In this document: positions 1 through 54,519 of the stretch, piece after piece | Position numbering within the stretch: position 1 is the first letter of the stretch | Layout: each line of letters starts with the position of its first letter | Assembly (NCBI GenBank): GCA_012523635.1 | Contig: JAAYTX010000067.1 | Location: 1-54,519, forward strand | Length of the DNA: 54,519 bases | Direction of reading: 5' to 3' | Source of the DNA: Elusimicrobiota bacterium | GTDB taxonomy: Bacteria; Elusimicrobiota; Elusimicrobia; Elusimicrobiales; Elusimicrobiaceae | The notes under the pieces: generated by a model | What the model saw: the letters and a program-made list of their open reading frames with translations, nothing else | Database searches by the model: none | What the model was told of the DNA's origin: nothing | Made by a program: the position numbers and the translations under genes

Positions 1-680
1 AAAAGCCGGAAGACCGGCGCAGGAGCCTTTTCTTCAAGAATTCGCCAGAGTTCCTGCCGCAGGCGCGCGCGCGACAGAAGCGCGGGCAGCTTTTTTAAAA
101 CAGCCCGGCGCATCTGCGCAAGCGCGGCAGGCTGAATCTTCCACCCGAACCGCCCGGCAAAACGGCAGGCCCGGTACATTCTGGTCGGGTCATCGACAAA
201 GCTTTTGGCATGCAGGACCTTCAACTCCCCGCGTTCGATATCCGCGATTCCGTGAAAAGGGTCCTTCAAATTCCACAGGTCATCTGGCATTATCGAGGCG
301 GCTATGGCGTTGACTGTAAAATCCCTGCGCCGTAAATCCCGCTGAATGGAAGCAGGACTCACGACCGGCAATGCGGCCGGCTTTGCGTAGACCTCTGCCC
401 TGGCATTGGACAGGTCCAGACGAGACCCGTCCGGGAAAAAACAGCGCATGGTGCCGAAAGAGCCGAAGGCTTCGAACCTGGCTCCATACTTGCGCCGGCA
501 GTACTGCGCCAGAGCTTCGCAACGGGCGGAGGCCACGATATCCATGTCCTTCGCGGAGCGGCCCATAAGCCAGTCCCGCACGCAGCCGCCCACAACCCAA
601 GCCTTCAGGCCGCGGAGTTTGGCCTGTCCGCCCAGCTCTGCGGCCAGTGCGGCGTTGGCGCCCGCGGGTTCAAGCTTCAT
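1..680 (-). CDS. tRNA nucleotidyltransferase / poly(A) polymerase family protein (CCA-adding-enzyme-like), N-terminal part; gene runs off the window start
   Basis: Absent from the ORF track because no stop lies inside the window. My translation of the minus strand from ATG 678-680 gives MKLEPAGANAALAAELGGQAKLRGLKAWVVGGCVRDWLMGRSAKDMDIVAS...RRRDFTVNAIA. GG-x-VRD, D-x-D and RRDFT-x-NA are head-domain motifs of this nucleotidyltransferase family. The start shares 1 nt with the TAA of the upstream gene (TAATG). Confidence 0.8.
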   Translation of the reverse strand, partial: MKLEPAGANAALAAELGGQAKLRGLKAWVVGGCVRDWLMGRSAKDMDIVASARCEALAQYCRRKYGARFEAFGSFGTMRCFFPDGSRLDLSNARAEVYAKPAALPVVSPASIQRDLRRRDFTVNAIAASIMPDDLWNLKDPFHGIADIERGELKVLHAKSFVDDPTRMYRACRFAGRFGWKIQPAALAQMRRAVLKKLPALLSRARLRQELWRILEEKAPAPVFRL

Positions 681-1321
681 TATCTGACAGGGAACTTAGC
701 GGCGTCGGAATTGACGTCCGCAAGCAGTTTTTTCAGCTTCGGCGACTCAAGGCCTGAAGCGAGGATTTCCAGCGCGGCGTTTACAAAAGATTCCGGAGCA
801 GGCTTGGCCCCGGCATACGGTATGCGACAGGGATAGCCGGCCGCGCGGGCCTTCGCCGGTGAAAATGGCGCGATTTTAAAGCCCAGGGACAGGGCGGCCG
901 CCTCTATCGACGCGTTTTCATCTTCGGCGTCCAGCATGTCTTCAAGCAACTGCTGCAGATGCTCAGCGCCGAAGAAAATCAGCGGCTCATAGTCTATTTT
1001 CATTTCACGGGACAACCCGTCCCTTATGGCGGCGTAGTCGGCTTTCATTTTTTCCCGCCACTTGCCGGCCTCGGCCTCGTACGAATGGGGCATTACGAAC
1101 ACCAGCAGCTCGGCCTCTGGGTCGAAATAAACAACCGGAGCCTCGTGGTAGAAGAAGTTCCCGCAGGCCTCGCATTCAAGCAGGTTCAGTTCGCCGTAAC
1201 GCACGGCGTCGCGCAAGTCAGGATCGGAATCGGCGCGGATAAAAGACCATACTTCCGCCTCAAACGGCGCGGCGCTGCAATGCGGGCACTTGGCTTCCAC
1301 CACTCCCTGTATGGATTTCAT
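680..1321 (-). CDS. CpXC domain-containing protein
   Basis: 213-aa ORF with two Cys pairs, CPHC (res 12-15) and CEAC (res 50-53), spaced as in the CpXC zinc-ribbon-like domain. It overlaps both neighbouring genes. Confidence 0.6.
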   Translation of the reverse strand: MKSIQGVVEAKCPHCSAAPFEAEVWSFIRADSDPDLRDAVRYGELNLLECEACGNFFYHEAPVVYFDPEAELLVFVMPHSYEAEAGKWREKMKADYAAIRDGLSREMKIDYEPLIFFGAEHLQQLLEDMLDAEDENASIEAAALSLGFKIAPFSPAKARAAGYPCRIPYAGAKPAPESFVNAALEILASGLESPKLKKLLADVNSDAAKFPVR

Positions 1322-1989
1322 GGCATCCCCCTAAGCCCAAGCGCCGCCGCTATTGAACGGGCCTGTTCTATATATTCCGTATATTCGGCAGGCCTGCGCA
1401 GACCGCCCGGCTTATAGGCCGCAAGCCACTGACCGGCAGCTTCAAGACGCCAGCCGGGCAGGCCCTGCAAGAGGGTCCGGGCGTCCAGCGAAAACTGGGC
1501 ACGCACAATCTCCTCATTTGGGCCCCTCAGCAGATACATCTTTGAAAATTGAGATGATTCCGGGAAATTTATATCCGCATAGCCGAACAGTTTCAGAAAT
1601 TTATGCACCAGATTTTCCGGGCAAAGCTCGAATTGCGGCAGAAAAACCTGCGCATTGAACGCAACCATTGTCTGCTGATGCTGGGTGCGGCTTTTCCCCG
1701 AACCGGTCACATACAGGTAATCAAACACCAGGGTCTGCCCGGCACTGGAACTGCGGTACAGCAGATTAGAGCTTTTGCGTGAAGAGCCGTGCAGAAAAAC
1801 CGGCAGCACCGACAGCAGCTGTTGAGGCACGGCAGCGGCATCAGGGTCGAAACAAAAGCCGCCGGTCAGCGCGAAATTTTGCAATGCCTCAAGGCGTTTG
1901 CGCCGCGCCGCGCTGGCGGCGAAATATACCAGTGCAAAAAACAACGCCACCAGCGCCAGTACGCATGCCGGACTCTGGCAAAAGGCCAT
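1318..1989 (-). CDS. hypothetical N-terminally membrane-anchored protein
   Basis: 223-aa ORF with one hydrophobic N-terminal helix (CVLALVALFFALVYFAASA). It has a 4-nt overlap with the downstream gene and lies 5 nt after the upstream gene. I recognise no motif. Confidence 0.5.
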   Translation of the reverse strand: MAFCQSPACVLALVALFFALVYFAASAARRKRLEALQNFALTGGFCFDPDAAAVPQQLLSVLPVFLHGSSRKSSNLLYRSSSAGQTLVFDYLYVTGSGKSRTQHQQTMVAFNAQVFLPQFELCPENLVHKFLKLFGYADINFPESSQFSKMYLLRGPNEEIVRAQFSLDARTLLQGLPGWRLEAAGQWLAAYKPGGLRRPAEYTEYIEQARSIAAALGLRGMP

Positions 1990-1993
1990 CAGC

Positions 1994-2449
<456 letters not shown>

Positions 2450-2476
2450 AATCGTGTCCCTCCCTGAGTTTTCGGC

Positions 2477-3043
2477 TTAGATGCCGGCTTCTTTCGCGAG
2501 AATTTCCATCACTCTATTCATCTTTTCCATGAAATCCGTGTGCTCGTCCAGCAGGTACAGGTGCGGATGGTTTTCCCATACCTTTAAAACCCTGCGGTCC
2601 AGGTCCAGCGCCTGCCTGTGCGATTCTATGCGCGTCGAAGAACCCTGATAGAACGAGAGCGTCTTGGGAGTGTGCATGAAGACCACCGCGTCGTAGCGTT
2701 CAAACTCCCGCTCGGGGCTGCTGCCTACCGATTCCAGCAGCGTCCCCTCTCCGGAAGGCCAGTAAGCCTCGCCGTCCACGGTTCCGCGGTCGCAAAGTAT
2801 CACCGGGGCCTCAGAGGTTTTCTCCATCAGGTCTTCAAGCTCGCGAACCACGTAGTAGATGGCGCGCTGGGTGTATCTCACCGTTTCCGGCTTGCGCGGA
2901 AATCCGCCCGTGTATATTATCGAAGCCGCCTCCGGCACCACGGCCACCTTCTTGCCGAAATGCCTTTGCAGCACCTCTATGGTGGAGGTTTTTCCCCCGG
3001 ACGGCCCGCCGGTGAAAACTATGCGCTTTTTTTTGCGTGTCAT
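2477..3043 (-). CDS. P-loop ATPase (AAA_28/NadR-like small ATPase)
   Basis: Walker A GGPSGGKTS at res 12-20 and Walker B-like VILCDRG. Size of 188 aa fits the family. Confidence 0.65.
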   Translation of the reverse strand: MTRKKKRIVFTGGPSGGKTSTIEVLQRHFGKKVAVVPEAASIIYTGGFPRKPETVRYTQRAIYYVVRELEDLMEKTSEAPVILCDRGTVDGEAYWPSGEGTLLESVGSSPEREFERYDAVVFMHTPKTLSFYQGSSTRIESHRQALDLDRRVLKVWENHPHLYLLDEHTDFMEKMNRVMEILAKEAGI

Positions 3044-3090
3044 CGTCCCGCCTTTATATTTTTATAGCAATTTTTCCGCAATGGAGGCGC

Positions 3091-4317
3091 TTACAATCCG
3101 GCAATCGCCTTTTCCATCTCGGCCGACAGCTTTGCCGCCTGCTCAAGATAAGCCTTTTTCTCTTTGGCGGGAACCGACTTGCTAACGGAGCGCGCCTTCG
3201 TCTTAAGGAAATTAAGCGGCGTGCCGTTATGCAGGAACCGGAAATCCAGATGCGGCCCTGTCGAAAGGCCTGTAGTGCCCACATGGCCGACCAGCTGGCC
3301 CTGCTGCACCCTTTTGCCGCGGGCTACGCCCTTGGCTATGTTATGCAGGTGCCCGTATCCAGAAGTGTAGCCCTGCGGGTGCGCTATCTCGACATAATTG
3401 CCAAGGCCGCCGCGCCAGCCGGCGAATTTAACAGTGCCTTCCCCTATCGAAGACACCGGCGTGCCGGTGGGGGCCGCGTAGTCTATGGCGTGGTGCGGGC
3501 GGAAAATACGCAGTATCGGATGGTAGCGGCTGTTGGTGAAATAAGAGGAAATGCGCCTGTACTGCAAAGGCGCGCGCAGGAACATGCGTTTAAGGCATTC
3601 GCCCTTCTCGTCGTAATATTCTCCGCCGCTAAGGAAAGCGGCCTTTTTGCCCGAAGCGCGCCCGTTGTAATAAACGGCCTTTATTTCGCGCCCGATGACG
3701 CGGTCGGCTGTCGATTTTTTCTCCCAGACAAGCGCGTACACGTCGCCGTCGTTGGTCTCCGTCAGGAAATCCACGTTCCAGGCGAAGGCGTCCGCGAACT
3801 CCATAACCAGCGCGGGAGACAGGCGGCGCGCCACCATGGAATTCCATAAAGAATCCTTTATCACCCCGGCCGTAACTTCCCTCTCCGTGCGGACCTCCAT
3901 GTTCATCTTGCCGCGGACCAGCCTGCCGGAATTCACCCTGGCCACGTAATAAATCGTGCGCCCGCCCTGATGTATTTGGAAACCGCGGAAAGCCCCGGAA
4001 GTAGACAGGGCAACCATATAGGTGTCGTCAGGCAGTATCGAGCGCGGCTTCACGTCTTTTTTAAGTTCCTGTATTACGGCGCTGAGCTCCGGCTCGCGCA
4101 CTCCGGCGCGCTTGAGCACTATATAAACCGGGTCGCTGCGGAAAAGCCCGGCATAGCGGGCCTCCACCTTCGTTTCCGGGTCGGGCACGGCGGCCTTGCG
4201 TTCCAGATAACCGTTCAGGAGAAACAAGGCGGCGCAGAAAAACGCCAAAAACGCCCACAGGAACAACCTTGCCAGCCAAGGCTGGGCTATATGCGACGGA
4301 ATGACAACTCTGTTCAT
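3091..4317 (-). CDS. M23 family metallopeptidase (MepM/LytM-like murein endopeptidase)
   Basis: N-terminal membrane anchor. C-terminal HAIDYAAPTGTPV...GNYVEIAHPQGYTSGYGHLH...GTTGLSTGPHLDFRF carries the HxxxD and HxH LytM motifs. Confidence 0.9.
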   Translation of the reverse strand: MNRVVIPSHIAQPWLARLFLWAFLAFFCAALFLLNGYLERKAAVPDPETKVEARYAGLFRSDPVYIVLKRAGVREPELSAVIQELKKDVKPRSILPDDTYMVALSTSGAFRGFQIHQGGRTIYYVARVNSGRLVRGKMNMEVRTEREVTAGVIKDSLWNSMVARRLSPALVMEFADAFAWNVDFLTETNDGDVYALVWEKKSTADRVIGREIKAVYYNGRASGKKAAFLSGGEYYDEKGECLKRMFLRAPLQYRRISSYFTNSRYHPILRIFRPHHAIDYAAPTGTPVSSIGEGTVKFAGWRGGLGNYVEIAHPQGYTSGYGHLHNIAKGVARGKRVQQGQLVGHVGTTGLSTGPHLDFRFLHNGTPLNFLKTKARSVSKSVPAKEKKAYLEQAAKLSAEMEKAIAGL

Positions 4318-4327
4318 GCCGATGCCC

Positions 4328-5251
4328 CTAGTTGCTGGCCCGCGTCTTGAGATAGGACGCCAAGGCTATAGAATTAAGCTTCACACGCGGAGCATCGGAG
4401 CGCGAAGGCAGTATGGCCGGCAGAGACGTGCCGGAAATTATGCCCGCAGCCTGCATTCCCTCCCCGAAGAAACAGAGAGCCTTGTAAAGCGGATTCCCGG
4501 CATAAAGGTCGGGTGCGATAAGCGCGTCCACCTCTCCGGGGACCTCGCCGCCCTTCACACCTTTTTCGTCGGCCAGCGCGCGCGAAAACGCTATGTACAG
4601 GTCATACGGCCCCTCGACGACCGCGTCTTTTATCCTGCCGTCGACGGCCATTTGGACCAGCGCGGCCGCGTCCATGGTGCAGGGCATCTTTTCGTTGATT
4701 TTTTCCACCGGGCACAGCACCGCCACCTTCGGCTTCGGCACGCCTAGCCTGCGCATGGTGTCGACGGTGTTCTGCACTATTTTGGCCTTCTGCTCAAGCG
4801 TCGGAGCTATGTTTATGGCGGCGTCGGCCAGCGCGAAAAACTTTTTATATTTCGGAGACTTGAACAGCACTATGTGGCTCAGCAGGGCGTTGGGCTTCAC
4901 AAACCCCATTTCCTTGTTGAGTATGGCCTTCATGTAATACTTCGTGTCCACCAGGCCTTTCACCAGAAAGTCGCCGCGGCCCTCCTTGATAAGCGAGACG
5001 GCGGTGTTGCATATCTCCACGACCTCGGTTTTATGGACTATCTCGAACTTCTTCATGTTCAGGCCGTGCGCCCGGGCCATGCTGTCTACAGTCTTGGAAT
5101 CCCCCACCAGCACGCCCTCGGATATAAGGCCGTTGTCGTCGGCCATGCGCACGGCTTCCAGGGCCTCGTCATTGTTCGCGCCGGGGAGCACCACCCGGCT
5201 GGACTTGCCCTTCACCAGGCCAAGCAATTCCTCAAAGCTGCCGAATTCCAT
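4328..5251 (-). CDS. ptb: phosphate butyryltransferase / phosphate acyltransferase (PTA_PTB family)
   Basis: The track ORF reaches 5338, but a family-like N-terminus begins at MEFGSFEELLGLVKGKSSRVVLPGANNDEALEA (ATG 5249-5251). The gene lies 13 nt downstream of butyrate kinase. Confidence 0.8.
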   Translation of the reverse strand: MEFGSFEELLGLVKGKSSRVVLPGANNDEALEAVRMADDNGLISEGVLVGDSKTVDSMARAHGLNMKKFEIVHKTEVVEICNTAVSLIKEGRGDFLVKGLVDTKYYMKAILNKEMGFVKPNALLSHIVLFKSPKYKKFFALADAAINIAPTLEQKAKIVQNTVDTMRRLGVPKPKVAVLCPVEKINEKMPCTMDAAALVQMAVDGRIKDAVVEGPYDLYIAFSRALADEKGVKGGEVPGEVDALIAPDLYAGNPLYKALCFFGEGMQAAGIISGTSLPAILPSRSDAPRVKLNSIALASYLKTRASN

Positions 5252-5264
5252 AAGACACACTCCT

Positions 5265-6383
5265 CTAGTTGTATTCCTTGGCTGAAGCCGGGTTCTCCAG
5301 CGCGCGCGCCGCGGCCTCGCACAGCGCCGCCTTCTCATCGCCTCCGGGGAACAGCAGCACCTGCGCTATCCAGCCCACCCTGTCGGTTATGAATTTGACC
5401 AGTCCTTTGTCGTACGCAAGGCCGCCGGTAAGCACCAGCGCGTCCACCTTGCCTTCAAGCACCGCCGCCATCGCGCCTATTTCCTTGGCAATCTGGTAAG
5501 CCATGGCGTTACGCAGTTCAAGGGCCTGCTCGCGGCTGATTTTTTCGTAATCCATGCCGCACGCCGGGTCCTTCGCGCCTGTTTCTATGTATTTTTCCAA
5601 AGCAAGCATGTCCGACGTGCCGGTATAGGCCACCATGCCGCCGCGGCCCTTTATCTTAAGCTTCATGTCGGCATGGGTATATTTGCCGCCGAAGCACAGC
5701 CTGGCCAGCCCGCCGGAAGGCACCCCGCCGCTGCGCTGGGGCGTGAACGGGCCCTCGCCGTCCAGCGCGTTGTTGACGTCCACCACGCGCCCGTTGCGGT
5801 GCGCGCCTACGGAAATCCCGCCGCCGCCGTGCATTACTATCAGGCGGCAGTCCTCGTAAGCCTTGCCCAGCTGCCTGGCGGCAAGCCTGGCCACGCGTTT
5901 ATGGTTGAGCGCATGGAAAATGGAAATTCTTGGATTGTCCGGCATGCCGGAATATCTGGCCATGGGCTCCAGCTCGTCCACAACCACCGGGTCGGCTATG
6001 AACGCCGGGGCCTTGTAAAGCTCCCCCAGCTCGTGGGCCAGTATGCCGCCGAGATTAGAGGAATGGTCTCCCATCACGCCGTAGCGCAGGTCTTCCAGCA
6101 GTTTGGGGCCCACGCGGTAAGTTCCGCTTTCTATCGGGCGCACCAGGCCGCCGCGCCCTATTATGGCCGAAATGCCGCCTGGCAATATGTTGTTTTCCTT
6201 CAGGAACCCCAGCAGCAGCTTCTTGCGGAATTCCAGCTGCGCGGTTATGGGCTTGGCTTCGAAAGGTTTCAGGTCCGGAGGGGAATACCGCATCACCTTG
6301 CTGAATTCCTGCTTGCCGTTCCTGAAGAAGCCGATATCGTCCGAGGTGGAACCCGGGTTGATTACCAATATTGTCTGGTCCAT
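5265..6383 (-). CDS. buk: butyrate kinase (acetate/butyrate kinase family)
   Basis: The track ORF is extended to 6572. The true start is most likely MDQTILVINPGSTSDDIGFF (ATG 6381-6383). The INPGSTS N-terminal phosphate motif and LVLTGGLAYD are typical of Buk. Confidence 0.85.
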   Translation of the reverse strand: MDQTILVINPGSTSDDIGFFRNGKQEFSKVMRYSPPDLKPFEAKPITAQLEFRKKLLLGFLKENNILPGGISAIIGRGGLVRPIESGTYRVGPKLLEDLRYGVMGDHSSNLGGILAHELGELYKAPAFIADPVVVDELEPMARYSGMPDNPRISIFHALNHKRVARLAARQLGKAYEDCRLIVMHGGGGISVGAHRNGRVVDVNNALDGEGPFTPQRSGGVPSGGLARLCFGGKYTHADMKLKIKGRGGMVAYTGTSDMLALEKYIETGAKDPACGMDYEKISREQALELRNAMAYQIAKEIGAMAAVLEGKVDALVLTGGLAYDKGLVKFITDRVGWIAQVLLFPGGDEKAALCEAAARALENPASAKEYN

Positions 6384-6574
6384 GGCGTGGCTCCCGCTTT
6401 TGCCGTCGGGGCGGGGCTCTGGGCCCGCGCCCGGCGCCCTGACCGGCCGGTCTGGATCGGCCGGAAATCTGGCGCGGAAAAGACCGCGGTTTCTGCGCTT
6501 TGCATTCTGATGATACAAAAAAATCCGCCCGTTGTTGTTTGACCTGGGAAATACATTTATCAATAATCTCATTT

Positions 6575-7729
6575 ATGCACGGAAAAAACGACGCGTGGCG
6601 CAACTACCGGCTGAAGGGCGCGCATGTATACCGCGGCAACCACGTTGAGCTTTTGCGCAACGGGGACGAAGTGTTTCCCGCCATGCTCTGGGCCATACAG
6701 AACGCCCGAGGCAGCATACTGCTGGAAGTCTACCGCATATTCAACGACTCGGTGGGCCAGCGCTTCGCCGACGCGCTGGCTGAAAAAGCGCGCCAGGGCG
6801 TATGCGTGCGCTTGCTCTACGACGCCGTGGGCTCCTGGGAAACTAACAAATTTTTCTTCGACCGGCTTCGCCAGGCCGGGGCACGGACGGCGGAATTCAA
6901 CTCCGTGCTGCCGTGGACGCCAAACCGCATGTGGGGCCGGCGCGACCACCGCAAGCTGCTGATTATAGACGGCTCCACCGCTTTCGCCGGCGGCCTTAAC
7001 ATCAGCGCGGAATACGGCCCCGCCTCCTGGGGCGGCGCGGCCTGGCGGGACACGGCCGTAAAAGTCAGCGGGCCGTGCCTGGAAGAGCTGATACGCCTGT
7101 TCTGGCAGAACTGGGACCGCAGCACCGTGCAGGCGGAACGGCGCTGCAGGGATGCGGAGCGTCCCGTTGCGGAGACCGGAGAGACCCCGGTTTCCATATC
7201 CGCCATTTCCGGCTTCCGCAGCAGGCGTTCGTTCGCGGCCAACTACCGTCACGCCATAGAACAAGCCCGCGAATACATAAACCTCACCAATGCCTATTTC
7301 GTACCCGGGCGCTCAGTCATACGCGGCCTTATCCGCGCGGCAAAACGCGGGGTGCTGGTAGCGGTGATAGTGCCGGGCCGGGCCGACATACCTTTCGTGC
7401 GCCTGGCGTCGTGGGCGCTGTACGCGCGCCTGCTGCGCGCCGGCGTAGAGATTTACGAATGGCAGCCGGGCATCCTGCACGCCAAAACCTGCGTGGTGGA
7501 CGGCCTGTGGTCTTCGGTGGGAAGCCACAATTTCGACAGCCGCAGCTTCTACCGCAACGAGGAGATAAACATCAACGTATACGGGCGCACCTTCGGTTCG
7601 CACATGAAAACCATGTTCGAACGGGACCTGGAGAACTGCCGTCCCGTGCACCTTGAGGAGTGGTCCCGCCGCAGCATCTGGTTCCGGCTGGCGGCAAGGC
7701 TGCTGTATCTTTTCAGGGGAGCTATGTAG
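6575..7729 (+). CDS. phospholipase D family protein, cardiolipin synthase ClsB-like
   Basis: Two HKD motifs are present: HRKLLIIDG and HAKTCVVDGLWSSVGSHNFD. There are no N-terminal TM helices, as in ClsB. Start chosen at MHGKNDAW (ATG 6575); the track start 6500 is possible. Confidence 0.85.
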   Translation: MHGKNDAWRNYRLKGAHVYRGNHVELLRNGDEVFPAMLWAIQNARGSILLEVYRIFNDSVGQRFADALAEKARQGVCVRLLYDAVGSWETNKFFFDRLRQAGARTAEFNSVLPWTPNRMWGRRDHRKLLIIDGSTAFAGGLNISAEYGPASWGGAAWRDTAVKVSGPCLEELIRLFWQNWDRSTVQAERRCRDAERPVAETGETPVSISAISGFRSRRSFAANYRHAIEQAREYINLTNAYFVPGRSVIRGLIRAAKRGVLVAVIVPGRADIPFVRLASWALYARLLRAGVEIYEWQPGILHAKTCVVDGLWSSVGSHNFDSRSFYRNEEININVYGRTFGSHMKTMFERDLENCRPVHLEEWSRRSIWFRLAARLLYLFRGAM

Positions 7730-7735
7730 CAGGGC

Positions 7736-9397
7736 TCAGCGGCGGCGCGGCAGCTGGTGTCTTTTAAGGCATTCCATGCAAGCGTAAACAGGCAGGCGCC
7801 CGCCTCCTCCGGCCGACACCTGCCTCAGCGGCCCGCCGCAGCCGGGGCAATAGCGCAACGGTGCGCAATCGCCGCACAAGACCCCGGGCGAATCATCGGC
7901 CTGGGATATATACCCGTAATCCCGTATCTGGCGGCCGCAGCGCGCGCAATTGACAGAACGTCCTGACGACGCCGCGCCAGGCGGCAGTATTTTCGAAGAA
8001 GGGTGGGCGAATCCGGGCTCCGCTTTAAAGCCGAGCCAGCGGCGCCAGGCCCTGCCCCTGGCAATCAGCGCGGCCGAGGACTTGCGGGCCGCAGGCGGCA
8101 ATATTTCGCTGAGCAGCAGGGCGCGTTCCAGCATGTCCGCGCCGGACCAAAAGCCTATTATCACGCCACCCAGCTCCGTCACCCACTCCATGCCCTTGGT
8201 CCCGGCCGGGACAGTTTTCAGCAGGTTCAGCAGGGACTCCATCATGGAATCCGCGGCCGCCTGCCTGAGGCCCAATTCGGCCTGCCGCTCGTAAGCCGCG
8301 CGAATCATGGCCACGGCATAAGGGGCAAGAGAGGTGAAGCCGCCGGAACGCAGCCAATGCTGCGGGTCGCGCGGCGCGGCCTGTACTCCGGACTTGAGAT
8401 ATTCAGCAAAACCTTCGAAAAACGACGCCACCGCGCGCGGCTGCAAGTCGGCCGGGTTTGTCAGCCTGGACAGGCCCGAAGGCGTCTTTCTGGCGCCGAA
8501 TATCAGCTTCAACAGCAGGTCCAGCTGTTTCAGGCGCGTACCGCTTCCGGGCGGCAACTGCTCGCCGGAAACTTTGACATAGGTGTAAGTTTCTTCCGGA
8601 CCGGGCTGGCGGCCCGCAGGCTTGCGCCCGGCCTTCTGCTCCAGCACCCTTATAAAATTCTTTATGTCGTATGTGGTGGTTAGTTCCCGCAGCCGCGCCT
8701 CATATACCGGCACTTTTTTGGACAGCTTCCGGTCGCGCCGCGCGAAATCTATCAGCCGGGTAAGAGTCACCGGGTCCAGCTGTTCGGATGCCGGTATCTT
8801 AAGAAACAGCTTTATGGCGTCTTTGCGCTTGCCGCTGTCGTAAATTATGTTTCCAAGATAGGACATGGCTTCGTAAAACTTGGGCGAGTTTTTCAGCGCC
8901 TCGCGCAGCACCCGGACGGCTTCCGCGTCGCGGCCCAGCCCCTTGTTGGCGATGCCAAGGCCCAGCAAGGCATAGGGCCTGCTCTTCTCCGCCGCCAGCG
9001 ACTTTTTCAGGAAATATGCGGCCTGGTCAAATACGCCGTGCTGCAGGAACAGTGTCCCCACATGCTCCATCAGCGCCGCGGAAGAAGCGTGGCGGGCGGC
9101 CAGCCTGTGCGCCTGGTCCACCGCTTCCTGCTTGCGGCCCAGGTGCAGGGCGGCCTCGCAGTAGGCCATCTGCGCGTCGCCGTTTTCCGGGTTTACGGCC
9201 AGGATTTCCGACAGCAGTTCGCGGGCCACCGCATAACTGCCAAGCCGCAGTTGCGCCATGGCGATGCCCAGGCGCAGCTTGGCGTCCCTGGGATACAGGC
9301 CCAGTCCGGCGCGTAGTATTTCAAGGGCCTTGTAATAGTCCCCTTTGAACCAGAACTTGCGCCCCAGGCGCTCGAAATATTCGGCGGTCTTGTTCAT
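7736..9397 (-). CDS. TPR-repeat protein with C-terminal double zinc-ribbon
   Basis: The N-terminal ~200 aa are TPR-like repeats (YYKALEIL..., AMAQLRLGSYAVARELL...). The last ~75 aa contain four CxxC pairs (CARC, CGDC, CPGC, CMEC). Confidence 0.75.
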   Translation of the reverse strand: MNKTAEYFERLGRKFWFKGDYYKALEILRAGLGLYPRDAKLRLGIAMAQLRLGSYAVARELLSEILAVNPENGDAQMAYCEAALHLGRKQEAVDQAHRLAARHASSAALMEHVGTLFLQHGVFDQAAYFLKKSLAAEKSRPYALLGLGIANKGLGRDAEAVRVLREALKNSPKFYEAMSYLGNIIYDSGKRKDAIKLFLKIPASEQLDPVTLTRLIDFARRDRKLSKKVPVYEARLRELTTTYDIKNFIRVLEQKAGRKPAGRQPGPEETYTYVKVSGEQLPPGSGTRLKQLDLLLKLIFGARKTPSGLSRLTNPADLQPRAVASFFEGFAEYLKSGVQAAPRDPQHWLRSGGFTSLAPYAVAMIRAAYERQAELGLRQAAADSMMESLLNLLKTVPAGTKGMEWVTELGGVIIGFWSGADMLERALLLSEILPPAARKSSAALIARGRAWRRWLGFKAEPGFAHPSSKILPPGAASSGRSVNCARCGRQIRDYGYISQADDSPGVLCGDCAPLRYCPGCGGPLRQVSAGGGGRLPVYACMECLKRHQLPRRR

Positions 9398-9425
9398 CTT
9401 CCGGCGGTCATTCTAGCAAATCAAA

Positions 9426-10319
9426 ATGCTAGAATACTGGACGGCCATGAACGTTAGAGAACTGATAGACGGCCACAAGGCCGTCTTTTCTTTCGAATTT
9501 TTCCCCCCGAAAACCGAGGCGGATACCAAAGCCCTTTTCAATGTTATAGGCGAGCTGAAGACACTGCAGCCTGATTACGTGTCCGTTACGCATTCCGCCA
9601 CCGGCGCGGCCCCGCTTAAAACCGCGGCGCTGGCGCGCATAATAAAAGAAAACTACGGCATGGAGCCGATAGCCCATTTCACCTGTATAGCCCATACCCG
9701 CCCGGAAGTGCGCGACATAGCCAAGCTGCTGAAAGAGCACGGCATACGGAATGTGCTGGCCCTGCGCGGCGACAGGAGGCCTGACGCGCCCCCGCCTCCG
9801 CCCAACCCATATAATTACGCGGCCGAACTGGTGCGGGACCTTAATGCCGAAGGCGGCTTCTGCATAGGCGTGGCGGGATACCCGGAAAAGCACCCGGAAG
9901 CGCCTTCGCCGGAAGCGGATATCGCAAGGCTAAGGGAAAAAGTGGACGCCGGGGCCAGTTTCATAATAACCCAGCTTTTCTTCAACAATGCGGATTACTT
10001 CTCGTTCGTGGACAAATGCCGCGCGGCTGGCATAGCTGTGCCTATAGTGCCCGGCATCATGCCGGTCACCAGCCACAAACAGCTTAACCGTTTCTCGGAA
10101 ATGTGCGGGTGCGTCATCCCGAAACACCTGGCTGAGGACCTGGAGCGCATCAAAGACATGCCGGAAGCGGTAGTGGAATACGGGATAGATTTCGCATACC
10201 GCCAGTGCAAGGAACTGCTGGACAAGGGCGCGCCCGGACTGCATTTCTATACACTCAACCGCTCAGTCTCCACCATGGCGGTGCTGCGCCGCCTGAAAAA
10301 CGAAGGCTACGGGAAATAA
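9426..10319 (+). CDS. metF: 5,10-methylenetetrahydrofolate reductase
   Basis: Carries the FSFEFFPPKTE signature and has MetF-like length and sequence throughout. The start may be the second ATG at 9447 (MNVREL), because the 9426 ATG lies inside a palindrome. Confidence 0.9.
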   Translation: MLEYWTAMNVRELIDGHKAVFSFEFFPPKTEADTKALFNVIGELKTLQPDYVSVTHSATGAAPLKTAALARIIKENYGMEPIAHFTCIAHTRPEVRDIAKLLKEHGIRNVLALRGDRRPDAPPPPPNPYNYAAELVRDLNAEGGFCIGVAGYPEKHPEAPSPEADIARLREKVDAGASFIITQLFFNNADYFSFVDKCRAAGIAVPIVPGIMPVTSHKQLNRFSEMCGCVIPKHLAEDLERIKDMPEAVVEYGIDFAYRQCKELLDKGAPGLHFYTLNRSVSTMAVLRRLKNEGYGK

Positions 10320-10334
10320 CCCCCTCTTAATCGC

Positions 10335-11039
10335 ATGGAAAAACTGCCCACAGTCACCGCGTCGCAAATGCGCGCCATAGATGCCGTGTGCATAGAGAAA
10401 TACGGCCTGTGCGGCCGAACTCTCATGGAAAACGCGGGGCGCGCCATTGCCGCCGAAATGCTGGTCGATTTCCCGGAAATGAGAGGCAAGGGCTGCGCAA
10501 TCCTGTGCGGACGCGGCAACAACGGCGGCGACGGCCTTGTGGCGGCGCGTTGCCTGAAGGCCTCGGGAACGCGTGCTGTCGCGTTCATCGCGCCGCCGGA
10601 GCAGGGGCCGCGCAGCGAACTTTTCAGCCTGAACCTGGAACGCGCGCAAAATTGCGGCGTGGAGATATTCACGCTGGAACCAGGCGTTGGGCATCTTACG
10701 CGGATATTGCAGGAAGCAGGCTGCGTGCTGGACGCCATCTTCGGCACCGGGGCCAAGGGCGCGCCCGACGGCGTTTGGGCCGAGGCGATACTGGCGGCCA
10801 ACGCCTCAGGCCTTAAAATAGCGGCGGCGGACATCCCCTCCGGCCTGGACGCCGACACCGGAACCGCCCACCCGGCCTGCATCAGGGCGGCTATTACCTA
10901 TACAATAGCACTGCCAAAACACGGGCTTGTAGCCGAACACGCCGACCCATATGTTGGCGAACTGAAAATTCTGGATATAGGCTTTCCCGAACAGGCTATC
11001 ATCGAAACGCTTAAGTCCGCGCAAAAAAACGCCTGCTGA
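10335..11039 (+). CDS. nnrE: NAD(P)H-hydrate epimerase (YjeF N-terminal domain)
   Basis: The CGRGNNGGDG motif and a size of 234 aa match a stand-alone YjeF_N domain. Confidence 0.85.
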   Translation: MEKLPTVTASQMRAIDAVCIEKYGLCGRTLMENAGRAIAAEMLVDFPEMRGKGCAILCGRGNNGGDGLVAARCLKASGTRAVAFIAPPEQGPRSELFSLNLERAQNCGVEIFTLEPGVGHLTRILQEAGCVLDAIFGTGAKGAPDGVWAEAILAANASGLKIAAADIPSGLDADTGTAHPACIRAAITYTIALPKHGLVAEHADPYVGELKILDIGFPEQAIIETLKSAQKNAC

Positions 11040-11041
11040 AA

Positions 11042-12427
11042 TCACTGCCTTCCGAAGCCGAAGCCTGCCGCCGCCGCAAACGCGAAATCCCTGTCCATAA
11101 AACTGCGCGTCACGCTGATGCCTATAGGCATCGGGAAACGCCAGAACCTGTAATAAAACGCCATGCCCGCGCCCGCCTGGGAATGGCACAGCGCGCCATC
11201 CAAGACCCATGAATGCTCCACAAAAGGCTCGGCTGTAAGAATGCCGCGCCTGCTGCGGCTCAGGAACCATGAATAGGCGGCAGTGGCCCCGAAGGCGCTG
11301 TCTCCGCGCCACTGGCGCAGGTAAGTGCCGCGCAGGAACCCGCCGCCGCTGCTGACGGCCAGCTGGGTGAACGGCAGCCCCCAGCCTTTCACGCCCGCCG
11401 CGGAAAACTGCAGCCTGTCGTGATGCCTGAATTCCCACACTCCGTTCCAGTTCAAATTGAGCGTCGTGTAATCATAATCCGAGCCCACGAAGGCGCCGGA
11501 TTTGCCCGCGCGCGCGGAAAATTCGTTGGTGCTGGCCGTGGCCGGCAACGGCTTCAGGCGCTCCTCCAAATCCGACAGCCCCATCCCGAACAGCACGCCC
11601 AGGCCTCCGCCTGAAAGGTTGGCCCCGCCGTTGGTCTTCAATGTATAGGAATAAGACAGCCCGAGAGCGTTGTGACTGCCGGGCTCGCTGGGAAGCAGCG
11701 ATGTCGAATCCGAAAAACTGTATTTGGACTGTGAATAATCCAAACCCAGCCTGTGGCGGTAATCGTCCCCGAAACGGCGCGCGACCGTGAACGAGGAAAA
11801 AGTGCTTTTCCTGGTGTAGGAATCAGACACGGAAGCAGCATGGCTTTCCGCGGCGTTGGTGCCGGCCACGCTGTAGGCGCCGTCGGCATAGTGCTTTTCA
11901 TTCTGCGAACTTTCGCCCGCCTTGGCGCTCACAAACCAGTTGCCTTTATGGAAGCCGAGCAGGCCCGACGTTTCGCCGCTTCCGGTTTTAAGCCTCGCGA
12001 ACATCGTTTCCGCGCGGCGCAGGACATTGCCGGAAACAAGAGTCAGGCTGAAGCCTCCGCCGTCGCTGCCGCCGGTGACAAACGGCAAGGGTATGAGATA
12101 CCAGCCGTCGCTGGCTTTGATATCCACCGCCACGCCGCCGGTGGCCGGGTCATAGCGGCTGTTCAGCGACACGCTTTTGAAAACCCCCATCTCATGCAGG
12201 TCGCGGCGGGACTGCGCCTCGGCCCCGGACGTCCACGGGCCGCCGGCCTTCAGCGCTATCTGCTCCATTATCTCGTCCGGGCTGGTGCGGCAGCCTGACA
12301 CCGTGATTGTGGAAACCCTCAGCCCTTCCAGAGACGGCGGCTGCCCCGCCAGCAACGCGGACGGGCAAAACAAAGCTTCGACCGACAACAGGCACAGGAA
12401 AACAAGCGCGGCAGGAAATCGTTTCAT
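11042..12427 (-). CDS. outer-membrane beta-barrel protein with POTRA-like domain (BamA/TamA/ShlB superfamily)
   Basis: Signal peptide MKRFPAALVFLCLLSVEALF, followed by the POTRA-like segment LEGLRVSTITVSGCRTSPDEIMEQIALKAGGPWT...GVFKSVSL. The remainder is rich in Gly and aromatic residues with an alternating beta-strand pattern. Confidence 0.6.
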   Translation of the reverse strand: MKRFPAALVFLCLLSVEALFCPSALLAGQPPSLEGLRVSTITVSGCRTSPDEIMEQIALKAGGPWTSGAEAQSRRDLHEMGVFKSVSLNSRYDPATGGVAVDIKASDGWYLIPLPFVTGGSDGGGFSLTLVSGNVLRRAETMFARLKTGSGETSGLLGFHKGNWFVSAKAGESSQNEKHYADGAYSVAGTNAAESHAASVSDSYTRKSTFSSFTVARRFGDDYRHRLGLDYSQSKYSFSDSTSLLPSEPGSHNALGLSYSYTLKTNGGANLSGGGLGVLFGMGLSDLEERLKPLPATASTNEFSARAGKSGAFVGSDYDYTTLNLNWNGVWEFRHHDRLQFSAAGVKGWGLPFTQLAVSSGGGFLRGTYLRQWRGDSAFGATAAYSWFLSRSRRGILTAEPFVEHSWVLDGALCHSQAGAGMAFYYRFWRFPMPIGISVTRSFMDRDFAFAAAAGFGFGRQ

Positions 12428-12507
12428 CAGATAAAAAGCCGCATTCGCGGCCGTTCTTCAATCATAGCAAGGGAATCAAGCGCGTGAAAACCGGCGGGCC
12501 GGAAAAA

Positions 12508-15500
12508 CTACTGCCGCCCGGCTTCGCCCAGCTCGGCCAAAGCCTTGCGCAGGTTCTCCTGATGCCTGCGGCTTTCCAGCGCGGAGAACAGGCTGTACAC
12601 GCATGGCACCACCAGCAGAGTCAGCAGAGTCGAAACCAGCACGCCGCCTATCACGACAAGCGCCATGGGGATGCGCGTCTCGGCCCCGGGGCCAAGGCCC
12701 AGCGCCGGAGGTATGGCAGCAGCAATTGTGGCCACAGAAGTCATCAGAATCGGGCGCAGCCTTATGGGGCAGGCTTCCAAAAGGGCTTCACGCACACCCT
12801 TGCCCTCGCCCCTGCGGCTGTTGGTGAAGTCCACCAGCAGTATGGAATTTTTCTTGACTATGCCCATAAGCAATATGATGCCTATCATGCTGTAGATGTT
12901 CAAAGTGCGGTCCCCGACATAAAGCGCTATGAAAGCGCCCGTCACGCTGAAAGGCAGGGCCATCAGGACGGTAACCGGATGCACGAAGCTGTTAAACTGC
13001 GAAGCCAGCACCATGTATGCCACCAGCACGCCAAGCCCGAGCGCCAGGAACAGGCTGGAAAAAGAATCCTCGAAAGTCTTTGAACTTCCGGAGAACAGCA
13101 GGCTGTAGTTTTCAGGCAGCAGTTTCTTGCCTATTTTCTCGGCTTCGGCCATGGCTTCGGCCTGCGCGACTCCCGGCGCGGGATTGGCGAAAATACCTAT
13201 CGCGCGCTCGCGGTTGCGGCGCGAGATTGACAGCAGGCTGGGACGTTCCACTATGCTCACCACGTCTCCCAGCGGTATCACCTCGCCGCTGTTGTTGCGC
13301 ACCCAGATTTTCTTTATGCTGTCCGGCGTCACGTTCTTGTCCTTGTCCAGCTTGACGCGGATGTCGTAACGTTTGCCGTTTCTGGTGAACCTGCCTACCC
13401 GCACCCCGCCGATAAGCGCGTTCACCGCGTTGCAGATGGATTCCACGCTCACGCCGCGCGCCGCGGCCTTGTCCCGGTCGGGGATGACCTGCAGTTCCGG
13501 CATTCCCGCGAGGAAATCGCTGTCCACGTCAAGCATTTTGCCCGAATCCTTCATTGCGGCCATTATCTGGCTGGAAAGCTGCCCGAGCCTCTCCCAGTCG
13601 GGGCCGCGCAGGCTAAGCTCCACAGGGTATCCGCGCTGAGCCGTGAAGCCCGACAGGGACAGGTCCTGTATGGACACCCGCTCCATGCCCGGCATGGCGT
13701 TGAAGGCTTTTCTGGCCGCCTGCATGAACTGCTGCTGGGTGGGAGGGCGGCGCATGCCGGGCAGCGGCACGCGCTTGTCTTTGTCCCTAAGTGTGACGAA
13801 GGCCATTATGGAATTGACCTGTCCGCCGCCCATGCCGCCCACGGAATAAAAATAATCCGTCACGTTCAGCTGGGATGCAAGCCAGGTCTGCACCTGTTGC
13901 GCCACGGAATCCGTGAACTCAAGCGAGGAGCCTATCGGCGTCTGCATCCTGACCATGAACATGCTCTGGTCCTGCGAGGGCACGAATTCCTTCTTGAGGC
14001 GGGAAGCTATCAACAGCGAAGCCCCGAACGCGGCAGAGGCCAGCAACAGCACGGTCCAGCGCCAGTCCAGCAGCACTCCCAGCACGCGGCGGTAATATTC
14101 CGCCAGTTGATGAAAGGCCTTGTCCACCCACACGCCAAGACGGGTGCTGCGCGAAGCGTCCACGAACTGGGAACACCGCATGGGCGTAAGCGTAAGCGCC
14201 TCCAGCAGCGACAGCAACACCGCCGCAGTCATGGTGACCCCGAACTGGTAGAAAAACTTTCCTATTATGCCCTTCATGAACACCACGGGCACAAATATGG
14301 CCAGTATGGCCACCGAGGCGGCCATCGCCGGGAAGGTGACCTCGCGCGCCCCCACTATCGCGGACTTCACGCGGCTCATGCCGCTTTCGTTGTAGCGCAC
14401 TATGTTTTCCAGCACCATGATTGCGTCGTCAACCACTATGCCTATGGCCAGCGACAACCCCAGCAGCGTGAAGGTGTTCAGCGTAAAGCCCATGAAATAT
14501 AGAATCAGGAAGGAACCGATGATTGAAGTAGGTATGGCCAGCAGAATGTTGAGCGTGGAACTCCACGAACCCAGAACCAGCCAGCAAACCAGCCCGGTAA
14601 GCAGCGCCGACAGAAGCAGCGTGGAATTCAGCTCGTGCGTGGATTCCTCTATAAACTTCGTGGTGTCTATGCGCACGCGGATATCCATGCCGGGGGGCAG
14701 GGTTTTTCGCACTTCCTCTATGCGCTCCTTGACCGCGCGGGCCACGGCCACGGCGTTGGAGCCGCGCTGTTTCTTGATGCCCAGGCTCACGGCAGTCTCG
14801 CCGTTGGCGCGCGCCACGCGGCGAACGTCTTCGAGGCCGTCTTCAACCGTCGCCACGTCGCCTATGCGGAAGGTGCGCCAGATGGACGCGCCGCCGCGCT
14901 TGGGGATAACTATGCGCGCGAAATCGGCCGGGGTGCCGGCTTCCCCCATAACGCGCACGTTGACCTCTTTTTTACCTTCGCTGATATAGCCCGACGGCAT
15001 CTCCAGATGCTGGCTTCCGACCGCGTCCACCACGTCCGAAACCGTAAGCTGCCGGCTGTTGAGCTTCTCCAGGTCAACCCAGATTCGGAGGTTGGGCTCC
15101 AGATATCCGCCAAGGTCCACATCGCCTACTCCGGCTATGGTGGTGAACTTGTCCTTCAGGTGGTCGTTGGTGTAGGACATCATGTCGCGCAGCGACCTGT
15201 TGCTTGTCACCATCACGCGCAAAATGGGCTGGTCTTCCGGGTTGGTCTTTGTGATGACGGGCGGGTCTATCTCGTCGGGCAGGTTGCGCTGGGCCTGCGA
15301 TATCTTGGTCTGCACCTCCTGAAGGGCCACGTCTATATCGCGGTCGAGCTCGAATTCTATGGTAACTGTCGCATTGCCCTGGCGGGAAACGGAGGAAACT
15401 TCTTTTATGCCCTGTATCCCCATCACCGCGCCTTCTATGATATCGGTAACCTGGGTCTCCATCACCTCGGGCGCGGCGCCCTCCAGCGTAACCTTGACAT

Positions 15501-15636
15501 TCACCACGGGGTAATCCACGTCGGGGAGCTGGCTTATTCCCATCCTGGAAAAACCGAACCAGCCGAAAATTATCAGTCCGGCCATCAGCATCCAGGCGAA
15601 CACAGGATTTTTTATGGAAAGGTCGGAAAGGGTCAT
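12508..15636 (-). CDS. RND efflux transporter, AcrB/HAE1-like inner-membrane permease
   Basis: 1042 aa. The N-terminus LSIKNPVFAWMLMAGLIIFGWFGFSRMGISQLPDVDYPVV and the overall 12-TM, two-large-loop architecture are canonical for AcrB-type pumps. Confidence 0.95.
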   Translation of the reverse strand: MTLSDLSIKNPVFAWMLMAGLIIFGWFGFSRMGISQLPDVDYPVVNVKVTLEGAAPEVMETQVTDIIEGAVMGIQGIKEVSSVSRQGNATVTIEFELDRDIDVALQEVQTKISQAQRNLPDEIDPPVITKTNPEDQPILRVMVTSNRSLRDMMSYTNDHLKDKFTTIAGVGDVDLGGYLEPNLRIWVDLEKLNSRQLTVSDVVDAVGSQHLEMPSGYISEGKKEVNVRVMGEAGTPADFARIVIPKRGGASIWRTFRIGDVATVEDGLEDVRRVARANGETAVSLGIKKQRGSNAVAVARAVKERIEEVRKTLPPGMDIRVRIDTTKFIEESTHELNSTLLLSALLTGLVCWLVLGSWSSTLNILLAIPTSIIGSFLILYFMGFTLNTFTLLGLSLAIGIVVDDAIMVLENIVRYNESGMSRVKSAIVGAREVTFPAMAASVAILAIFVPVVFMKGIIGKFFYQFGVTMTAAVLLSLLEALTLTPMRCSQFVDASRSTRLGVWVDKAFHQLAEYYRRVLGVLLDWRWTVLLLASAAFGASLLIASRLKKEFVPSQDQSMFMVRMQTPIGSSLEFTDSVAQQVQTWLASQLNVTDYFYSVGGMGGGQVNSIMAFVTLRDKDKRVPLPGMRRPPTQQQFMQAARKAFNAMPGMERVSIQDLSLSGFTAQRGYPVELSLRGPDWERLGQLSSQIMAAMKDSGKMLDVDSDFLAGMPELQVIPDRDKAAARGVSVESICNAVNALIGGVRVGRFTRNGKRYDIRVKLDKDKNVTPDSIKKIWVRNNSGEVIPLGDVVSIVERPSLLSISRRNRERAIGIFANPAPGVAQAEAMAEAEKIGKKLLPENYSLLFSGSSKTFEDSFSSLFLALGLGVLVAYMVLASQFNSFVHPVTVLMALPFSVTGAFIALYVGDRTLNIYSMIGIILLMGIVKKNSILLVDFTNSRRGEGKGVREALLEACPIRLRPILMTSVATIAAAIPPALGLGPGAETRIPMALVVIGGVLVSTLLTLLVVPCVYSLFSALESRRHQENLRKALAELGEAGRQ

Positions 15637-16913
15637 CGCGAAGCCTCGCCTGGGCCGCCCATGGCAACCTCAAGCTCCATGGCGGCCCGCGACTCCTCGG
15701 CCCGGGCCTGCAGCAGTTCAAGGCTGGCAGAAAGCGCGTCATTCATGGACGACAGCACATCCATGTTGGCTACCAGCCCGTAGCGGTAGTCCGCGCTCTG
15801 GGCCTGGAAATTGCGCTGCGCCCAGTCAAGCGCGTTCTCGCGCGCGGCCACGGTAGCCTGGGCAAAATGCAATTTGTCGTAATACTGGCGCACTTCAGTA
15901 CGGGCCTGCCGCTTGGCCAGTTCAAGGGAAATTGCCGCCATATTACGAGAAGACTGCGCCTGGCTTACCTGCGCGGAAACCTTGCCTCCTGTATAAAGCG
16001 GAAACTGAAGAGAAGCAGTGAAATCCCATTTTATGCCTGAATACGTGTCGGTGCGGTCAAGGTAGTAATTGGCGTCCGCCGACAGTGTAGGCCACAGCTG
16101 GCGGCGCTGCGTCTGCACCCGCAAATCAGCCGATTCAAGGGTTTTGCCGGCCGCCAGGATATCGGCGCGGGAATCTATCGTCGCAAGGCAGGTTTCGAGC
16201 GGACGGTTGTCCTGTCCTGGCAGCGACTGCGGAGCCAGATCCGTTTCCAGGCCAGTCAGGAACTGCAAAGACTGCTGAGCCACGCGTTCCTGTCCCAGTT
16301 CCTGCCGCAACTGCGCGCGATATTGGGCGACGCCGGCCTCGGCCGCAAGCACTTCGCTTTTGCGGGAACGCCCAAGGCGCTCGCGCTCCTGCAACTCCTT
16401 CACGCGGTCCAGGGCCACCTGTATCTGGCGCTGCCGCACGCGTATCTGCGCCTGTGCCAGAAACAGGTCAAGATATGCGTTCCCGGCCGTCACATACATG
16501 ACCTGCCGCGCCCGCGACAAAGCAAGCCTGGCGGATTCGGTATCGGATGTGGAAGCGCGAAGTGACAGATAGTCCCGCATGCCGGAAAACACATCGTACT
16601 GCGCGTTAAGCGCGCCGGTGCGCCGCGACGTGGCCGTATTCGAGCCGGAAACCCCGGCCGACGGCGTGTCCTGGTAGAACTGCGTCCCATTGAACGAAGC
16701 ATAGGGCCTGAAGGCCGCCCGGGCCGCCTGTTCCGCTCCGCGCAGAAGTTCAACCTCCTGCCCCTGCAAAGCCAAAGTTTCGCTGCGGGACAGCGAGAGG
16801 GAGTACGCCTCGCCCAGATTTATGCCGCGCATGGTGGAGGTGGAAAACTCCTCAGCCAGAACGAAGGACGACGCAAGCGCCAGCAGGAAAAAAGAGAATA
16901 TAAGCCGCGCCAT
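15633..16913 (-). CDS. TolC-family outer membrane efflux protein
   Basis: The likely start is MARLIFSFFLLALASSFVLA (ATG 16911-16913), which reads as a signal peptide; the track ORF is extended to 17021. The sequence shows two OEP-type repeats. It has an ATGA overlap with the RND gene and a 1-nt overlap with tetR. Confidence 0.8.
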   Translation of the reverse strand: MARLIFSFFLLALASSFVLAEEFSTSTMRGINLGEAYSLSLSRSETLALQGQEVELLRGAEQAARAAFRPYASFNGTQFYQDTPSAGVSGSNTATSRRTGALNAQYDVFSGMRDYLSLRASTSDTESARLALSRARQVMYVTAGNAYLDLFLAQAQIRVRQRQIQVALDRVKELQERERLGRSRKSEVLAAEAGVAQYRAQLRQELGQERVAQQSLQFLTGLETDLAPQSLPGQDNRPLETCLATIDSRADILAAGKTLESADLRVQTQRRQLWPTLSADANYYLDRTDTYSGIKWDFTASLQFPLYTGGKVSAQVSQAQSSRNMAAISLELAKRQARTEVRQYYDKLHFAQATVAARENALDWAQRNFQAQSADYRYGLVANMDVLSSMNDALSASLELLQARAEESRAAMELEVAMGGPGEASR

Positions 16914-17506
16914 CAGCTTGCCCCGGTACCGCGCAGATAGCGCTTCACAATCTGGCCGCAGACTTTTTCCGAAGACAGAGGCAGGCCGGAGACTCGGTGC
17001 ACCACCACCACGCTGCGGCAAATGCCGAACAACGCCGCTGAGTCATACAGGGAGTCTTCCGACAGACGCAAAAGCCCGTCATCAGCGCATAACCTAAGTA
17101 TGGAAAGAATGGCCCTCATATTGCCCGCTATGCAGGATTTTATCCGGGCCTGAGCCGCTTTACCCGCCACACCGCCAGTGAAATTGGAGAAAATGTCATA
17201 CTTGCGCACACAGTGGTCCACCAGAACGCGCACTGCGGCATTAAGCAGAGCCTCGCCTCGAAGCCCCGAGTCCGCCGTGGCGCGAAGACGCTTGCCCAGC
17301 ATGTCAACCACATGCTCGTTGGCGGCCTCAAAAAGAGCGGCTTTGCAGGGGAAATGGCAGAAAAGCGTGCCTTTAGCCACTCCGGCTTCCTTGGCAACCG
17401 CGTCCATGGTGATGGGAGCCGAACCGTACTTATCCAGCAGGTGCACGGCCGCCTCAAGGATGGACTGTTCGGTATCGGCCCTGGGGGCCCTGGCTGTTTT
17501 GCTCAT
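16913..17506 (-). CDS. TetR/AcrR family transcriptional regulator
   Basis: N-terminal HTH region ILEAAVHLLDKYGSAPITMDAVAKEAGVAKGTLFCHF. Start chosen at ATG 17504-17506 (MSKTARAPR); the track GTG at 17530 lies inside the operator palindrome. Confidence 0.85.
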   Translation of the reverse strand: MSKTARAPRADTEQSILEAAVHLLDKYGSAPITMDAVAKEAGVAKGTLFCHFPCKAALFEAANEHVVDMLGKRLRATADSGLRGEALLNAAVRVLVDHCVRKYDIFSNFTGGVAGKAAQARIKSCIAGNMRAILSILRLCADDGLLRLSEDSLYDSAALFGICRSVVVVHRVSGLPLSSEKVCGQIVKRYLRGTGAS

Positions 17507-17508
17507 AT

Positions 17509-17532
17509 AAGTGACTGACCGGTCAGTCACTT
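17509..17532. promoter_or_regulatory. perfect 24-bp palindrome, candidate TetR operator
   Basis: AAGTGACTGACC|GGTCAGTCACTT is an exact reverse complement. It lies 3 nt upstream of the tetR ATG, at the head of the tetR-tolC-RND operon. Confidence 0.7.
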
Positions 17533-17692
17533 ACCATGATAACAAAAAAGCGGCTGTAAAAACCGCTTTGCCCATAGCTTCGAATTTTTATCCGGACAAA
17601 GCCGTCAGGACTGCGGAGATTGTGACGGATGAAACGCCCTGCCCCACAGTTTGTTTACCGCATGGGATGCGGCGCAGATAAGCACAATAAGG

Positions 17693-18340
17693 TTAATGCC
17701 AGAATTTGGCCTTGAGTTCAGCGACTTTGGGGCCGAGGCCATCCTTCACCGGTATTCCGCGCTCCACCGAACTGTTGATATGAGAGGCGTCCTTGGTCTT
17801 AAGAAATTTTTTCATACCCTGATTGTTTACCCAGTAATAAATGCCCCAGTTAAGCAGATTCCATTCCTCGCTGTAGGGGTTGGCCTCGTAATCCACGTAA
17901 TAAAGGTCTTCACTGGTGGTAATCAGGAAATTGGCCGGGAAGTAGTCGATGTTGATATTGCCGGTCTCCAGTTCCATGGCATAGGAAAAAAGCTGGCTGA
18001 AAACCCTGTCGCTCACTCTTGAAGCGGCCACGGCCTCGGAACCCACTGTCCCGCACAGGAAATCCTTTATCAGATACTTGCGCTCAAGGTCGTACTCATG
18101 CATCACCGGGATTTTTATGGAAGTATTGCGCAGGCGCTTGTACCATTCAAGCTCCGCGCCCATCTTGTCCGCGACATGATAGTAGGGCACTTCCTCGTCA
18201 TGAATGACCTTCAGAACCTTGAAACCGTCTTCGTTCTCAATGAGGTACACATGTCCGGATTTGCCCTTGCCAAGAAATTGGCGGACCTTGTAAACGCCGT
18301 GGGCGGCTTTGAATTCTGTGTTAGGCTGCAAAAGAGGCAT
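17693..18340 (-). CDS. small protein-kinase-like fold protein (atypical kinase)
   Basis: Gly-rich loop GKGKSGHVY followed by FKVLKV (putative catalytic Lys). Catalytic-loop-like NIDYFPANFLI and a YYVDYE metal-binding-like motif follow. At 215 aa it has no other domain. Confidence 0.55.
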   Translation of the reverse strand: MPLLQPNTEFKAAHGVYKVRQFLGKGKSGHVYLIENEDGFKVLKVIHDEEVPYYHVADKMGAELEWYKRLRNTSIKIPVMHEYDLERKYLIKDFLCGTVGSEAVAASRVSDRVFSQLFSYAMELETGNINIDYFPANFLITTSEDLYYVDYEANPYSEEWNLLNWGIYYWVNNQGMKKFLKTKDASHINSSVERGIPVKDGLGPKVAELKAKFWH

Positions 18341-18430
18341 CTGTCTCCCCCCTAATCAGGGCAATTCCGGGTTTTGCTCCCCGCATCATTGTATTAAACT
18401 AACGGCGCGCCGTTGCATAATCCCCGATAA

Positions 18431-19264
18431 TCAGCGGGGAGAAGGCTTGCGGTTGGCGTCCGCCAGGGCGGCAAGGCCCGGCGTTTTAAAAGCAGGCCAA
18501 GACATAGCCTCGTCCTTACCGAAAACGCCAAGCCATTGAAGCTTGGTGTTGCCCTCAAGGCTGTGCAACAAACGCCGTTCGCACTCCGCATCAAACTCGC
18601 CGGAAAGCAGACTCAACCTGGACAGGCCCAGCTTGTTTACCGCGTAAGCCGCCTCATCCAGCAATTCCGGGGAATCAACGACGGTGTCGCCGCTGAAATA
18701 CCAAAACAGCCCAAGCATTTCAAGAACGGAGCCGTCGTCGGGCTTGCGAAGCGAGGCCAATGTATCGGCAAAGGCGCGTATGGCACCCGGCTCAAAAGTG
18801 GTGCAAAGCAGAATAATACTGCGGACATCGCCCGCCGCCAGCGCCCTTGCCAGCTGTTCCGTCGCAGGCCTGCTAAGCCAGGAATAAGCGCGGTTCCCAT
18901 CCTTGTCCTCAGGCCCCCACTGCTGGAATATCACAAAACTGTTATAAGGCTTGAATTCCGGCTTCATGGCAGTCATCAGCCCTTCAATTGAATCCACCTC
19001 TACAAACGGTTTTTTGGAATCATAAGTCGTCGTTTTCCAGTCATTATCAGAATACGGATTGAACCACGGTTTCCGGCAAAACTGCACGCCTATCGCGTTT
19101 GAGGACGAAGACGGCGAACCTGACCGTACCGCAGGCGAATGAGGGCGGCGCGTCCGCCACAAAATCAGTCCTGCCGTAAGAATACATAACACCAGCACCA
19201 ATCCCATACGCCTCCTTGCCAGGGAAAATAATTTACAGACAGGACACTCGAGGCCGCAGTTCAT
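18431..19264 (-). CDS. hypothetical membrane-anchored protein
   Basis: 277-aa ORF with one N-terminal TM helix (MGLVLVLCILTAGLILW). I recognise no motif. It is codirectional with its neighbours. Confidence 0.5.
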   Translation of the reverse strand: MNCGLECPVCKLFSLARRRMGLVLVLCILTAGLILWRTRRPHSPAVRSGSPSSSSNAIGVQFCRKPWFNPYSDNDWKTTTYDSKKPFVEVDSIEGLMTAMKPEFKPYNSFVIFQQWGPEDKDGNRAYSWLSRPATEQLARALAAGDVRSIILLCTTFEPGAIRAFADTLASLRKPDDGSVLEMLGLFWYFSGDTVVDSPELLDEAAYAVNKLGLSRLSLLSGEFDAECERRLLHSLEGNTKLQWLGVFGKDEAMSWPAFKTPGLAALADANRKPSPR

Positions 19265-19288
19265 TTGCAGGATTTTAGCAAAACAAAC

Positions 19289-19660
19289 TCAACGCTGGGG
19301 AAGCGGCAGACCCTGTTGTTTCAAGAATGTCAGCTTGTCCCAATAGCCGCGCTGAAACACTATCCGCGAATCCACCACATGGAAAAAACCGCAGCCCCTG
19401 AGACCCAAAGGGTCGCGCCATTCCATTATGGCCCATTCCCCGTCCTCGAAAATATTTTCCACTATGCAGGTCATTGCTGCCGAGGCAAACGAATCCGCGA
19501 ACATTTTTCGTATGGCTTTTCTCCCTTTTATCGGCTTTTCGGCCACCTGATGGTTCACCGCATCCCAAGCATACAGTGCGGCAAGCCCGTCAGCGTCGCC
19601 GCGGTTGAATGCCTCGACAAATTTCAGCAGAACGGATTTAGGCCCCGGGGCTGAAGTCAT
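19289..19660 (-). CDS. SnoaL-like / NTF2-fold protein
   Basis: LLKFVEAFNRGDADGLAALYAWDAVNHQV...GRKAIRKMF is the typical N-terminal pattern of SnoaL/NTF2-like domains. ATGA overlap with the upstream gene. Confidence 0.7.
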   Translation of the reverse strand: MTSAPGPKSVLLKFVEAFNRGDADGLAALYAWDAVNHQVAEKPIKGRKAIRKMFADSFASAAMTCIVENIFEDGEWAIMEWRDPLGLRGCGFFHVVDSRIVFQRGYWDKLTFLKQQGLPLPQR

Positions 19661-20541
19661 TTCCCTTTTTTCTCCGCGCCGGGAATCGCCGGAAGACGCC
19701 GCCCCAGCACCATGCAGTTGAATATGATGCGCCCCACCTGTTCCCGCGTCATGTAAGCGTTGCTCCCGGGCACCTCGTCCAGCGATACGACGGTGTGCTC
19801 GGCTATATTGTAAACCTTAGACGCTATGGCGCCCTGCTTCCACACCGCCTCATTTTCCAGGTCGCTGTCCGTGCTGAAATGGACCAGCAGCCCGCCGCAT
19901 TTGCGGAAAGCCCAGGTTTCATTTGCCACTTCCAGCAGCGGGGCCAGATAGATGTCTTGCTCCCACTTGTCGCAAGCGGCCCCGGCGCCCTGCTTCTGCG
20001 CCGCTTTTCCCTCGTTGTCCGACTGGTATTTTTTTATGGCCACGGCGGCAGCCTCGCTGAAACGCCGCAGGATTTCCTCTTTCGGGAAGCGGGCCAAAAC
20101 CCTTTTGGAATGCTCGTAATCCTTCAGCGCCCGATAACTGATTCTGATTTCCTCATAGCCTTCCGGGCGGTCTTTCGGGCACGGGCGCGATACGTTCACT
20201 ATCTTGAAACGCCCGCTCCTGACTGTCTGCCCCAGCTCTGGTATCGCGTAATCGGATTTTTTCAGCACCACGTCCACGTCCAGGTCTGGAATCAGCACCT
20301 CTCCGAATAGGCTTTTGTCGCCCGGGTCCAATTTCGGCTCAAGCTGTCGCACCCAAAACGCCACATCGTCCTTGCCGCCCAGCTTCGCGGCGTCCTGTTC
20401 GTCCAGATACCAGCGGTACAGATGCCACACCGTCTCATGCAGCAGGCCGACATCCTTCAATTCCGGGACAGGCGCGCCCTGCGCGCAGGCTGGCCCCGCG
20501 CAGAGGAATAAAGACAGCGCGGCGCAACACAAAGTTTTCAT
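19657..20541 (-). CDS. hypothetical secreted protein
   Basis: Signal peptide MKTLCCAALSLFLCAGPACAQG. 294 aa with no recognised motif. 4-nt overlaps on both sides. Confidence 0.55.
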   Translation of the reverse strand: MKTLCCAALSLFLCAGPACAQGAPVPELKDVGLLHETVWHLYRWYLDEQDAAKLGGKDDVAFWVRQLEPKLDPGDKSLFGEVLIPDLDVDVVLKKSDYAIPELGQTVRSGRFKIVNVSRPCPKDRPEGYEEIRISYRALKDYEHSKRVLARFPKEEILRRFSEAAAVAIKKYQSDNEGKAAQKQGAGAACDKWEQDIYLAPLLEVANETWAFRKCGGLLVHFSTDSDLENEAVWKQGAIASKVYNIAEHTVVSLDEVPGSNAYMTREQVGRIIFNCMVLGRRLPAIPGAEKKGK

Positions 20542-21245
20542 CGTTTAAGCTCCTTTAAAGTGAAAAACCGGTTCCCGCCCAAAGCCCCCTCCGCGGAATT
20601 CGGGATCTTCACGAAATTGCCGCCCGGGAAGTAATAGTCCTCGTTGGCCAGCCAAGCATATGCCCGGCCAGTGACGCGGACCTTGCCCACTATTTTCAAT
20701 CCGGCGTAGCGGTCCGCGCCCGGCATCCCCCCTGCAATATAGGCGTCAGCCAAGCCCTGTGCGTAGGACAGCAATCTGGCGAAACTTCCCCGCGTGCCGC
20801 GGTTGGCTATTTTCACCAGCGATTTCACCCGCTGGTGAACCCTTGGCACGGCTTTGAAAGCGCCGTTCTTGTCCCGGTAAAAGCCGTCCATCTGGCCACG
20901 CTTGCCGCCGGCCGTGATGACATCTATGATGTCCCTGCTTTTAACGGCGGCGACCTCTCTTTGCGTGTAGCCGGGCGGAATATGGTGTATCCTCCCGTGG
21001 CACACCCACAGTATCGCCAGCATTGCCGCCTTGGTGTCCTCTTCGCTGACCCAGCCGTATTCACCCGGGAAAGGCGGTTCGTTTATCAAAAGCCGCGCTA
21101 TATATCCGGCCTTGGTGCTGGCTGGCTTGAGCTGTATCTTGTCCTGTACCTGGGCGCTTGCCGCCGGGGCGAAAAACGCGGCAGCGCACAAAACCGCAAT
21201 GGCGGCGAAAGCGCGCCTGGCCTTAAATGGATGATATCCGGGCAT
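20538..21245 (-). CDS. hypothetical secreted protein
   Basis: Signal peptide (AFAAIAVLCAAAFFAPAASAQ), 235 aa. It has a weak resemblance to SleB-type cell-wall hydrolase cores (ARLLINEPP...AAMLAILWV) that I cannot confirm. Confidence 0.5.
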   Translation of the reverse strand: MPGYHPFKARRAFAAIAVLCAAAFFAPAASAQVQDKIQLKPASTKAGYIARLLINEPPFPGEYGWVSEEDTKAAMLAILWVCHGRIHHIPPGYTQREVAAVKSRDIIDVITAGGKRGQMDGFYRDKNGAFKAVPRVHQRVKSLVKIANRGTRGSFARLLSYAQGLADAYIAGGMPGADRYAGLKIVGKVRVTGRAYAWLANEDYYFPGGNFVKIPNSAEGALGGNRFFTLKELKR

Positions 21246-21264
21246 AATCAGAGTCGGGGCCCTT

Positions 21265-21807
21265 TCACACGCCGGGAGGCAGTTTGTTAAGCATTATCTT
21301 TCTATGGTTCACTTTGCGCCCGTCTATGCCGAAAGTGCCGTCGCCAACGGCATGAAGCTGGCGTTTATCCCGGCATCCCGGATTTATCCATGCGGCCACG
21401 CCATCCAGTATAAAGATGCCGTGCTTTTTGATATGCTCGGCAACTCGGCACTCTATGGCCGCGTAGCACTCCTTTATCAGCGGGGCCTTAACCGCTTCGG
21501 CCCTTAGCGGCGTAAGGCCGAATTTGGCGAACTTGTCGGTATCTCGCCCGGAACAGCTTCCAATCTCCACGGCTTTTTTGGCCATGCCCGCGCCCGGAAT
21601 ACAAAGCACGCACTCGCGGGTCTTCACAAGCGCCTCATAGGAATGGTTCCAGGGTCCGGTCAGCAGAGCGAAGCGCGGAGTGAAATCCATAACCATGGTC
21701 CAGGAAATTGCCATAACGTTGGCCTTGCCGCCGTGGCTCGTGCTCACCAACACAAGCGGCCCCGGCTCAATTAAAGTGAATGCCTTTTCAAGCGGAAACT
21801 TTCGCAT
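21265..21807 (-). CDS. flavin reductase-like (FMN-binding split-barrel) protein
   Basis: The true start is likely MRKFPLEKAFTLIEPGPLVLVSTSHGGKANVMAISW (ATG 21805-21807), a typical flavin reductase domain N-terminus. The track ORF extends to 22002 across the divergent promoter. Confidence 0.75.
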   Translation of the reverse strand: MRKFPLEKAFTLIEPGPLVLVSTSHGGKANVMAISWTMVMDFTPRFALLTGPWNHSYEALVKTRECVLCIPGAGMAKKAVEIGSCSGRDTDKFAKFGLTPLRAEAVKAPLIKECYAAIECRVAEHIKKHGIFILDGVAAWINPGCRDKRQLHAVGDGTFGIDGRKVNHRKIMLNKLPPGV

Positions 21808-21943
21808 AAAGGGGCTCCTGAGCCCAATGCCGAAGGATAAGGCCCCGCAATTCCGCCAGCGGGATATATTTTCGCATAACTTTACAATACATACGTATAT
21901 TTTGATATATTTACCGCAATCTAAAAAGGGAGGCGCAGCGCAC

Positions 21944-22684
21944 ATGGCAAAAAAAATACTGGTTATCGTCTGTCTGGCACTGATTCTGCCGGCAAACGCC
22001 ATGGCCTATTGGGGCTTAGGGCTGAAGGGAGGAGGCGTCTCCAGCAAAACCGACGACCTGCAGCACGAAATGGACTACTGGTCCTCTGCCGGCGCAGGCA
22101 GCTATTCGGCCACGCTGAATAAAAACAACGGCTTCGGCGGCCTTGAACTGTTTTTCGAAGGGAACGGAGCAAGCAGATGGGGGCTCTCTCTGGGCTTCAA
22201 CGGCACCGCGGAAAACAAACTGGATGAAACGCTCAACGGCGACAGGGCCAAAATAAACGCCAGCGCCAAATCAGTTCCCGTCACAATCTACTGGAAACAC
22301 AAGGTTGAAGATTCCAACGTCGCATTCCGCCTTGGCGCGGGCGCGGACATCATGAAAGCGCAAACACTTGTAACCAACACGTCCGGAACCGAAACCGAAT
22401 ACTCCCAGACCAAAGCCGTGCCGCACGTGGACGCAGGCGTTGAGTGGTACATCTTTAAACGCGTTTCTCTTGGAGTCAACCTCGCCTACCTGTTCGCGGC
22501 CAAATTCGACGAACTCAATGGAACCAGCGGCGGCCGGGACGTGCAGCTTTACACCGTGCCTTACGCCATCGGCAGCAAAATCGTCACGGCCAGCAGCCAA
22601 CCGGCCGGCAGCAACCGCTATTGCCAGGACTACACCGGCGTCCGAGGCGACATCGCGCTGCGTTTTTATTTCGGCGGGAACTGA
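21944..22684 (+). CDS. small outer-membrane beta-barrel protein (porin/OmpW-like size)
   Basis: ATG at 21944 is preceded by AAAGGGAGG at Shine-Dalgarno distance. Signal peptide MAKKILVIVCLALILPANA. Alternating hydrophobic strands run through to the C-terminal DIALRFYFGGN. The track ORF begins upstream at 21680, within the antisense of the neighbouring gene. Confidence 0.65.
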   Translation: MAKKILVIVCLALILPANAMAYWGLGLKGGGVSSKTDDLQHEMDYWSSAGAGSYSATLNKNNGFGGLELFFEGNGASRWGLSLGFNGTAENKLDETLNGDRAKINASAKSVPVTIYWKHKVEDSNVAFRLGAGADIMKAQTLVTNTSGTETEYSQTKAVPHVDAGVEWYIFKRVSLGVNLAYLFAAKFDELNGTSGGRDVQLYTVPYAIGSKIVTASSQPAGSNRYCQDYTGVRGDIALRFYFGGN

Positions 22685-22706
22685 GCACGCCTCGCAACAA
22701 TAAAAA

Positions 22707-22734
22707 GCCCGCCCCTTAAACAGGGCGGGCTTTT
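22707..22734. terminator. bidirectional rho-independent terminator between convergent genes
   Basis: GCCCGCCC-cttaaaca-GGGCGGGC with an A-run upstream and TTTT downstream. It lies between the OMP gene (+, ends 22684) and otsA (-, ends 22767). Confidence 0.8.
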
Positions 22735-22766
22735 CATTGGGTGGAATTCCTAGTTTCCGCTGCGTC

Positions 22767-24245
22767 TCACTCTGCGAACTCGATTTTCAGCAGTTCCGAA
22801 ATCATCTTCCCGGCCCAGCGGTAGATGTTATTCTCCTCCACGGTCTTGCTCATCCTTGACATGCGTTTGCGGCGCTCCTCCTCTGGCATGGTGAGGGCGG
22901 AATACAGCGCCTCGGCGAACTGTTCCCTGTCGTAGGGGTTGATGGTCACGGCCTCGGTCAACTCACGCGAGGCTCCGGCGAACTGGCTTAGCACCAGCAT
23001 CCCGTTCCCTCCTTCGGAACTCACCACATACTCCTTGGCCACCAGGTTCATGCCGTCGTGCAGCGGGCTCACTATACAAACGTCGCCCAGCTTGAAGAAA
23101 GCAAGCGGTTCGGGATAGTTCAGGTGGCGGCGTATCAGTATTATCGGCTTCCAGGTGTCGGTGGAGTGCTTCCAGTTTATCTGTTCCACCAGCATATTGA
23201 TTTCGTCGTTCAGCTGCTTGTAACGGGGAATATGCAGGCGGCTTATCTCGCCCATCTGAAGGAAGACGAATTTTTCGGCCAGTTCAGGGCGAAGCTCCAG
23301 CAGCCTGTCCACGGCCAGCAGGCGTTCTGGGATGCCCTTGGTGTAGTCCAGGCGGTCCAGCCCCAGCAGAACTTTCTTGCCGGAAAGGCCGAATTCCTCG
23401 GTAAGCTGGCGGGCCATGTCCTCCACCACTGGTTTTTGCACCATCTGGCGTATGTCGGTGTAATCCACGCTGATTGGGAAAGGGCGAATCAGGGTTTCAT
23501 GCCCGCCCCGGATTATGGACTGGCGCTCCCGGTCGATCTTGCTTTCCAGTTCGCGGTCCACGGTGTCGAGGAAGTTATTGCAGTGGTAGCGGATATGAAA
23601 GCCCAGCAGGTCGTTGGCCAGCAGGCCTTCCAGAATTTCGCGCTTCTGCGGGCAGATGCGAAAAGTCTCGTACGAAGGCCAGGGGATATGCCAGAAGTGC
23701 GCGGTTATGGTCTGGTTCGGCAATTTCTCCTTCAGGAATTTGGGCAGCATGCACAGGTGGTAGTCCTGTATCCACACGAAAGCCTTGCGGCCCTGCAATT
23801 CCTCGGCGATGGCGTCGGCGAATTTTTCGTTGACCTTGAGATAGCTCTCCCAGTCCTCTTTCCTGAAAACCGGGCGCGTGAACGCGGTATGGCAAAGCGG
23901 CCATATGGCCTCGTTTGAAAAACCGTAGTAATACCCTATCTCCTCCTGCTTGGTGAGCCACACCCGCTTGAGAGTGTAGGAAGGGTTGTCCGGCGGCACG
24001 GCCACCTTGCCGGAAGGGCCGGAGGCGCGCTTGTCGCCGTCGCCGTTGCCCCAGGCCACCCAAAGCCCGTTGCAGGACTGCAATATGGGGTCCAGCGCGG
24101 TTATGACGCCGCCGGAACCCCGGTTCACGGCTATTTTGCCGCGCTGCTGCACATGAATGTAAGGTTCGCGGTTTGACACCACGATAAACACATAGTCGGA
24201 GAGCTTCTCCTTTATCAGTTCCTGCAATGCCTGTTTTGTCCACAT
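22767..24245 (-). CDS. otsA: alpha,alpha-trehalose-phosphate synthase (GT20)
   Basis: 492 aa with OtsA-like sequence throughout (VSNREPY..., [46 protein letters not shown]). Confidence 0.9.
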
Positions 24246-24593
24246 AAGCCCTCCCTAGGCCGGAAGCCAACAGCGGCAGCAGCAAACGCACACCCGCGCC
24301 AATGCGGACGCAATGCCGCACGCCGACAGCCTATTTAGTTTAACCTGCGCTGAAAAACTGTCCAGTAAAAATCGTGCGCGGGCGGTTGCGCAGCGCCAGC
24401 GCCACAATTCCGCCAGTTTCTACGGCGGACAGTTACAGCACAAACCTGTCCAAGAGCCAGCATATGCCGCCCCACAGCAGAAACATCTTTAGCAGAAGCC
24501 TAAAAGTCAGCCCCCACGATGCTTCAATTTTCTGCCGCGGCACGATTCCCGGGTTTTTATCCGAATTCATGAGCGCGCCGGTTTTTTAGCCAA

Positions 24594-24633
24594 CAAAAAA
24601 ACCGCCTCCTAGTTTTTAAGCTAGTGATGGCGG
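24594..24633 (-). terminator. rho-independent terminator downstream of the acetyltransferase gene
   Basis: The minus strand reads CCGCCATCACTAG-cttaaaaa-CTAGGAGGCGG followed by TTTTTTTT. Outer 5 bp and inner 4 bp pair around a small internal loop. Confidence 0.5.
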
Positions 24634-24777
24634 CCCGACCATCTCAATCCTCCGGGATAGCGTCCCCGGACCCTTTAATTTAGTTTACCTTGCCTCAAAA
24701 GAGATGTCCAGTGAAATGATAAGCCGGGCGAGATGATATCAGGAATTGTGCGGCATGATTTAGATGAAGCCTTAAGG

Positions 24778-25425
24778 TCACATCAAGGAATTAATCAAGG
24801 ACGGGTCTTCACCGCGCAGAAAATCCAAGTTGGCGCGTATTTTCTCAGCCGGCCAATCCCACCATTTTAAGCGCAACAGATCTTTAATTGTCGCATCATC
24901 AAAACGCTTGCGAATCAATTTCGCCGGCGCGCCGCCAACGATTTCATACGGGCCTACATTTTTGGTCACCACGGAGCGCGCAGCGATTACGGCTCCGTCC
25001 GCGATATGCACTCCCGGCATGATAAGGCTTTCAAAACAGAACCAGACGTCATTGCCGACCACGGTATCACCCTTGTTGTCCCACGCATCGGTGACTTTAA
25101 GGGATTTGTCCCATTGTTCGGCGAATACCGGGAAGGTGTATATCGACATCGCAGCGATTTTGTGATTGCCACCGTTCATAATGAACTTTGTACCGCAGGC
25201 GACGGCACAAAACTTGCCTATTATGAGTTTGTCATTATTGGATGGATAATGGTAAAGCACATTTTTGGTTTCGAAAACGCAGGGATCCGAAAAATCATGA
25301 TAAATTGTGTAATCGCCTACAATTATGTTGGGCTTGCTAATGACATTCTTAAGATATACTGACGTCTTGTCACCAGTGCGCGGATATTTTATGGCAGGAT
25401 TCGGATGAAAAGCTGTGTCGGTCAT
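24778..25425 (-). CDS. Vat-family streptogramin A O-acetyltransferase (xenobiotic acyltransferase, hexapeptide repeat)
   Basis: KNVISKPNIIVGDYTIYHDF...VLYHYPSNNDKLIIGKFCAVACGTKFIMNGGNHK...VGNDVWFCFESLIMPGVHIADGAVIAARSVV matches the Vat/CatB XAT family by eye, and the size (215 aa) fits. G+C is visibly lower than in the flanks. Confidence 0.85.
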   Translation of the reverse strand: MTDTAFHPNPAIKYPRTGDKTSVYLKNVISKPNIIVGDYTIYHDFSDPCVFETKNVLYHYPSNNDKLIIGKFCAVACGTKFIMNGGNHKIAAMSIYTFPVFAEQWDKSLKVTDAWDNKGDTVVGNDVWFCFESLIMPGVHIADGAVIAARSVVTKNVGPYEIVGGAPAKLIRKRFDDATIKDLLRLKWWDWPAEKIRANLDFLRGEDPSLINSLM

Positions 25426-25590
25426 ACTAATGATGTTATCAAACTTTCCGTGTCAGTCAACTAAATAATCAATCCCGATTTAGCGTAAAATATGGCGTGT
25501 CTTTCCACGCCGCTATCATCCTATTCCAACTAGAAAATAAAGCTCAAATAAAAAAACTCAGAAAAAGGCTTTTGTACTCTCGCTGAACAA

Positions 25591-25677
25591 GTGGAATCCT
25601 GCCATGGCTCATGCCCGCGCCCAGCGCGGCCTCACTCCGTCTTTCTAATCCCACACACGCGTCAAGCAGTTGGACTG
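25591..25677. repeat. tRNA-flank repeat family, short copy R1 (ends with the 31-bp direct repeat)
   Basis: Begins GTGGAATCC (compare GTGGGATTCC in R2 and R3). Ends CCGTCTTTCTAATCCCACACACGCGTCAAGCAGTTGGACTG, and its last 31 bp are identical to 26420-26450. Confidence 0.7.
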
Positions 25678-25713
25678 CCCCATCTCCGTAAGGGACTTTG
25701 AACGCAAGAACTT

Positions 25714-26259
25714 TTACTGCCCCATGTTAATGGGTAAATCGAAGATATCATCTTGATTCTTTGTGAATTGCTTCTGAAAAATTTCAGCACATTTGTCTTT
25801 ATCCAAATTCATATCACCTATTTGTTGCGCAATATGGTCCGGTAAAATTGGGATGTCAGGATATTTAGACTGCATATAAACATAAAATAAATTTAAACTA
25901 TTAAAAGATTTTTTCGTAAAGCACATATACATAAGGCATGCATCTAAGATAAAGATTTCAGTATCTTCAGAATTAAAGGTAAGTGTTTTGCTTTTATGGC
26001 GGGAATGTTTAAAAAAATTTTGTGCCTCATGCCATGCATCTATTGTGGCTTTGCGTTCAACTTTGGGGATAAACTTTTCTATATATTTCGACATACTCAT
26101 AACATCAGTGTGTTTAGTGAGTCCAATTAATATACCCCTAGCAGCAGAGGCTAGTGTGTGTGTGGCAATAGGACTCCGTTTTTGAAACAACATGGCAATC
26201 GCTTCTTCTAATTGATCCCTAGCAGCGTCAATGGAGCTAATTGATATTTCCATAAGCAT
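25714..26259 (-). CDS. hypothetical protein, strongly AT-rich orphan ORF
   Basis: Start chosen at ATG 26257-26259 (MLMEISISSIDAARDQLEEAI...). The track GTG start at 26427 lies in repeat R2. Hand counts of two 60-nt lines inside the ORF give 15% and 30% G+C, against about 65% in a typical flanking line. No recognised motif. Confidence 0.55.
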   Translation of the reverse strand: MLMEISISSIDAARDQLEEAIAMLFQKRSPIATHTLASAARGILIGLTKHTDVMSMSKYIEKFIPKVERKATIDAWHEAQNFFKHSRHKSKTLTFNSEDTEIFILDACLMYMCFTKKSFNSLNLFYVYMQSKYPDIPILPDHIAQQIGDMNLDKDKCAEIFQKQFTKNQDDIFDLPINMGQ

Positions 26260-26273
26260 ATTATATGGCAAAC

Positions 26274-26450
26274 GGGGTGGGATTCCCCAAAACTTCGCGT
26301 CTTTCAGGACGCGAGTTTTGGGCCGGGCTCGCGGCGACCGAGTTAAGACGAGGAAGTGCCGCTTCGACATGCTTTTGGAAGAGCGGCCCTCGCAGTGCTC
26401 GGCATCGGTCCGTCCTTCGAATCCCACACACGCGTCAAGCAGTTGGACTG
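26274..26450. repeat. tRNA-flank repeat family, copy R2
   Basis: The left end GGGGTGGGATTCC copies the tRNA-Ser T-arm. The right end TTCGAATCCCAC is its inverted copy. Internal hairpin CCCAAAACTTCGCGTC/GACGCGAGTTTTGGG. Block 26349-26388 matches the reverse complement of 50645-50683 (about 36/40). Blocks GGGCTCGCGGC and CTCGGCATCGGTCCGTCCTTCGAATCC are shared with R5. Confidence 0.75.
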
Positions 26451-26467
26451 ATTACCCTTTATTAACC

Positions 26468-26627
26468 GGGTGGGATTCCTCCTCACCCGGTTTTATGCCG
26501 CGCCCTGCGGGCTGGCAAAAACCTCCTTCGTCGCCGGGCAGTTTTGCTGACGCTTCGCCCTTCGCCCCGGCTCAGGGCTCCGCTTTTCGTCCACTGGACG
26601 CGCAAAAGTTGCCTTCGAATCCTTCCC
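26468..26627. repeat. tRNA-flank repeat family, copy R3
   Basis: The left end GGGTGGGATTC is an 11-nt copy of tRNA-Ser(UGA) positions 26696-26706. Block CCGGTTTTATGCCGCGCCCTGCGGGCTGGCAAAAACCTCCT is nearly identical to 50713-50757. The right end is GCCTTCGAATCCTTCCC. Confidence 0.75.
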
Positions 26628-26689
26628 ATGCCTTGCCGTGCAATTTAAAACCCCCGGCTTTAACTTCAAGTCGGGGGTTATAAATTGTA

Positions 26690-26775
26690 CGGAGAGGGTG
26701 GGATTCGAACCCACGGAAGTGTTGCCACTTCACCGGTTTTCAAGACCGGCGCCTTAAACCGCTCGGCCACCTCTC
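26690..26775 (-). tRNA. tRNA-Ser (anticodon UGA)
   Basis: The reverse complement folds as a cloverleaf: GGAGAGG acceptor, GCC/GGC D stem, CCGGT-CTTGAAA-ACCGG anticodon arm (UGA), long variable arm, GTGGG-TTCGAAT-CCCAC T arm. CCA is not encoded. Confidence 0.9.
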
Positions 26776-26871
26776 CATTAAAGACAGTCTATTCTAGAAT
26801 TTACGCGCCGTTCAGGCAACGAAAAGCGGGCGGCGGTGTCACCCGCCGCCCGCCCTGACGCTATTGCAAAA

Positions 26872-27315
26872 CTACTTGCCCTGCAGCGCGGCTATCTCGG
26901 TCACGTGCTCCTGCTCGTCCAGTATGACGTGGCGCAGTTCGTGCTCAAGGCGCTCGAACTCGTAGGGGAACTCTTTCTTGTTCTCCACGATTTTCTGATA
27001 GATTTTCTTGTAAAAATCTATCGCATCCTTCTCGCCTTTCATGTTGACTTCCAGTATCTTCTGGGGGCCGTCGGCCTCGAAGGTCTCGGCCAGCTTCATG
27101 GACGCATCGCCGCCCAGATAGGCGCAGATAAGCGTGCGGAATTTTTCCTCGTGCTTCTGCTCGTCGGAAGCGATTTCCTTCAGCCTTCCGATAAGAGACT
27201 CCGACCCCAGTCCCTTTATTTTCTCGGCATGGGCCAGGTATTGTATCCGGGCAGCATGCTCCAGTTCCAGCGCGCGGTTCAGCATGGATATGACTTCCTT
27301 TCTAATGTCGCTCAT
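26872..27315 (-). CDS. ferritin-like domain protein (bacterioferritin/Dps-related four-helix bundle)
   Basis: LNRALELEHAARIQYLAHA...DEQKHEE...GEKDAIDFY...LEHELRHVILDEQEHV gives paired ExxH-type di-iron ligand motifs in a 147-aa helical protein. Confidence 0.7.
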   Translation of the reverse strand: MSDIRKEVISMLNRALELEHAARIQYLAHAEKIKGLGSESLIGRLKEIASDEQKHEEKFRTLICAYLGGDASMKLAETFEADGPQKILEVNMKGEKDAIDFYKKIYQKIVENKKEFPYEFERLEHELRHVILDEQEHVTEIAALQGK

Positions 27316-27454
27316 TCTTTGTCTCCTTTTGCTTGTCTATACAACTTTTCCGGTGAGAGACTGCGGCGGAAACACACGCGATGCGGACGCCGCGACCGGC
27401 CTTCCCCAGGCCGATTGCGGACTTCTCCCCCTATGTTGCATTTTAACCATACCG

Positions 27455-28279
27455 TCATCCCAAAGCAACATCCAGTATCATCATCACCAGAAAACCGAAT
27501 ATGGCGCCGCCGGTGGCGAGGTCCGTGTTCCCGTTGCGCTGCGACTCCGGGATAACCTCCTCCACAACCACGAAAATCATGGCCCCTGCGGCAAAAGCCA
27601 TCGCATAGGGCAATATCGGCCTTGCCGCCAGCACGGCCGCCGCGCCAAGCACCGCGAAAACAGGCTCCACAATGGCCGAAAGCTGGCCGTACCAGAAACT
27701 TTTAGCGCGGGACAGGCCGTCCCGCCTCAACGGCACGGAAACAGCGAACCCTTCGGGAAAATTCTGTATGCCTATGCCGATGGCCAGCGCCACGGCGCCG
27801 GCTAACGAAGCCTCCGGCAGGCCCGCCGCCACCGCCCCGAACGCCACGCCTATGGCAAGCCCCTCCGGGATATTATGCAGGGTAATGGCCAGCACCAGCA
27901 GAGTGCTGCGCGGCAGCTTTGTCTTTACGCCTTCCGCCTCCGACATCGGGAACCCCAGATGCAGGTGCGGCAAGACCTTGTCAAGCAGGCGCAGGAACAC
28001 CGCCCCGGCCAGAAAACCCAGAGCCGGAGGGACCCAGCGCGGCAACGGGCCGTTGGCGGACATCGCTATTGCGGGCTCAAGCAGAGACCAGAAACTGGCC
28101 GCCATCATCACGCCCGCGGCGAACCCCAGCATCGAATCCAGAGTTTTCTGGTGCACCTGCCGGGAGAAAAACACCGTGCCCGCACCGAGCAGCGTAATAA
28201 ACCAGGTAAACAGCCCGGCCAGAAAGGCCAGCAAAACCGGGTTATAGCCTTGTAGACCGGAGGAAAGTTCAGCGCCCAT
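27455..28279 (-). CDS. zupT: ZIP family zinc/metal transporter (ZupT-like)
   Basis: 8-TM profile. [10 protein letters not shown] and QNFPEGFAV are the paired ZIP signature motifs. Confidence 0.85.
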
Positions 28280-28727
28280 TGCGCCCCCTGTTTTTGGCGG
28301 AACAGGCGGAGCAGATGCCCTCCACAGTCATGCGCATGGAAAGCACCTGAAAGCCTTTCCCGGCCTGCGGCGGCAATTTGACGCTGTCGAGTTCCGGGCT
28401 GTGAAAATCGGTTATGCGATTGCAGCGCATGCAATGCAGATGGTGGTGCCCGGCCAGGTTGGGATCGAAGCGTTTTTTGCCGCCCGCCTCGTGCACCGAA
28501 ATGATGCCCAGCTCGGTGAAAGACAGCAGCGCCCTGTACACGGTATCGAATGAAACGTTGGGGAGAACGCGCCGCACCGCGCCGAACACTTCCTCGGCCG
28601 ACGGATGGCCCCCTGCGGAAAGCAGCGCTCCGTATATAGCCATCCGCTGGGGCGTGACTTTCAGCCCGCGGGCCGACATAGCCTTCCTCAGCGCGTTATT
28701 GTCCAGCGATTGCATGGCAACTACCAT
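28269..28727 (-). CDS. Fur family transcriptional regulator (Zur-like by context)
   Basis: The winged-helix N-terminal region ([15 protein letters not shown]) plus [15 protein letters not shown]...CSAC metal sites fit the Fur family. It overlaps the ZIP transporter gene by 11 nt. The start may be the second ATG at 28715. Confidence 0.8.
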
Positions 28728-28773
28728 ACAATTATTATATAGGAATTATTCTTATTTGTCAAACAGCGGGGCT

Positions 28774-29418
28774 TTACATCATATGCACCAGCCCGCGTAT
28801 GCCGTCCCATATTATCTGCACGCCGATGGCCAGCAGCACGAAGGCCGATATCTTGGAAATAGTCTGCGCTCCGGCGCGGCCTATGCGGTTGATGAAAAGC
28901 TCCTCGTATCGGTAGAAGACGAAAACCGACAGCGCCGCCGCTGCTATCCCGAGCGCGACCCCGAAGAAGGAGAACAATGTTTCAGTACCCCAAAAAGTTC
29001 CGGTAGGCACCAGCGTCAGCGTGACGGCTATTGAGCCGGGCCCGGCCGTGACCGGCAGGGTTAGAGGGAAAAAAGCCTGAGAAGTCACCTTGGTCTTGAG
29101 TTCTGCCTGCTCGTTGGCCGATATGCGCGGTTCGTTGTTGAGCATGCGCCAGGCCGTGTTAAAGAGCAGCAGACCGCCAGCCACGCGTATCACCGGTATG
29201 GAAATCCCGAACAGCTTCAGCGCCCAGCCGCCGACCAGAAGCACAGTCAGCAGCAGCAGGAAAGTGTATTTGCCTATCAGCGCGGCAAGGCGGTGCCTGT
29301 CCGTGTCAGAAACGCCGGAAGTCATTTCCAGAAAAATGGGCGCCATCGCCGGAGGGTTGAGTATAGGGAAAAGCGCGAAAAAAGCGAAACCGGCCTGGTT
29401 GAATATGTCGTGCAGCAT
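28774..29418 (-). CDS. MarC/UPF0056 family integral membrane protein
   Basis: 214 aa, 6 TM. FALFPILNPPAMAPIFL near the N-terminus is the characteristic MarC-family motif. Confidence 0.75.
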   Translation of the reverse strand: MLHDIFNQAGFAFFALFPILNPPAMAPIFLEMTSGVSDTDRHRLAALIGKYTFLLLLTVLLVGGWALKLFGISIPVIRVAGGLLLFNTAWRMLNNEPRISANEQAELKTKVTSQAFFPLTLPVTAGPGSIAVTLTLVPTGTFWGTETLFSFFGVALGIAAAALSVFVFYRYEELFINRIGRAGAQTISKISAFVLLAIGVQIIWDGIRGLVHMM

Positions 29419-29497
29419 GAAAGCCTCCTGCCGTGATGCGGGATTTTAGCCCGGCAATAAATTTTAGCGTTTCCTGACGGACGCCGGAAGCCCGCCT

Positions 29498-31915
29498 CTA
29501 TTCCCGCGAAAGGAAATCGGAAACAGCTCCGGCGAAAAACTCCGGCATCTCAAGATGCACGGTATGCCCGGCCCCGGGCGCGAACAGCCAGCCTGCGCCT
29601 TTTATGCCGTCGCACATTGCGCCGCTCTCCGGCGGGGTTATAAGTATGTCCAACTCCCCGCTAAGCACCATGGTCCGCGCCTTTATGTCTTTCAGGCGCG
29701 AAGCCGTGTCGTGCTTCTCCATTATCCCCACCAGCCTCGCGAAATTGGCCGGAGAAGAAAGATAGGGATATTCCATCGCCGCCTTCATGGCCATCGGCGG
29801 GAATTGCGGCCTCTCCTGATACATCCGGGAAGACAGAAGCCACGGGAAAAGCTCCTCCCAGAATTCCGCGCTGTAGCCGTCGCGCAAAAGCCTGCGCGCC
29901 CAAAGCGAAAAAAGCGCCTTGTTGCGCGGCGAAGTGCTGGCCGCAGTATCCTCAAGCACCAGCGCGTCCACCATGCCGGGATAAGCCAGCGCGAATTCCT
30001 GCGCAACATAGCCGCCCATGGAATGCCCGGCGATATGCGCCTTCTTAACGCCCAGCGCGTCCAGCACGGCCTTTACATCCGCGGCCATGCCCTTTATGGA
30101 CAGCTCCTTTGGGGTTCCGGGGCATTCGCTCCGTCCCGAAAAGCGGTTGTCCGGGACAATCAGCGTAAATCTTTTAGACAGCGGCTCAAGCACCGGCAGC
30201 CATGACGCCCCGTCCGCGCCAAGCCCGTGCAGCAGCACAAGCGGGCTGCCGCTTCCGCAGGTCTGGTAATAAAGCTTGCAACCGTCATGTTCCACAAATC
30301 CCATATCATGCTCCTTTGCGGTGTCCCGTACGCCTGGCAAAGCCTTCATGGCAAGATAGACGCCGTTGGTCCAGCCAAAACCGTCCTGCCCGGGGTATTC
30401 CCCGCCTCCGGCTTCAAGCCCGGTGTCTTCCACATTGTACTTTTCCATCATCTTACCGGTTTTAAGGAAAACCTTTTCATTGAGCGCCGTCCAGCGCCGC
30501 GCCGCCTCAAACGCAAGGCCGTCCTGCCCGTAATTCAGCAATCCGCGCACCGCAATCCACTGAAGCGGCGCCCAGCCGTTTGGCGCGTCCCACTGCTGGC
30601 CCGTATGGACAAGAGTAGTGGCAAACCCGCCGGATTTTAGGAAATGTTCTCGCAAAACCATGGCGGCGGGTGCGGCCCGCTCAACGGGCGCGAGCTGAAG
30701 GAAAAACGGGGCCATGCCCGCCAGCGTCAGCTTCCCGGTGCGCTTGCCGGACACGAAATCAAAATCGGTGTAGAAAGACTGTTCCTTGTCGTACATAAGG
30801 CCGTTCACAGCCTTTTTACGGCTTTCGGCCCGGCGCAGATAAAAAGCCGACTTCGCGGCATCGCGCACCTTATAATAGTCATGCAAAGTCATTTCCATGT
30901 CGTAAAGCAGGCAGTTGAGGTCTACCGGCAGAAGGCTGGTTGTCTTGGCAGTGGACAGAGTTTTGCCGTCTGCGAACCAGCGGCTTGAAAAATCCATGCC
31001 GCTTTCCGCCGCCGCGCGGATATCGCGGTAAATGTCCCGCGGCTGGCGTTTGCCACCCTTCGCCGTAGCAATGTCTTCGGCATAGGCTTCTGGCCTTGGG
31101 GTGTCATTGTCGTCCCAATAACGGTTCAGCAGCGCACCCCCATATTTTACCGCACGCCTGAAAGCCTGCCCGTTTTTCTTCAGCTTCTCTGCGCCGTCCA
31201 TCCAGTAGGCGTACTCTTTTTCAATGGCAGGAACATATGCCGCCAGCAGGGACGGGTCGTCGCGGGCTTTTACCAGCAGTTTCACCAGCAGTGTGAAATA
31301 CGGCGGCTGGGAACGGCTCAAGTAATACGTCCTGTTGCCATTTGGAATATGACCGTAAGTGCTTATAAGATAGGCGAAATTATCGGCCAGGCCGGTCATC
31401 AGCCGGGTCTGCCCGTCCTGCGCCAATCCCAGCGAAGTAAAATAGGAATCCCAATAATAAATCTCGCGGAAGCGCCCGCCCGGAACCACATAAGGATGCG
31501 GCAAGGCCAGCAAAGAGCCGCCGCCCGCACTGGCGTCAGCCGGACGCTCAAGCAACCTCCACAGAGAGCTTACGCGCTCCCGCGCAGAAGTCGCCGTGCT
31601 TGCCGCCACTTCAGCACGCGAGGACGGCGGCAATATGAAGCTTTCCGACACGAATTTTTCAAGCGAAAATCCGGGGACGGATTTCTCTTGTTCATATGCC
31701 GCCATTACTTCAGCCGGGGATTTAAGAGGCCGGGCATCAGGAAAAGTCTTGCTGTCCTTGAACAATCCGGAAAGCTGGACGCGGCTGAACAGTTCTCCGT
31801 AAGCTATGTCCGGCGGAAGCACCTGTTCAGCGGCGCGGGCCGGAACAAGCGCGGCGGACAATAATGCAGTAAACAGCAGACCGCGCCAAAACGATGTTTT
31901 GATTCCGGATTTCAT
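29498..31915 (-). CDS. periplasmic trehalase (GH37) fused in frame to a C-terminal alpha/beta hydrolase domain
   Basis: Signal peptide MKSGIKTSFWRGLLFTALLSAALVPARAAE (ATG 31913-31915; the track uses TTG 31924). GH37 signatures PGGRFREIYYWDSYF and QWDAPNGWAPLQW are present. From the internal Met at 30302-30304 (MGFVEHDGCKLYY...HGLGADG...GHSMGG...) a complete 268-aa alpha/beta hydrolase follows with a GxSxG nucleophile elbow. Confidence 0.9.
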   Translation of the reverse strand: MKSGIKTSFWRGLLFTALLSAALVPARAAEQVLPPDIAYGELFSRVQLSGLFKDSKTFPDARPLKSPAEVMAAYEQEKSVPGFSLEKFVSESFILPPSSRAEVAASTATSARERVSSLWRLLERPADASAGGGSLLALPHPYVVPGGRFREIYYWDSYFTSLGLAQDGQTRLMTGLADNFAYLISTYGHIPNGNRTYYLSRSQPPYFTLLVKLLVKARDDPSLLAAYVPAIEKEYAYWMDGAEKLKKNGQAFRRAVKYGGALLNRYWDDNDTPRPEAYAEDIATAKGGKRQPRDIYRDIRAAAESGMDFSSRWFADGKTLSTAKTTSLLPVDLNCLLYDMEMTLHDYYKVRDAAKSAFYLRRAESRKKAVNGLMYDKEQSFYTDFDFVSGKRTGKLTLAGMAPFFLQLAPVERAAPAAMVLREHFLKSGGFATTLVHTGQQWDAPNGWAPLQWIAVRGLLNYGQDGLAFEAARRWTALNEKVFLKTGKMMEKYNVEDTGLEAGGGEYPGQDGFGWTNGVYLAMKALPGVRDTAKEHDMGFVEHDGCKLYYQTCGSGSPLVLLHGLGADGASWLPVLEPLSKRFTLIVPDNRFSGRSECPGTPKELSIKGMAADVKAVLDALGVKKAHIAGHSMGGYVAQEFALAYPGMVDALVLEDTAASTSPRNKALFSLWARRLLRDGYSAEFWEELFPWLLSSRMYQERPQFPPMAMKAAMEYPYLSSPANFARLVGIMEKHDTASRLKDIKARTMVLSGELDILITPPESGAMCDGIKGAGWLFAPGAGHTVHLEMPEFFAGAVSDFLSRE

Positions 31916-31920
31916 TGCGT

Positions 31921-33330
31921 TCAATTACCGAACAACAGATGGTATCCGGCCTTGGCCTGGCGCAGTAACGCGGTGAACGAGCCTATTTTAAAAAGCCTTT
32001 TCACCAGATACGAGGGCCGGAAGTAAAAGCCCAGATATGCCTTGCGCTGAAGGGCCTCCAGTTCCTCCCTGCCATAAAGGCCGGATGCGAACGGCGGCAG
32101 TATTTTGGCCGGCGGCGCTTTAGCCACGCCGCGCCAGTAGCCCTCTTCCCCGCTTTTAAGCCCGTCCTCGTAAATCTTGATGCCCGGGAAAAGCGTGGTG
32201 ATGCCGAACTGCACGTATTCCGGGTCCAGCTCACGCGCGAAGGCCATGGTTTTTTCCATCTGCTCCCGCGTTTCGCCGGGATAGCCCAGCATGAAGTCTA
32301 TCAGCACCTCAAGCCCGGCCTCCTTGGACATTTTGACGGTGCGCCGCGCCTGTTCCACTGTTATGCGCTTGTTCATGGCCTTAAGAATCTCGTCGTTGCC
32401 GTTTTCTATGCCGTACTGTATGCGCATGCAGCCGGCGCGGCGCAGGGCGTCCAGCATCTCGCGGTCCACGGTGTCCACCCGGCTTCTGACGTCAAACACT
32501 ATGCCCAGGCGTCTTTTTTCAAGCGCGGCGCAGATTGCCATGACGCGCTTTTTTTCGGCCGTGAATATCTCGTCGAAAAAGAAAATTTCGCGTATGCCCA
32601 GCTTCACGCACTCCTCAAGCTCGGCAAGCACGCTTTCAGCCGAACGGCTGCGGTAGCGCCCGCCGTACTGCACAAAGCAGAAGTTGCACCGGAAAGGACA
32701 GCCACGGCTTGTCATCAGCGTGGTGCTTACCTTGTCGCGCCCCACTATGGAATGGTAGCGGTCCACATGCGTCAGGTCCCGCGCAGGGAAGGGCAGCGAA
32801 TCCAAATTCTCCAAGAGCGGGCGGCGCGGGTTGCATACCGCAACCCCGTCTTTTTTGTGGCAAACGCTTTGGACAGCCGACATGTCGCCCCGGCTTTCGA
32901 GGCAGTACAGCAGTTCCTTTAAGCTTTCCTCGCCCTCGCCTATTATGGCGTAATCAACTCCGGGCAAAGCTACAGTCTCAGCCGGAAAAAGCTCTATGTG
33001 CGGCCCGCCCAGCACAACCGGCAGGCCAACCCCGGCTGTTCTAAGAGCCTGCACAAGCTGGTAAACGATATGGATGTTGAATGAAGTGGTGTAAAACCCA
33101 AGCACATCTGGCCGTTCGCGGCCTATGCGCTTTATGATGGCCTCGGTGGCAAGACCCTCTATCTCGGTGTCCAGTATGGCGGCGCGGTGGCGGCTTTTCG
33201 CCCGCAGGTAAGCAGCCAGATACATCAGCCCGAGCGGAGGATAGTGGCCAAGGCTCAGGTCCTTGTATTTATCGGGGACGGTGCTGGTAAGGGCGCCCTC
33301 GGAAGAGACGGAGATAAGCAGTATGTTCAT
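31921..33330 (-). CDS. cobalamin-binding-domain radical SAM enzyme (class B), paralog 4
   Basis: N-terminal Rossmann-like B12-type segment (PPLGLMYLAAYLRAKS...RPDVLGFYTTSF...LPVVLGGPHIELFPAE), then SRGCPFRCNFC (CxxxCxxC). ATGA overlap with the upstream GT2 gene. Confidence 0.85.
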   Translation of the reverse strand: MNILLISVSSEGALTSTVPDKYKDLSLGHYPPLGLMYLAAYLRAKSRHRAAILDTEIEGLATEAIIKRIGRERPDVLGFYTTSFNIHIVYQLVQALRTAGVGLPVVLGGPHIELFPAETVALPGVDYAIIGEGEESLKELLYCLESRGDMSAVQSVCHKKDGVAVCNPRRPLLENLDSLPFPARDLTHVDRYHSIVGRDKVSTTLMTSRGCPFRCNFCFVQYGGRYRSRSAESVLAELEECVKLGIREIFFFDEIFTAEKKRVMAICAALEKRRLGIVFDVRSRVDTVDREMLDALRRAGCMRIQYGIENGNDEILKAMNKRITVEQARRTVKMSKEAGLEVLIDFMLGYPGETREQMEKTMAFARELDPEYVQFGITTLFPGIKIYEDGLKSGEEGYWRGVAKAPPAKILPPFASGLYGREELEALQRKAYLGFYFRPSYLVKRLFKIGSFTALLRQAKAGYHLLFGN

Positions 33331-34295
33331 TTTTTAACCAGCCAGAAGGCCAGCCCTCCCCAGGCACAGCCTGCCGCCCAGCAAAAGCCGCGCAGATAAA
33401 GGAACGGGAACATATAAAGCATTGTGAGGTCCGAGGACGCGCGCAGGGCAAATGCCGCCGGGGCGTATTGAAGCGCGGCCCCCAACAGGTTAAGCGCCAG
33501 CCACCATTTCCACAGCGCCGGGACAAACAGGCACAGCGGCAAAGCCAGCATGATAAGGAAAAACAGCGGCGGCTGAACCGCGTCGCGCACGCCGCTGTAA
33601 TCGTCGCGCCCCAGGCGGCGCGGATGCCGCTTCATCAGCCGCATAATCCAGTAGCCGCGCCAGAACTGCTGACGCAGGAAGGCGCGCGTACTTTCGGGAA
33701 AATAGTGCCCCACGCGGGCCTCGCGCGTGAAGCGCAAAACACAGCCCGCTTCGGTGAGACGGTAGGTGAAATCGGCGTCCTCTCCGCAGGCTATGCGGAA
33801 AGACTGGTCGAAGCCGCCGAAACGCTCAAGCAGGCTTTTCCTCACCGCAAGGCTGAAAGTGCCCAGATAGCGCACCCTGTCCGGCAGGCGGCTATGGCGG
33901 AACTGTATCTCGTAATGTATGCAACGTGCGGCGAGGCTGTGCGGGTTCATTATGCCGTAAGTGCCGCCCGCCGCGCCCACTTCGTCGGAATCAAACATGG
34001 CCAACAGTTTTTCCACCCAGTCTTTTTCCGGGACGCAGTCGGAATCCGTAAAGAAAACCAGTTCGCCGGAAGCGGCACGCCAGCCCGCGTTGCGGGCCGT
34101 GGCCGGACCCGCATTGCTTTGGCGCAACAGCTTCACCCCGGCGAAACCGCGCGCCAGTTCGGGGGTGTTGTCGGTGGAGCCGTCGTCCACCACTATCACC
34201 TCGCAGGGCAGGGTCTGCGACAGGCAGGCTGTCAGCGTCTGCCCTATCGTCCTGGCGGCGTTATAGGCCGGTATCACTATCGAAACCCTATTCAT
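33327..34295 (-). CDS. family 2 glycosyltransferase with C-terminal transmembrane helices
   Basis: Start at MNRVSIVIPAYNAARTI (ATG 34293-34295, ATGA overlap with the upstream gene; the track extends to 34442). Carries VVDDGSTDNT, FTDSDC (DxD) and an RQQFWRGYW motif where processive GT2 enzymes carry QxxRW. Three to four hydrophobic helices occupy the last ~100 aa. Confidence 0.85.
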   Translation of the reverse strand: MNRVSIVIPAYNAARTIGQTLTACLSQTLPCEVIVVDDGSTDNTPELARGFAGVKLLRQSNAGPATARNAGWRAASGELVFFTDSDCVPEKDWVEKLLAMFDSDEVGAAGGTYGIMNPHSLAARCIHYEIQFRHSRLPDRVRYLGTFSLAVRKSLLERFGGFDQSFRIACGEDADFTYRLTEAGCVLRFTREARVGHYFPESTRAFLRQQFWRGYWIMRLMKRHPRRLGRDDYSGVRDAVQPPLFFLIMLALPLCLFVPALWKWWLALNLLGAALQYAPAAFALRASSDLTMLYMFPFLYLRGFCWAAGCAWGGLAFWLVKK

Positions 34296-35710
34296 GCCTT
34301 GCCCCGCAGGTTGCGCAAAAGCATCTTCATTATGCCGAAGAATCCCGAAAGCCTGTAATTGTAGGCCGAGCCATCCAAGAAAAGCCCCAGCGCCTTCACA
34401 GGATGGCGGCTGTAAAAAGCGAAATAGCAGCGCGACTGCCATTTTTTAAGCTCAGCCAGCGGCAGGGCCGAGGATTGCAGGCAACTGAAATCAAACTGCT
34501 GGTAATCCTCCCAGCGGTCATGCATTATGGACAGCCCGCCCGCGCCTTCCTGCGCCAGGCGCCGCAGTTCCGAGCCGGGATTGGGCACCATAAGCCCGAA
34601 AGACAGCGCGTCGGGGTTCAGTTCCCGCGCGAAAGCCATGGTTTCCTTTATGGTTTCGGGCGTTTCTGTGTAATGCCCCAGGATGAAGAAACAGCGGGTT
34701 TTAAGCCCGGCGGCTTTAAGCAGCTTCACGGCGGCGCGTATCTGCTCCTTGTTCTCGCCCTTCTTCACCACTTCGCGCAGTATGCGGTCGTTGCCGCTTT
34801 CAACTCCGAGCGCCACCCACTGGCACCCGGCCTCTTTCATGGAGCGCAGCAGCGTCGGGTTCACGGCGTCGGCGCGCGTCTCGCAGTCCCAGGCAATCTT
34901 CCTGTTCAGTCCGCGCCGGACAAGTTCCGCGCACATCAGCTCGGTCTCGCCCTTCAAAAGCCCTAGCATCGCGTCGGCGAACTGAACGCGCCGGACGCCG
35001 AATCGTCCGGACAGCCACTGCATCTCGTCCACTATTTTCAGGTGTTTTTTGACCCGTATTTTCCTGCCCAGATAACAGGGGGTGCAGAAATAGCACTGGT
35101 GCGGACACCCGCGCGACGCGCCCAGCGGGAACACCTTGCCGTAATGCTCCAATTCAAACAGGTCCCACGCGGGGAAAGGCAGGGAGTCCAAATCTTCTAT
35201 TACGGGACGCGCCGGACCTTTAACTACCCCCTCCCCCAGCCTGCTCCACAACCCGGCTATGTCGGAAAAATCTTTTTTTCCTTCAGCGCAGGCCCGGGCC
35301 AGCTCCACGGTGGTCAGTTCACCCTCGCCTTCCACCACGGCGTCAAAGGCGGGGAACTCCAGCAGAGTGCGCTCCGGCAGAATTGTGGCGTGCGGCCCTC
35401 CGACGGAAATTGTCAAATCTGGGAATTCGGCCTTCAGCGCCGCGGCCAAAACCCCGGCACTGCTTATTTCGGTGGTGAACGCGGTTATGCCCACAAGCGC
35501 GGGACGCTTTTCCCTCACGAGGGAGAGCACGCTTTCCGGCGTGTTGTGCCCAAGACGCAGGTCTATTATGCGCGGGGAAAGGCCCTGTTCACGACAGTAC
35601 GCCGCCACTGACGCCAACCCCAGCGACGGGACCAGAGACTCGTTGGTGAACAGGTTGTCCTTTTTGGCCAACAGCCTGCGCGAGGGATGCAAAAGCAGGA
35701 TTCCCGTCAT
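34292..35710 (-). CDS. cobalamin-binding-domain radical SAM enzyme (class B), paralog 3
   Basis: Start at MTGILLLHPS (ATG 35708-35710, ATGA overlap; the track extends to 35800). B12-type segment PSLGLASVAAYCREQG...RPALVGITAFTTE...ISVGGPHATILPE, then SRGCPHQCYFC. Confidence 0.85.
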   Translation of the reverse strand: MTGILLLHPSRRLLAKKDNLFTNESLVPSLGLASVAAYCREQGLSPRIIDLRLGHNTPESVLSLVREKRPALVGITAFTTEISSAGVLAAALKAEFPDLTISVGGPHATILPERTLLEFPAFDAVVEGEGELTTVELARACAEGKKDFSDIAGLWSRLGEGVVKGPARPVIEDLDSLPFPAWDLFELEHYGKVFPLGASRGCPHQCYFCTPCYLGRKIRVKKHLKIVDEMQWLSGRFGVRRVQFADAMLGLLKGETELMCAELVRRGLNRKIAWDCETRADAVNPTLLRSMKEAGCQWVALGVESGNDRILREVVKKGENKEQIRAAVKLLKAAGLKTRCFFILGHYTETPETIKETMAFARELNPDALSFGLMVPNPGSELRRLAQEGAGGLSIMHDRWEDYQQFDFSCLQSSALPLAELKKWQSRCYFAFYSRHPVKALGLFLDGSAYNYRLSGFFGIMKMLLRNLRGKA

Positions 35711-37122
35711 TGGTTGCCCTGTTTTTTGATGTAGCGGGCCGCAAACCCGGTGAAATTTTTCCATTCCCTGGCCCAATCGCCGCGCCGCAGGCGCTTCCAC
35801 ACCAGTTGCGGCCTGAGATAATAGGAACGGTAGGCCTTGCGGCTGAACTCGTAAATTTCAGACGAGGAAAGCCCCGGATACGAATACGGCGGCGGCAGCA
35901 TCGGGTTGTAGCGGGACCAGTCTTCCGTGAGCAGATAGCCGCGCTGTTTGAGATAGGAATAGAATTCGGTGCCCGGATGCGGTATGGCCACGCCGAAGGT
36001 CACCAGATCGGCCTCAAGGGTTTTGGCGAAACACAGGGTTTTACGCATGGTGTCGCGCGTCTCGCCCGGCAGGCCGAACACGAAATAAACCAGCACCTCA
36101 AGCCCGGCCCTTTTTGCGTCCGAAACGGCGCGGCGCACCTGCTCCGGCGCCACATGCTTGCGCATAAGCTCCAGCACGTTCGCATCGGCGCTTTCACAAC
36201 CTATGTTCACGGCGGTGCAGCCCGCCGCCTTCATCAGGGCCAGCAGTTCCGGCGAAAGGCAGTCGGCCCGGGCGTTGCAGGTAAAATTCATGCCCAGGTT
36301 CTCGGCAATCATGGCCTCAAACAGCTCGCGGGCGTGCTCGGAGCGGTTGAAGCCCCCCTCGAACGGGAAGCGCAGTTCGCGCACCCCCATGCGCTTAAGC
36401 TCGCGCAATTCCTTCATAAAAGCGGAAACACCGCGGTGCCTCAACCGACCGTAAAAGCAGGCAGAACACATGATACATGGCGGCTGGTTTACACAGCCGC
36501 GCGAAAAATAGGTTACAGCCATCGGACCGCGCTTCATGAACGGGTCGCGGTAGAGGTTCAGGTCCAGCAGATCGTGGGACGGGACTCCCAAATCGTCCAG
36601 GCGCTCTATCGGCGGGGCCGCAGGGTTCAGCCGGGACACGCCGTTCATGCGATAGGCAAGGCCGGGCACCAGTTCCGGACTTACGCCGCGCACCAGTTCC
36701 AAAACGGTGAATTCGGAGTCGTTGGGCACAGCGTAATCAAGATTGGGGTTCAGCGCCAAAGTCTCAAGCGGAAGGGCGTTTACATGGGTAGACGTCACCG
36801 CCGTAAGAATGGACGGCGACACGCTTTTTGCGATATCGGCCACGCGCAGGTCGTGGTAAAGGGTGGGAGTCGAGGCGGTGAACAGCACCAGTTTGGGCGA
36901 GGCTTTTTCCAGTGCCGCCTTCACGGCGTCAAAAGAAAGGCGGGCCGAATTGGCGTCGAGCAGTTCCACGCTGAACCCGCGCCCCCGCAGAAGCCCGGCG
37001 ATAATCATCAGGTCCAGCGGCGGCCAGGCCATGTCGGCCTTGAAGGTGCCGATGCTGCCCAGCGTGCGCAGGCTGCCGAAGCCGCTTGCGGCTGGAGGCT
37101 CCACCAGAAAGACATCAGCCAT
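35707..37122 (-). CDS. cobalamin-binding-domain radical SAM enzyme (class B), paralog 2, non-canonical Cys cluster
   Basis: B12-type segment WPPLDLMIIAGLLRGRG...PKLVLFTASTPT...AVTSTHVNALPLE. The cluster region reads SRGCVNQPPCIMCSAC, that is Cx5Cx2C(x2C), instead of CxxxCxxC. I verified this at nucleotide level at 36457-36495. Confidence 0.8.
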   Translation of the reverse strand: MADVFLVEPPAASGFGSLRTLGSIGTFKADMAWPPLDLMIIAGLLRGRGFSVELLDANSARLSFDAVKAALEKASPKLVLFTASTPTLYHDLRVADIAKSVSPSILTAVTSTHVNALPLETLALNPNLDYAVPNDSEFTVLELVRGVSPELVPGLAYRMNGVSRLNPAAPPIERLDDLGVPSHDLLDLNLYRDPFMKRGPMAVTYFSRGCVNQPPCIMCSACFYGRLRHRGVSAFMKELRELKRMGVRELRFPFEGGFNRSEHARELFEAMIAENLGMNFTCNARADCLSPELLALMKAAGCTAVNIGCESADANVLELMRKHVAPEQVRRAVSDAKRAGLEVLVYFVFGLPGETRDTMRKTLCFAKTLEADLVTFGVAIPHPGTEFYSYLKQRGYLLTEDWSRYNPMLPPPYSYPGLSSSEIYEFSRKAYRSYYLRPQLVWKRLRRGDWAREWKNFTGFAARYIKKQGNQ

Positions 37123-38545
37123 GTTTGCGCCCCCGCCCCGACAGATATGACACGAAACTTTTCAGCCCGTAAATCTTGCGCAGGAGGTCTCCGGCCGACT
37201 CAAGATTGAAAATCATCCTCAAAATCTGGGACGGCCGGAAATAAAACTCTCGCAGGCCGCGGTCTATTAAGGCGTCTATCTCGGCCTTGGAAAGCTGGGG
37301 ATAGCTCAACAAAGTTATCTGCTCCAGCTCCGGCGACACCCACTCCCGCCAGTCATGCGGCACCAGAAACCCCTCGCGTTTGGCCCAGTCGTAAAGCATC
37401 GTGCCGGGATAGACGCAGATGCCCGAGAACTGCACGGTGTCTAGCGGCAGGCTTTTGGCGAACTCTATGGTTTTGCGGGCGCTTTCCCGGGTCTCGCCTG
37501 GCGCGCCCACCATGAAACAGCCGTGCAGGGTGAAGCCCAGTTTGGCGGCACGGGCGGCGAAAGTGCGGGACTGCGCCAGCGTTATCCCCTTGCGCACGGC
37601 GTCCAGCGCCTCCTGAGTTCCGAACTCAAACCCCACCATGAGCATGCGGCAACCCGCCTTGCGCATAAGCGGCAAAAGCTCCAAATCAAGGTCCACGCGC
37701 GTGTTGCAGCTCCAGGTTATTTTCAGGCCGCGGCGAAGAATCTCCTCGCATACGCCGCGCACGTGCGCGGGCGAGGCGGTGAAGGAGTCTGTCTCGAACA
37801 TTATCTCGCGCAGCTGCGGGAACAGCCTCATGTCGCTTTCCATCTCGTCCACTACAAGCGCCGGACTGCGCATGCGCAGGGCATGCCCGCCCAGTATAGG
37901 CGTATCGCGGCAGAAGATGCAGCTGCCGTGGCAGCCCCGCCCGGAGATAAGCGTCAGGAAAGGAAAACGCTTCCCGGCGTCCCTGTACCATTCGGGTTTT
38001 ATATGATGCCAGGCAGGGAAAGGCAGTTCGTTCACGTCCAGCGGCCGGCGCTCACCGGTCCGCACATATTCAGCGCCGCGCATAAACGAAATCCCGGCTA
38101 TATTTTCAAGGGAAGCGCCGGAAGCTATGTCGCGCAAAGTGAAGTCATACTCGCCGTGGGCTATTATGTTTCCGTCCGCGCCCGGCAAAGCCAGCGTTTC
38201 CCGTGCAAGCGCGCTCACGTGCGGGCCTATCAGCACAGTCCTTGCGGCTCCGCATTCCCGCGCCAGAGCGGCGTACTCCAAATCGTTGTAAATGGACGGG
38301 GTGGTGGTGTGCATCACGGCCATTTCTGGCCGGAAGCGTTCAATTCCCGCGCGCACCGACTGTCTGTCCAGGTTAAGGGCGGCGGCGTCCAGGAACAGCA
38401 GTTCGTGCCCGGCACGCTCCAGCACTGCGACCGCGATGAGCATCCCGTCCGGATGCCGCTGAACGCGCCCGCGGGACTTGGCCGCCCACCGCGCCGAACG
38501 ACAGAAATCCGTCCCGTATGCCGGGTTTAGGACCAGTATCCTCAC
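37115..38545 (-). CDS. cobalamin-binding-domain radical SAM enzyme (class B), paralog 1 (HpnJ/BchE-like N-terminus)
   Basis: GTG start with a GTGA overlap with the DUF2304 gene. MRILVLNPAYGTDFCRSARWAAKSRG...FRPEMAVMHTTTPS...VLIGPHVSALARE, then GRGCHGSCIFC. Confidence 0.85.
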   Translation of the reverse strand: MRILVLNPAYGTDFCRSARWAAKSRGRVQRHPDGMLIAVAVLERAGHELLFLDAAALNLDRQSVRAGIERFRPEMAVMHTTTPSIYNDLEYAALARECGAARTVLIGPHVSALARETLALPGADGNIIAHGEYDFTLRDIASGASLENIAGISFMRGAEYVRTGERRPLDVNELPFPAWHHIKPEWYRDAGKRFPFLTLISGRGCHGSCIFCRDTPILGGHALRMRSPALVVDEMESDMRLFPQLREIMFETDSFTASPAHVRGVCEEILRRGLKITWSCNTRVDLDLELLPLMRKAGCRMLMVGFEFGTQEALDAVRKGITLAQSRTFAARAAKLGFTLHGCFMVGAPGETRESARKTIEFAKSLPLDTVQFSGICVYPGTMLYDWAKREGFLVPHDWREWVSPELEQITLLSYPQLSKAEIDALIDRGLREFYFRPSQILRMIFNLESAGDLLRKIYGLKSFVSYLSGRGRKHG

Positions 38546-38898
38546 TTCCGCTCCTCTTTGACGGCCTCAAGTTCGCGCTCTAGCAGGGCTATGCGCTGCG
38601 CCAACTCCTTCTGCCTGTTTGTCAGGCGCGAAATAACTGCGGAAAAATGCAGCACTATCAAAAGCAGAAAAAACACACCGAAGAAAAATAAGGCGGACGC
38701 AGGCGCGATCAGCCCCAGCGCGCGGGTAAGCCTCAGCAAAAGGCCAGGGAACACAGACAACAGGAAAAGCACTGCCCCGGTGCACATCCACAGCCACGAA
38801 TACTCTTCATTCAGCTTGCGGCGGCGCACCAATTCGAAAGTTATGATTATCAGTCCAAGGCTGAAGACCACGCCAAGCACTATGTTTTGAATCGGCAT
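38542..38898 (-). CDS. DUF2304-like small membrane protein (GT2 partner)
   Basis: 118 aa, three to four TM helices followed by a C-terminal amphipathic coil (RQKELAQRIALLERELEAVKEE). It lies immediately downstream of a GT2 gene with a TAATG overlap, which is the usual DUF2304 context. Confidence 0.7.
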   Translation of the reverse strand: MPIQNIVLGVVFSLGLIIITFELVRRRKLNEEYSWLWMCTGAVLFLLSVFPGLLLRLTRALGLIAPASALFFFGVFFLLLIVLHFSAVISRLTNRQKELAQRIALLERELEAVKEERK

Positions 38899-39653
38899 TA
38901 TTTCTCCTCCGGACGCGCGGGCTTGGCCCGCAGCAGCGTGACGCTGATGGACAGGAACATCTTGAAAACGTAATAGAAAGCGGCCATGCCGTGATGCAGG
39001 GGCAGGGGCTTGCGGCTGTGGCGCATGGAAACCGGCACCTCGCGTATGCGCAGGCCCGCCGCGTGCGACAATATTATCAGGTCGGCATCCGGATAGCTGG
39101 TGGGGTAGAACTCCGGCAGGCTGTAGAATTCTATAACCTTGCGGTTGGCGGCGCGGAAGCCGGAAGTGGAATCCGTAATGCGCAGGCCGGTAAGCAGGCT
39201 GGCCAGCGCGTTGAACAGCGCCATCCCCACACGCTTGGCGGCTGTCGGCCTGTAATCGGCGTTCTTCAGGAAACGGGAGCCTATGGTGAGGTCGGCCTCG
39301 CCGTCCAGGACAGGGCGCAGCAGCGCGGCTATGTCCGCAGGGTCGTGCTGGCCGTCGGCATCCAACTGCACCACGAAATCGTAGCCCTTGCGCATGGCGT
39401 AAATATAGCCGGTATGGCGGGCCGCCCCATCTCCGAGATTGAACGGGTGGCGCAAGACTTTCAGGCCGTTTTCGCGCGCGACTGCTGACGTGGCGTCGGA
39501 AGAGCCGTCATCAACCGCCACGACGTCCACGCCCGGACAGTTGGCCTTCAGTTCCCGGCACAGTTCCGGCAGGTAGGCAGCCTCGTTATAGGCCGGCAGC
39601 AGCAGCAGGACACGCTTACCGGGCGTATTGGGCGCCGAACTTTTCATATTCAT
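38898..39653 (-). CDS. family 2 glycosyltransferase, polyprenyl-phosphate sugar synthase-like (DPM1/GtrB/ArnC type)
   Basis: LLLPAYNEAAYL, AVDDGSSDAT, VQLDADGQHDP (DxD), TIGSRF and TDSTSGFRA are the conserved blocks of the dolichyl/undecaprenyl-phosphate glycosyltransferase subgroup. Confidence 0.8.
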   Translation of the reverse strand: MNMKSSAPNTPGKRVLLLLPAYNEAAYLPELCRELKANCPGVDVVAVDDGSSDATSAVARENGLKVLRHPFNLGDGAARHTGYIYAMRKGYDFVVQLDADGQHDPADIAALLRPVLDGEADLTIGSRFLKNADYRPTAAKRVGMALFNALASLLTGLRITDSTSGFRAANRKVIEFYSLPEFYPTSYPDADLIILSHAAGLRIREVPVSMRHSRKPLPLHHGMAAFYYVFKMFLSISVTLLRAKPARPEEK

Positions 39654-40911
39654 TCAAAAGCTTTTCAACCGGATATGGATTGGCCTTAATTTTTTTCTTC
39701 AATCCGGCATAGCGATGGGCTTCCGTATAAAGCAATGAATAGAAGCCCCCAGAAGCGATTTTACAAATGTTTGCGCCGTATTGGGATGACGAAAGCCCGT
39801 CGAAACGGATGCGGAATAGGAAGAAATTAGGCAGTCCCGTATCCACATATTCGAAATGCCTGGCAAAAAACCCAGGCTCGAAAATAGGGGAAATCACGTC
39901 TCCGGGGCAGCATGTCATATAATCAAAGCAAAGATAGTTGATTCCGGCTTTCCTTAATTCGCTCATAATAAGCCCGCTGTCTGTCAGATAAATCGAAGGC
40001 GCTCCGGTTATCACCGCCTGCAGCAACTGCGGCTTTGTATAAACCCGCTGGATATTAAAGATATAAAACACGCGGTCGCCCTCTCCAAGCACCGAATTCA
40101 AAAAGGAAACCTTGTCCGCAGTGGAACGGCCGAGATAGGAAGCCAGCGTGGTTCTCCGGGCCAAAAAAGCCGCGTTGATTCCATCATCTTCCCGATTGAA
40201 CAACCATGGAAGAGCCCATGAAAACAGGCCCGCGGCAGCCTCACGTGCCGCACGCACAAAAACTGCCCGGGACGGAGGCCGGTTCAGCCAGGCCGAAGAC
40301 CCGCCCGGAGCATGCAGGTCGTCAGGTGGCAGAAAAGTCCTTGCCCCATCCTTCGCGCCACTCCCCGGCTCCACGCGCCACCGGTTGAAGAAGGCCTCGC
40401 GCGTGAAGAAAAATTTGCGCGCGCCCACATACACCGTAACACTGCGCAGTGCCGCGGCATCCTGCACCCTTAGTTTCAGCCCTGTCAGCCAGCCAGCCAC
40501 GCGGGGCCCCATGGAAGCCGTCCAATAGGCTTCATTGTCTTTAACCGCGCAGGCGCCAAGATGAGCGAGTTTCACCGCCTGTTCCGGGGGGCGTTCAACA
40601 TTGTTGCATGCATAGGTTCTTTCAATCAGCCTCCTGGCATCCTCGCGGGGCAGAGGGTCAGGCGGTTCGGAATCATCCTGGCGGCAGGCGCAAAGCATGG
40701 CTAAAGGAGGCAGATATTCCAGACCATTAGCGCCCTGCGCCGAGACTGCAAGGTCCGATGGCGCAGGTTTAGCGGAAAGTCGCACCAGCACAAGTATCGG
40801 TTCGGCGATTCCGCGCCCGGTGCCCATCAGGGAAAGAAATCTCCAGCCGAAAGCGGCAATCAAAACAATGCAGCCGCCCGCCAGCAGCCCACGCCAGTGA
40901 AAGTTCCTCAT
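39616..40911 (-). CDS. membrane-anchored extracytoplasmic protein, paralog of the C-terminal domain of the 42401-44815 product
   Basis: One N-terminal TM helix (LLAGGCIVLIAAFGW). The C-terminal ~170 aa align by eye with the C-terminus of the fused protein: FLNSVLGEGDRVFYIF / FLNSRLEPGEKVLYFF, PIFEPGFFARHFEYVDTGLPNFFLFRI / PLFEPDFFSRHFIVVETGLPHFYLFRI, ANPYPVEKLL / ANPYSPEKML. ATGA overlap with the upstream gene. Confidence 0.7.
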   Translation of the reverse strand: MRNFHWRGLLAGGCIVLIAAFGWRFLSLMGTGRGIAEPILVLVRLSAKPAPSDLAVSAQGANGLEYLPPLAMLCACRQDDSEPPDPLPREDARRLIERTYACNNVERPPEQAVKLAHLGACAVKDNEAYWTASMGPRVAGWLTGLKLRVQDAAALRSVTVYVGARKFFFTREAFFNRWRVEPGSGAKDGARTFLPPDDLHAPGGSSAWLNRPPSRAVFVRAAREAAAGLFSWALPWLFNREDDGINAAFLARRTTLASYLGRSTADKVSFLNSVLGEGDRVFYIFNIQRVYTKPQLLQAVITGAPSIYLTDSGLIMSELRKAGINYLCFDYMTCCPGDVISPIFEPGFFARHFEYVDTGLPNFFLFRIRFDGLSSSQYGANICKIASGGFYSLLYTEAHRYAGLKKKIKANPYPVEKLLNEYEKFGAQYAR

Positions 40912-42413
40912 CGCGCCACCTCGTCAAGCCCAGGCCTCTTCGCCAGGCACTGCGACAGGAAATAAAACGAGGCGATATACAACGCCGGCAGAGTTATCCA
41001 CGCAAATCGCGACAGAACCCCCCCGCTGACCATGTTCGGGAAAAAGAGCAGCAATGAATACAACATGAAAAAAAGCATGAAGTACATGGCCGCCACCTCG
41101 GCGCGCCGTATAAAGGCAAAACCGATAAACAGCATACCTCCCAGCAAGCCGGCATGTTCAAACGCGAAAGAAAATGGAAATACGGCATAGCTCCATGCCC
41201 CGGGAGAATACCTCATGTCAAAAAACATCAGCAGACGCTCACCTATGAAATCGTTTATCACGTACGGGCTTCCTGAAGCATGGAACAGTTTGACAAAAAA
41301 AGGATTCCCCGGATAGATACAACCGGTGTGATGGAAATTCCAAGCCGGGAACGCGCCAGCCGCAGCCGCGCATGCCGCCAATGCCAGCAGATAACGCTTA
41401 GGGAATTCCCGCCAGAGACCCGAAAACAAGACAATCCCTCCGAACGAGGCGGCGGCAGGCACTATTCCGGCCATTGAAACAGACGACATCAATCCTATGC
41501 CCGCAAAAGCCAAGCAGTGCCTATTTGGTTCTCGGAACAGCATACCCTCAACGATTGATATAAACGCAAAACATTCCAGGAACATCAAATACAGCCTGTC
41601 ATGCGCCAGGGAAAAGAAGTCATTGCTGGACAATGCAGGGGTAGCGAGAAACGCAGCGGCAGCGGCAAAGGCCAGCCAGCGCGGGAGCCGCACCCCAAGA
41701 AATTCGTAGATGCCAAGCGACATGCAAAACAACAGCATCAGGCCGAACATTTTCACAATGCCCGGATTAGAAATGGTAATAAGCGCCGACGCAACAACCG
41801 AATACTGGTGCAGCGCGAACAAATATGTCACCAGCGCAGGCTCAACCGCAACGCCATGATGTTCAGAAAAGAAAATGTAAGTCGGCATATAACCGCCGGA
41901 AACATCGCCGAGCGATTCGCCGTAGGAAACCGGCGACAGTGCGCTCAACAGGCAATGATAGGCCGCCCAAACAATGACAATAAGCACAAGCGCGGACCAC
42001 AGGCGGCTTTGGGGCAGGCGCGGCCAGGACACGCCGCTGTCGCCGAAAAGCAGGAACGCCAGCAACAACGCCAGCACGACGCCGCGATAGGCCAGCCCGG
42101 CAAAAAAGAAAGGCAGTAAACAAATATTGAATAGGGCGACGCCGCAGAAGAAATCCAGCGCAAGGCCGCTTTCCAGCCCGAGCAGGCGCATTGCCCTGCG
42201 CCCGGCAAACGCCACAGCCGCAAGGACCGGCACCAGCAGAGCAAGGTTGAGGAGTATCTCAGTCCAGTCGCAGTAAGCGTTGAAATCGGCGTGGGCGGCA
42301 AGCGACATATAATTATAGCCGCCGGATTTTATCGCAGCCGCGCACAGCAACAGCCACGCGCTAAGCGCCAAACGCATTTTGCGGCCCCCAATCAGAGTTA
42401 TCAAAGCGGACAT
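40908..42413 (-). CDS. polytopic membrane protein, GT-C-like, paralog of the N-terminal domain of the 42401-44815 product
   Basis: 501 aa with more than 10 hydrophobic helices. Aligns by eye with the fused paralog: SYGESLGDVSGGYMPTYIFFSEHHG...YSVVASALITISNPGIVKMFGLMLLF vs SYGESLGDAANNTFYVPMLFARNHG...YEVLGSALISLSNPGVVKIFGLSLLL. The first loop is acidic (HADFNAYCDW). Confidence 0.7.
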   Translation of the reverse strand: MSALITLIGGRKMRLALSAWLLLCAAAIKSGGYNYMSLAAHADFNAYCDWTEILLNLALLVPVLAAVAFAGRRAMRLLGLESGLALDFFCGVALFNICLLPFFFAGLAYRGVVLALLLAFLLFGDSGVSWPRLPQSRLWSALVLIVIVWAAYHCLLSALSPVSYGESLGDVSGGYMPTYIFFSEHHGVAVEPALVTYLFALHQYSVVASALITISNPGIVKMFGLMLLFCMSLGIYEFLGVRLPRWLAFAAAAAFLATPALSSNDFFSLAHDRLYLMFLECFAFISIVEGMLFREPNRHCLAFAGIGLMSSVSMAGIVPAAASFGGIVLFSGLWREFPKRYLLALAACAAAAGAFPAWNFHHTGCIYPGNPFFVKLFHASGSPYVINDFIGERLLMFFDMRYSPGAWSYAVFPFSFAFEHAGLLGGMLFIGFAFIRRAEVAAMYFMLFFMLYSLLLFFPNMVSGGVLSRFAWITLPALYIASFYFLSQCLAKRPGLDEVAR

Positions 42414-44815
42414 AAAAAGTGTTGTCGCCTATATGATTCAAAGGCAGCCAGCATTTTCTCCGGCGAATAGGGATTAGCCTCCAGCCGTTTTGCCGAAGCG
42501 GAATATTTCTTCAGCGGCAGGTACAGCTCGCAGAAAAACCCGCTTTTGCCCAGCGCTTCCCGGTTTTCGTCAAGCGCCTTGCCCTCCAGCCCGGCATAGT
42601 GAATGCGAAAAAGATAGAAATGCGGCAAGCCTGTCTCGACCACTATGAAATGCCGCGAGAAAAAGTCCGGCTCGAACAACGGGGTAAGGGCGTCCAGTAT
42701 AAGGGACTTCCCGGGGTCACCATCGGCCAGCCCCCATTTATTGTCGAAGCATAACGCGGACAACCCCTCATTTTCCAGCAGCGCCAGCGCCTTCCCGCCG
42801 TCTTCAGCGTATATGCCGGAAACAGACGCCACGGTGGAAGGCTGATACTTTTCAACAGCCGAATATATTTTCTGCGCGTGGAAGAAATACAGCACCTTTT
42901 CCCCAGGTTCGAGGCGGGAATTCAAAAAAGCATCTTTGTCGGCATTCTCGGGGCCAAGATACTGCCCCAGCGTGTCCAGACTGAACAGATAGCGCAACTT
43001 ATGCCCGACAGAACAATGGCAGGCGTGGCGTCCAAACGCCATGCCAAATACAAAATCAGCAGTCTGCGCGGCGGACGAACACAACGCGCCAGCTCCCAGG
43101 CAGTCCGCGTCGGGCTTTTGTGAAGCGCTAAACACGCATGCGGCATTCCCCCTGCGGCAGCCATCGGCTACAAAACCCGCATACAGCGCCAGCACAGCAG
43201 CCGCGGCTATCACGGCATATTGCCGCCACCTCACTTTTGCGGACTGCGCCTTAAACGCCGCCAGGAACTTGGCCGCGCGCGGGGAATTGTCCGCCAACCC
43301 CTCATACTCCGTAAAAACACCGGGACCGCGAAGCAACGCGCAGGTCACATAAAAGCCATGCAGTATAAGCAGGGAAAGCAAAGGAAACATATCCCACAAA
43401 AACCGGCCGTGCTCCTCCCCGCGCGTTATCTGCGGAAAAAACAGGGGCGCCGCCAGAAAGGGGAGAATGACAAACGGCGCCGAAATTTTTGCCAGTGGGT
43501 TCAGAAAATATAACGCCGCCAGGACAATGCCGAATGCCGCCAGGCCGAAATTGGCATACAGGTACTTCGGGACGAAATAAAGCCACCTGTCGGCAAAAGA
43601 CACCCCGGCTCCTCCGAAAAACAAACCTGTGCGCTGGGCCAGATAGTCGTTGAACACGTCGCCGCCCGATACCGGGAACAACTTGTTAAGGAACACCAGC
43701 ACGGGGGCCGGAGAGCCGGTATTTATGTAATTCCAAACCGGGAACACCGCGGCCAGCGCCGCCGCGCCAAGCATGGCCCCCAGATAACCGCGTACGCGGC
43801 CCCGCCACAAGGCAGGCGACAGCAGCACCGCCATGAGTGCCGCCATCGCAGTGAACACCCCCCCGGCCGAAACGCCCAGCAACACCCCGGCGGAGAGCAA
43901 ACCGACATATTGCCAGCGGGCTTCTTTTTCCAAAGCCCCTTTCAGCATGCAGGAAAACACAAAAAACGTCAGAAACAACTGATAGGCCCTTTCATGCGCA
44001 AAGGAAAACCACGCGTCATTATAAAGCGCGGGCGCGGTCAAAAACAATACCGCAGCCCAAATGCCGTCGCGGCCGCGCAAATCCGAATCAAGCGTCTGCT
44101 TCACGCCGACCGCAGTCAGCAACAACAACGACAGCCCGAAGATCTTCACGACACCGGGATTTGACAGCGAAATCAGCGCGGAACCCAGCACCTCGTACTG
44201 GCAGAACTTTGACAATATCGCCCCAAGATACGGGGCAAAGAATGCTCCGTGGTTCCGGGCAAACAACATCGGGACATAAAAAGTGTTGTTAGCCGCGTCG
44301 CCCAGTGATTCGCCATAGGAAACAGGCAACAGCGCATTGACTAGATGAAGCAGGGCCGCGGCCCCAAACAGTAGCAAAGGCAGCGCGGGACGCGTGCGCA
44401 AAGCCGAGCGCAGAGCTGGGGCTTCCGAACGCAGGAGAACAAGAAGGGTTATAAACAGCGCAGCAAGAACCGGCGGATAAAAGAGATTCAGGAAAAACAG
44501 AGGCAGCAGCAGAACGTTCAGGGCCAGCAGGCCCAGCCCGGCATGATGGTAAAAGCCCGCGCCCGGCAGGCGCAGGCCGTCTACCAGACGCTTGCCCAGC
44601 ATAAAACACGCCGCCAGCACATTAAGCACAAGGGCTACATTAAGCAGCGCGGCGCACCAGTCGAAATGCGACGAAAAATCCAGGCTATCTGCTGCCATGC
44701 TGAAGCGCTTCCCGCAAAGCCATGACAGCGCCAGCACGCACGCTAGAGAAAGCGCGGGCAGCCACTGCAATTTTTTATTTTCGGTATCGTTCATCCGCAG
44801 CGCGAAAAGCCGCAT
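42401..44815 (-). CDS. large polytopic membrane protein, GT-C-like N-terminal domain fused to a C-terminal extracytoplasmic domain
   Basis: Start chosen at MRLFALRMNDTENKK (ATG 44813-44815; the track extends to 44932). About 12-14 TM helices, then a further TM (YAVIAAAAVLALYAGFV) and a ~280-aa C-terminal domain. The architecture resembles YfhO/ArnT-type GT-C enzymes. The fold is not verified. Confidence 0.65.
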   Translation of the reverse strand: MRLFALRMNDTENKKLQWLPALSLACVLALSWLCGKRFSMAADSLDFSSHFDWCAALLNVALVLNVLAACFMLGKRLVDGLRLPGAGFYHHAGLGLLALNVLLLPLFFLNLFYPPVLAALFITLLVLLRSEAPALRSALRTRPALPLLLFGAAALLHLVNALLPVSYGESLGDAANNTFYVPMLFARNHGAFFAPYLGAILSKFCQYEVLGSALISLSNPGVVKIFGLSLLLLTAVGVKQTLDSDLRGRDGIWAAVLFLTAPALYNDAWFSFAHERAYQLFLTFFVFSCMLKGALEKEARWQYVGLLSAGVLLGVSAGGVFTAMAALMAVLLSPALWRGRVRGYLGAMLGAAALAAVFPVWNYINTGSPAPVLVFLNKLFPVSGGDVFNDYLAQRTGLFFGGAGVSFADRWLYFVPKYLYANFGLAAFGIVLAALYFLNPLAKISAPFVILPFLAAPLFFPQITRGEEHGRFLWDMFPLLSLLILHGFYVTCALLRGPGVFTEYEGLADNSPRAAKFLAAFKAQSAKVRWRQYAVIAAAAVLALYAGFVADGCRRGNAACVFSASQKPDADCLGAGALCSSAAQTADFVFGMAFGRHACHCSVGHKLRYLFSLDTLGQYLGPENADKDAFLNSRLEPGEKVLYFFHAQKIYSAVEKYQPSTVASVSGIYAEDGGKALALLENEGLSALCFDNKWGLADGDPGKSLILDALTPLFEPDFFSRHFIVVETGLPHFYLFRIHYAGLEGKALDENREALGKSGFFCELYLPLKKYSASAKRLEANPYSPEKMLAAFESYRRQHFLCPL

Positions 44816-44889
44816 TGCCTGACGGCCCCGCACAGAGCAATTGTAGCCTTTGCCGACGGAGAGGGCAACATGCCCGCGGCGCGGGCCGT

Positions 44890-45501
44890 TCAGTCCCAGC
44901 GTTCCAGCGTGCGGGACTCTTTCAGCGCCCATGCAGCCTTGTCTTTCCTGGGTGGCCGGAAAGCCGCCAGACTTTTCAGAAGCCGCGACGGGCTGCGCTC
45001 CACTATCAGCATTTTACGGTGCTCTTTCTCTATGAATCGTTCGGCGGCTGTATGGTCCAGAAATTGCAGAAGCCGGTCGTAATAACCGCGCACATTAAGC
45101 AGGGCGCAGGGCTTGGAATGTATGCCAAGCTGCGTCCACGTCAACACCTCGAAAAATTCCTCAAGCGTGCCTATGCCGCCGGGCAGCGCCACGAAAGCGT
45201 CGGCCAGTTTTATCATGGCCGCCTTTCTTTCATGCATCGAGCCGACAATTTTCAGGTTCTCCAGTTCGTTGAAGGCGACTTCCCTGTCTGCGAGGCTTTG
45301 CGGAATTATGCCGGTCACCTTGCCGCCATGGCGCAAGGCCGCCCGCGCCACAGTGCCCATAAGTCCGACGCTTCCACCTCCGTAAACCAGCTCTATACCG
45401 TTTTCGGCAAGCACCCTTCCCAACGCTTCGGCCGCGGCGGCGTACTCGGCCTTCCGCCCCATTCCCGAGCCGCAAAATACGCATAGTTTCCCGATTTTCA
45501 T
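44890..45501 (-). CDS. LOG family protein (cytokinin riboside 5'-monophosphate phosphoribohydrolase-like, TIGR00730 type)
   Basis: VFCGSG...GIELVYGGGSVGLMG...MHERK...ALPGGIGTLEEFFEVLTW are the LOG/lysine-decarboxylase-like motifs, including PGGxGTxxE. Confidence 0.85.
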   Translation of the reverse strand: MKIGKLCVFCGSGMGRKAEYAAAAEALGRVLAENGIELVYGGGSVGLMGTVARAALRHGGKVTGIIPQSLADREVAFNELENLKIVGSMHERKAAMIKLADAFVALPGGIGTLEEFFEVLTWTQLGIHSKPCALLNVRGYYDRLLQFLDHTAAERFIEKEHRKMLIVERSPSRLLKSLAAFRPPRKDKAAWALKESRTLERWD

Positions 45502-45591
45502 AGCTTTCCCCTGCCTGTGATTTCGCTATTCAAAATATATATTTACCGCCGCCATCTTGCAAACCCCGCCTAAAAAAACATTGGATACTAC

Positions 45592-47337
45592 ATGCGCGGC
45601 GACACGCGCAGGCATATGGCACAGCCATCATATTCCCGGCTTTTAGGAATTCCCGCAATGGCGGCTTCCGGCATTTTGCTGTTGCTGCTGGCGCTTACGG
45701 CGGCGGCCGGGGTATCCGCGTCTCCCCGCGAAATGCTCGCATATTTCCCCCAAGGAGCATATATCTGCGAGCTGGTGCTGGACCACAGCGTAAACTTTGT
45801 AATGCCTCTGGCCTCCTGCACAGCCTACTGGTTTTCATTCCTGAAGCCGTCGTTGTCATTCCTCGCGGCAGCGATACCGCTGCTTGGCATCATGCTTCTG
45901 ATGTGGCACTGCGCCGTTCGTCTTGCCTCGCGCAAAGCGGCCATACTGGCCGTGCTCGTCTTCTGGTTCTATATAACGAAAAACGCCCACGCCCTGCTAT
46001 GGCCCTCCAATTATCTGGAAAGCCTGCTCTTAGCGCTCAACTGCACCGCCATAGCATGCGTCCTGCTCCTGCGCGAGGGAAATGCCCTGCGCAGCACCGG
46101 AATGGAGCTGTTGCTCGCCGCGCTTATCGGCTGCAGCTTCATGATAAAAAGCCCGCTTATACTGCTTCCCCCGCTGCTGGCGGTGCGCGAAATGGCATCC
46201 GGGCGCCTTGCGCGCGGGGAAACCTCATACGGCAAACTGGCAATTCTGCTTTTTGCGCCCTACGCCATGCTGCTCCCCTGGGCCTGGATGAACAGGCATC
46301 TTTTCGGCTTCACGCTGGCGCTAGAAAACGGGCGCTCGGCCCAGAACATAATAAGCGGAGCGCTTGGGGTTGTCTGCACGGTTGAAGGAGCGTACCCAAT
46401 GGCGGCGCTGCCGCCTAACACGCCGGTAGCTTTATGGGCGGCACAGACTGTTCTTGCACACCCGCTTAACTATGCTGCAGGCGTTCTTGCCAGAATCTAC
46501 ACCATTTTCACATGGCATCCGGCGGTCATCTCCGCCTTCGTCCTGTCGTGCCTGCGCTGGCGCAGGAACGCCGCCTCCAATGCGCTGGCGCTGTTCGCGC
46601 TTTACTTTATGGGCATTCACGTCCTGCTTTCCGTTGAGCCGCGATACCTCATGCCCATATATCCGGCGCTGGCGCTCTGCGCGGCCATCCTGCCATTCGC
46701 CAACACGGGAAAACGCGGGCCAACCGCTGAAATATGGCTCAAAACCGCCTCGGTCTGCGCAATCTCGATTCTGCTGGCGGCATACCTGACAACAGCCGCG
46801 CTGCTATGGCGCTACGCCGCAGGGGCCGTCCCGCTTGCAAAAGCAAATGTCCGCCATCCTCTGCTGCTTTCAATGTCGGCGCGCGAAAAGCTGAGCGCAG
46901 GAGACATAATTAGCGCCCGGAGCGACGCCGCACGGGCCGTTCTCTCCGGCGGCGGGCACGCCGCCGCGCTGGAATACATGTATGCCTTGCTGGCGGGCGG
47001 GCATGAAATCTCGCCCCTCTTCAGGCAAAGACTGCTGAATTGCCGCGACCGGGCTGACGAATGCCTGGCGCTGGAAGCCGCCAACGCGCTCTTGGCCGGG
47101 AAGCAGCCGGACAAGGCAAAAACTTATTTCGCGGAAGCAGTTCAGGCCTGGAGCTTCGGCGCCCTTTCCTTCAAGGCGGTGACATCAGAAAACGAAGCTT
47201 TTCTGCGCGAACGCCAGCGGCGGCTGGGGGCGCCCATCGCCAGGGAAGCGATTTTAAACGAAATCAGCAGGCACTTGCCTGCGAAACTGACCGCCGAAAT
47301 CCAAAGCATCATCCCGGCAAAAGAAAAAGCCCCATAA
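45592..47337 (+). CDS. polytopic membrane protein, ArnT/PMT-like GT-C glycosyltransferase candidate with helical-repeat C-terminus
   Basis: More than 10 TM helices over ~400 aa, with sequence features reminiscent of GT39/83 (PMT_2) proteins. The C-terminal ~170 aa are TPR-like helical repeats. The start is uncertain (45592, 45616 or 45658). A terminator hairpin spans the stop codon. Confidence 0.55.
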   Translation: MRGDTRRHMAQPSYSRLLGIPAMAASGILLLLLALTAAAGVSASPREMLAYFPQGAYICELVLDHSVNFVMPLASCTAYWFSFLKPSLSFLAAAIPLLGIMLLMWHCAVRLASRKAAILAVLVFWFYITKNAHALLWPSNYLESLLLALNCTAIACVLLLREGNALRSTGMELLLAALIGCSFMIKSPLILLPPLLAVREMASGRLARGETSYGKLAILLFAPYAMLLPWAWMNRHLFGFTLALENGRSAQNIISGALGVVCTVEGAYPMAALPPNTPVALWAAQTVLAHPLNYAAGVLARIYTIFTWHPAVISAFVLSCLRWRRNAASNALALFALYFMGIHVLLSVEPRYLMPIYPALALCAAILPFANTGKRGPTAEIWLKTASVCAISILLAAYLTTAALLWRYAAGAVPLAKANVRHPLLLSMSAREKLSAGDIISARSDAARAVLSGGGHAAALEYMYALLAGGHEISPLFRQRLLNCRDRADECLALEAANALLAGKQPDKAKTYFAEAVQAWSFGALSFKAVTSENEAFLRERQRRLGAPIAREAILNEISRHLPAKLTAEIQSIIPAKEKAP

Positions 47338-47348
47338 GGGGCCTTTTC
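47329..47348. terminator. rho-independent terminator hairpin
   Basis: GCCCC-ataa-GGGGC followed by CTTTTC, with an A-run upstream. It sits between the convergent genes 45592-47337 (+) and 47377-47574 (-). The TAA stop lies in the loop. Confidence 0.55.
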
Positions 47349-47376
47349 GAAAACTTCACGCGAGAGATGGTGCCGT

Positions 47377-47574
47377 TTATTTCATCATCTGGCCCGAAGG
47401 CATCATATCGTCAGGCGGCGGCGCGCCATGCGTGCGCTTGTATTCTTTGCGCTTGCACTCGCTCTGTTTGGCGGATTTGCAGTACATGCTGATGAATCCC
47501 CGCACGACCAAGTTCTTAGTATTCGCGTATTTCTTGCAGAAACCGCAGTTGGGCAAATGTTCACAATCGGCCAT
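47377..47574 (-). CDS. small Cys-rich protein (65 aa)
   Basis: MADCEHLPNCGFCKKY...YCKSAKQSECKRKEY...APPPDDMMP has five Cys in a C-x5-C-x2-C ... C-x7-C arrangement. It resembles a small conserved protein type I have seen in anaerobes, but I cannot name a family. Confidence 0.5.
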   Translation of the reverse strand: MADCEHLPNCGFCKKYANTKNLVVRGFISMYCKSAKQSECKRKEYKRTHGAPPPDDMMPSGQMMK

Positions 47575-47665
47575 AGCACGCTCCTTGAGTTACCGAAATT
47601 GCCGCCATGCAATTATTTTATAACGGCGTCCCCAAATATTAAAACATGGCATAGGCGCAATAACC

Positions 47666-48601
47666 TCAGGCACCGAGATGGAAGTGCAATACCGCCGCCA
47701 AACTGGCGCAGGACACCACCACCCACAATGCAATCCCTTTCAGAAGCGGCCTGCTTCCTATCCGCCGCAAATCGTGAAGCGTAAGCCCAGCCCCCACCAG
47801 GAACAGCGCGCCGGACATGGCATGACGCCCGCAGAGGCTTAACATATGCCAGAAAGGATTCGCCTGAACGAAGAAACTGCCAGCCACCGCCGCCACCAGA
47901 AACCCGAACAGGAACCACGGCACGGCAAGCGGGGCGTTGTTTCCACGGCTTCTGGCGAAAATAAAAGCTACCGGCAGTATCCACAAGGCGCGGGTAAGTT
48001 TTACCGTGGTGGCTATGCCAAGCGCCTGCTGGCCGTACGACGCGGCGGCGCCCACCACGCTGCTGGTGTCGTGTATGGCCATCGCGGCCCACATCCCGAA
48101 CGAGGACTGGCTTAAGCCGAACGCATGGCCCACCTGCGGAAAGACCGTTAGCGCCACGGCGTTAAGCAGGAACACCACGGCCAGTGCCATGGCGGTATCG
48201 GCCTGCGACGCCTCCATGGCCTCAGAAAGCGCCGCTATGGCGCTTCCGCCGCATATGGCCGTGCCGCCGCTGATCAACAGCGAGAGGTCGCGGCTTATCC
48301 CAAGCAGGCGGCCCAAAACAAAACCCGCGGCCAGCGTAAAGCTTATCCCGGCACAGGTTATCCACAGGGAACTCCTGCCAACCTTCAACACTGCGCCGAT
48401 TTCAAGCCCGAAACCCAGCAGGACCACGGCCCACTGCAAAAAATATTTGGAACTCTTGGCGGTAAACGAACGCGCCTCGTTGCCCATGGAAAGGGCCAAA
48501 GCCGCGCCAGCCGCCAGAGCCAGCGCCGGCGAAGCGCTAACGGCGGATAACAAAACCGCGCCTCCCAGCCAGAACAGCCTGTTTTGCGTAAGTTTTTCCA
48601 T
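47666..48601 (-). CDS. yeiH: YeiH/UPF0324 family putative sulfate-exporter-type membrane protein
   Basis: Start at MEKLTQNRLFWLGGAVLL (ATG 48599-48601). About 10 TM helices. It is divergently paired with a LysR regulator, as in E. coli yeiE-yeiH. Confidence 0.7.
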   Translation of the reverse strand: MEKLTQNRLFWLGGAVLLSAVSASPALALAAGAALALSMGNEARSFTAKSSKYFLQWAVVLLGFGLEIGAVLKVGRSSLWITCAGISFTLAAGFVLGRLLGISRDLSLLISGGTAICGGSAIAALSEAMEASQADTAMALAVVFLLNAVALTVFPQVGHAFGLSQSSFGMWAAMAIHDTSSVVGAAASYGQQALGIATTVKLTRALWILPVAFIFARSRGNNAPLAVPWFLFGFLVAAVAGSFFVQANPFWHMLSLCGRHAMSGALFLVGAGLTLHDLRRIGSRPLLKGIALWVVVSCASLAAVLHFHLGA

Positions 48602-48645
48602 TCCCGCCTCCTTATGAAAAGAGTAGCGGCTTCCGCCACTTCTGT

Positions 48646-48661
48646 AAAATAGATATATTTT
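48646..48661. promoter_or_regulatory. candidate LysR-type binding site in the divergent yeiH/lysR intergenic region
   Basis: AAAATAGATATATTTT has 6-bp inverted arms (AAAATA/TATTTT) and contains an ATA-N9-TAT (T-N11-A-like) arrangement. It lies 5 nt upstream of the LysR ATG, inside a 64-bp intergenic region. Confidence 0.35.
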
Positions 48662-48665
48662 ATGT

Positions 48666-49565
48666 ATGGCATCAAAAATAATGATGCGAAGCATCACCCT
48701 TCGCCAGCTCGAGGTATTTTACGAGACGGCAGCGCTTTCAAGCCTCAGCCGCGCAGCGGAAAAGCTCCATCTTACCCAGTCCGCCGCCAGCATGGCGCTG
48801 GCGCAGTTCGAAGCCTATGCTGGGGGACCGGTTTTCACAAGGCTGGGACGCGGCCTGCAGCTCAACGACAGGGGCGAACGCCTCTTCCCTGAAGCCGCCA
48901 GAACGCTTGAAAGCTACGACCGCTTTCTATCAGCCTGCGAGGACAACGGGCCGCTGAAAGGGCGCGTCTGCGTTGGAGCCAGCACCACAATCGCGAACTA
49001 CTGCCTGCCGGAACTGCTTGGGAAGTTCACGGCAAAATACCCCGGGGCCGAGGTTTCACTGCGCGTCGGCAACACCGACGAGATGGCGGCGCTCCTGCGC
49101 GCGGGCGAAGCGGACTTCGCAGTGGTGGAAGGCGAGGTATCAGGCGGAGACATACTCCTGCGCAACTGGCGGCGCGACGAACTGGAGGTACTGACGCATC
49201 CCTCGCACCGGCTGGCCGGGCGCAAAACGGTGCGCCTGGCTGAACTGGCCTGTGAAAAGTGGATACTGCGCGAACAAGGGTCCGGCACGCTCAGCACACT
49301 GCAAAATGTGCTTTCGGCCAGCGGGCTGCGGCTACAGCATGTGCGGGAAATAGGCCACACAGAAGCCATAAAACGCGCAGTTGAGGGTGCAATGGGCATT
49401 AGCTGCCTCTCCGCGCTGGCAGTCAGGCGCGAGGCAATTGCAGGCTCCCTGGCCGTGCTAAAGCTCTCCCCCCCGCTGTACCGCTGGTTCAGCATTATTA
49501 CGGTAAGGGACCGCTATCAGAGCCGGGTATCCAAGGCGCTTCAGAAATGGCTTGCCGGAAAATAA
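48666..49565 (+). CDS. LysR family transcriptional regulator (YeiE-like by context)
   Basis: N-terminal HTH region ITLRQLEVFYETAALSSLSRAAEKLHLTQSAASMALAQFE followed by a LysR substrate-binding domain. Confidence 0.9.
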   Translation: MASKIMMRSITLRQLEVFYETAALSSLSRAAEKLHLTQSAASMALAQFEAYAGGPVFTRLGRGLQLNDRGERLFPEAARTLESYDRFLSACEDNGPLKGRVCVGASTTIANYCLPELLGKFTAKYPGAEVSLRVGNTDEMAALLRAGEADFAVVEGEVSGGDILLRNWRRDELEVLTHPSHRLAGRKTVRLAELACEKWILREQGSGTLSTLQNVLSASGLRLQHVREIGHTEAIKRAVEGAMGISCLSALAVRREAIAGSLAVLKLSPPLYRWFSIITVRDRYQSRVSKALQKWLAGK

Positions 49566-49612
49566 AAAAAAGCCTGCGCGGGATGTTACGAATTCGAAAC
49601 ATGGGCCCGGAG

Positions 49613-49879
49613 TCATTTCTTGAATTCGGTGGGCTGTTCAAGCTGGTCTATCAAATCCTTCAAATCGTCCACTTTCCGCGCCAGCACTTTCTGCGAGTCG
49701 TAAAGAGCACGGTTATAGAAATACGCGCCGAGACGCTTTGAAAAGAAATCCAGCAGGGCCTCGGCCTCGAAACGCCCTATTTCCCGGTCCAAGTTTTCCC
49801 TAAAATACTCCTGTATGGCGCGCGCCATCAGGAGGCGTTCTTCTTCAGTGAATTTTATTTCCACAGTTAACTCCCGCAC
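49613..49879 (-). CDS. DUF2164 domain protein
   Basis: IKFTEEERLLMARAIQEYFRENLDREIGRFEAEALLDFFSKRLGAYFYNRALYD matches my memory of the DUF2164 consensus. GTG start in the track; the start is uncertain. Confidence 0.6.
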   Translation of the reverse strand: MRELTVEIKFTEEERLLMARAIQEYFRENLDREIGRFEAEALLDFFSKRLGAYFYNRALYDSQKVLARKVDDLKDLIDQLEQPTEFKK

Positions 49880-49917
49880 GACGCCATCTCGAACAACTCC
49901 GCGAATTTGCGCAGCCC

Positions 49918-50526
49918 CTACTTAGGGTTCATGTCCAGGCTTTGCCAGAAGTACCAGGTGGCGGCCGACCGGTGAGGGCGCCATGCCTCGCCCAGTTTTT
50001 GCAATTTTGACGCGTCAGGCATTTTTTTCAGTCCGTACGCTTTCATCACCGCTGTCCTGAAACCGTAGTCACCCGCTGGCAGCACATCCGGACGGGCCAA
50101 AGTGAATATCAAAAACATTTCGGCCGTCCATCTGCCTATGCCTTTCACGCGGCTCAAGGCTTCGATGATATCCTCGTCAGCCATATGCGGAAACGCGTCG
50201 AAATCCAGCTCGCCGGCGGCGGTTTTGGCAGCCAAATCCCTGATATAGGACAGCTTCTGTTTGGAAAGCCCCGCCGCGCGGAGTTTTGCCTCCGGCGTGG
50301 CCAATATTTTTTCGGGAAACGGGAATTTGCCTTTTGGGTAGAGGTTTCGGAAACGTTCGAAAATAGTCCCGGCGGCCTTGCCGTTCAACTGTTGGTAGAC
50401 TATGGATTCCACAAGGGCCTCGAAATAGCCGCCGCGCGCAGGCTTGGCCGGCAGGCGGCACGGCCCGACGCGCCGGATTATCCTGCCCAGCACAACATCG
50501 TTTTTAGCGACTTGCCCGATTGTCAT
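49918..50526 (-). CDS. alkA: DNA-3-methyladenine glycosylase II (HhH-GPD superfamily, AlkA-like)
   Basis: QQLNGKAAGTIFERF...LSKQKLSYIRDLA...LSRVKGIGRWTAEMFLIF...LPAGDYGFR gives the helix-hairpin-helix plus Gly/Pro-Asp catalytic loop. Confidence 0.8.
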   Translation of the reverse strand: MTIGQVAKNDVVLGRIIRRVGPCRLPAKPARGGYFEALVESIVYQQLNGKAAGTIFERFRNLYPKGKFPFPEKILATPEAKLRAAGLSKQKLSYIRDLAAKTAAGELDFDAFPHMADEDIIEALSRVKGIGRWTAEMFLIFTLARPDVLPAGDYGFRTAVMKAYGLKKMPDASKLQKLGEAWRPHRSAATWYFWQSLDMNPK

Positions 50527-50604
50527 TTAATTGCCGCCTCTTTTCATGGATTAACAAGTCAATCTAACATATATAACAACGCCATGCCTCAAGCCAATTA
50601 AAAA

Positions 50605-50625
50605 AGCCCCTTACGGGGCTTTTTT
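50605..50625. terminator. bidirectional rho-independent terminator at the end of the tRNA operon
   Basis: AGCCCC-ttac-GGGGCT flanked by AAAAA and TTTTT. It lies between the repeat R4 / tRNA cluster (minus strand) and the alkA start. Confidence 0.7.
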
Positions 50626-50630
50626 ATAAA

Positions 50631-50845
50631 CTGGCGGAAAAGGTGGCCGCTTTTCCAAAGCATATCGAAGCGGCACTTCCTCGCGTTAGCGCTCGGTCGG
50701 GATTCCTTCTCCTCCGGTTTTATGCCGCACCCTTCGGGCTGGCAAAAACCTCCTCCGAAGCCTGCCGCCCTCACTGCCGCTCGCCGCGACTTCGCGGCTC
50801 GCTATCTGCCGTCCGGCAGCGTTCGGGTCGGCTTCTAATCCTCCC
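50631..50845. repeat. tRNA-flank repeat family, composite copy R4
   Basis: The left end CTGGCGGAAAAGGTGG (50631-50646) repeats the tRNA-Ser(GGA) 3' end CTGGCGGAAAGGGTGG (50885-50900) with one mismatch. 50645-50683 is an inverted copy of R2 26349-26388. 50713-50757 is nearly identical to the R3 block. The right end is GGCTTCTAATCCTCCC. Confidence 0.75.
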
Positions 50846-50885
50846 AATTTAAAAGCCCCCCGCAAAAGCGGAGGGCTTTTAAATC

Positions 50886-50976
50886 TGGCGGAAAGGGTGG
50901 GATTCGAACCCACGATGCCCTTTTGGAGCATACAGTCTTTCCAGGACTGCGCCTTCAACCGCTCGGCCACCTTTCC
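50886..50976 (-). tRNA. tRNA-Ser (anticodon GGA)
   Basis: The reverse complement reads GGAAAGG-TG-GCC...GGC-G-CAGTC-CTGGAAA-GACTG, then a long variable arm, GTGGG-TTCGAAT-CCCAC, CCTTTCC-G-CCA. CCA is encoded. Confidence 0.9.
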
Positions 50977-51024
50977 GTGAAGACTGATATTAAGACTAGA
51001 GAACTAAAACACTGAAAAAAAATA

Positions 51025-51130
51025 TGGTTGGGGAAGTTTCGGCCACGCATAAATTCCTCTATGGGAATTTTGCGCGGCCCCGGCTCGCGGCCTCGTACAA
51101 CTCGGCATCGCTGCGCCTTTCGAATCCTTA
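51025..51130. repeat. tRNA-flank repeat family, copy R5
   Basis: The left end TGGTTGGGGAAG (51025-51036) is identical to the tRNA-Tyr 3' end at 51178-51189. Internal hairpin CGCATAAATTCC/GGAATTTTGCG. Blocks CCCGGCTCGCGGC and CTCGGCATCGCTGCGCCTTTCGAATCC are shared with R2. The right end contains an inverted AAGGATTCGAA, equal to the tRNA-Tyr T arm. Confidence 0.75.
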
Positions 51131-51177
51131 CGCGGGACAATCAATTGTCCCGCTCCCCAACTATTTAAAAAAGAGCA

Positions 51178-51261
51178 TGGTTGGGGAAGGATTCGAACCT
51201 TCGAAGGGCATAGCCCGCTGGTTTTACAGACCAGTGCATTTGACCGCTCTGCCACCCAACC
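51178..51261 (-). tRNA. tRNA-Tyr (anticodon GUA)
   Basis: The reverse complement reads GGTTGGG-TG-GCAG...anticodon arm ACTGG-TCTGTAAA-ACCAG region with GTA, then a long variable arm, GAAGG-TTCGAAT-CCTTC, CCCAACC-A. CCA is not encoded. Confidence 0.85.
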
Positions 51262-51278
51262 GTTTAAGGCTTATTCCG

Positions 51279-51350
51279 CGCGCCCGACAGGAATCGAACC
51301 TGTACTTGAAGCTTCGGAGGCTTCCGTGATATCCATTTCACCACGGGCGC
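51279..51350 (-). tRNA. tRNA-Arg (anticodon CCG)
   Basis: The reverse complement reads GCGCCCG-TG-GTGAAATGGATATCAC-G-GAAGC-CTCCGAA-GCTTC-AAGTA-CAGG-TTCGATT-CCTG-(T)CGGGCGC-G. It lies 24 nt downstream of alaS. Confidence 0.85.
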
Positions 51351-51374
51351 CGCAAATAAGCTCTACAGCGGAAA

Positions 51375-54035
51375 TTATAACAAATAAGACGCCGCGGTTT
51401 CGCCTGCGGCCTTAACAAACTGCTCCCAGTTGCCGCTGAAAGGCGCGCCGCCCTGCGCGAAATCCTTGCGCCCTCCGGCCTTGCCGCCGTGTTTCTCGGC
51501 CAGCGCCCTGGCTATGGCCCCGGCATCGGCCTTGGGGTGTTTGGCATCCTTGCCAACGCCAAGCGCGAAAGCGGCCTTGCCTTCGGCAAACGCCGCCGCC
51601 AGCACAAGCGCACCGGCATTTTTATCGCGCAGGGCGTCAACGGCATTGCGCAGAAGTTTCGCGTCCGCTCCGTCCACCTGCGAGGCCACCAGCGTCATCC
51701 CGCCAGGCAAATCCACGCTGGATGCGGAAGCGGCCGCGCCGCCCGAAGCCAGCTTCTGCTTCAAAGCGTCTATCTCCTGGCGCAGTTCCTTCTCGCGGGC
51801 CAGAAGCTGCGCCGCGCGCTGCTCCAGTTTATCCGGGGTGGTGGTCATTGCCCGCGCGGCAGACTCGGCCAGCGCGGCCAGTTCGCGGAAATAATGTATT
51901 GCGGCAGGGCCCGCCACGCCCTCTATACGGCGCACCCCGGCCGACAGGGCCGAATCCTTCAGAATTTTCACCATAAGCAGTTCGCCGGTATGGTCGGCAT
52001 GGGTGCCGCCGCACAGTTCAAGGCTCACTCTGTCCTTGGCCGTGTCCCAGCCGCCGCTATTAATAAGCACGAAACGGGCAGGGTCGGCATATTTTTCGCC
52101 AAGCAGGGTCACCGCGCCGAATTTCTCGGCGTCCTTAAGCGGACGCTCCTGTTTCGAGACTTTGTAGTCCCGCGCAATGGCTTCGTTGATAAAAACTTCC
52201 ATCTGCGCCAGTTGTTCCGGGGCTGGCGCCTTGGCAGTAGTGTAGTCGAAACGGAAACGCTCCGGCGACACCATGGAACCGGCCTGACGCACATTGGCCC
52301 CCATGAATTTTTTCAGCGCTGAATTCAAAAGATGCGTCGCGGTATGGTTGCAGGTGGCGGCGGCGCGGCTTGTGCGCGACACTTCAGCGCGCACCTTCAT
52401 TCCTGGCTTCAGTTCCCCCGCCGCCTTCACCAGATGCGCTATCAGTGAAGCCGACGGCTTCTGCGTGTCCGTCACACGCGCCAGCTCTGCGCCGCCGGAA
52501 GAAAGCAAAACGCCGGTATCGCCGGCCTGGCCGCCGGACTCGGCGTAAAAAGGAGTCTTGTCCAATATGACGCAGCCTTCAGCCCCGGCCGCCAGCTTCT
52601 CCAGTTTGCGGCCGTGAACGTCGGTCACCGCGGCTATTTCGGCGTCAACAGACAGCCTGTCGTAGCCTTCGAAAACAGTAGTGAAGCCCAGCTTGTGGAA
52701 TTCGCCGGTTTCTTTCTGCCCCGAACCTTTCCAGCCGGACTTGGCCACCTGCTGCGCGGCAAGGCGGGCCTTGTCGAAGCCTTCCTGGTCCACGGAACGC
52801 CCGTTTTTCTGCGCTATTTCACGGGTAAGCTCCAGCGGGAAGCCGTAAGTCTCGTAAAGCCTGAAAGCCTCGTCTCCGGGAATGGCCTTGGGATATTTCT
52901 CCAGCAGGGCCTGTATATGGTGCTCGCCGCTTTCCAGCGTTTCAAGGAAGCGCTCCTCTTCGGCGCGCGCCGCTTCGGCTATGTCCTTGAGGTTGCGCGT
53001 AAGTTCCGGATACGCGGGCTTGAAAATCTTCGCCGCTTCCGGCACCAGCAGGTGCAGGAAAGGCTCGTTGCGGCCCAGCAGTTTCCCGTAGCGCAGGGCC
53101 CTGCGTATTATGCGGCGCAGTATGTAGCCGCGCCCTTCGTTGGAGGGGGTCACACCGTCGTTTATCAGGAAAGTGCAGGCGCGGGCGTGGTCGGCAATCA
53201 CGCGCAGTTCCAGCGTGCGCTTGGCCCTGTCCTGCTGCGCTATCTTAAGCAGTTCGCAGGCTTTGTCGGAAATGGGCATGAACAGGTCCGTTTCAAACGG
53301 GGAACGCTTGCCCTGAAGCACCATGCACAGGCGCTCAAGGCCCATGCCGGTATCTATGTTCTTGCGCGGCAGCTGCTTCAGCGAACCGTCGGCCTGCCTG
53401 TCGAACTGCGTGAAAACGTGGTTCCAGATTTCTATATAGCGGTCGCAGTCGCAACCGGGGCCGGGGCAGCCTTCGTGCGCCAGGTCCGCGCCGAAATCGT
53501 AATAGATTTCCGAGCACGGGCCGCAGGGCCCGGTGTCGCCCATGGTCCAGAAATTGCTGTCGGCGCCCAGGAAGCTGAGGTGGCTGTCCGCCATGCCTGG
53601 GGGCAGCACCTTTTTCCAGCTTGCGGCGGCCTCATCATCGCGTTTGGCCAGCCCGCCTGAAAACACCGTGACGTACAGACGCGCCGGGTCCAGCCCCATT
53701 TCCTTTGTAAGGAACTCCCAGCCCCAGGTAATAGACTCTTCCTTGAAATAATCGCCGAAGGAAAAATTGCCCAACATTTCAAAAAAAGTAAGGTGGCGGG
53801 CAGTGCTGCCCACGCGGTCTATGTCGGTGGTGCGGAAGGACTTCTGGCAGCTGGCCGCGCGCGACATGTCCGTCTTCTGGCCCATGAAATAAGGCTTCAG
53901 CGGCGCCATGCCGGCAGCTATGAACAACAGCGTCGGGTCGCTTTCCGGGATAAGCGAGGCTGACGGCACTATGGTGTGCCCCTTGCCCGCGTAAAAATCT
54001 AGAAATCTGCGCCTGGTTTCGTCTGAGCTCATCAT
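51375..54035 (-). CDS. alaS: alanine--tRNA ligase
   Basis: 886 aa. FLDFYAGKGHTIVPSASLIP, SFRTTDIDRVG, FFEMLGNFSFGDYFK, the editing-domain HTATHLL...CGGTH motifs and a C-terminal DHHA1-like region are all present. Confidence 0.95.
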   Translation of the reverse strand: MMSSDETRRRFLDFYAGKGHTIVPSASLIPESDPTLLFIAAGMAPLKPYFMGQKTDMSRAASCQKSFRTTDIDRVGSTARHLTFFEMLGNFSFGDYFKEESITWGWEFLTKEMGLDPARLYVTVFSGGLAKRDDEAAASWKKVLPPGMADSHLSFLGADSNFWTMGDTGPCGPCSEIYYDFGADLAHEGCPGPGCDCDRYIEIWNHVFTQFDRQADGSLKQLPRKNIDTGMGLERLCMVLQGKRSPFETDLFMPISDKACELLKIAQQDRAKRTLELRVIADHARACTFLINDGVTPSNEGRGYILRRIIRRALRYGKLLGRNEPFLHLLVPEAAKIFKPAYPELTRNLKDIAEAARAEEERFLETLESGEHHIQALLEKYPKAIPGDEAFRLYETYGFPLELTREIAQKNGRSVDQEGFDKARLAAQQVAKSGWKGSGQKETGEFHKLGFTTVFEGYDRLSVDAEIAAVTDVHGRKLEKLAAGAEGCVILDKTPFYAESGGQAGDTGVLLSSGGAELARVTDTQKPSASLIAHLVKAAGELKPGMKVRAEVSRTSRAAATCNHTATHLLNSALKKFMGANVRQAGSMVSPERFRFDYTTAKAPAPEQLAQMEVFINEAIARDYKVSKQERPLKDAEKFGAVTLLGEKYADPARFVLINSGGWDTAKDRVSLELCGGTHADHTGELLMVKILKDSALSAGVRRIEGVAGPAAIHYFRELAALAESAARAMTTTPDKLEQRAAQLLAREKELRQEIDALKQKLASGGAAASASSVDLPGGMTLVASQVDGADAKLLRNAVDALRDKNAGALVLAAAFAEGKAAFALGVGKDAKHPKADAGAIARALAEKHGGKAGGRKDFAQGGAPFSGNWEQFVKAAGETAASYLL

Positions 54036-54100
54036 AATGCCGAATTATATCATTTTGGGGCCAGTTGACAGGTAAGCGCCGCCGCTGTTACACTGGTTCC

Positions 54101-54519
54101 ATGGCCGAGCAGGAACAGCAACAACCGCAGACCCAATCCGAAGAACCGCAGGAAGGCGCCCCGCGCGGCTGCCTGATAGCGCTGTTCATGGTCCCTGTAT
54201 TCGTGCTGGTGGCGGCTGGCATACTGCACGTCACCAAAAAAATGGACCCCGCCACGGTCAAGATGACGGCCACCGAAGACGCCGCCTTCGAAGAACAATA
54301 TACGGAAGAAGAGGTGGCGGTGTCCTCAGCCGCGGCCACGGAAACGGCGGCTGAAACTCCAACCGAAGCGTCAACGGAAAAAGAAGACCGCGCAATCACG
54401 CTGGCGGCTGTGGAAAAACTGGCGGGAAAACCTGTCTCGCTGAGGAAACTGCTGAACATGGGCTCGGAAATCGACGCCCTTCTCAACCACAAGAACACTC
54501 TCGAACTTTTGAAAAATAA
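54101..54519 (+). CDS. hypothetical membrane-anchored acidic protein, 5' part; runs off the window end
   Basis: Absent from the ORF track because no stop lies in the window (the final AA is an incomplete codon). My translation from ATG 54101 gives MAEQEQQQPQTQSEEPQEGAPRGCLIALFMVPVFVLVAAGILHVTKKMDP...EKEDRAITLAAVEKLAGKPVSLRKLLNMGSEIDALLNHKNTLELLKN. It has one clear TM helix and natural-looking composition, whereas the opposing 136-aa track ORF (54088-54498) is Ala/Ser-rich shadow-like sequence. Confidence 0.55.
   Translation, partial: MAEQEQQQPQTQSEEPQEGAPRGCLIALFMVPVFVLVAAGILHVTKKMDPATVKMTATEDAAFEEQYTEEEVAVSSAAATETAAETPTEASTEKEDRAITLAAVEKLAGKPVSLRKLLNMGSEIDALLNHKNTLELLKN

Follow-up and report, generated by a model that had tools for sequence, protein, structure and literature searches.

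An Elusimicrobiota operon that combines four class B radical SAM enzymes, a predicted polyprenyl-phosphate sugar synthase pair and a new family of GT-C-fold membrane proteins

Results

A composite operon

An 11-gene operon in the 54,519-nucleotide stretch of Elusimicrobiota DNA analysed here (below, the window) is composite: it consists of a conserved, horizontally mobile core of seven genes (G4 to G10) that includes four class B radical SAM (rSAM) enzymes, a lineage-specific trio (G1 to G3) that belongs to a GT-C glycosyltransferase family we call family X, and a trailing gene, G11, for a trehalase fusion. It is best read as a variation on the known polyprenyl-phosphate/GT-C logic that carries a new GT-C family, and on balance we think that it encodes envelope glycosylation via polyprenyl-phosphate-linked sugars, including tailoring by the radical SAM enzymes.

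Gene boundaries were established by an ORF listing and a start-codon scan, which reproduced the originally predicted array of eleven virtually gapless genes and every overlap and gap position given for it. All eleven genes lie on the minus strand, run from 44815 (or 44794) to 29498, and abut or overlap one another. Start and stop codons overlap at the majority of the junctions, with ATGA overlaps at 40908-40911, 35707-35710, 34292-34295 and 33327-33330, a GTGA overlap at 38542-38545 and a TAATG junction at 38898, where G4 and G5 share 1 nt; the remaining junctions are overlaps of 13 nt (G1/G2, 42401-42413), 38 nt (G3/G4, 39616-39653) and 8 nt (G6/G7, 37115-37122) and a 5-nt gap (G10/G11, 31916-31920). 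Two starts are ambiguous. G1 may begin not at 44815 but at 44794, which is the start in the database gene call (797 aa) and the Met from which a 77%-identical homolog aligns, and G2 may begin at 42377 (as in the 489-aa representative P0003), in which case the 13-nt G1/G2 overlap becomes a 23-nt gap.

The Pfam domain counts are those that had been expected, namely a B12-binding and a Radical_SAM domain four times each, GT2 (PF00535) twice and DUF2304 once, and none of the operon proteins reaches an NCBIfam equivalog cut-off. No recognisable flippase gene is present in the operon, and the window yielded no cobalamin riboswitch.

A predicted polyprenyl-phosphate sugar synthase pair, G4 and G5

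G4 (38898..39653) is a GT2 of the polyprenyl-phosphate sugar synthase type (PF00535, 82.6 bits) and G5 (38542..38898) is a DUF2304 small membrane partner of the GacJ/Rv3632 type (PF10066, 90.6 bits), so that the two form the expected pair of a DPM1/GtrB-like GT2 followed by a DUF2304 membrane protein. In NCBIfam G4 matches PpgS, AglJ and dolichyl-P-hexose transferase best, in each case under the cut-off; on the PpgS equivalog model it scores 109.6 bits (cut-off 370). Among solved structures its closest relatives are DPMS, ArnC and GtrB. Orthologs of G4 adjoin a DUF2304 gene in loci L009, L010, L013, L014, L022, L059 and L067.

Family X, a new GT-C sequence family

G1 (42401..44815) is a family X membrane glycosyltransferase with a GT-C fold, as judged from an AF2 model searched with Foldseek and from hhalign profile comparison, and it ends in a globular domain of ~200 aa that is joined to the membrane part via an additional TM helix. 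G2 (40908..42413) is a paralog with the GT-C membrane module alone and is 35% identical to residues 78-539 of G1 (its N-terminal half; E 3e-48), while G3 (39616..40911) has a single N-terminal TM anchor and the family X C-terminal domain, which is 37% identical to that of G1 (E 2e-36). These pairwise identities uphold the earlier view that G1 is the fused form and G2 plus G3 a split copy of it. None of the three proteins has a Pfam or NCBIfam match; specifically, G1 and G2 are unmatched by PMT_2 (PF13231) at E <= 0.01 (G1 also at E <= 1) and by Pfam STT3 and AglB, and one distant family X member matches Pfam PMT_2 with E 2.5e-5. With 27 representatives among 1.84 billion proteins, family X is a new and very rare GT-C glycosyltransferase sequence family.

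When the G1 model (pLDDT 84.7, pTM 0.87) was compared with the PDB, the top ~28 Foldseek matches were all GT-C enzymes, among them STT3, PglB, ALG9, ArnT, Aft and Emb (E 2.5e-5 to ~0.7), and transporter matches appeared at probability <=0.05. The structural matches have modest TM-scores of 0.33-0.38 and sequence identities of 10-15%. In hhalign the family aligns with PMT_2 proteins at a probability of 98.1% (E 1.1e-13) and with an AglB-like set at 16%, and by this profile comparison G1 is remotely homologous to PMT_2. Structure and profile comparison, where Pfam and NCBIfam are blind, thus agree with the original prediction of "GT-C-like" proteins, and the membrane proteins are of GT-C fold, neither transporters nor O-antigen ligases. 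The AF2 model of G3 is confident at residues ~250-430 only and its fold search was uninformative; the family X C-terminal domain has a remote link to DUF7024 through one family member only.

G2 retains the family-invariant motifs PVSYGESLGD, FSxAHxR and RF. Across 15 family X members E169, S170 and D173 do not vary, and G2 has them as well; the loop that they form (E169-S170-x-x-D173) directly follows the TM helix that precedes the hhalign-matched region, which is the position where GT-C enzymes have their first external loop, and it is predicted to be periplasmic when the sequence is read by the positive-inside rule. E169 and D173 may be the equivalents of the catalytic Asp/Glu of GT-C enzymes. 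The use of a polyprenyl-phosphate-linked sugar donor by family X is suggested by a single feature, the co-encoded G4/G5 pair.

Family X genes adjoin radical SAM genes in six of eleven contexts (the window, L004, L005, L006, L007 and L072/73), which span DNA of 33-57% GC and also hold GT2, SAM-methyltransferase, PMT_2 or YfhO genes. This links the family to radical SAM genes independently of the core, since the rSAMs at the other loci share just 25-32% identity with the window's rSAMs and are not orthologs of them.

Four distinct class B radical SAM enzymes

The rSAM genes are G6 (37115..38545), G7 (35707..37122), G8 (34292..35710) and G10 (31921..33330). In all four proteins Pfam finds PF02310 (B12-binding) and then PF04055 (Radical_SAM) above the gathering score, and the B12-type segment that had been read from the sequence of each is thereby confirmed. 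The respective B12-binding and Radical_SAM scores are 84.3 and 78.8 bits for G8 and 83.2 and 111.8 bits for G10; the B12-binding match of G6 is borderline (32.4 bits, gathering score 32.1). The closest solved relative of G6 is AprD4, a class B enzyme believed to work without cobalamin, so B12 dependence is not assured.

The motif for the [4Fe-4S] cluster is CX3CX2C in G6 (CHGSCIFC), G8 (CPHQCYFC) and G10 (CPFRCNFC). G7 has the variant CX5CX2C (CVNQPPCIMC), which is conserved in its orthologs in L011, L014 and L025 (55-58% identity), and on its sequence G7 represents a class B rSAM subfamily in which the motif is non-canonical. G6 falls in the HpnJ-like clade: it scores 309.8 bits over the full length of the HpnJ model (TIGR03471), with the next-best family at 119 bits. 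On the same model G7, G10 and G8 score 204, 181.9 and 162.3 bits, and none of the four reaches the cut-off of 577.6 bits. G8 and G10 have sub-threshold NCBIfam matches to ApyD, PhpK, KedN5 and RiPP C-methyltransferase models. For each of the four there are separate orthologs at 52-69% identity, for example those of G8 in L009, L011, L012, L014, L021 and L025 (52-59%) and those of G10 in L009, L015 and L017 (55-58%), so they are old, distinct paralogs. Most members of class B have no assigned function, and we know of none that acts on a polyprenyl-phosphate sugar.

The second GT2, G9 (33327..34295), has C-terminal membrane helices (PF00535, 118.8 bits). Its best NCBIfam match is MftF-like (153 bits, under the cut-off), and it does not match the HpnI model. 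G9 orthologs are the commonest neighbour of G6 orthologs, the two being found together in 17-21 of 61 loci and adjacent in L020, L026, L036, L039, L049 and L050, which makes G6 and G9 the tightest conserved pair.

Conservation of the core and its neighbours

The gene combination recurs elsewhere in GTDB genomes, as had been proposed. In the Elusimicrobiota MAG locus L009 the order G4-G5-G6-rSAM-G7-G8-G9-G10 keeps that of the window and is followed by a PMT_2 GT-C gene; six core genes are 55-68% identical to those of the window and G7 is 35% identical. Loci L011, L012, L013, L014, L021 and L025 retain G6-G7-G8 and/or G9, G4 and G5. Subsets of the core are seen in at least four phyla besides that of L009, and in Omnitrophota, Nitrospirota and Planctomycetota they lie within surface-glycan loci.

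At the 61 loci with G6 orthologs, nearly all at 53-74% identity, the neighbours include genes for RmlA/B/D-like enzymes, Ugd, a DegT aminotransferase, a GT4, a Wzx-like flippase and components of Wzm/Wzt-like ABC-2 transporters, as well as for GT-C proteins from outside family X (PMT_2, AglB-like). In L059 and L067, for example, a G6-MTase-G9-G4-G5 module adjoins two AglB-like proteins (AglB_L1, E 1e-11; AglB_core-like, E 1e-8). Many G6 orthologs, for instance in Omnitrophota, stand among housekeeping genes with neither GT2 nor GT-C neighbours. The GT-C partner is thus lineage-dependent, and may be PMT_2, AglB-like or family X. G1-G3 and G11 were not found beside the G4-G10 core in the other genomes examined, and of the eleven genes first taken as one system it is therefore the seven of the core that hold together, with G1-G3 and G11 outside it.

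The product of G11 (29498..31915) is a secreted fusion of a GH37 trehalase and an α/β-hydrolase, with a signal-peptide-like N-terminal sequence visible in the translation, a full-length trehalase match (455.6 bits, residues 54-526 against positions 2-507 of the 512 in PF01204) and an Abhydrolase_1 match (94.2 bits, residues 561-792). Since no homolog of this fusion occurs in any of 72 related loci, a part for it in the system, such as the periplasmic turnover or maturation first suggested, is unsupported. G11 is probably co-transcribed, yet it is not a conserved system member and is most likely a passenger gene with ties to trehalose metabolism.

Discussion

Proposed pathway and its precedents

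By homology, G4, activated by G5, would make a polyprenyl-phosphate monosaccharide at the cytoplasmic face. G9 and the non-redundant G6, G7, G8 and G10 would then extend an intermediate, a lipid-linked or nucleotide-linked sugar, and tailor it chemically, with C-methylation and/or an HpnJ-type ring rearrangement as the likely rSAM reactions; a lipid-linked sugar may be what undergoes radical tailoring. The intermediate would be flipped, and G1 and G2 plus G3 would transfer the product to an acceptor at the periplasmic face. Fold, predicted topology and the content of the related loci point to a surface polysaccharide, or another envelope glycoconjugate, as the probable acceptor.

This scheme has close relatives. 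In the GacI/GacJ/GacL system, which makes the GlcNAc side chain of the Streptococcus pyogenes group A carbohydrate, and in PpgS/Rv3632 of Mycobacterium tuberculosis, an experimentally defined pair makes the polyprenyl-phosphate sugar, namely a GT2 and a neighbouring small DUF2304 membrane protein by which it is bound and stimulated, and a GT-C enzyme moves the sugar onto a polysaccharide beyond the membrane (bioRxiv 10.1101/180810). G4, G5 and G1/G2 reproduce this set of GT2, DUF2304 and GT-C proteins, in keeping with the logic first read from the sequence. Unlike those systems, the operon adds radical SAM enzymes and a second membrane GT2, its GT-C proteins are of family X, which brings four additional N-terminal helices and a domain at the C terminus, and it has no equivalent of the Gac flippase GacK. 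As in STT3/PglB/AglB and PMT_2/ArnT, G1 has a membrane module followed by a predicted extracytoplasmic C-terminal domain; it differs from these enzymes in its additional N-terminal TM helices and its low sequence identity to them (above).

Tailoring on the carrier lipid is not without precedent. In the ArnC/ArnD/ArnT pathway undecaprenyl phosphate receives a sugar, which is modified on the lipid and flipped before a GT-C enzyme transfers it. In three-component pentofuranose systems a lipid-linked sugar is likewise modified, flipped and GT-C-transferred (PNAS 2024, PMC11127046). The tailoring enzyme is a deformylase or a phosphatase/epimerase in these systems, whereas rSAMs would fill that place in the operon. 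We found in the literature no characterised pathway that matches the operon, as the original prediction had held, and no characterised example of rSAM tailoring joined to a lipid-linked surface glycan.

Alternative explanations

Could the operon instead remodel membrane-lipid head groups, like hopanoid HpnI/HpnK/HpnJ or archaeal calditol synthase, with a new glycolipid rather than a decorated polysaccharide as its end product? G9 would then glycosylate a membrane lipid, G6 would turn the sugar into a cyclitol by ring contraction, methylation or cross-linking of the sugar or the lipid would fall to the other rSAMs, and the GT-C proteins would decorate the lipid periplasmically with the G4/G5 product as donor. 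An rSAM is indeed proposed to rearrange, by ring contraction, a lipid-linked sugar set by a GT2 (hexosamine or hexose) in the HpnI/HpnK/HpnJ pathway and for Cds (PMC13459092), G6 resembles HpnJ over its full length, far above its next family, and its tight pairing with the membrane GT2 G9 mirrors HpnI-HpnJ. However, G6 lies far under the HpnJ equivalog cut-off, G9 lacks an HpnI match, the operon has no HpnK deacetylase gene, and none of shc (squalene-hopene cyclase), hpnH, hpnG, hpnI or hpnK is present in the 54.5-kb window or among the annotated neighbours of G6 orthologs. The operon also differs from the hopanoid pathway in its three further rSAM paralogs and its polyprenyl-phosphate-sugar/GT-C module, and nucleotide-sugar, Wzx and ABC-2 polysaccharide genes abound at the related loci. 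Elusimicrobiota and Omnitrophota are, moreover, not known as hopanoid producers. We consider lipid remodelling unlikely; the earlier dismissal of hopanoids stands as regards genes in the window but overlooked that G6 is of the HpnJ-like clade.

Protein glycosylation, in which family X would act like an OST and add an rSAM-modified glycan to secreted or S-layer proteins, seems to us quite improbable. The best Foldseek matches of G1 are STT3 and PglB, over 600-800 aligned columns that include the C-terminal part, and the module in L059 and L067 adjoins AglB-like proteins; against this, the TM-scores are modest, hhalign ties family X to PMT_2-type proteins and not to the AglB-like set, and no WWDxG-type motif was noticed on reading the translation of the G1 C-terminal domain. 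OSTs use pyrophosphate-linked oligosaccharides, whereas G4 belongs to the type that makes polyprenyl-monophosphate sugars.

A secondary-metabolite or RiPP-type cluster, whose rSAMs would modify a peptide or small molecule that is later glycosylated and whose membrane proteins would serve export or immunity, is very unlikely. The sub-threshold matches of G8 and G10 and the rSAM-SPASM genes in some family X loci (L005, L072) are consistent with it, but the operon is virtually free of intergenic DNA and of short ORFs that look like a precursor, NRPS/PKS genes and an aminotransferase/dehydrogenase set are absent from the window, the membrane proteins are GT-C glycosyltransferases rather than transporters, and the conserved neighbours are surface-glycan genes. 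That glycosylation and rSAM genes are packed together by chance, with no functional link, is scarcely credible: G1-G3 and G11 do part from the core in other genomes and many G6 orthologs do stand alone, but the G4-to-G10 order recurs in L009 with subsets in the further phyla, family X independently adjoins rSAM genes at loci of widely differing GC content, and most junctions have overlapping start and stop codons.

Significance

Envelope glycosylation with radical tailoring, the reading that we prefer, would bring rSAM chemistry on unactivated carbons to bacterial surface glycans through lipid-linked intermediates, and would predict new envelope sugars (C-methyl or carbocyclic units) in Elusimicrobiota, Omnitrophota, Nitrospirota and Planctomycetota. 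A broader proposal, which we offer tentatively and hold to be somewhat doubtful, is that class B rSAMs form an unrecognised tailoring layer in polyprenyl-phosphate/GT-C envelope glycosylation, in which radical-rearranged sugars or carrier lipid would be installed outside the membrane by dedicated GT-C enzymes, family X among them, and G4-G10 would be a mobile cassette for this chemistry across several mostly uncultured phyla. Two enzyme families are defined in the process, the new GT-C sequence family and the non-canonical CX5CX2C class B rSAM subfamily, and the four distinct rSAMs with their own orthologs make a compact set for finding new class B reactions. The products of such a tailoring layer would be C-methylated, ring-contracted or otherwise radical-rearranged, and the layout of family X is STT3-like, with two domains.

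Operon organization and encoded enzymes

Eleven consecutive minus-strand genes, numbered G1 to G11 along transcription, run from 44815 (or 44794, an alternative G1 start) to 29498. An ORF map and start-codon scan agree with this layout and with every junction listed in the original prediction: four ATGA overlaps, one GTGA overlap, overlaps of 8, 1 (TAATG), 13 and 38 nt, and a gap of 5 nt before the last gene, G11. The G2 start could lie at 42377, in which case a 23-nt gap would take the place of the 13-nt overlap. The GC content of the operon (0.56-0.61) is no different from that of the remainder of the window. Consensus promoter and terminator scans gave site counts not clearly above shuffled expectation and are therefore uninformative on transcript ends. 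No cobalamin riboswitch was found in the window, and the operon (29498-44815) lacks a GtrA- or Wzx-type gene or any other that can be recognised as a flippase.

The core of the operon, G4 to G10, encodes the following enzymes: G4 (251 aa) is a GT2 protein that scores best in NCBIfam with PpgS, AglJ and dolichyl-P-hexose transferase and is closest, among solved structures, to DPMS, ArnC and GtrB; G5 (118 aa) is a DUF2304 protein (90.6 bits); and G9 (322 aa) is a second GT2 with C-terminal membrane helices. The remaining four, G6, G7, G8 and G10 (469-476 aa, mutually about 30% identical), are class B radical SAM (rSAM) enzymes, and the B12-type domain predicted for each of them was found by Pfam, since all four match both B12-binding and Radical_SAM above the gathering score. 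An exact match to the G5 protein was looked for in public assemblies and not found. No operon protein reaches an NCBIfam equivalog cut-off; G6 stands out, with a match to the HpnJ model along the entire protein at 309.8 bits (cut-off 577.6), against 119 bits for the family ranked second. Residues 210-219 of G7 (35707-37122, minus strand) form a CX5CX2C motif (CVNQPPCIMC), not CX3CX2C. This spacing is kept in the G7 orthologs of loci L011, L014 and L025 and is absent from the 49%-identical L012 protein, and we consider the CX5CX2C rSAM subfamily to be new.

Conservation of the G4-G10 core

Is this gene combination present in other genomes? With G6 as query, a scan covering GTDB at one genome per species gave 61 loci, nearly all 53-74% identical (one outlier is 35%), in Elusimicrobiota, Omnitrophota, Nitrospirota, Planctomycetota, several deltaproteobacterial lineages, Brachyspira and others, and tblastn together with ORF clustering showed that the combination indeed recurs. 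The elusimicrobial locus L009 has G4-G5-G6-(rSAM)-G7-G8-G9-G10 in the window's order, with six genes 55-68% identical and the G7-like gene 35% identical, followed by a PMT_2 GT-C gene and another rSAM gene. Other loci keep G4-G5-G6-G7...G9 (L013), G6-G7-G8 (L011, L012, L014, L021 and L025), G6, G10 and G9 (L015 and L017) or a minimal set of G6, G9, G4 and G5 (L010, L014, L020, L022, L059 and L067), and in 17-21 loci G6 is found together with G9. Orthologs at 52-69% identity can be assigned separately to every one of the four rSAMs, so the four are ancient, non-redundant paralogs that travel together.

The neighbours of the G6 orthologs include genes for RmlA/RmlB/RmlD-like enzymes, UDP-glucose dehydrogenase, DegT aminotransferase, GT4 enzymes, SAM methyltransferases and Wzm/Wzt-like ABC-2 transporters, and a Wzx-like flippase gene is immediately upstream of G6 in L010 and L014. 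GT-C proteins of families other than that of G1-G3 are also found there, namely PMT_2 proteins (families f23, f31, f32 and f45) and, in uncultured bacteria, a tandem AglB/STT3-like pair (L059 11963-16659 and L067 14155-18809; AglB_L1 E 1e-11, AglB_core-like E 1e-8) directly after a G6-methyltransferase-G9-G4-G5 module. G1, G2 and G3 are absent from all G6-ortholog loci compared.

G1-G3 and a new GT-C family

Neither Pfam nor NCBIfam has a match for G1 (804 aa), G2 (501 aa) or G3 (431 aa). G2 is similar to G1 across the membrane half of the latter (35% identity, E 3e-48) and the C-terminal ~190 residues of G3 resemble the G1 C-terminal domain (37% identity, E 2e-36), so G2 and G3 together are a split copy of G1, as had been proposed. 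The family to which they belong, here called family X, is extremely rare: among 1.84 billion representative proteins searched exhaustively by profile there were 27 members, in clusters of 1-3 sequences that are nearly all metagenomic. Only that kind of search recovered it. Word-indexed searches, whether started from G1 or from an alignment of 15 family sequences, brought up the window's own protein, a single 77% relative and nothing else, and hydrophobic words probably swamp the word index in such searches; a GTDB scan with G1 returned nothing, and the family alignment is too divergent for degenerate DNA patterns. The 77% protein, the sole close relative, comes from a contig of 3.4 kb on which a G2 homolog is encoded as well.

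A sequence-profile search of family X against the PDB found no match. The AlphaFold2 model of G1, built from a 30-sequence alignment, is confident (pLDDT 84.7, pTM 0.87), and its top ~28 Foldseek matches in the PDB are all GT-C enzymes: STT3/OST (E 2.5e-5 to 1e-3) and ALG9, PglB, ALG12, AftA, ArnT, AftB, DPY19, EmbA/B/C and PMT. Transporter matches are confined to E > 1 and probability <= 0.05, and we reject a transporter or O-antigen-ligase reading of these membrane proteins. When the family X profile was compared with that of PMT_2-type proteins from related loci, the probability was 98.1% (E 1.1e-13), with PMT_2 positions 94-370 aligned to family X residues 218-494; the same comparison (hhalign) with AglB-like proteins was negative (16% probability). 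From the PMT_2 offset, family X should have some four additional helices at its N-terminus, and its invariant P164...E169-S170-x-x-D173 loop falls at the position of the GT-C first external loop, of which it may be the equivalent; the Arg/Lys distribution in the loops, as read off the sequence, would put it in the periplasm. The G3 model is poor (pLDDT 50.1) and a fold search with it was empty and uninformative, so that nothing was matched to the N-terminal 220 residues of G3. The only link found for the C-terminal domain is a remote one to DUF7024, through a single member (P0020), and DUF7024 is not mentioned in the literature searched. We regard as new this GT-C sequence family with its STT3-like two-domain layout and its fused and split forms.

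Genomic contexts of family X

Eleven independent family X contexts were recovered, the window included, and rSAM genes adjoin family X in six of them: four class B genes in the window, two rSAM genes in L004, four in L005, one class B gene in L006, two class B genes in L007, and three class B plus two SPASM genes in L072/L073. Usually present in these loci too are a GT2, a SAM methyltransferase, an epimerase and a second GT-C, either PMT_2 or YfhO-like. GC values across the loci span 33% to 57%, so the association cannot be put down to an accident in one lineage. The rSAMs of the other loci share just 25-32% identity with the window's own, so what is associated is enzyme classes and not orthologs. 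The cluster with family X, B12-rSAM and YfhO-like proteins in L072 and L073 also encodes a 1163-aa ankyrin-repeat protein (9090-12581 and 7000-10491, respectively). Family X is not confined to rSAM contexts, since in L070 (3504-12694) a member adjoins NeuB, CTP_transf_3 and PglD-like (nonulosonic-acid) genes with no rSAM; a teichoic-acid-type glycerophosphotransferase gene is present there as well.

Proposed function of the operon

Approached from either of two independent starting points, class B rSAMs recur within GT2/DUF2304/GT-C modules, and a functional link between the two is thus very likely. The carrier-lipid/GT-C logic itself is already known: the operon's GT2, DUF2304 and GT-C proteins follow the same logic as the experimentally defined GacI/GacJ/GacL system, in which GacI makes GlcNAc-P-undecaprenol, GacJ stimulates GacI and GacL transfers the sugar outside the membrane, and PpgS/Rv3632 is the mycobacterial counterpart of GacI/GacJ (bioRxiv 10.1101/180810). 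What is new is the proposed rSAM tailoring layer; a full-text search of openly accessible literature gave no paper that joins a cobalamin-type rSAM with undecaprenyl- or polyprenyl-phosphate sugars or with GT-C enzymes. Past the domain and fold assignments, every function is one that we infer. We somewhat favor a pathway for envelope glycosylation: the rSAMs, together with G9, would tailor a sugar linked to a lipid or a nucleotide, and a GT-C enzyme would then transfer it.

The main rival, that the module remodels a membrane-lipid head group as HpnI/HpnJ or Cds do, draws on the affinity of G6 to HpnJ and the tight G6-G9 pairing, and we judge it a minority possibility. Protein glycosylation, a variant of the glycosylation pathway that differs in the acceptor, seems rather unlikely. 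A RiPP or other secondary-metabolite cluster is improbable and a chance juxtaposition of rSAM and glycosylation genes scarcely credible, and we reject both, together with an aminoglycoside reading.

G11 and trehalose genes

G11 (29498-31915, minus strand) encodes an 805-aa protein with a signal peptide, a complete GH37 trehalase domain (455.6 bits) and an alpha/beta-hydrolase domain (94.2 bits). The original prediction made this trehalase-esterase part of the system; it is probably co-transcribed with the operon but lies outside the conserved system, being absent from all G6-ortholog loci compared. The window also has an OtsA-like trehalose-6-phosphate synthase gene (22767-24245; GT20, 441 bits), and ~380 nt upstream of it an nhaA-I (Na+) riboswitch match (24625-24673, minus strand; RF03057, 43.8 bits, gathering score 37), which suggests that trehalose synthesis is under sodium-responsive control. 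With such a gene behind a Na+ riboswitch, a link of G11 to trehalose turnover is the more economical one. The fusion in G11 hints at a substrate like acylated trehalose.

Other features of the window

AcrB and a TolC-like OEP are encoded in the window and, with the signal-peptide-bearing trehalase, indicate that the host is probably diderm. An AlaRS gene lies at 51375-54035, and a LOG gene borders G1. Four consecutive minus-strand ORFs (215-294 aa, 17693-21245), a 581-aa ORF (45592-47337, plus strand) and a 461-aa ORF (11042-12427, minus strand) have no Pfam match. A low-GC patch at 24000-26000 (0.475, versus 0.55-0.62 elsewhere in the window) contains a hexapeptide-repeat acetyltransferase-like ORF (24778-25425) and an ORF without Pfam match (25714-26427); it adjoins a tRNA-Ser gene (26689-26777) and may be a small acquired island.
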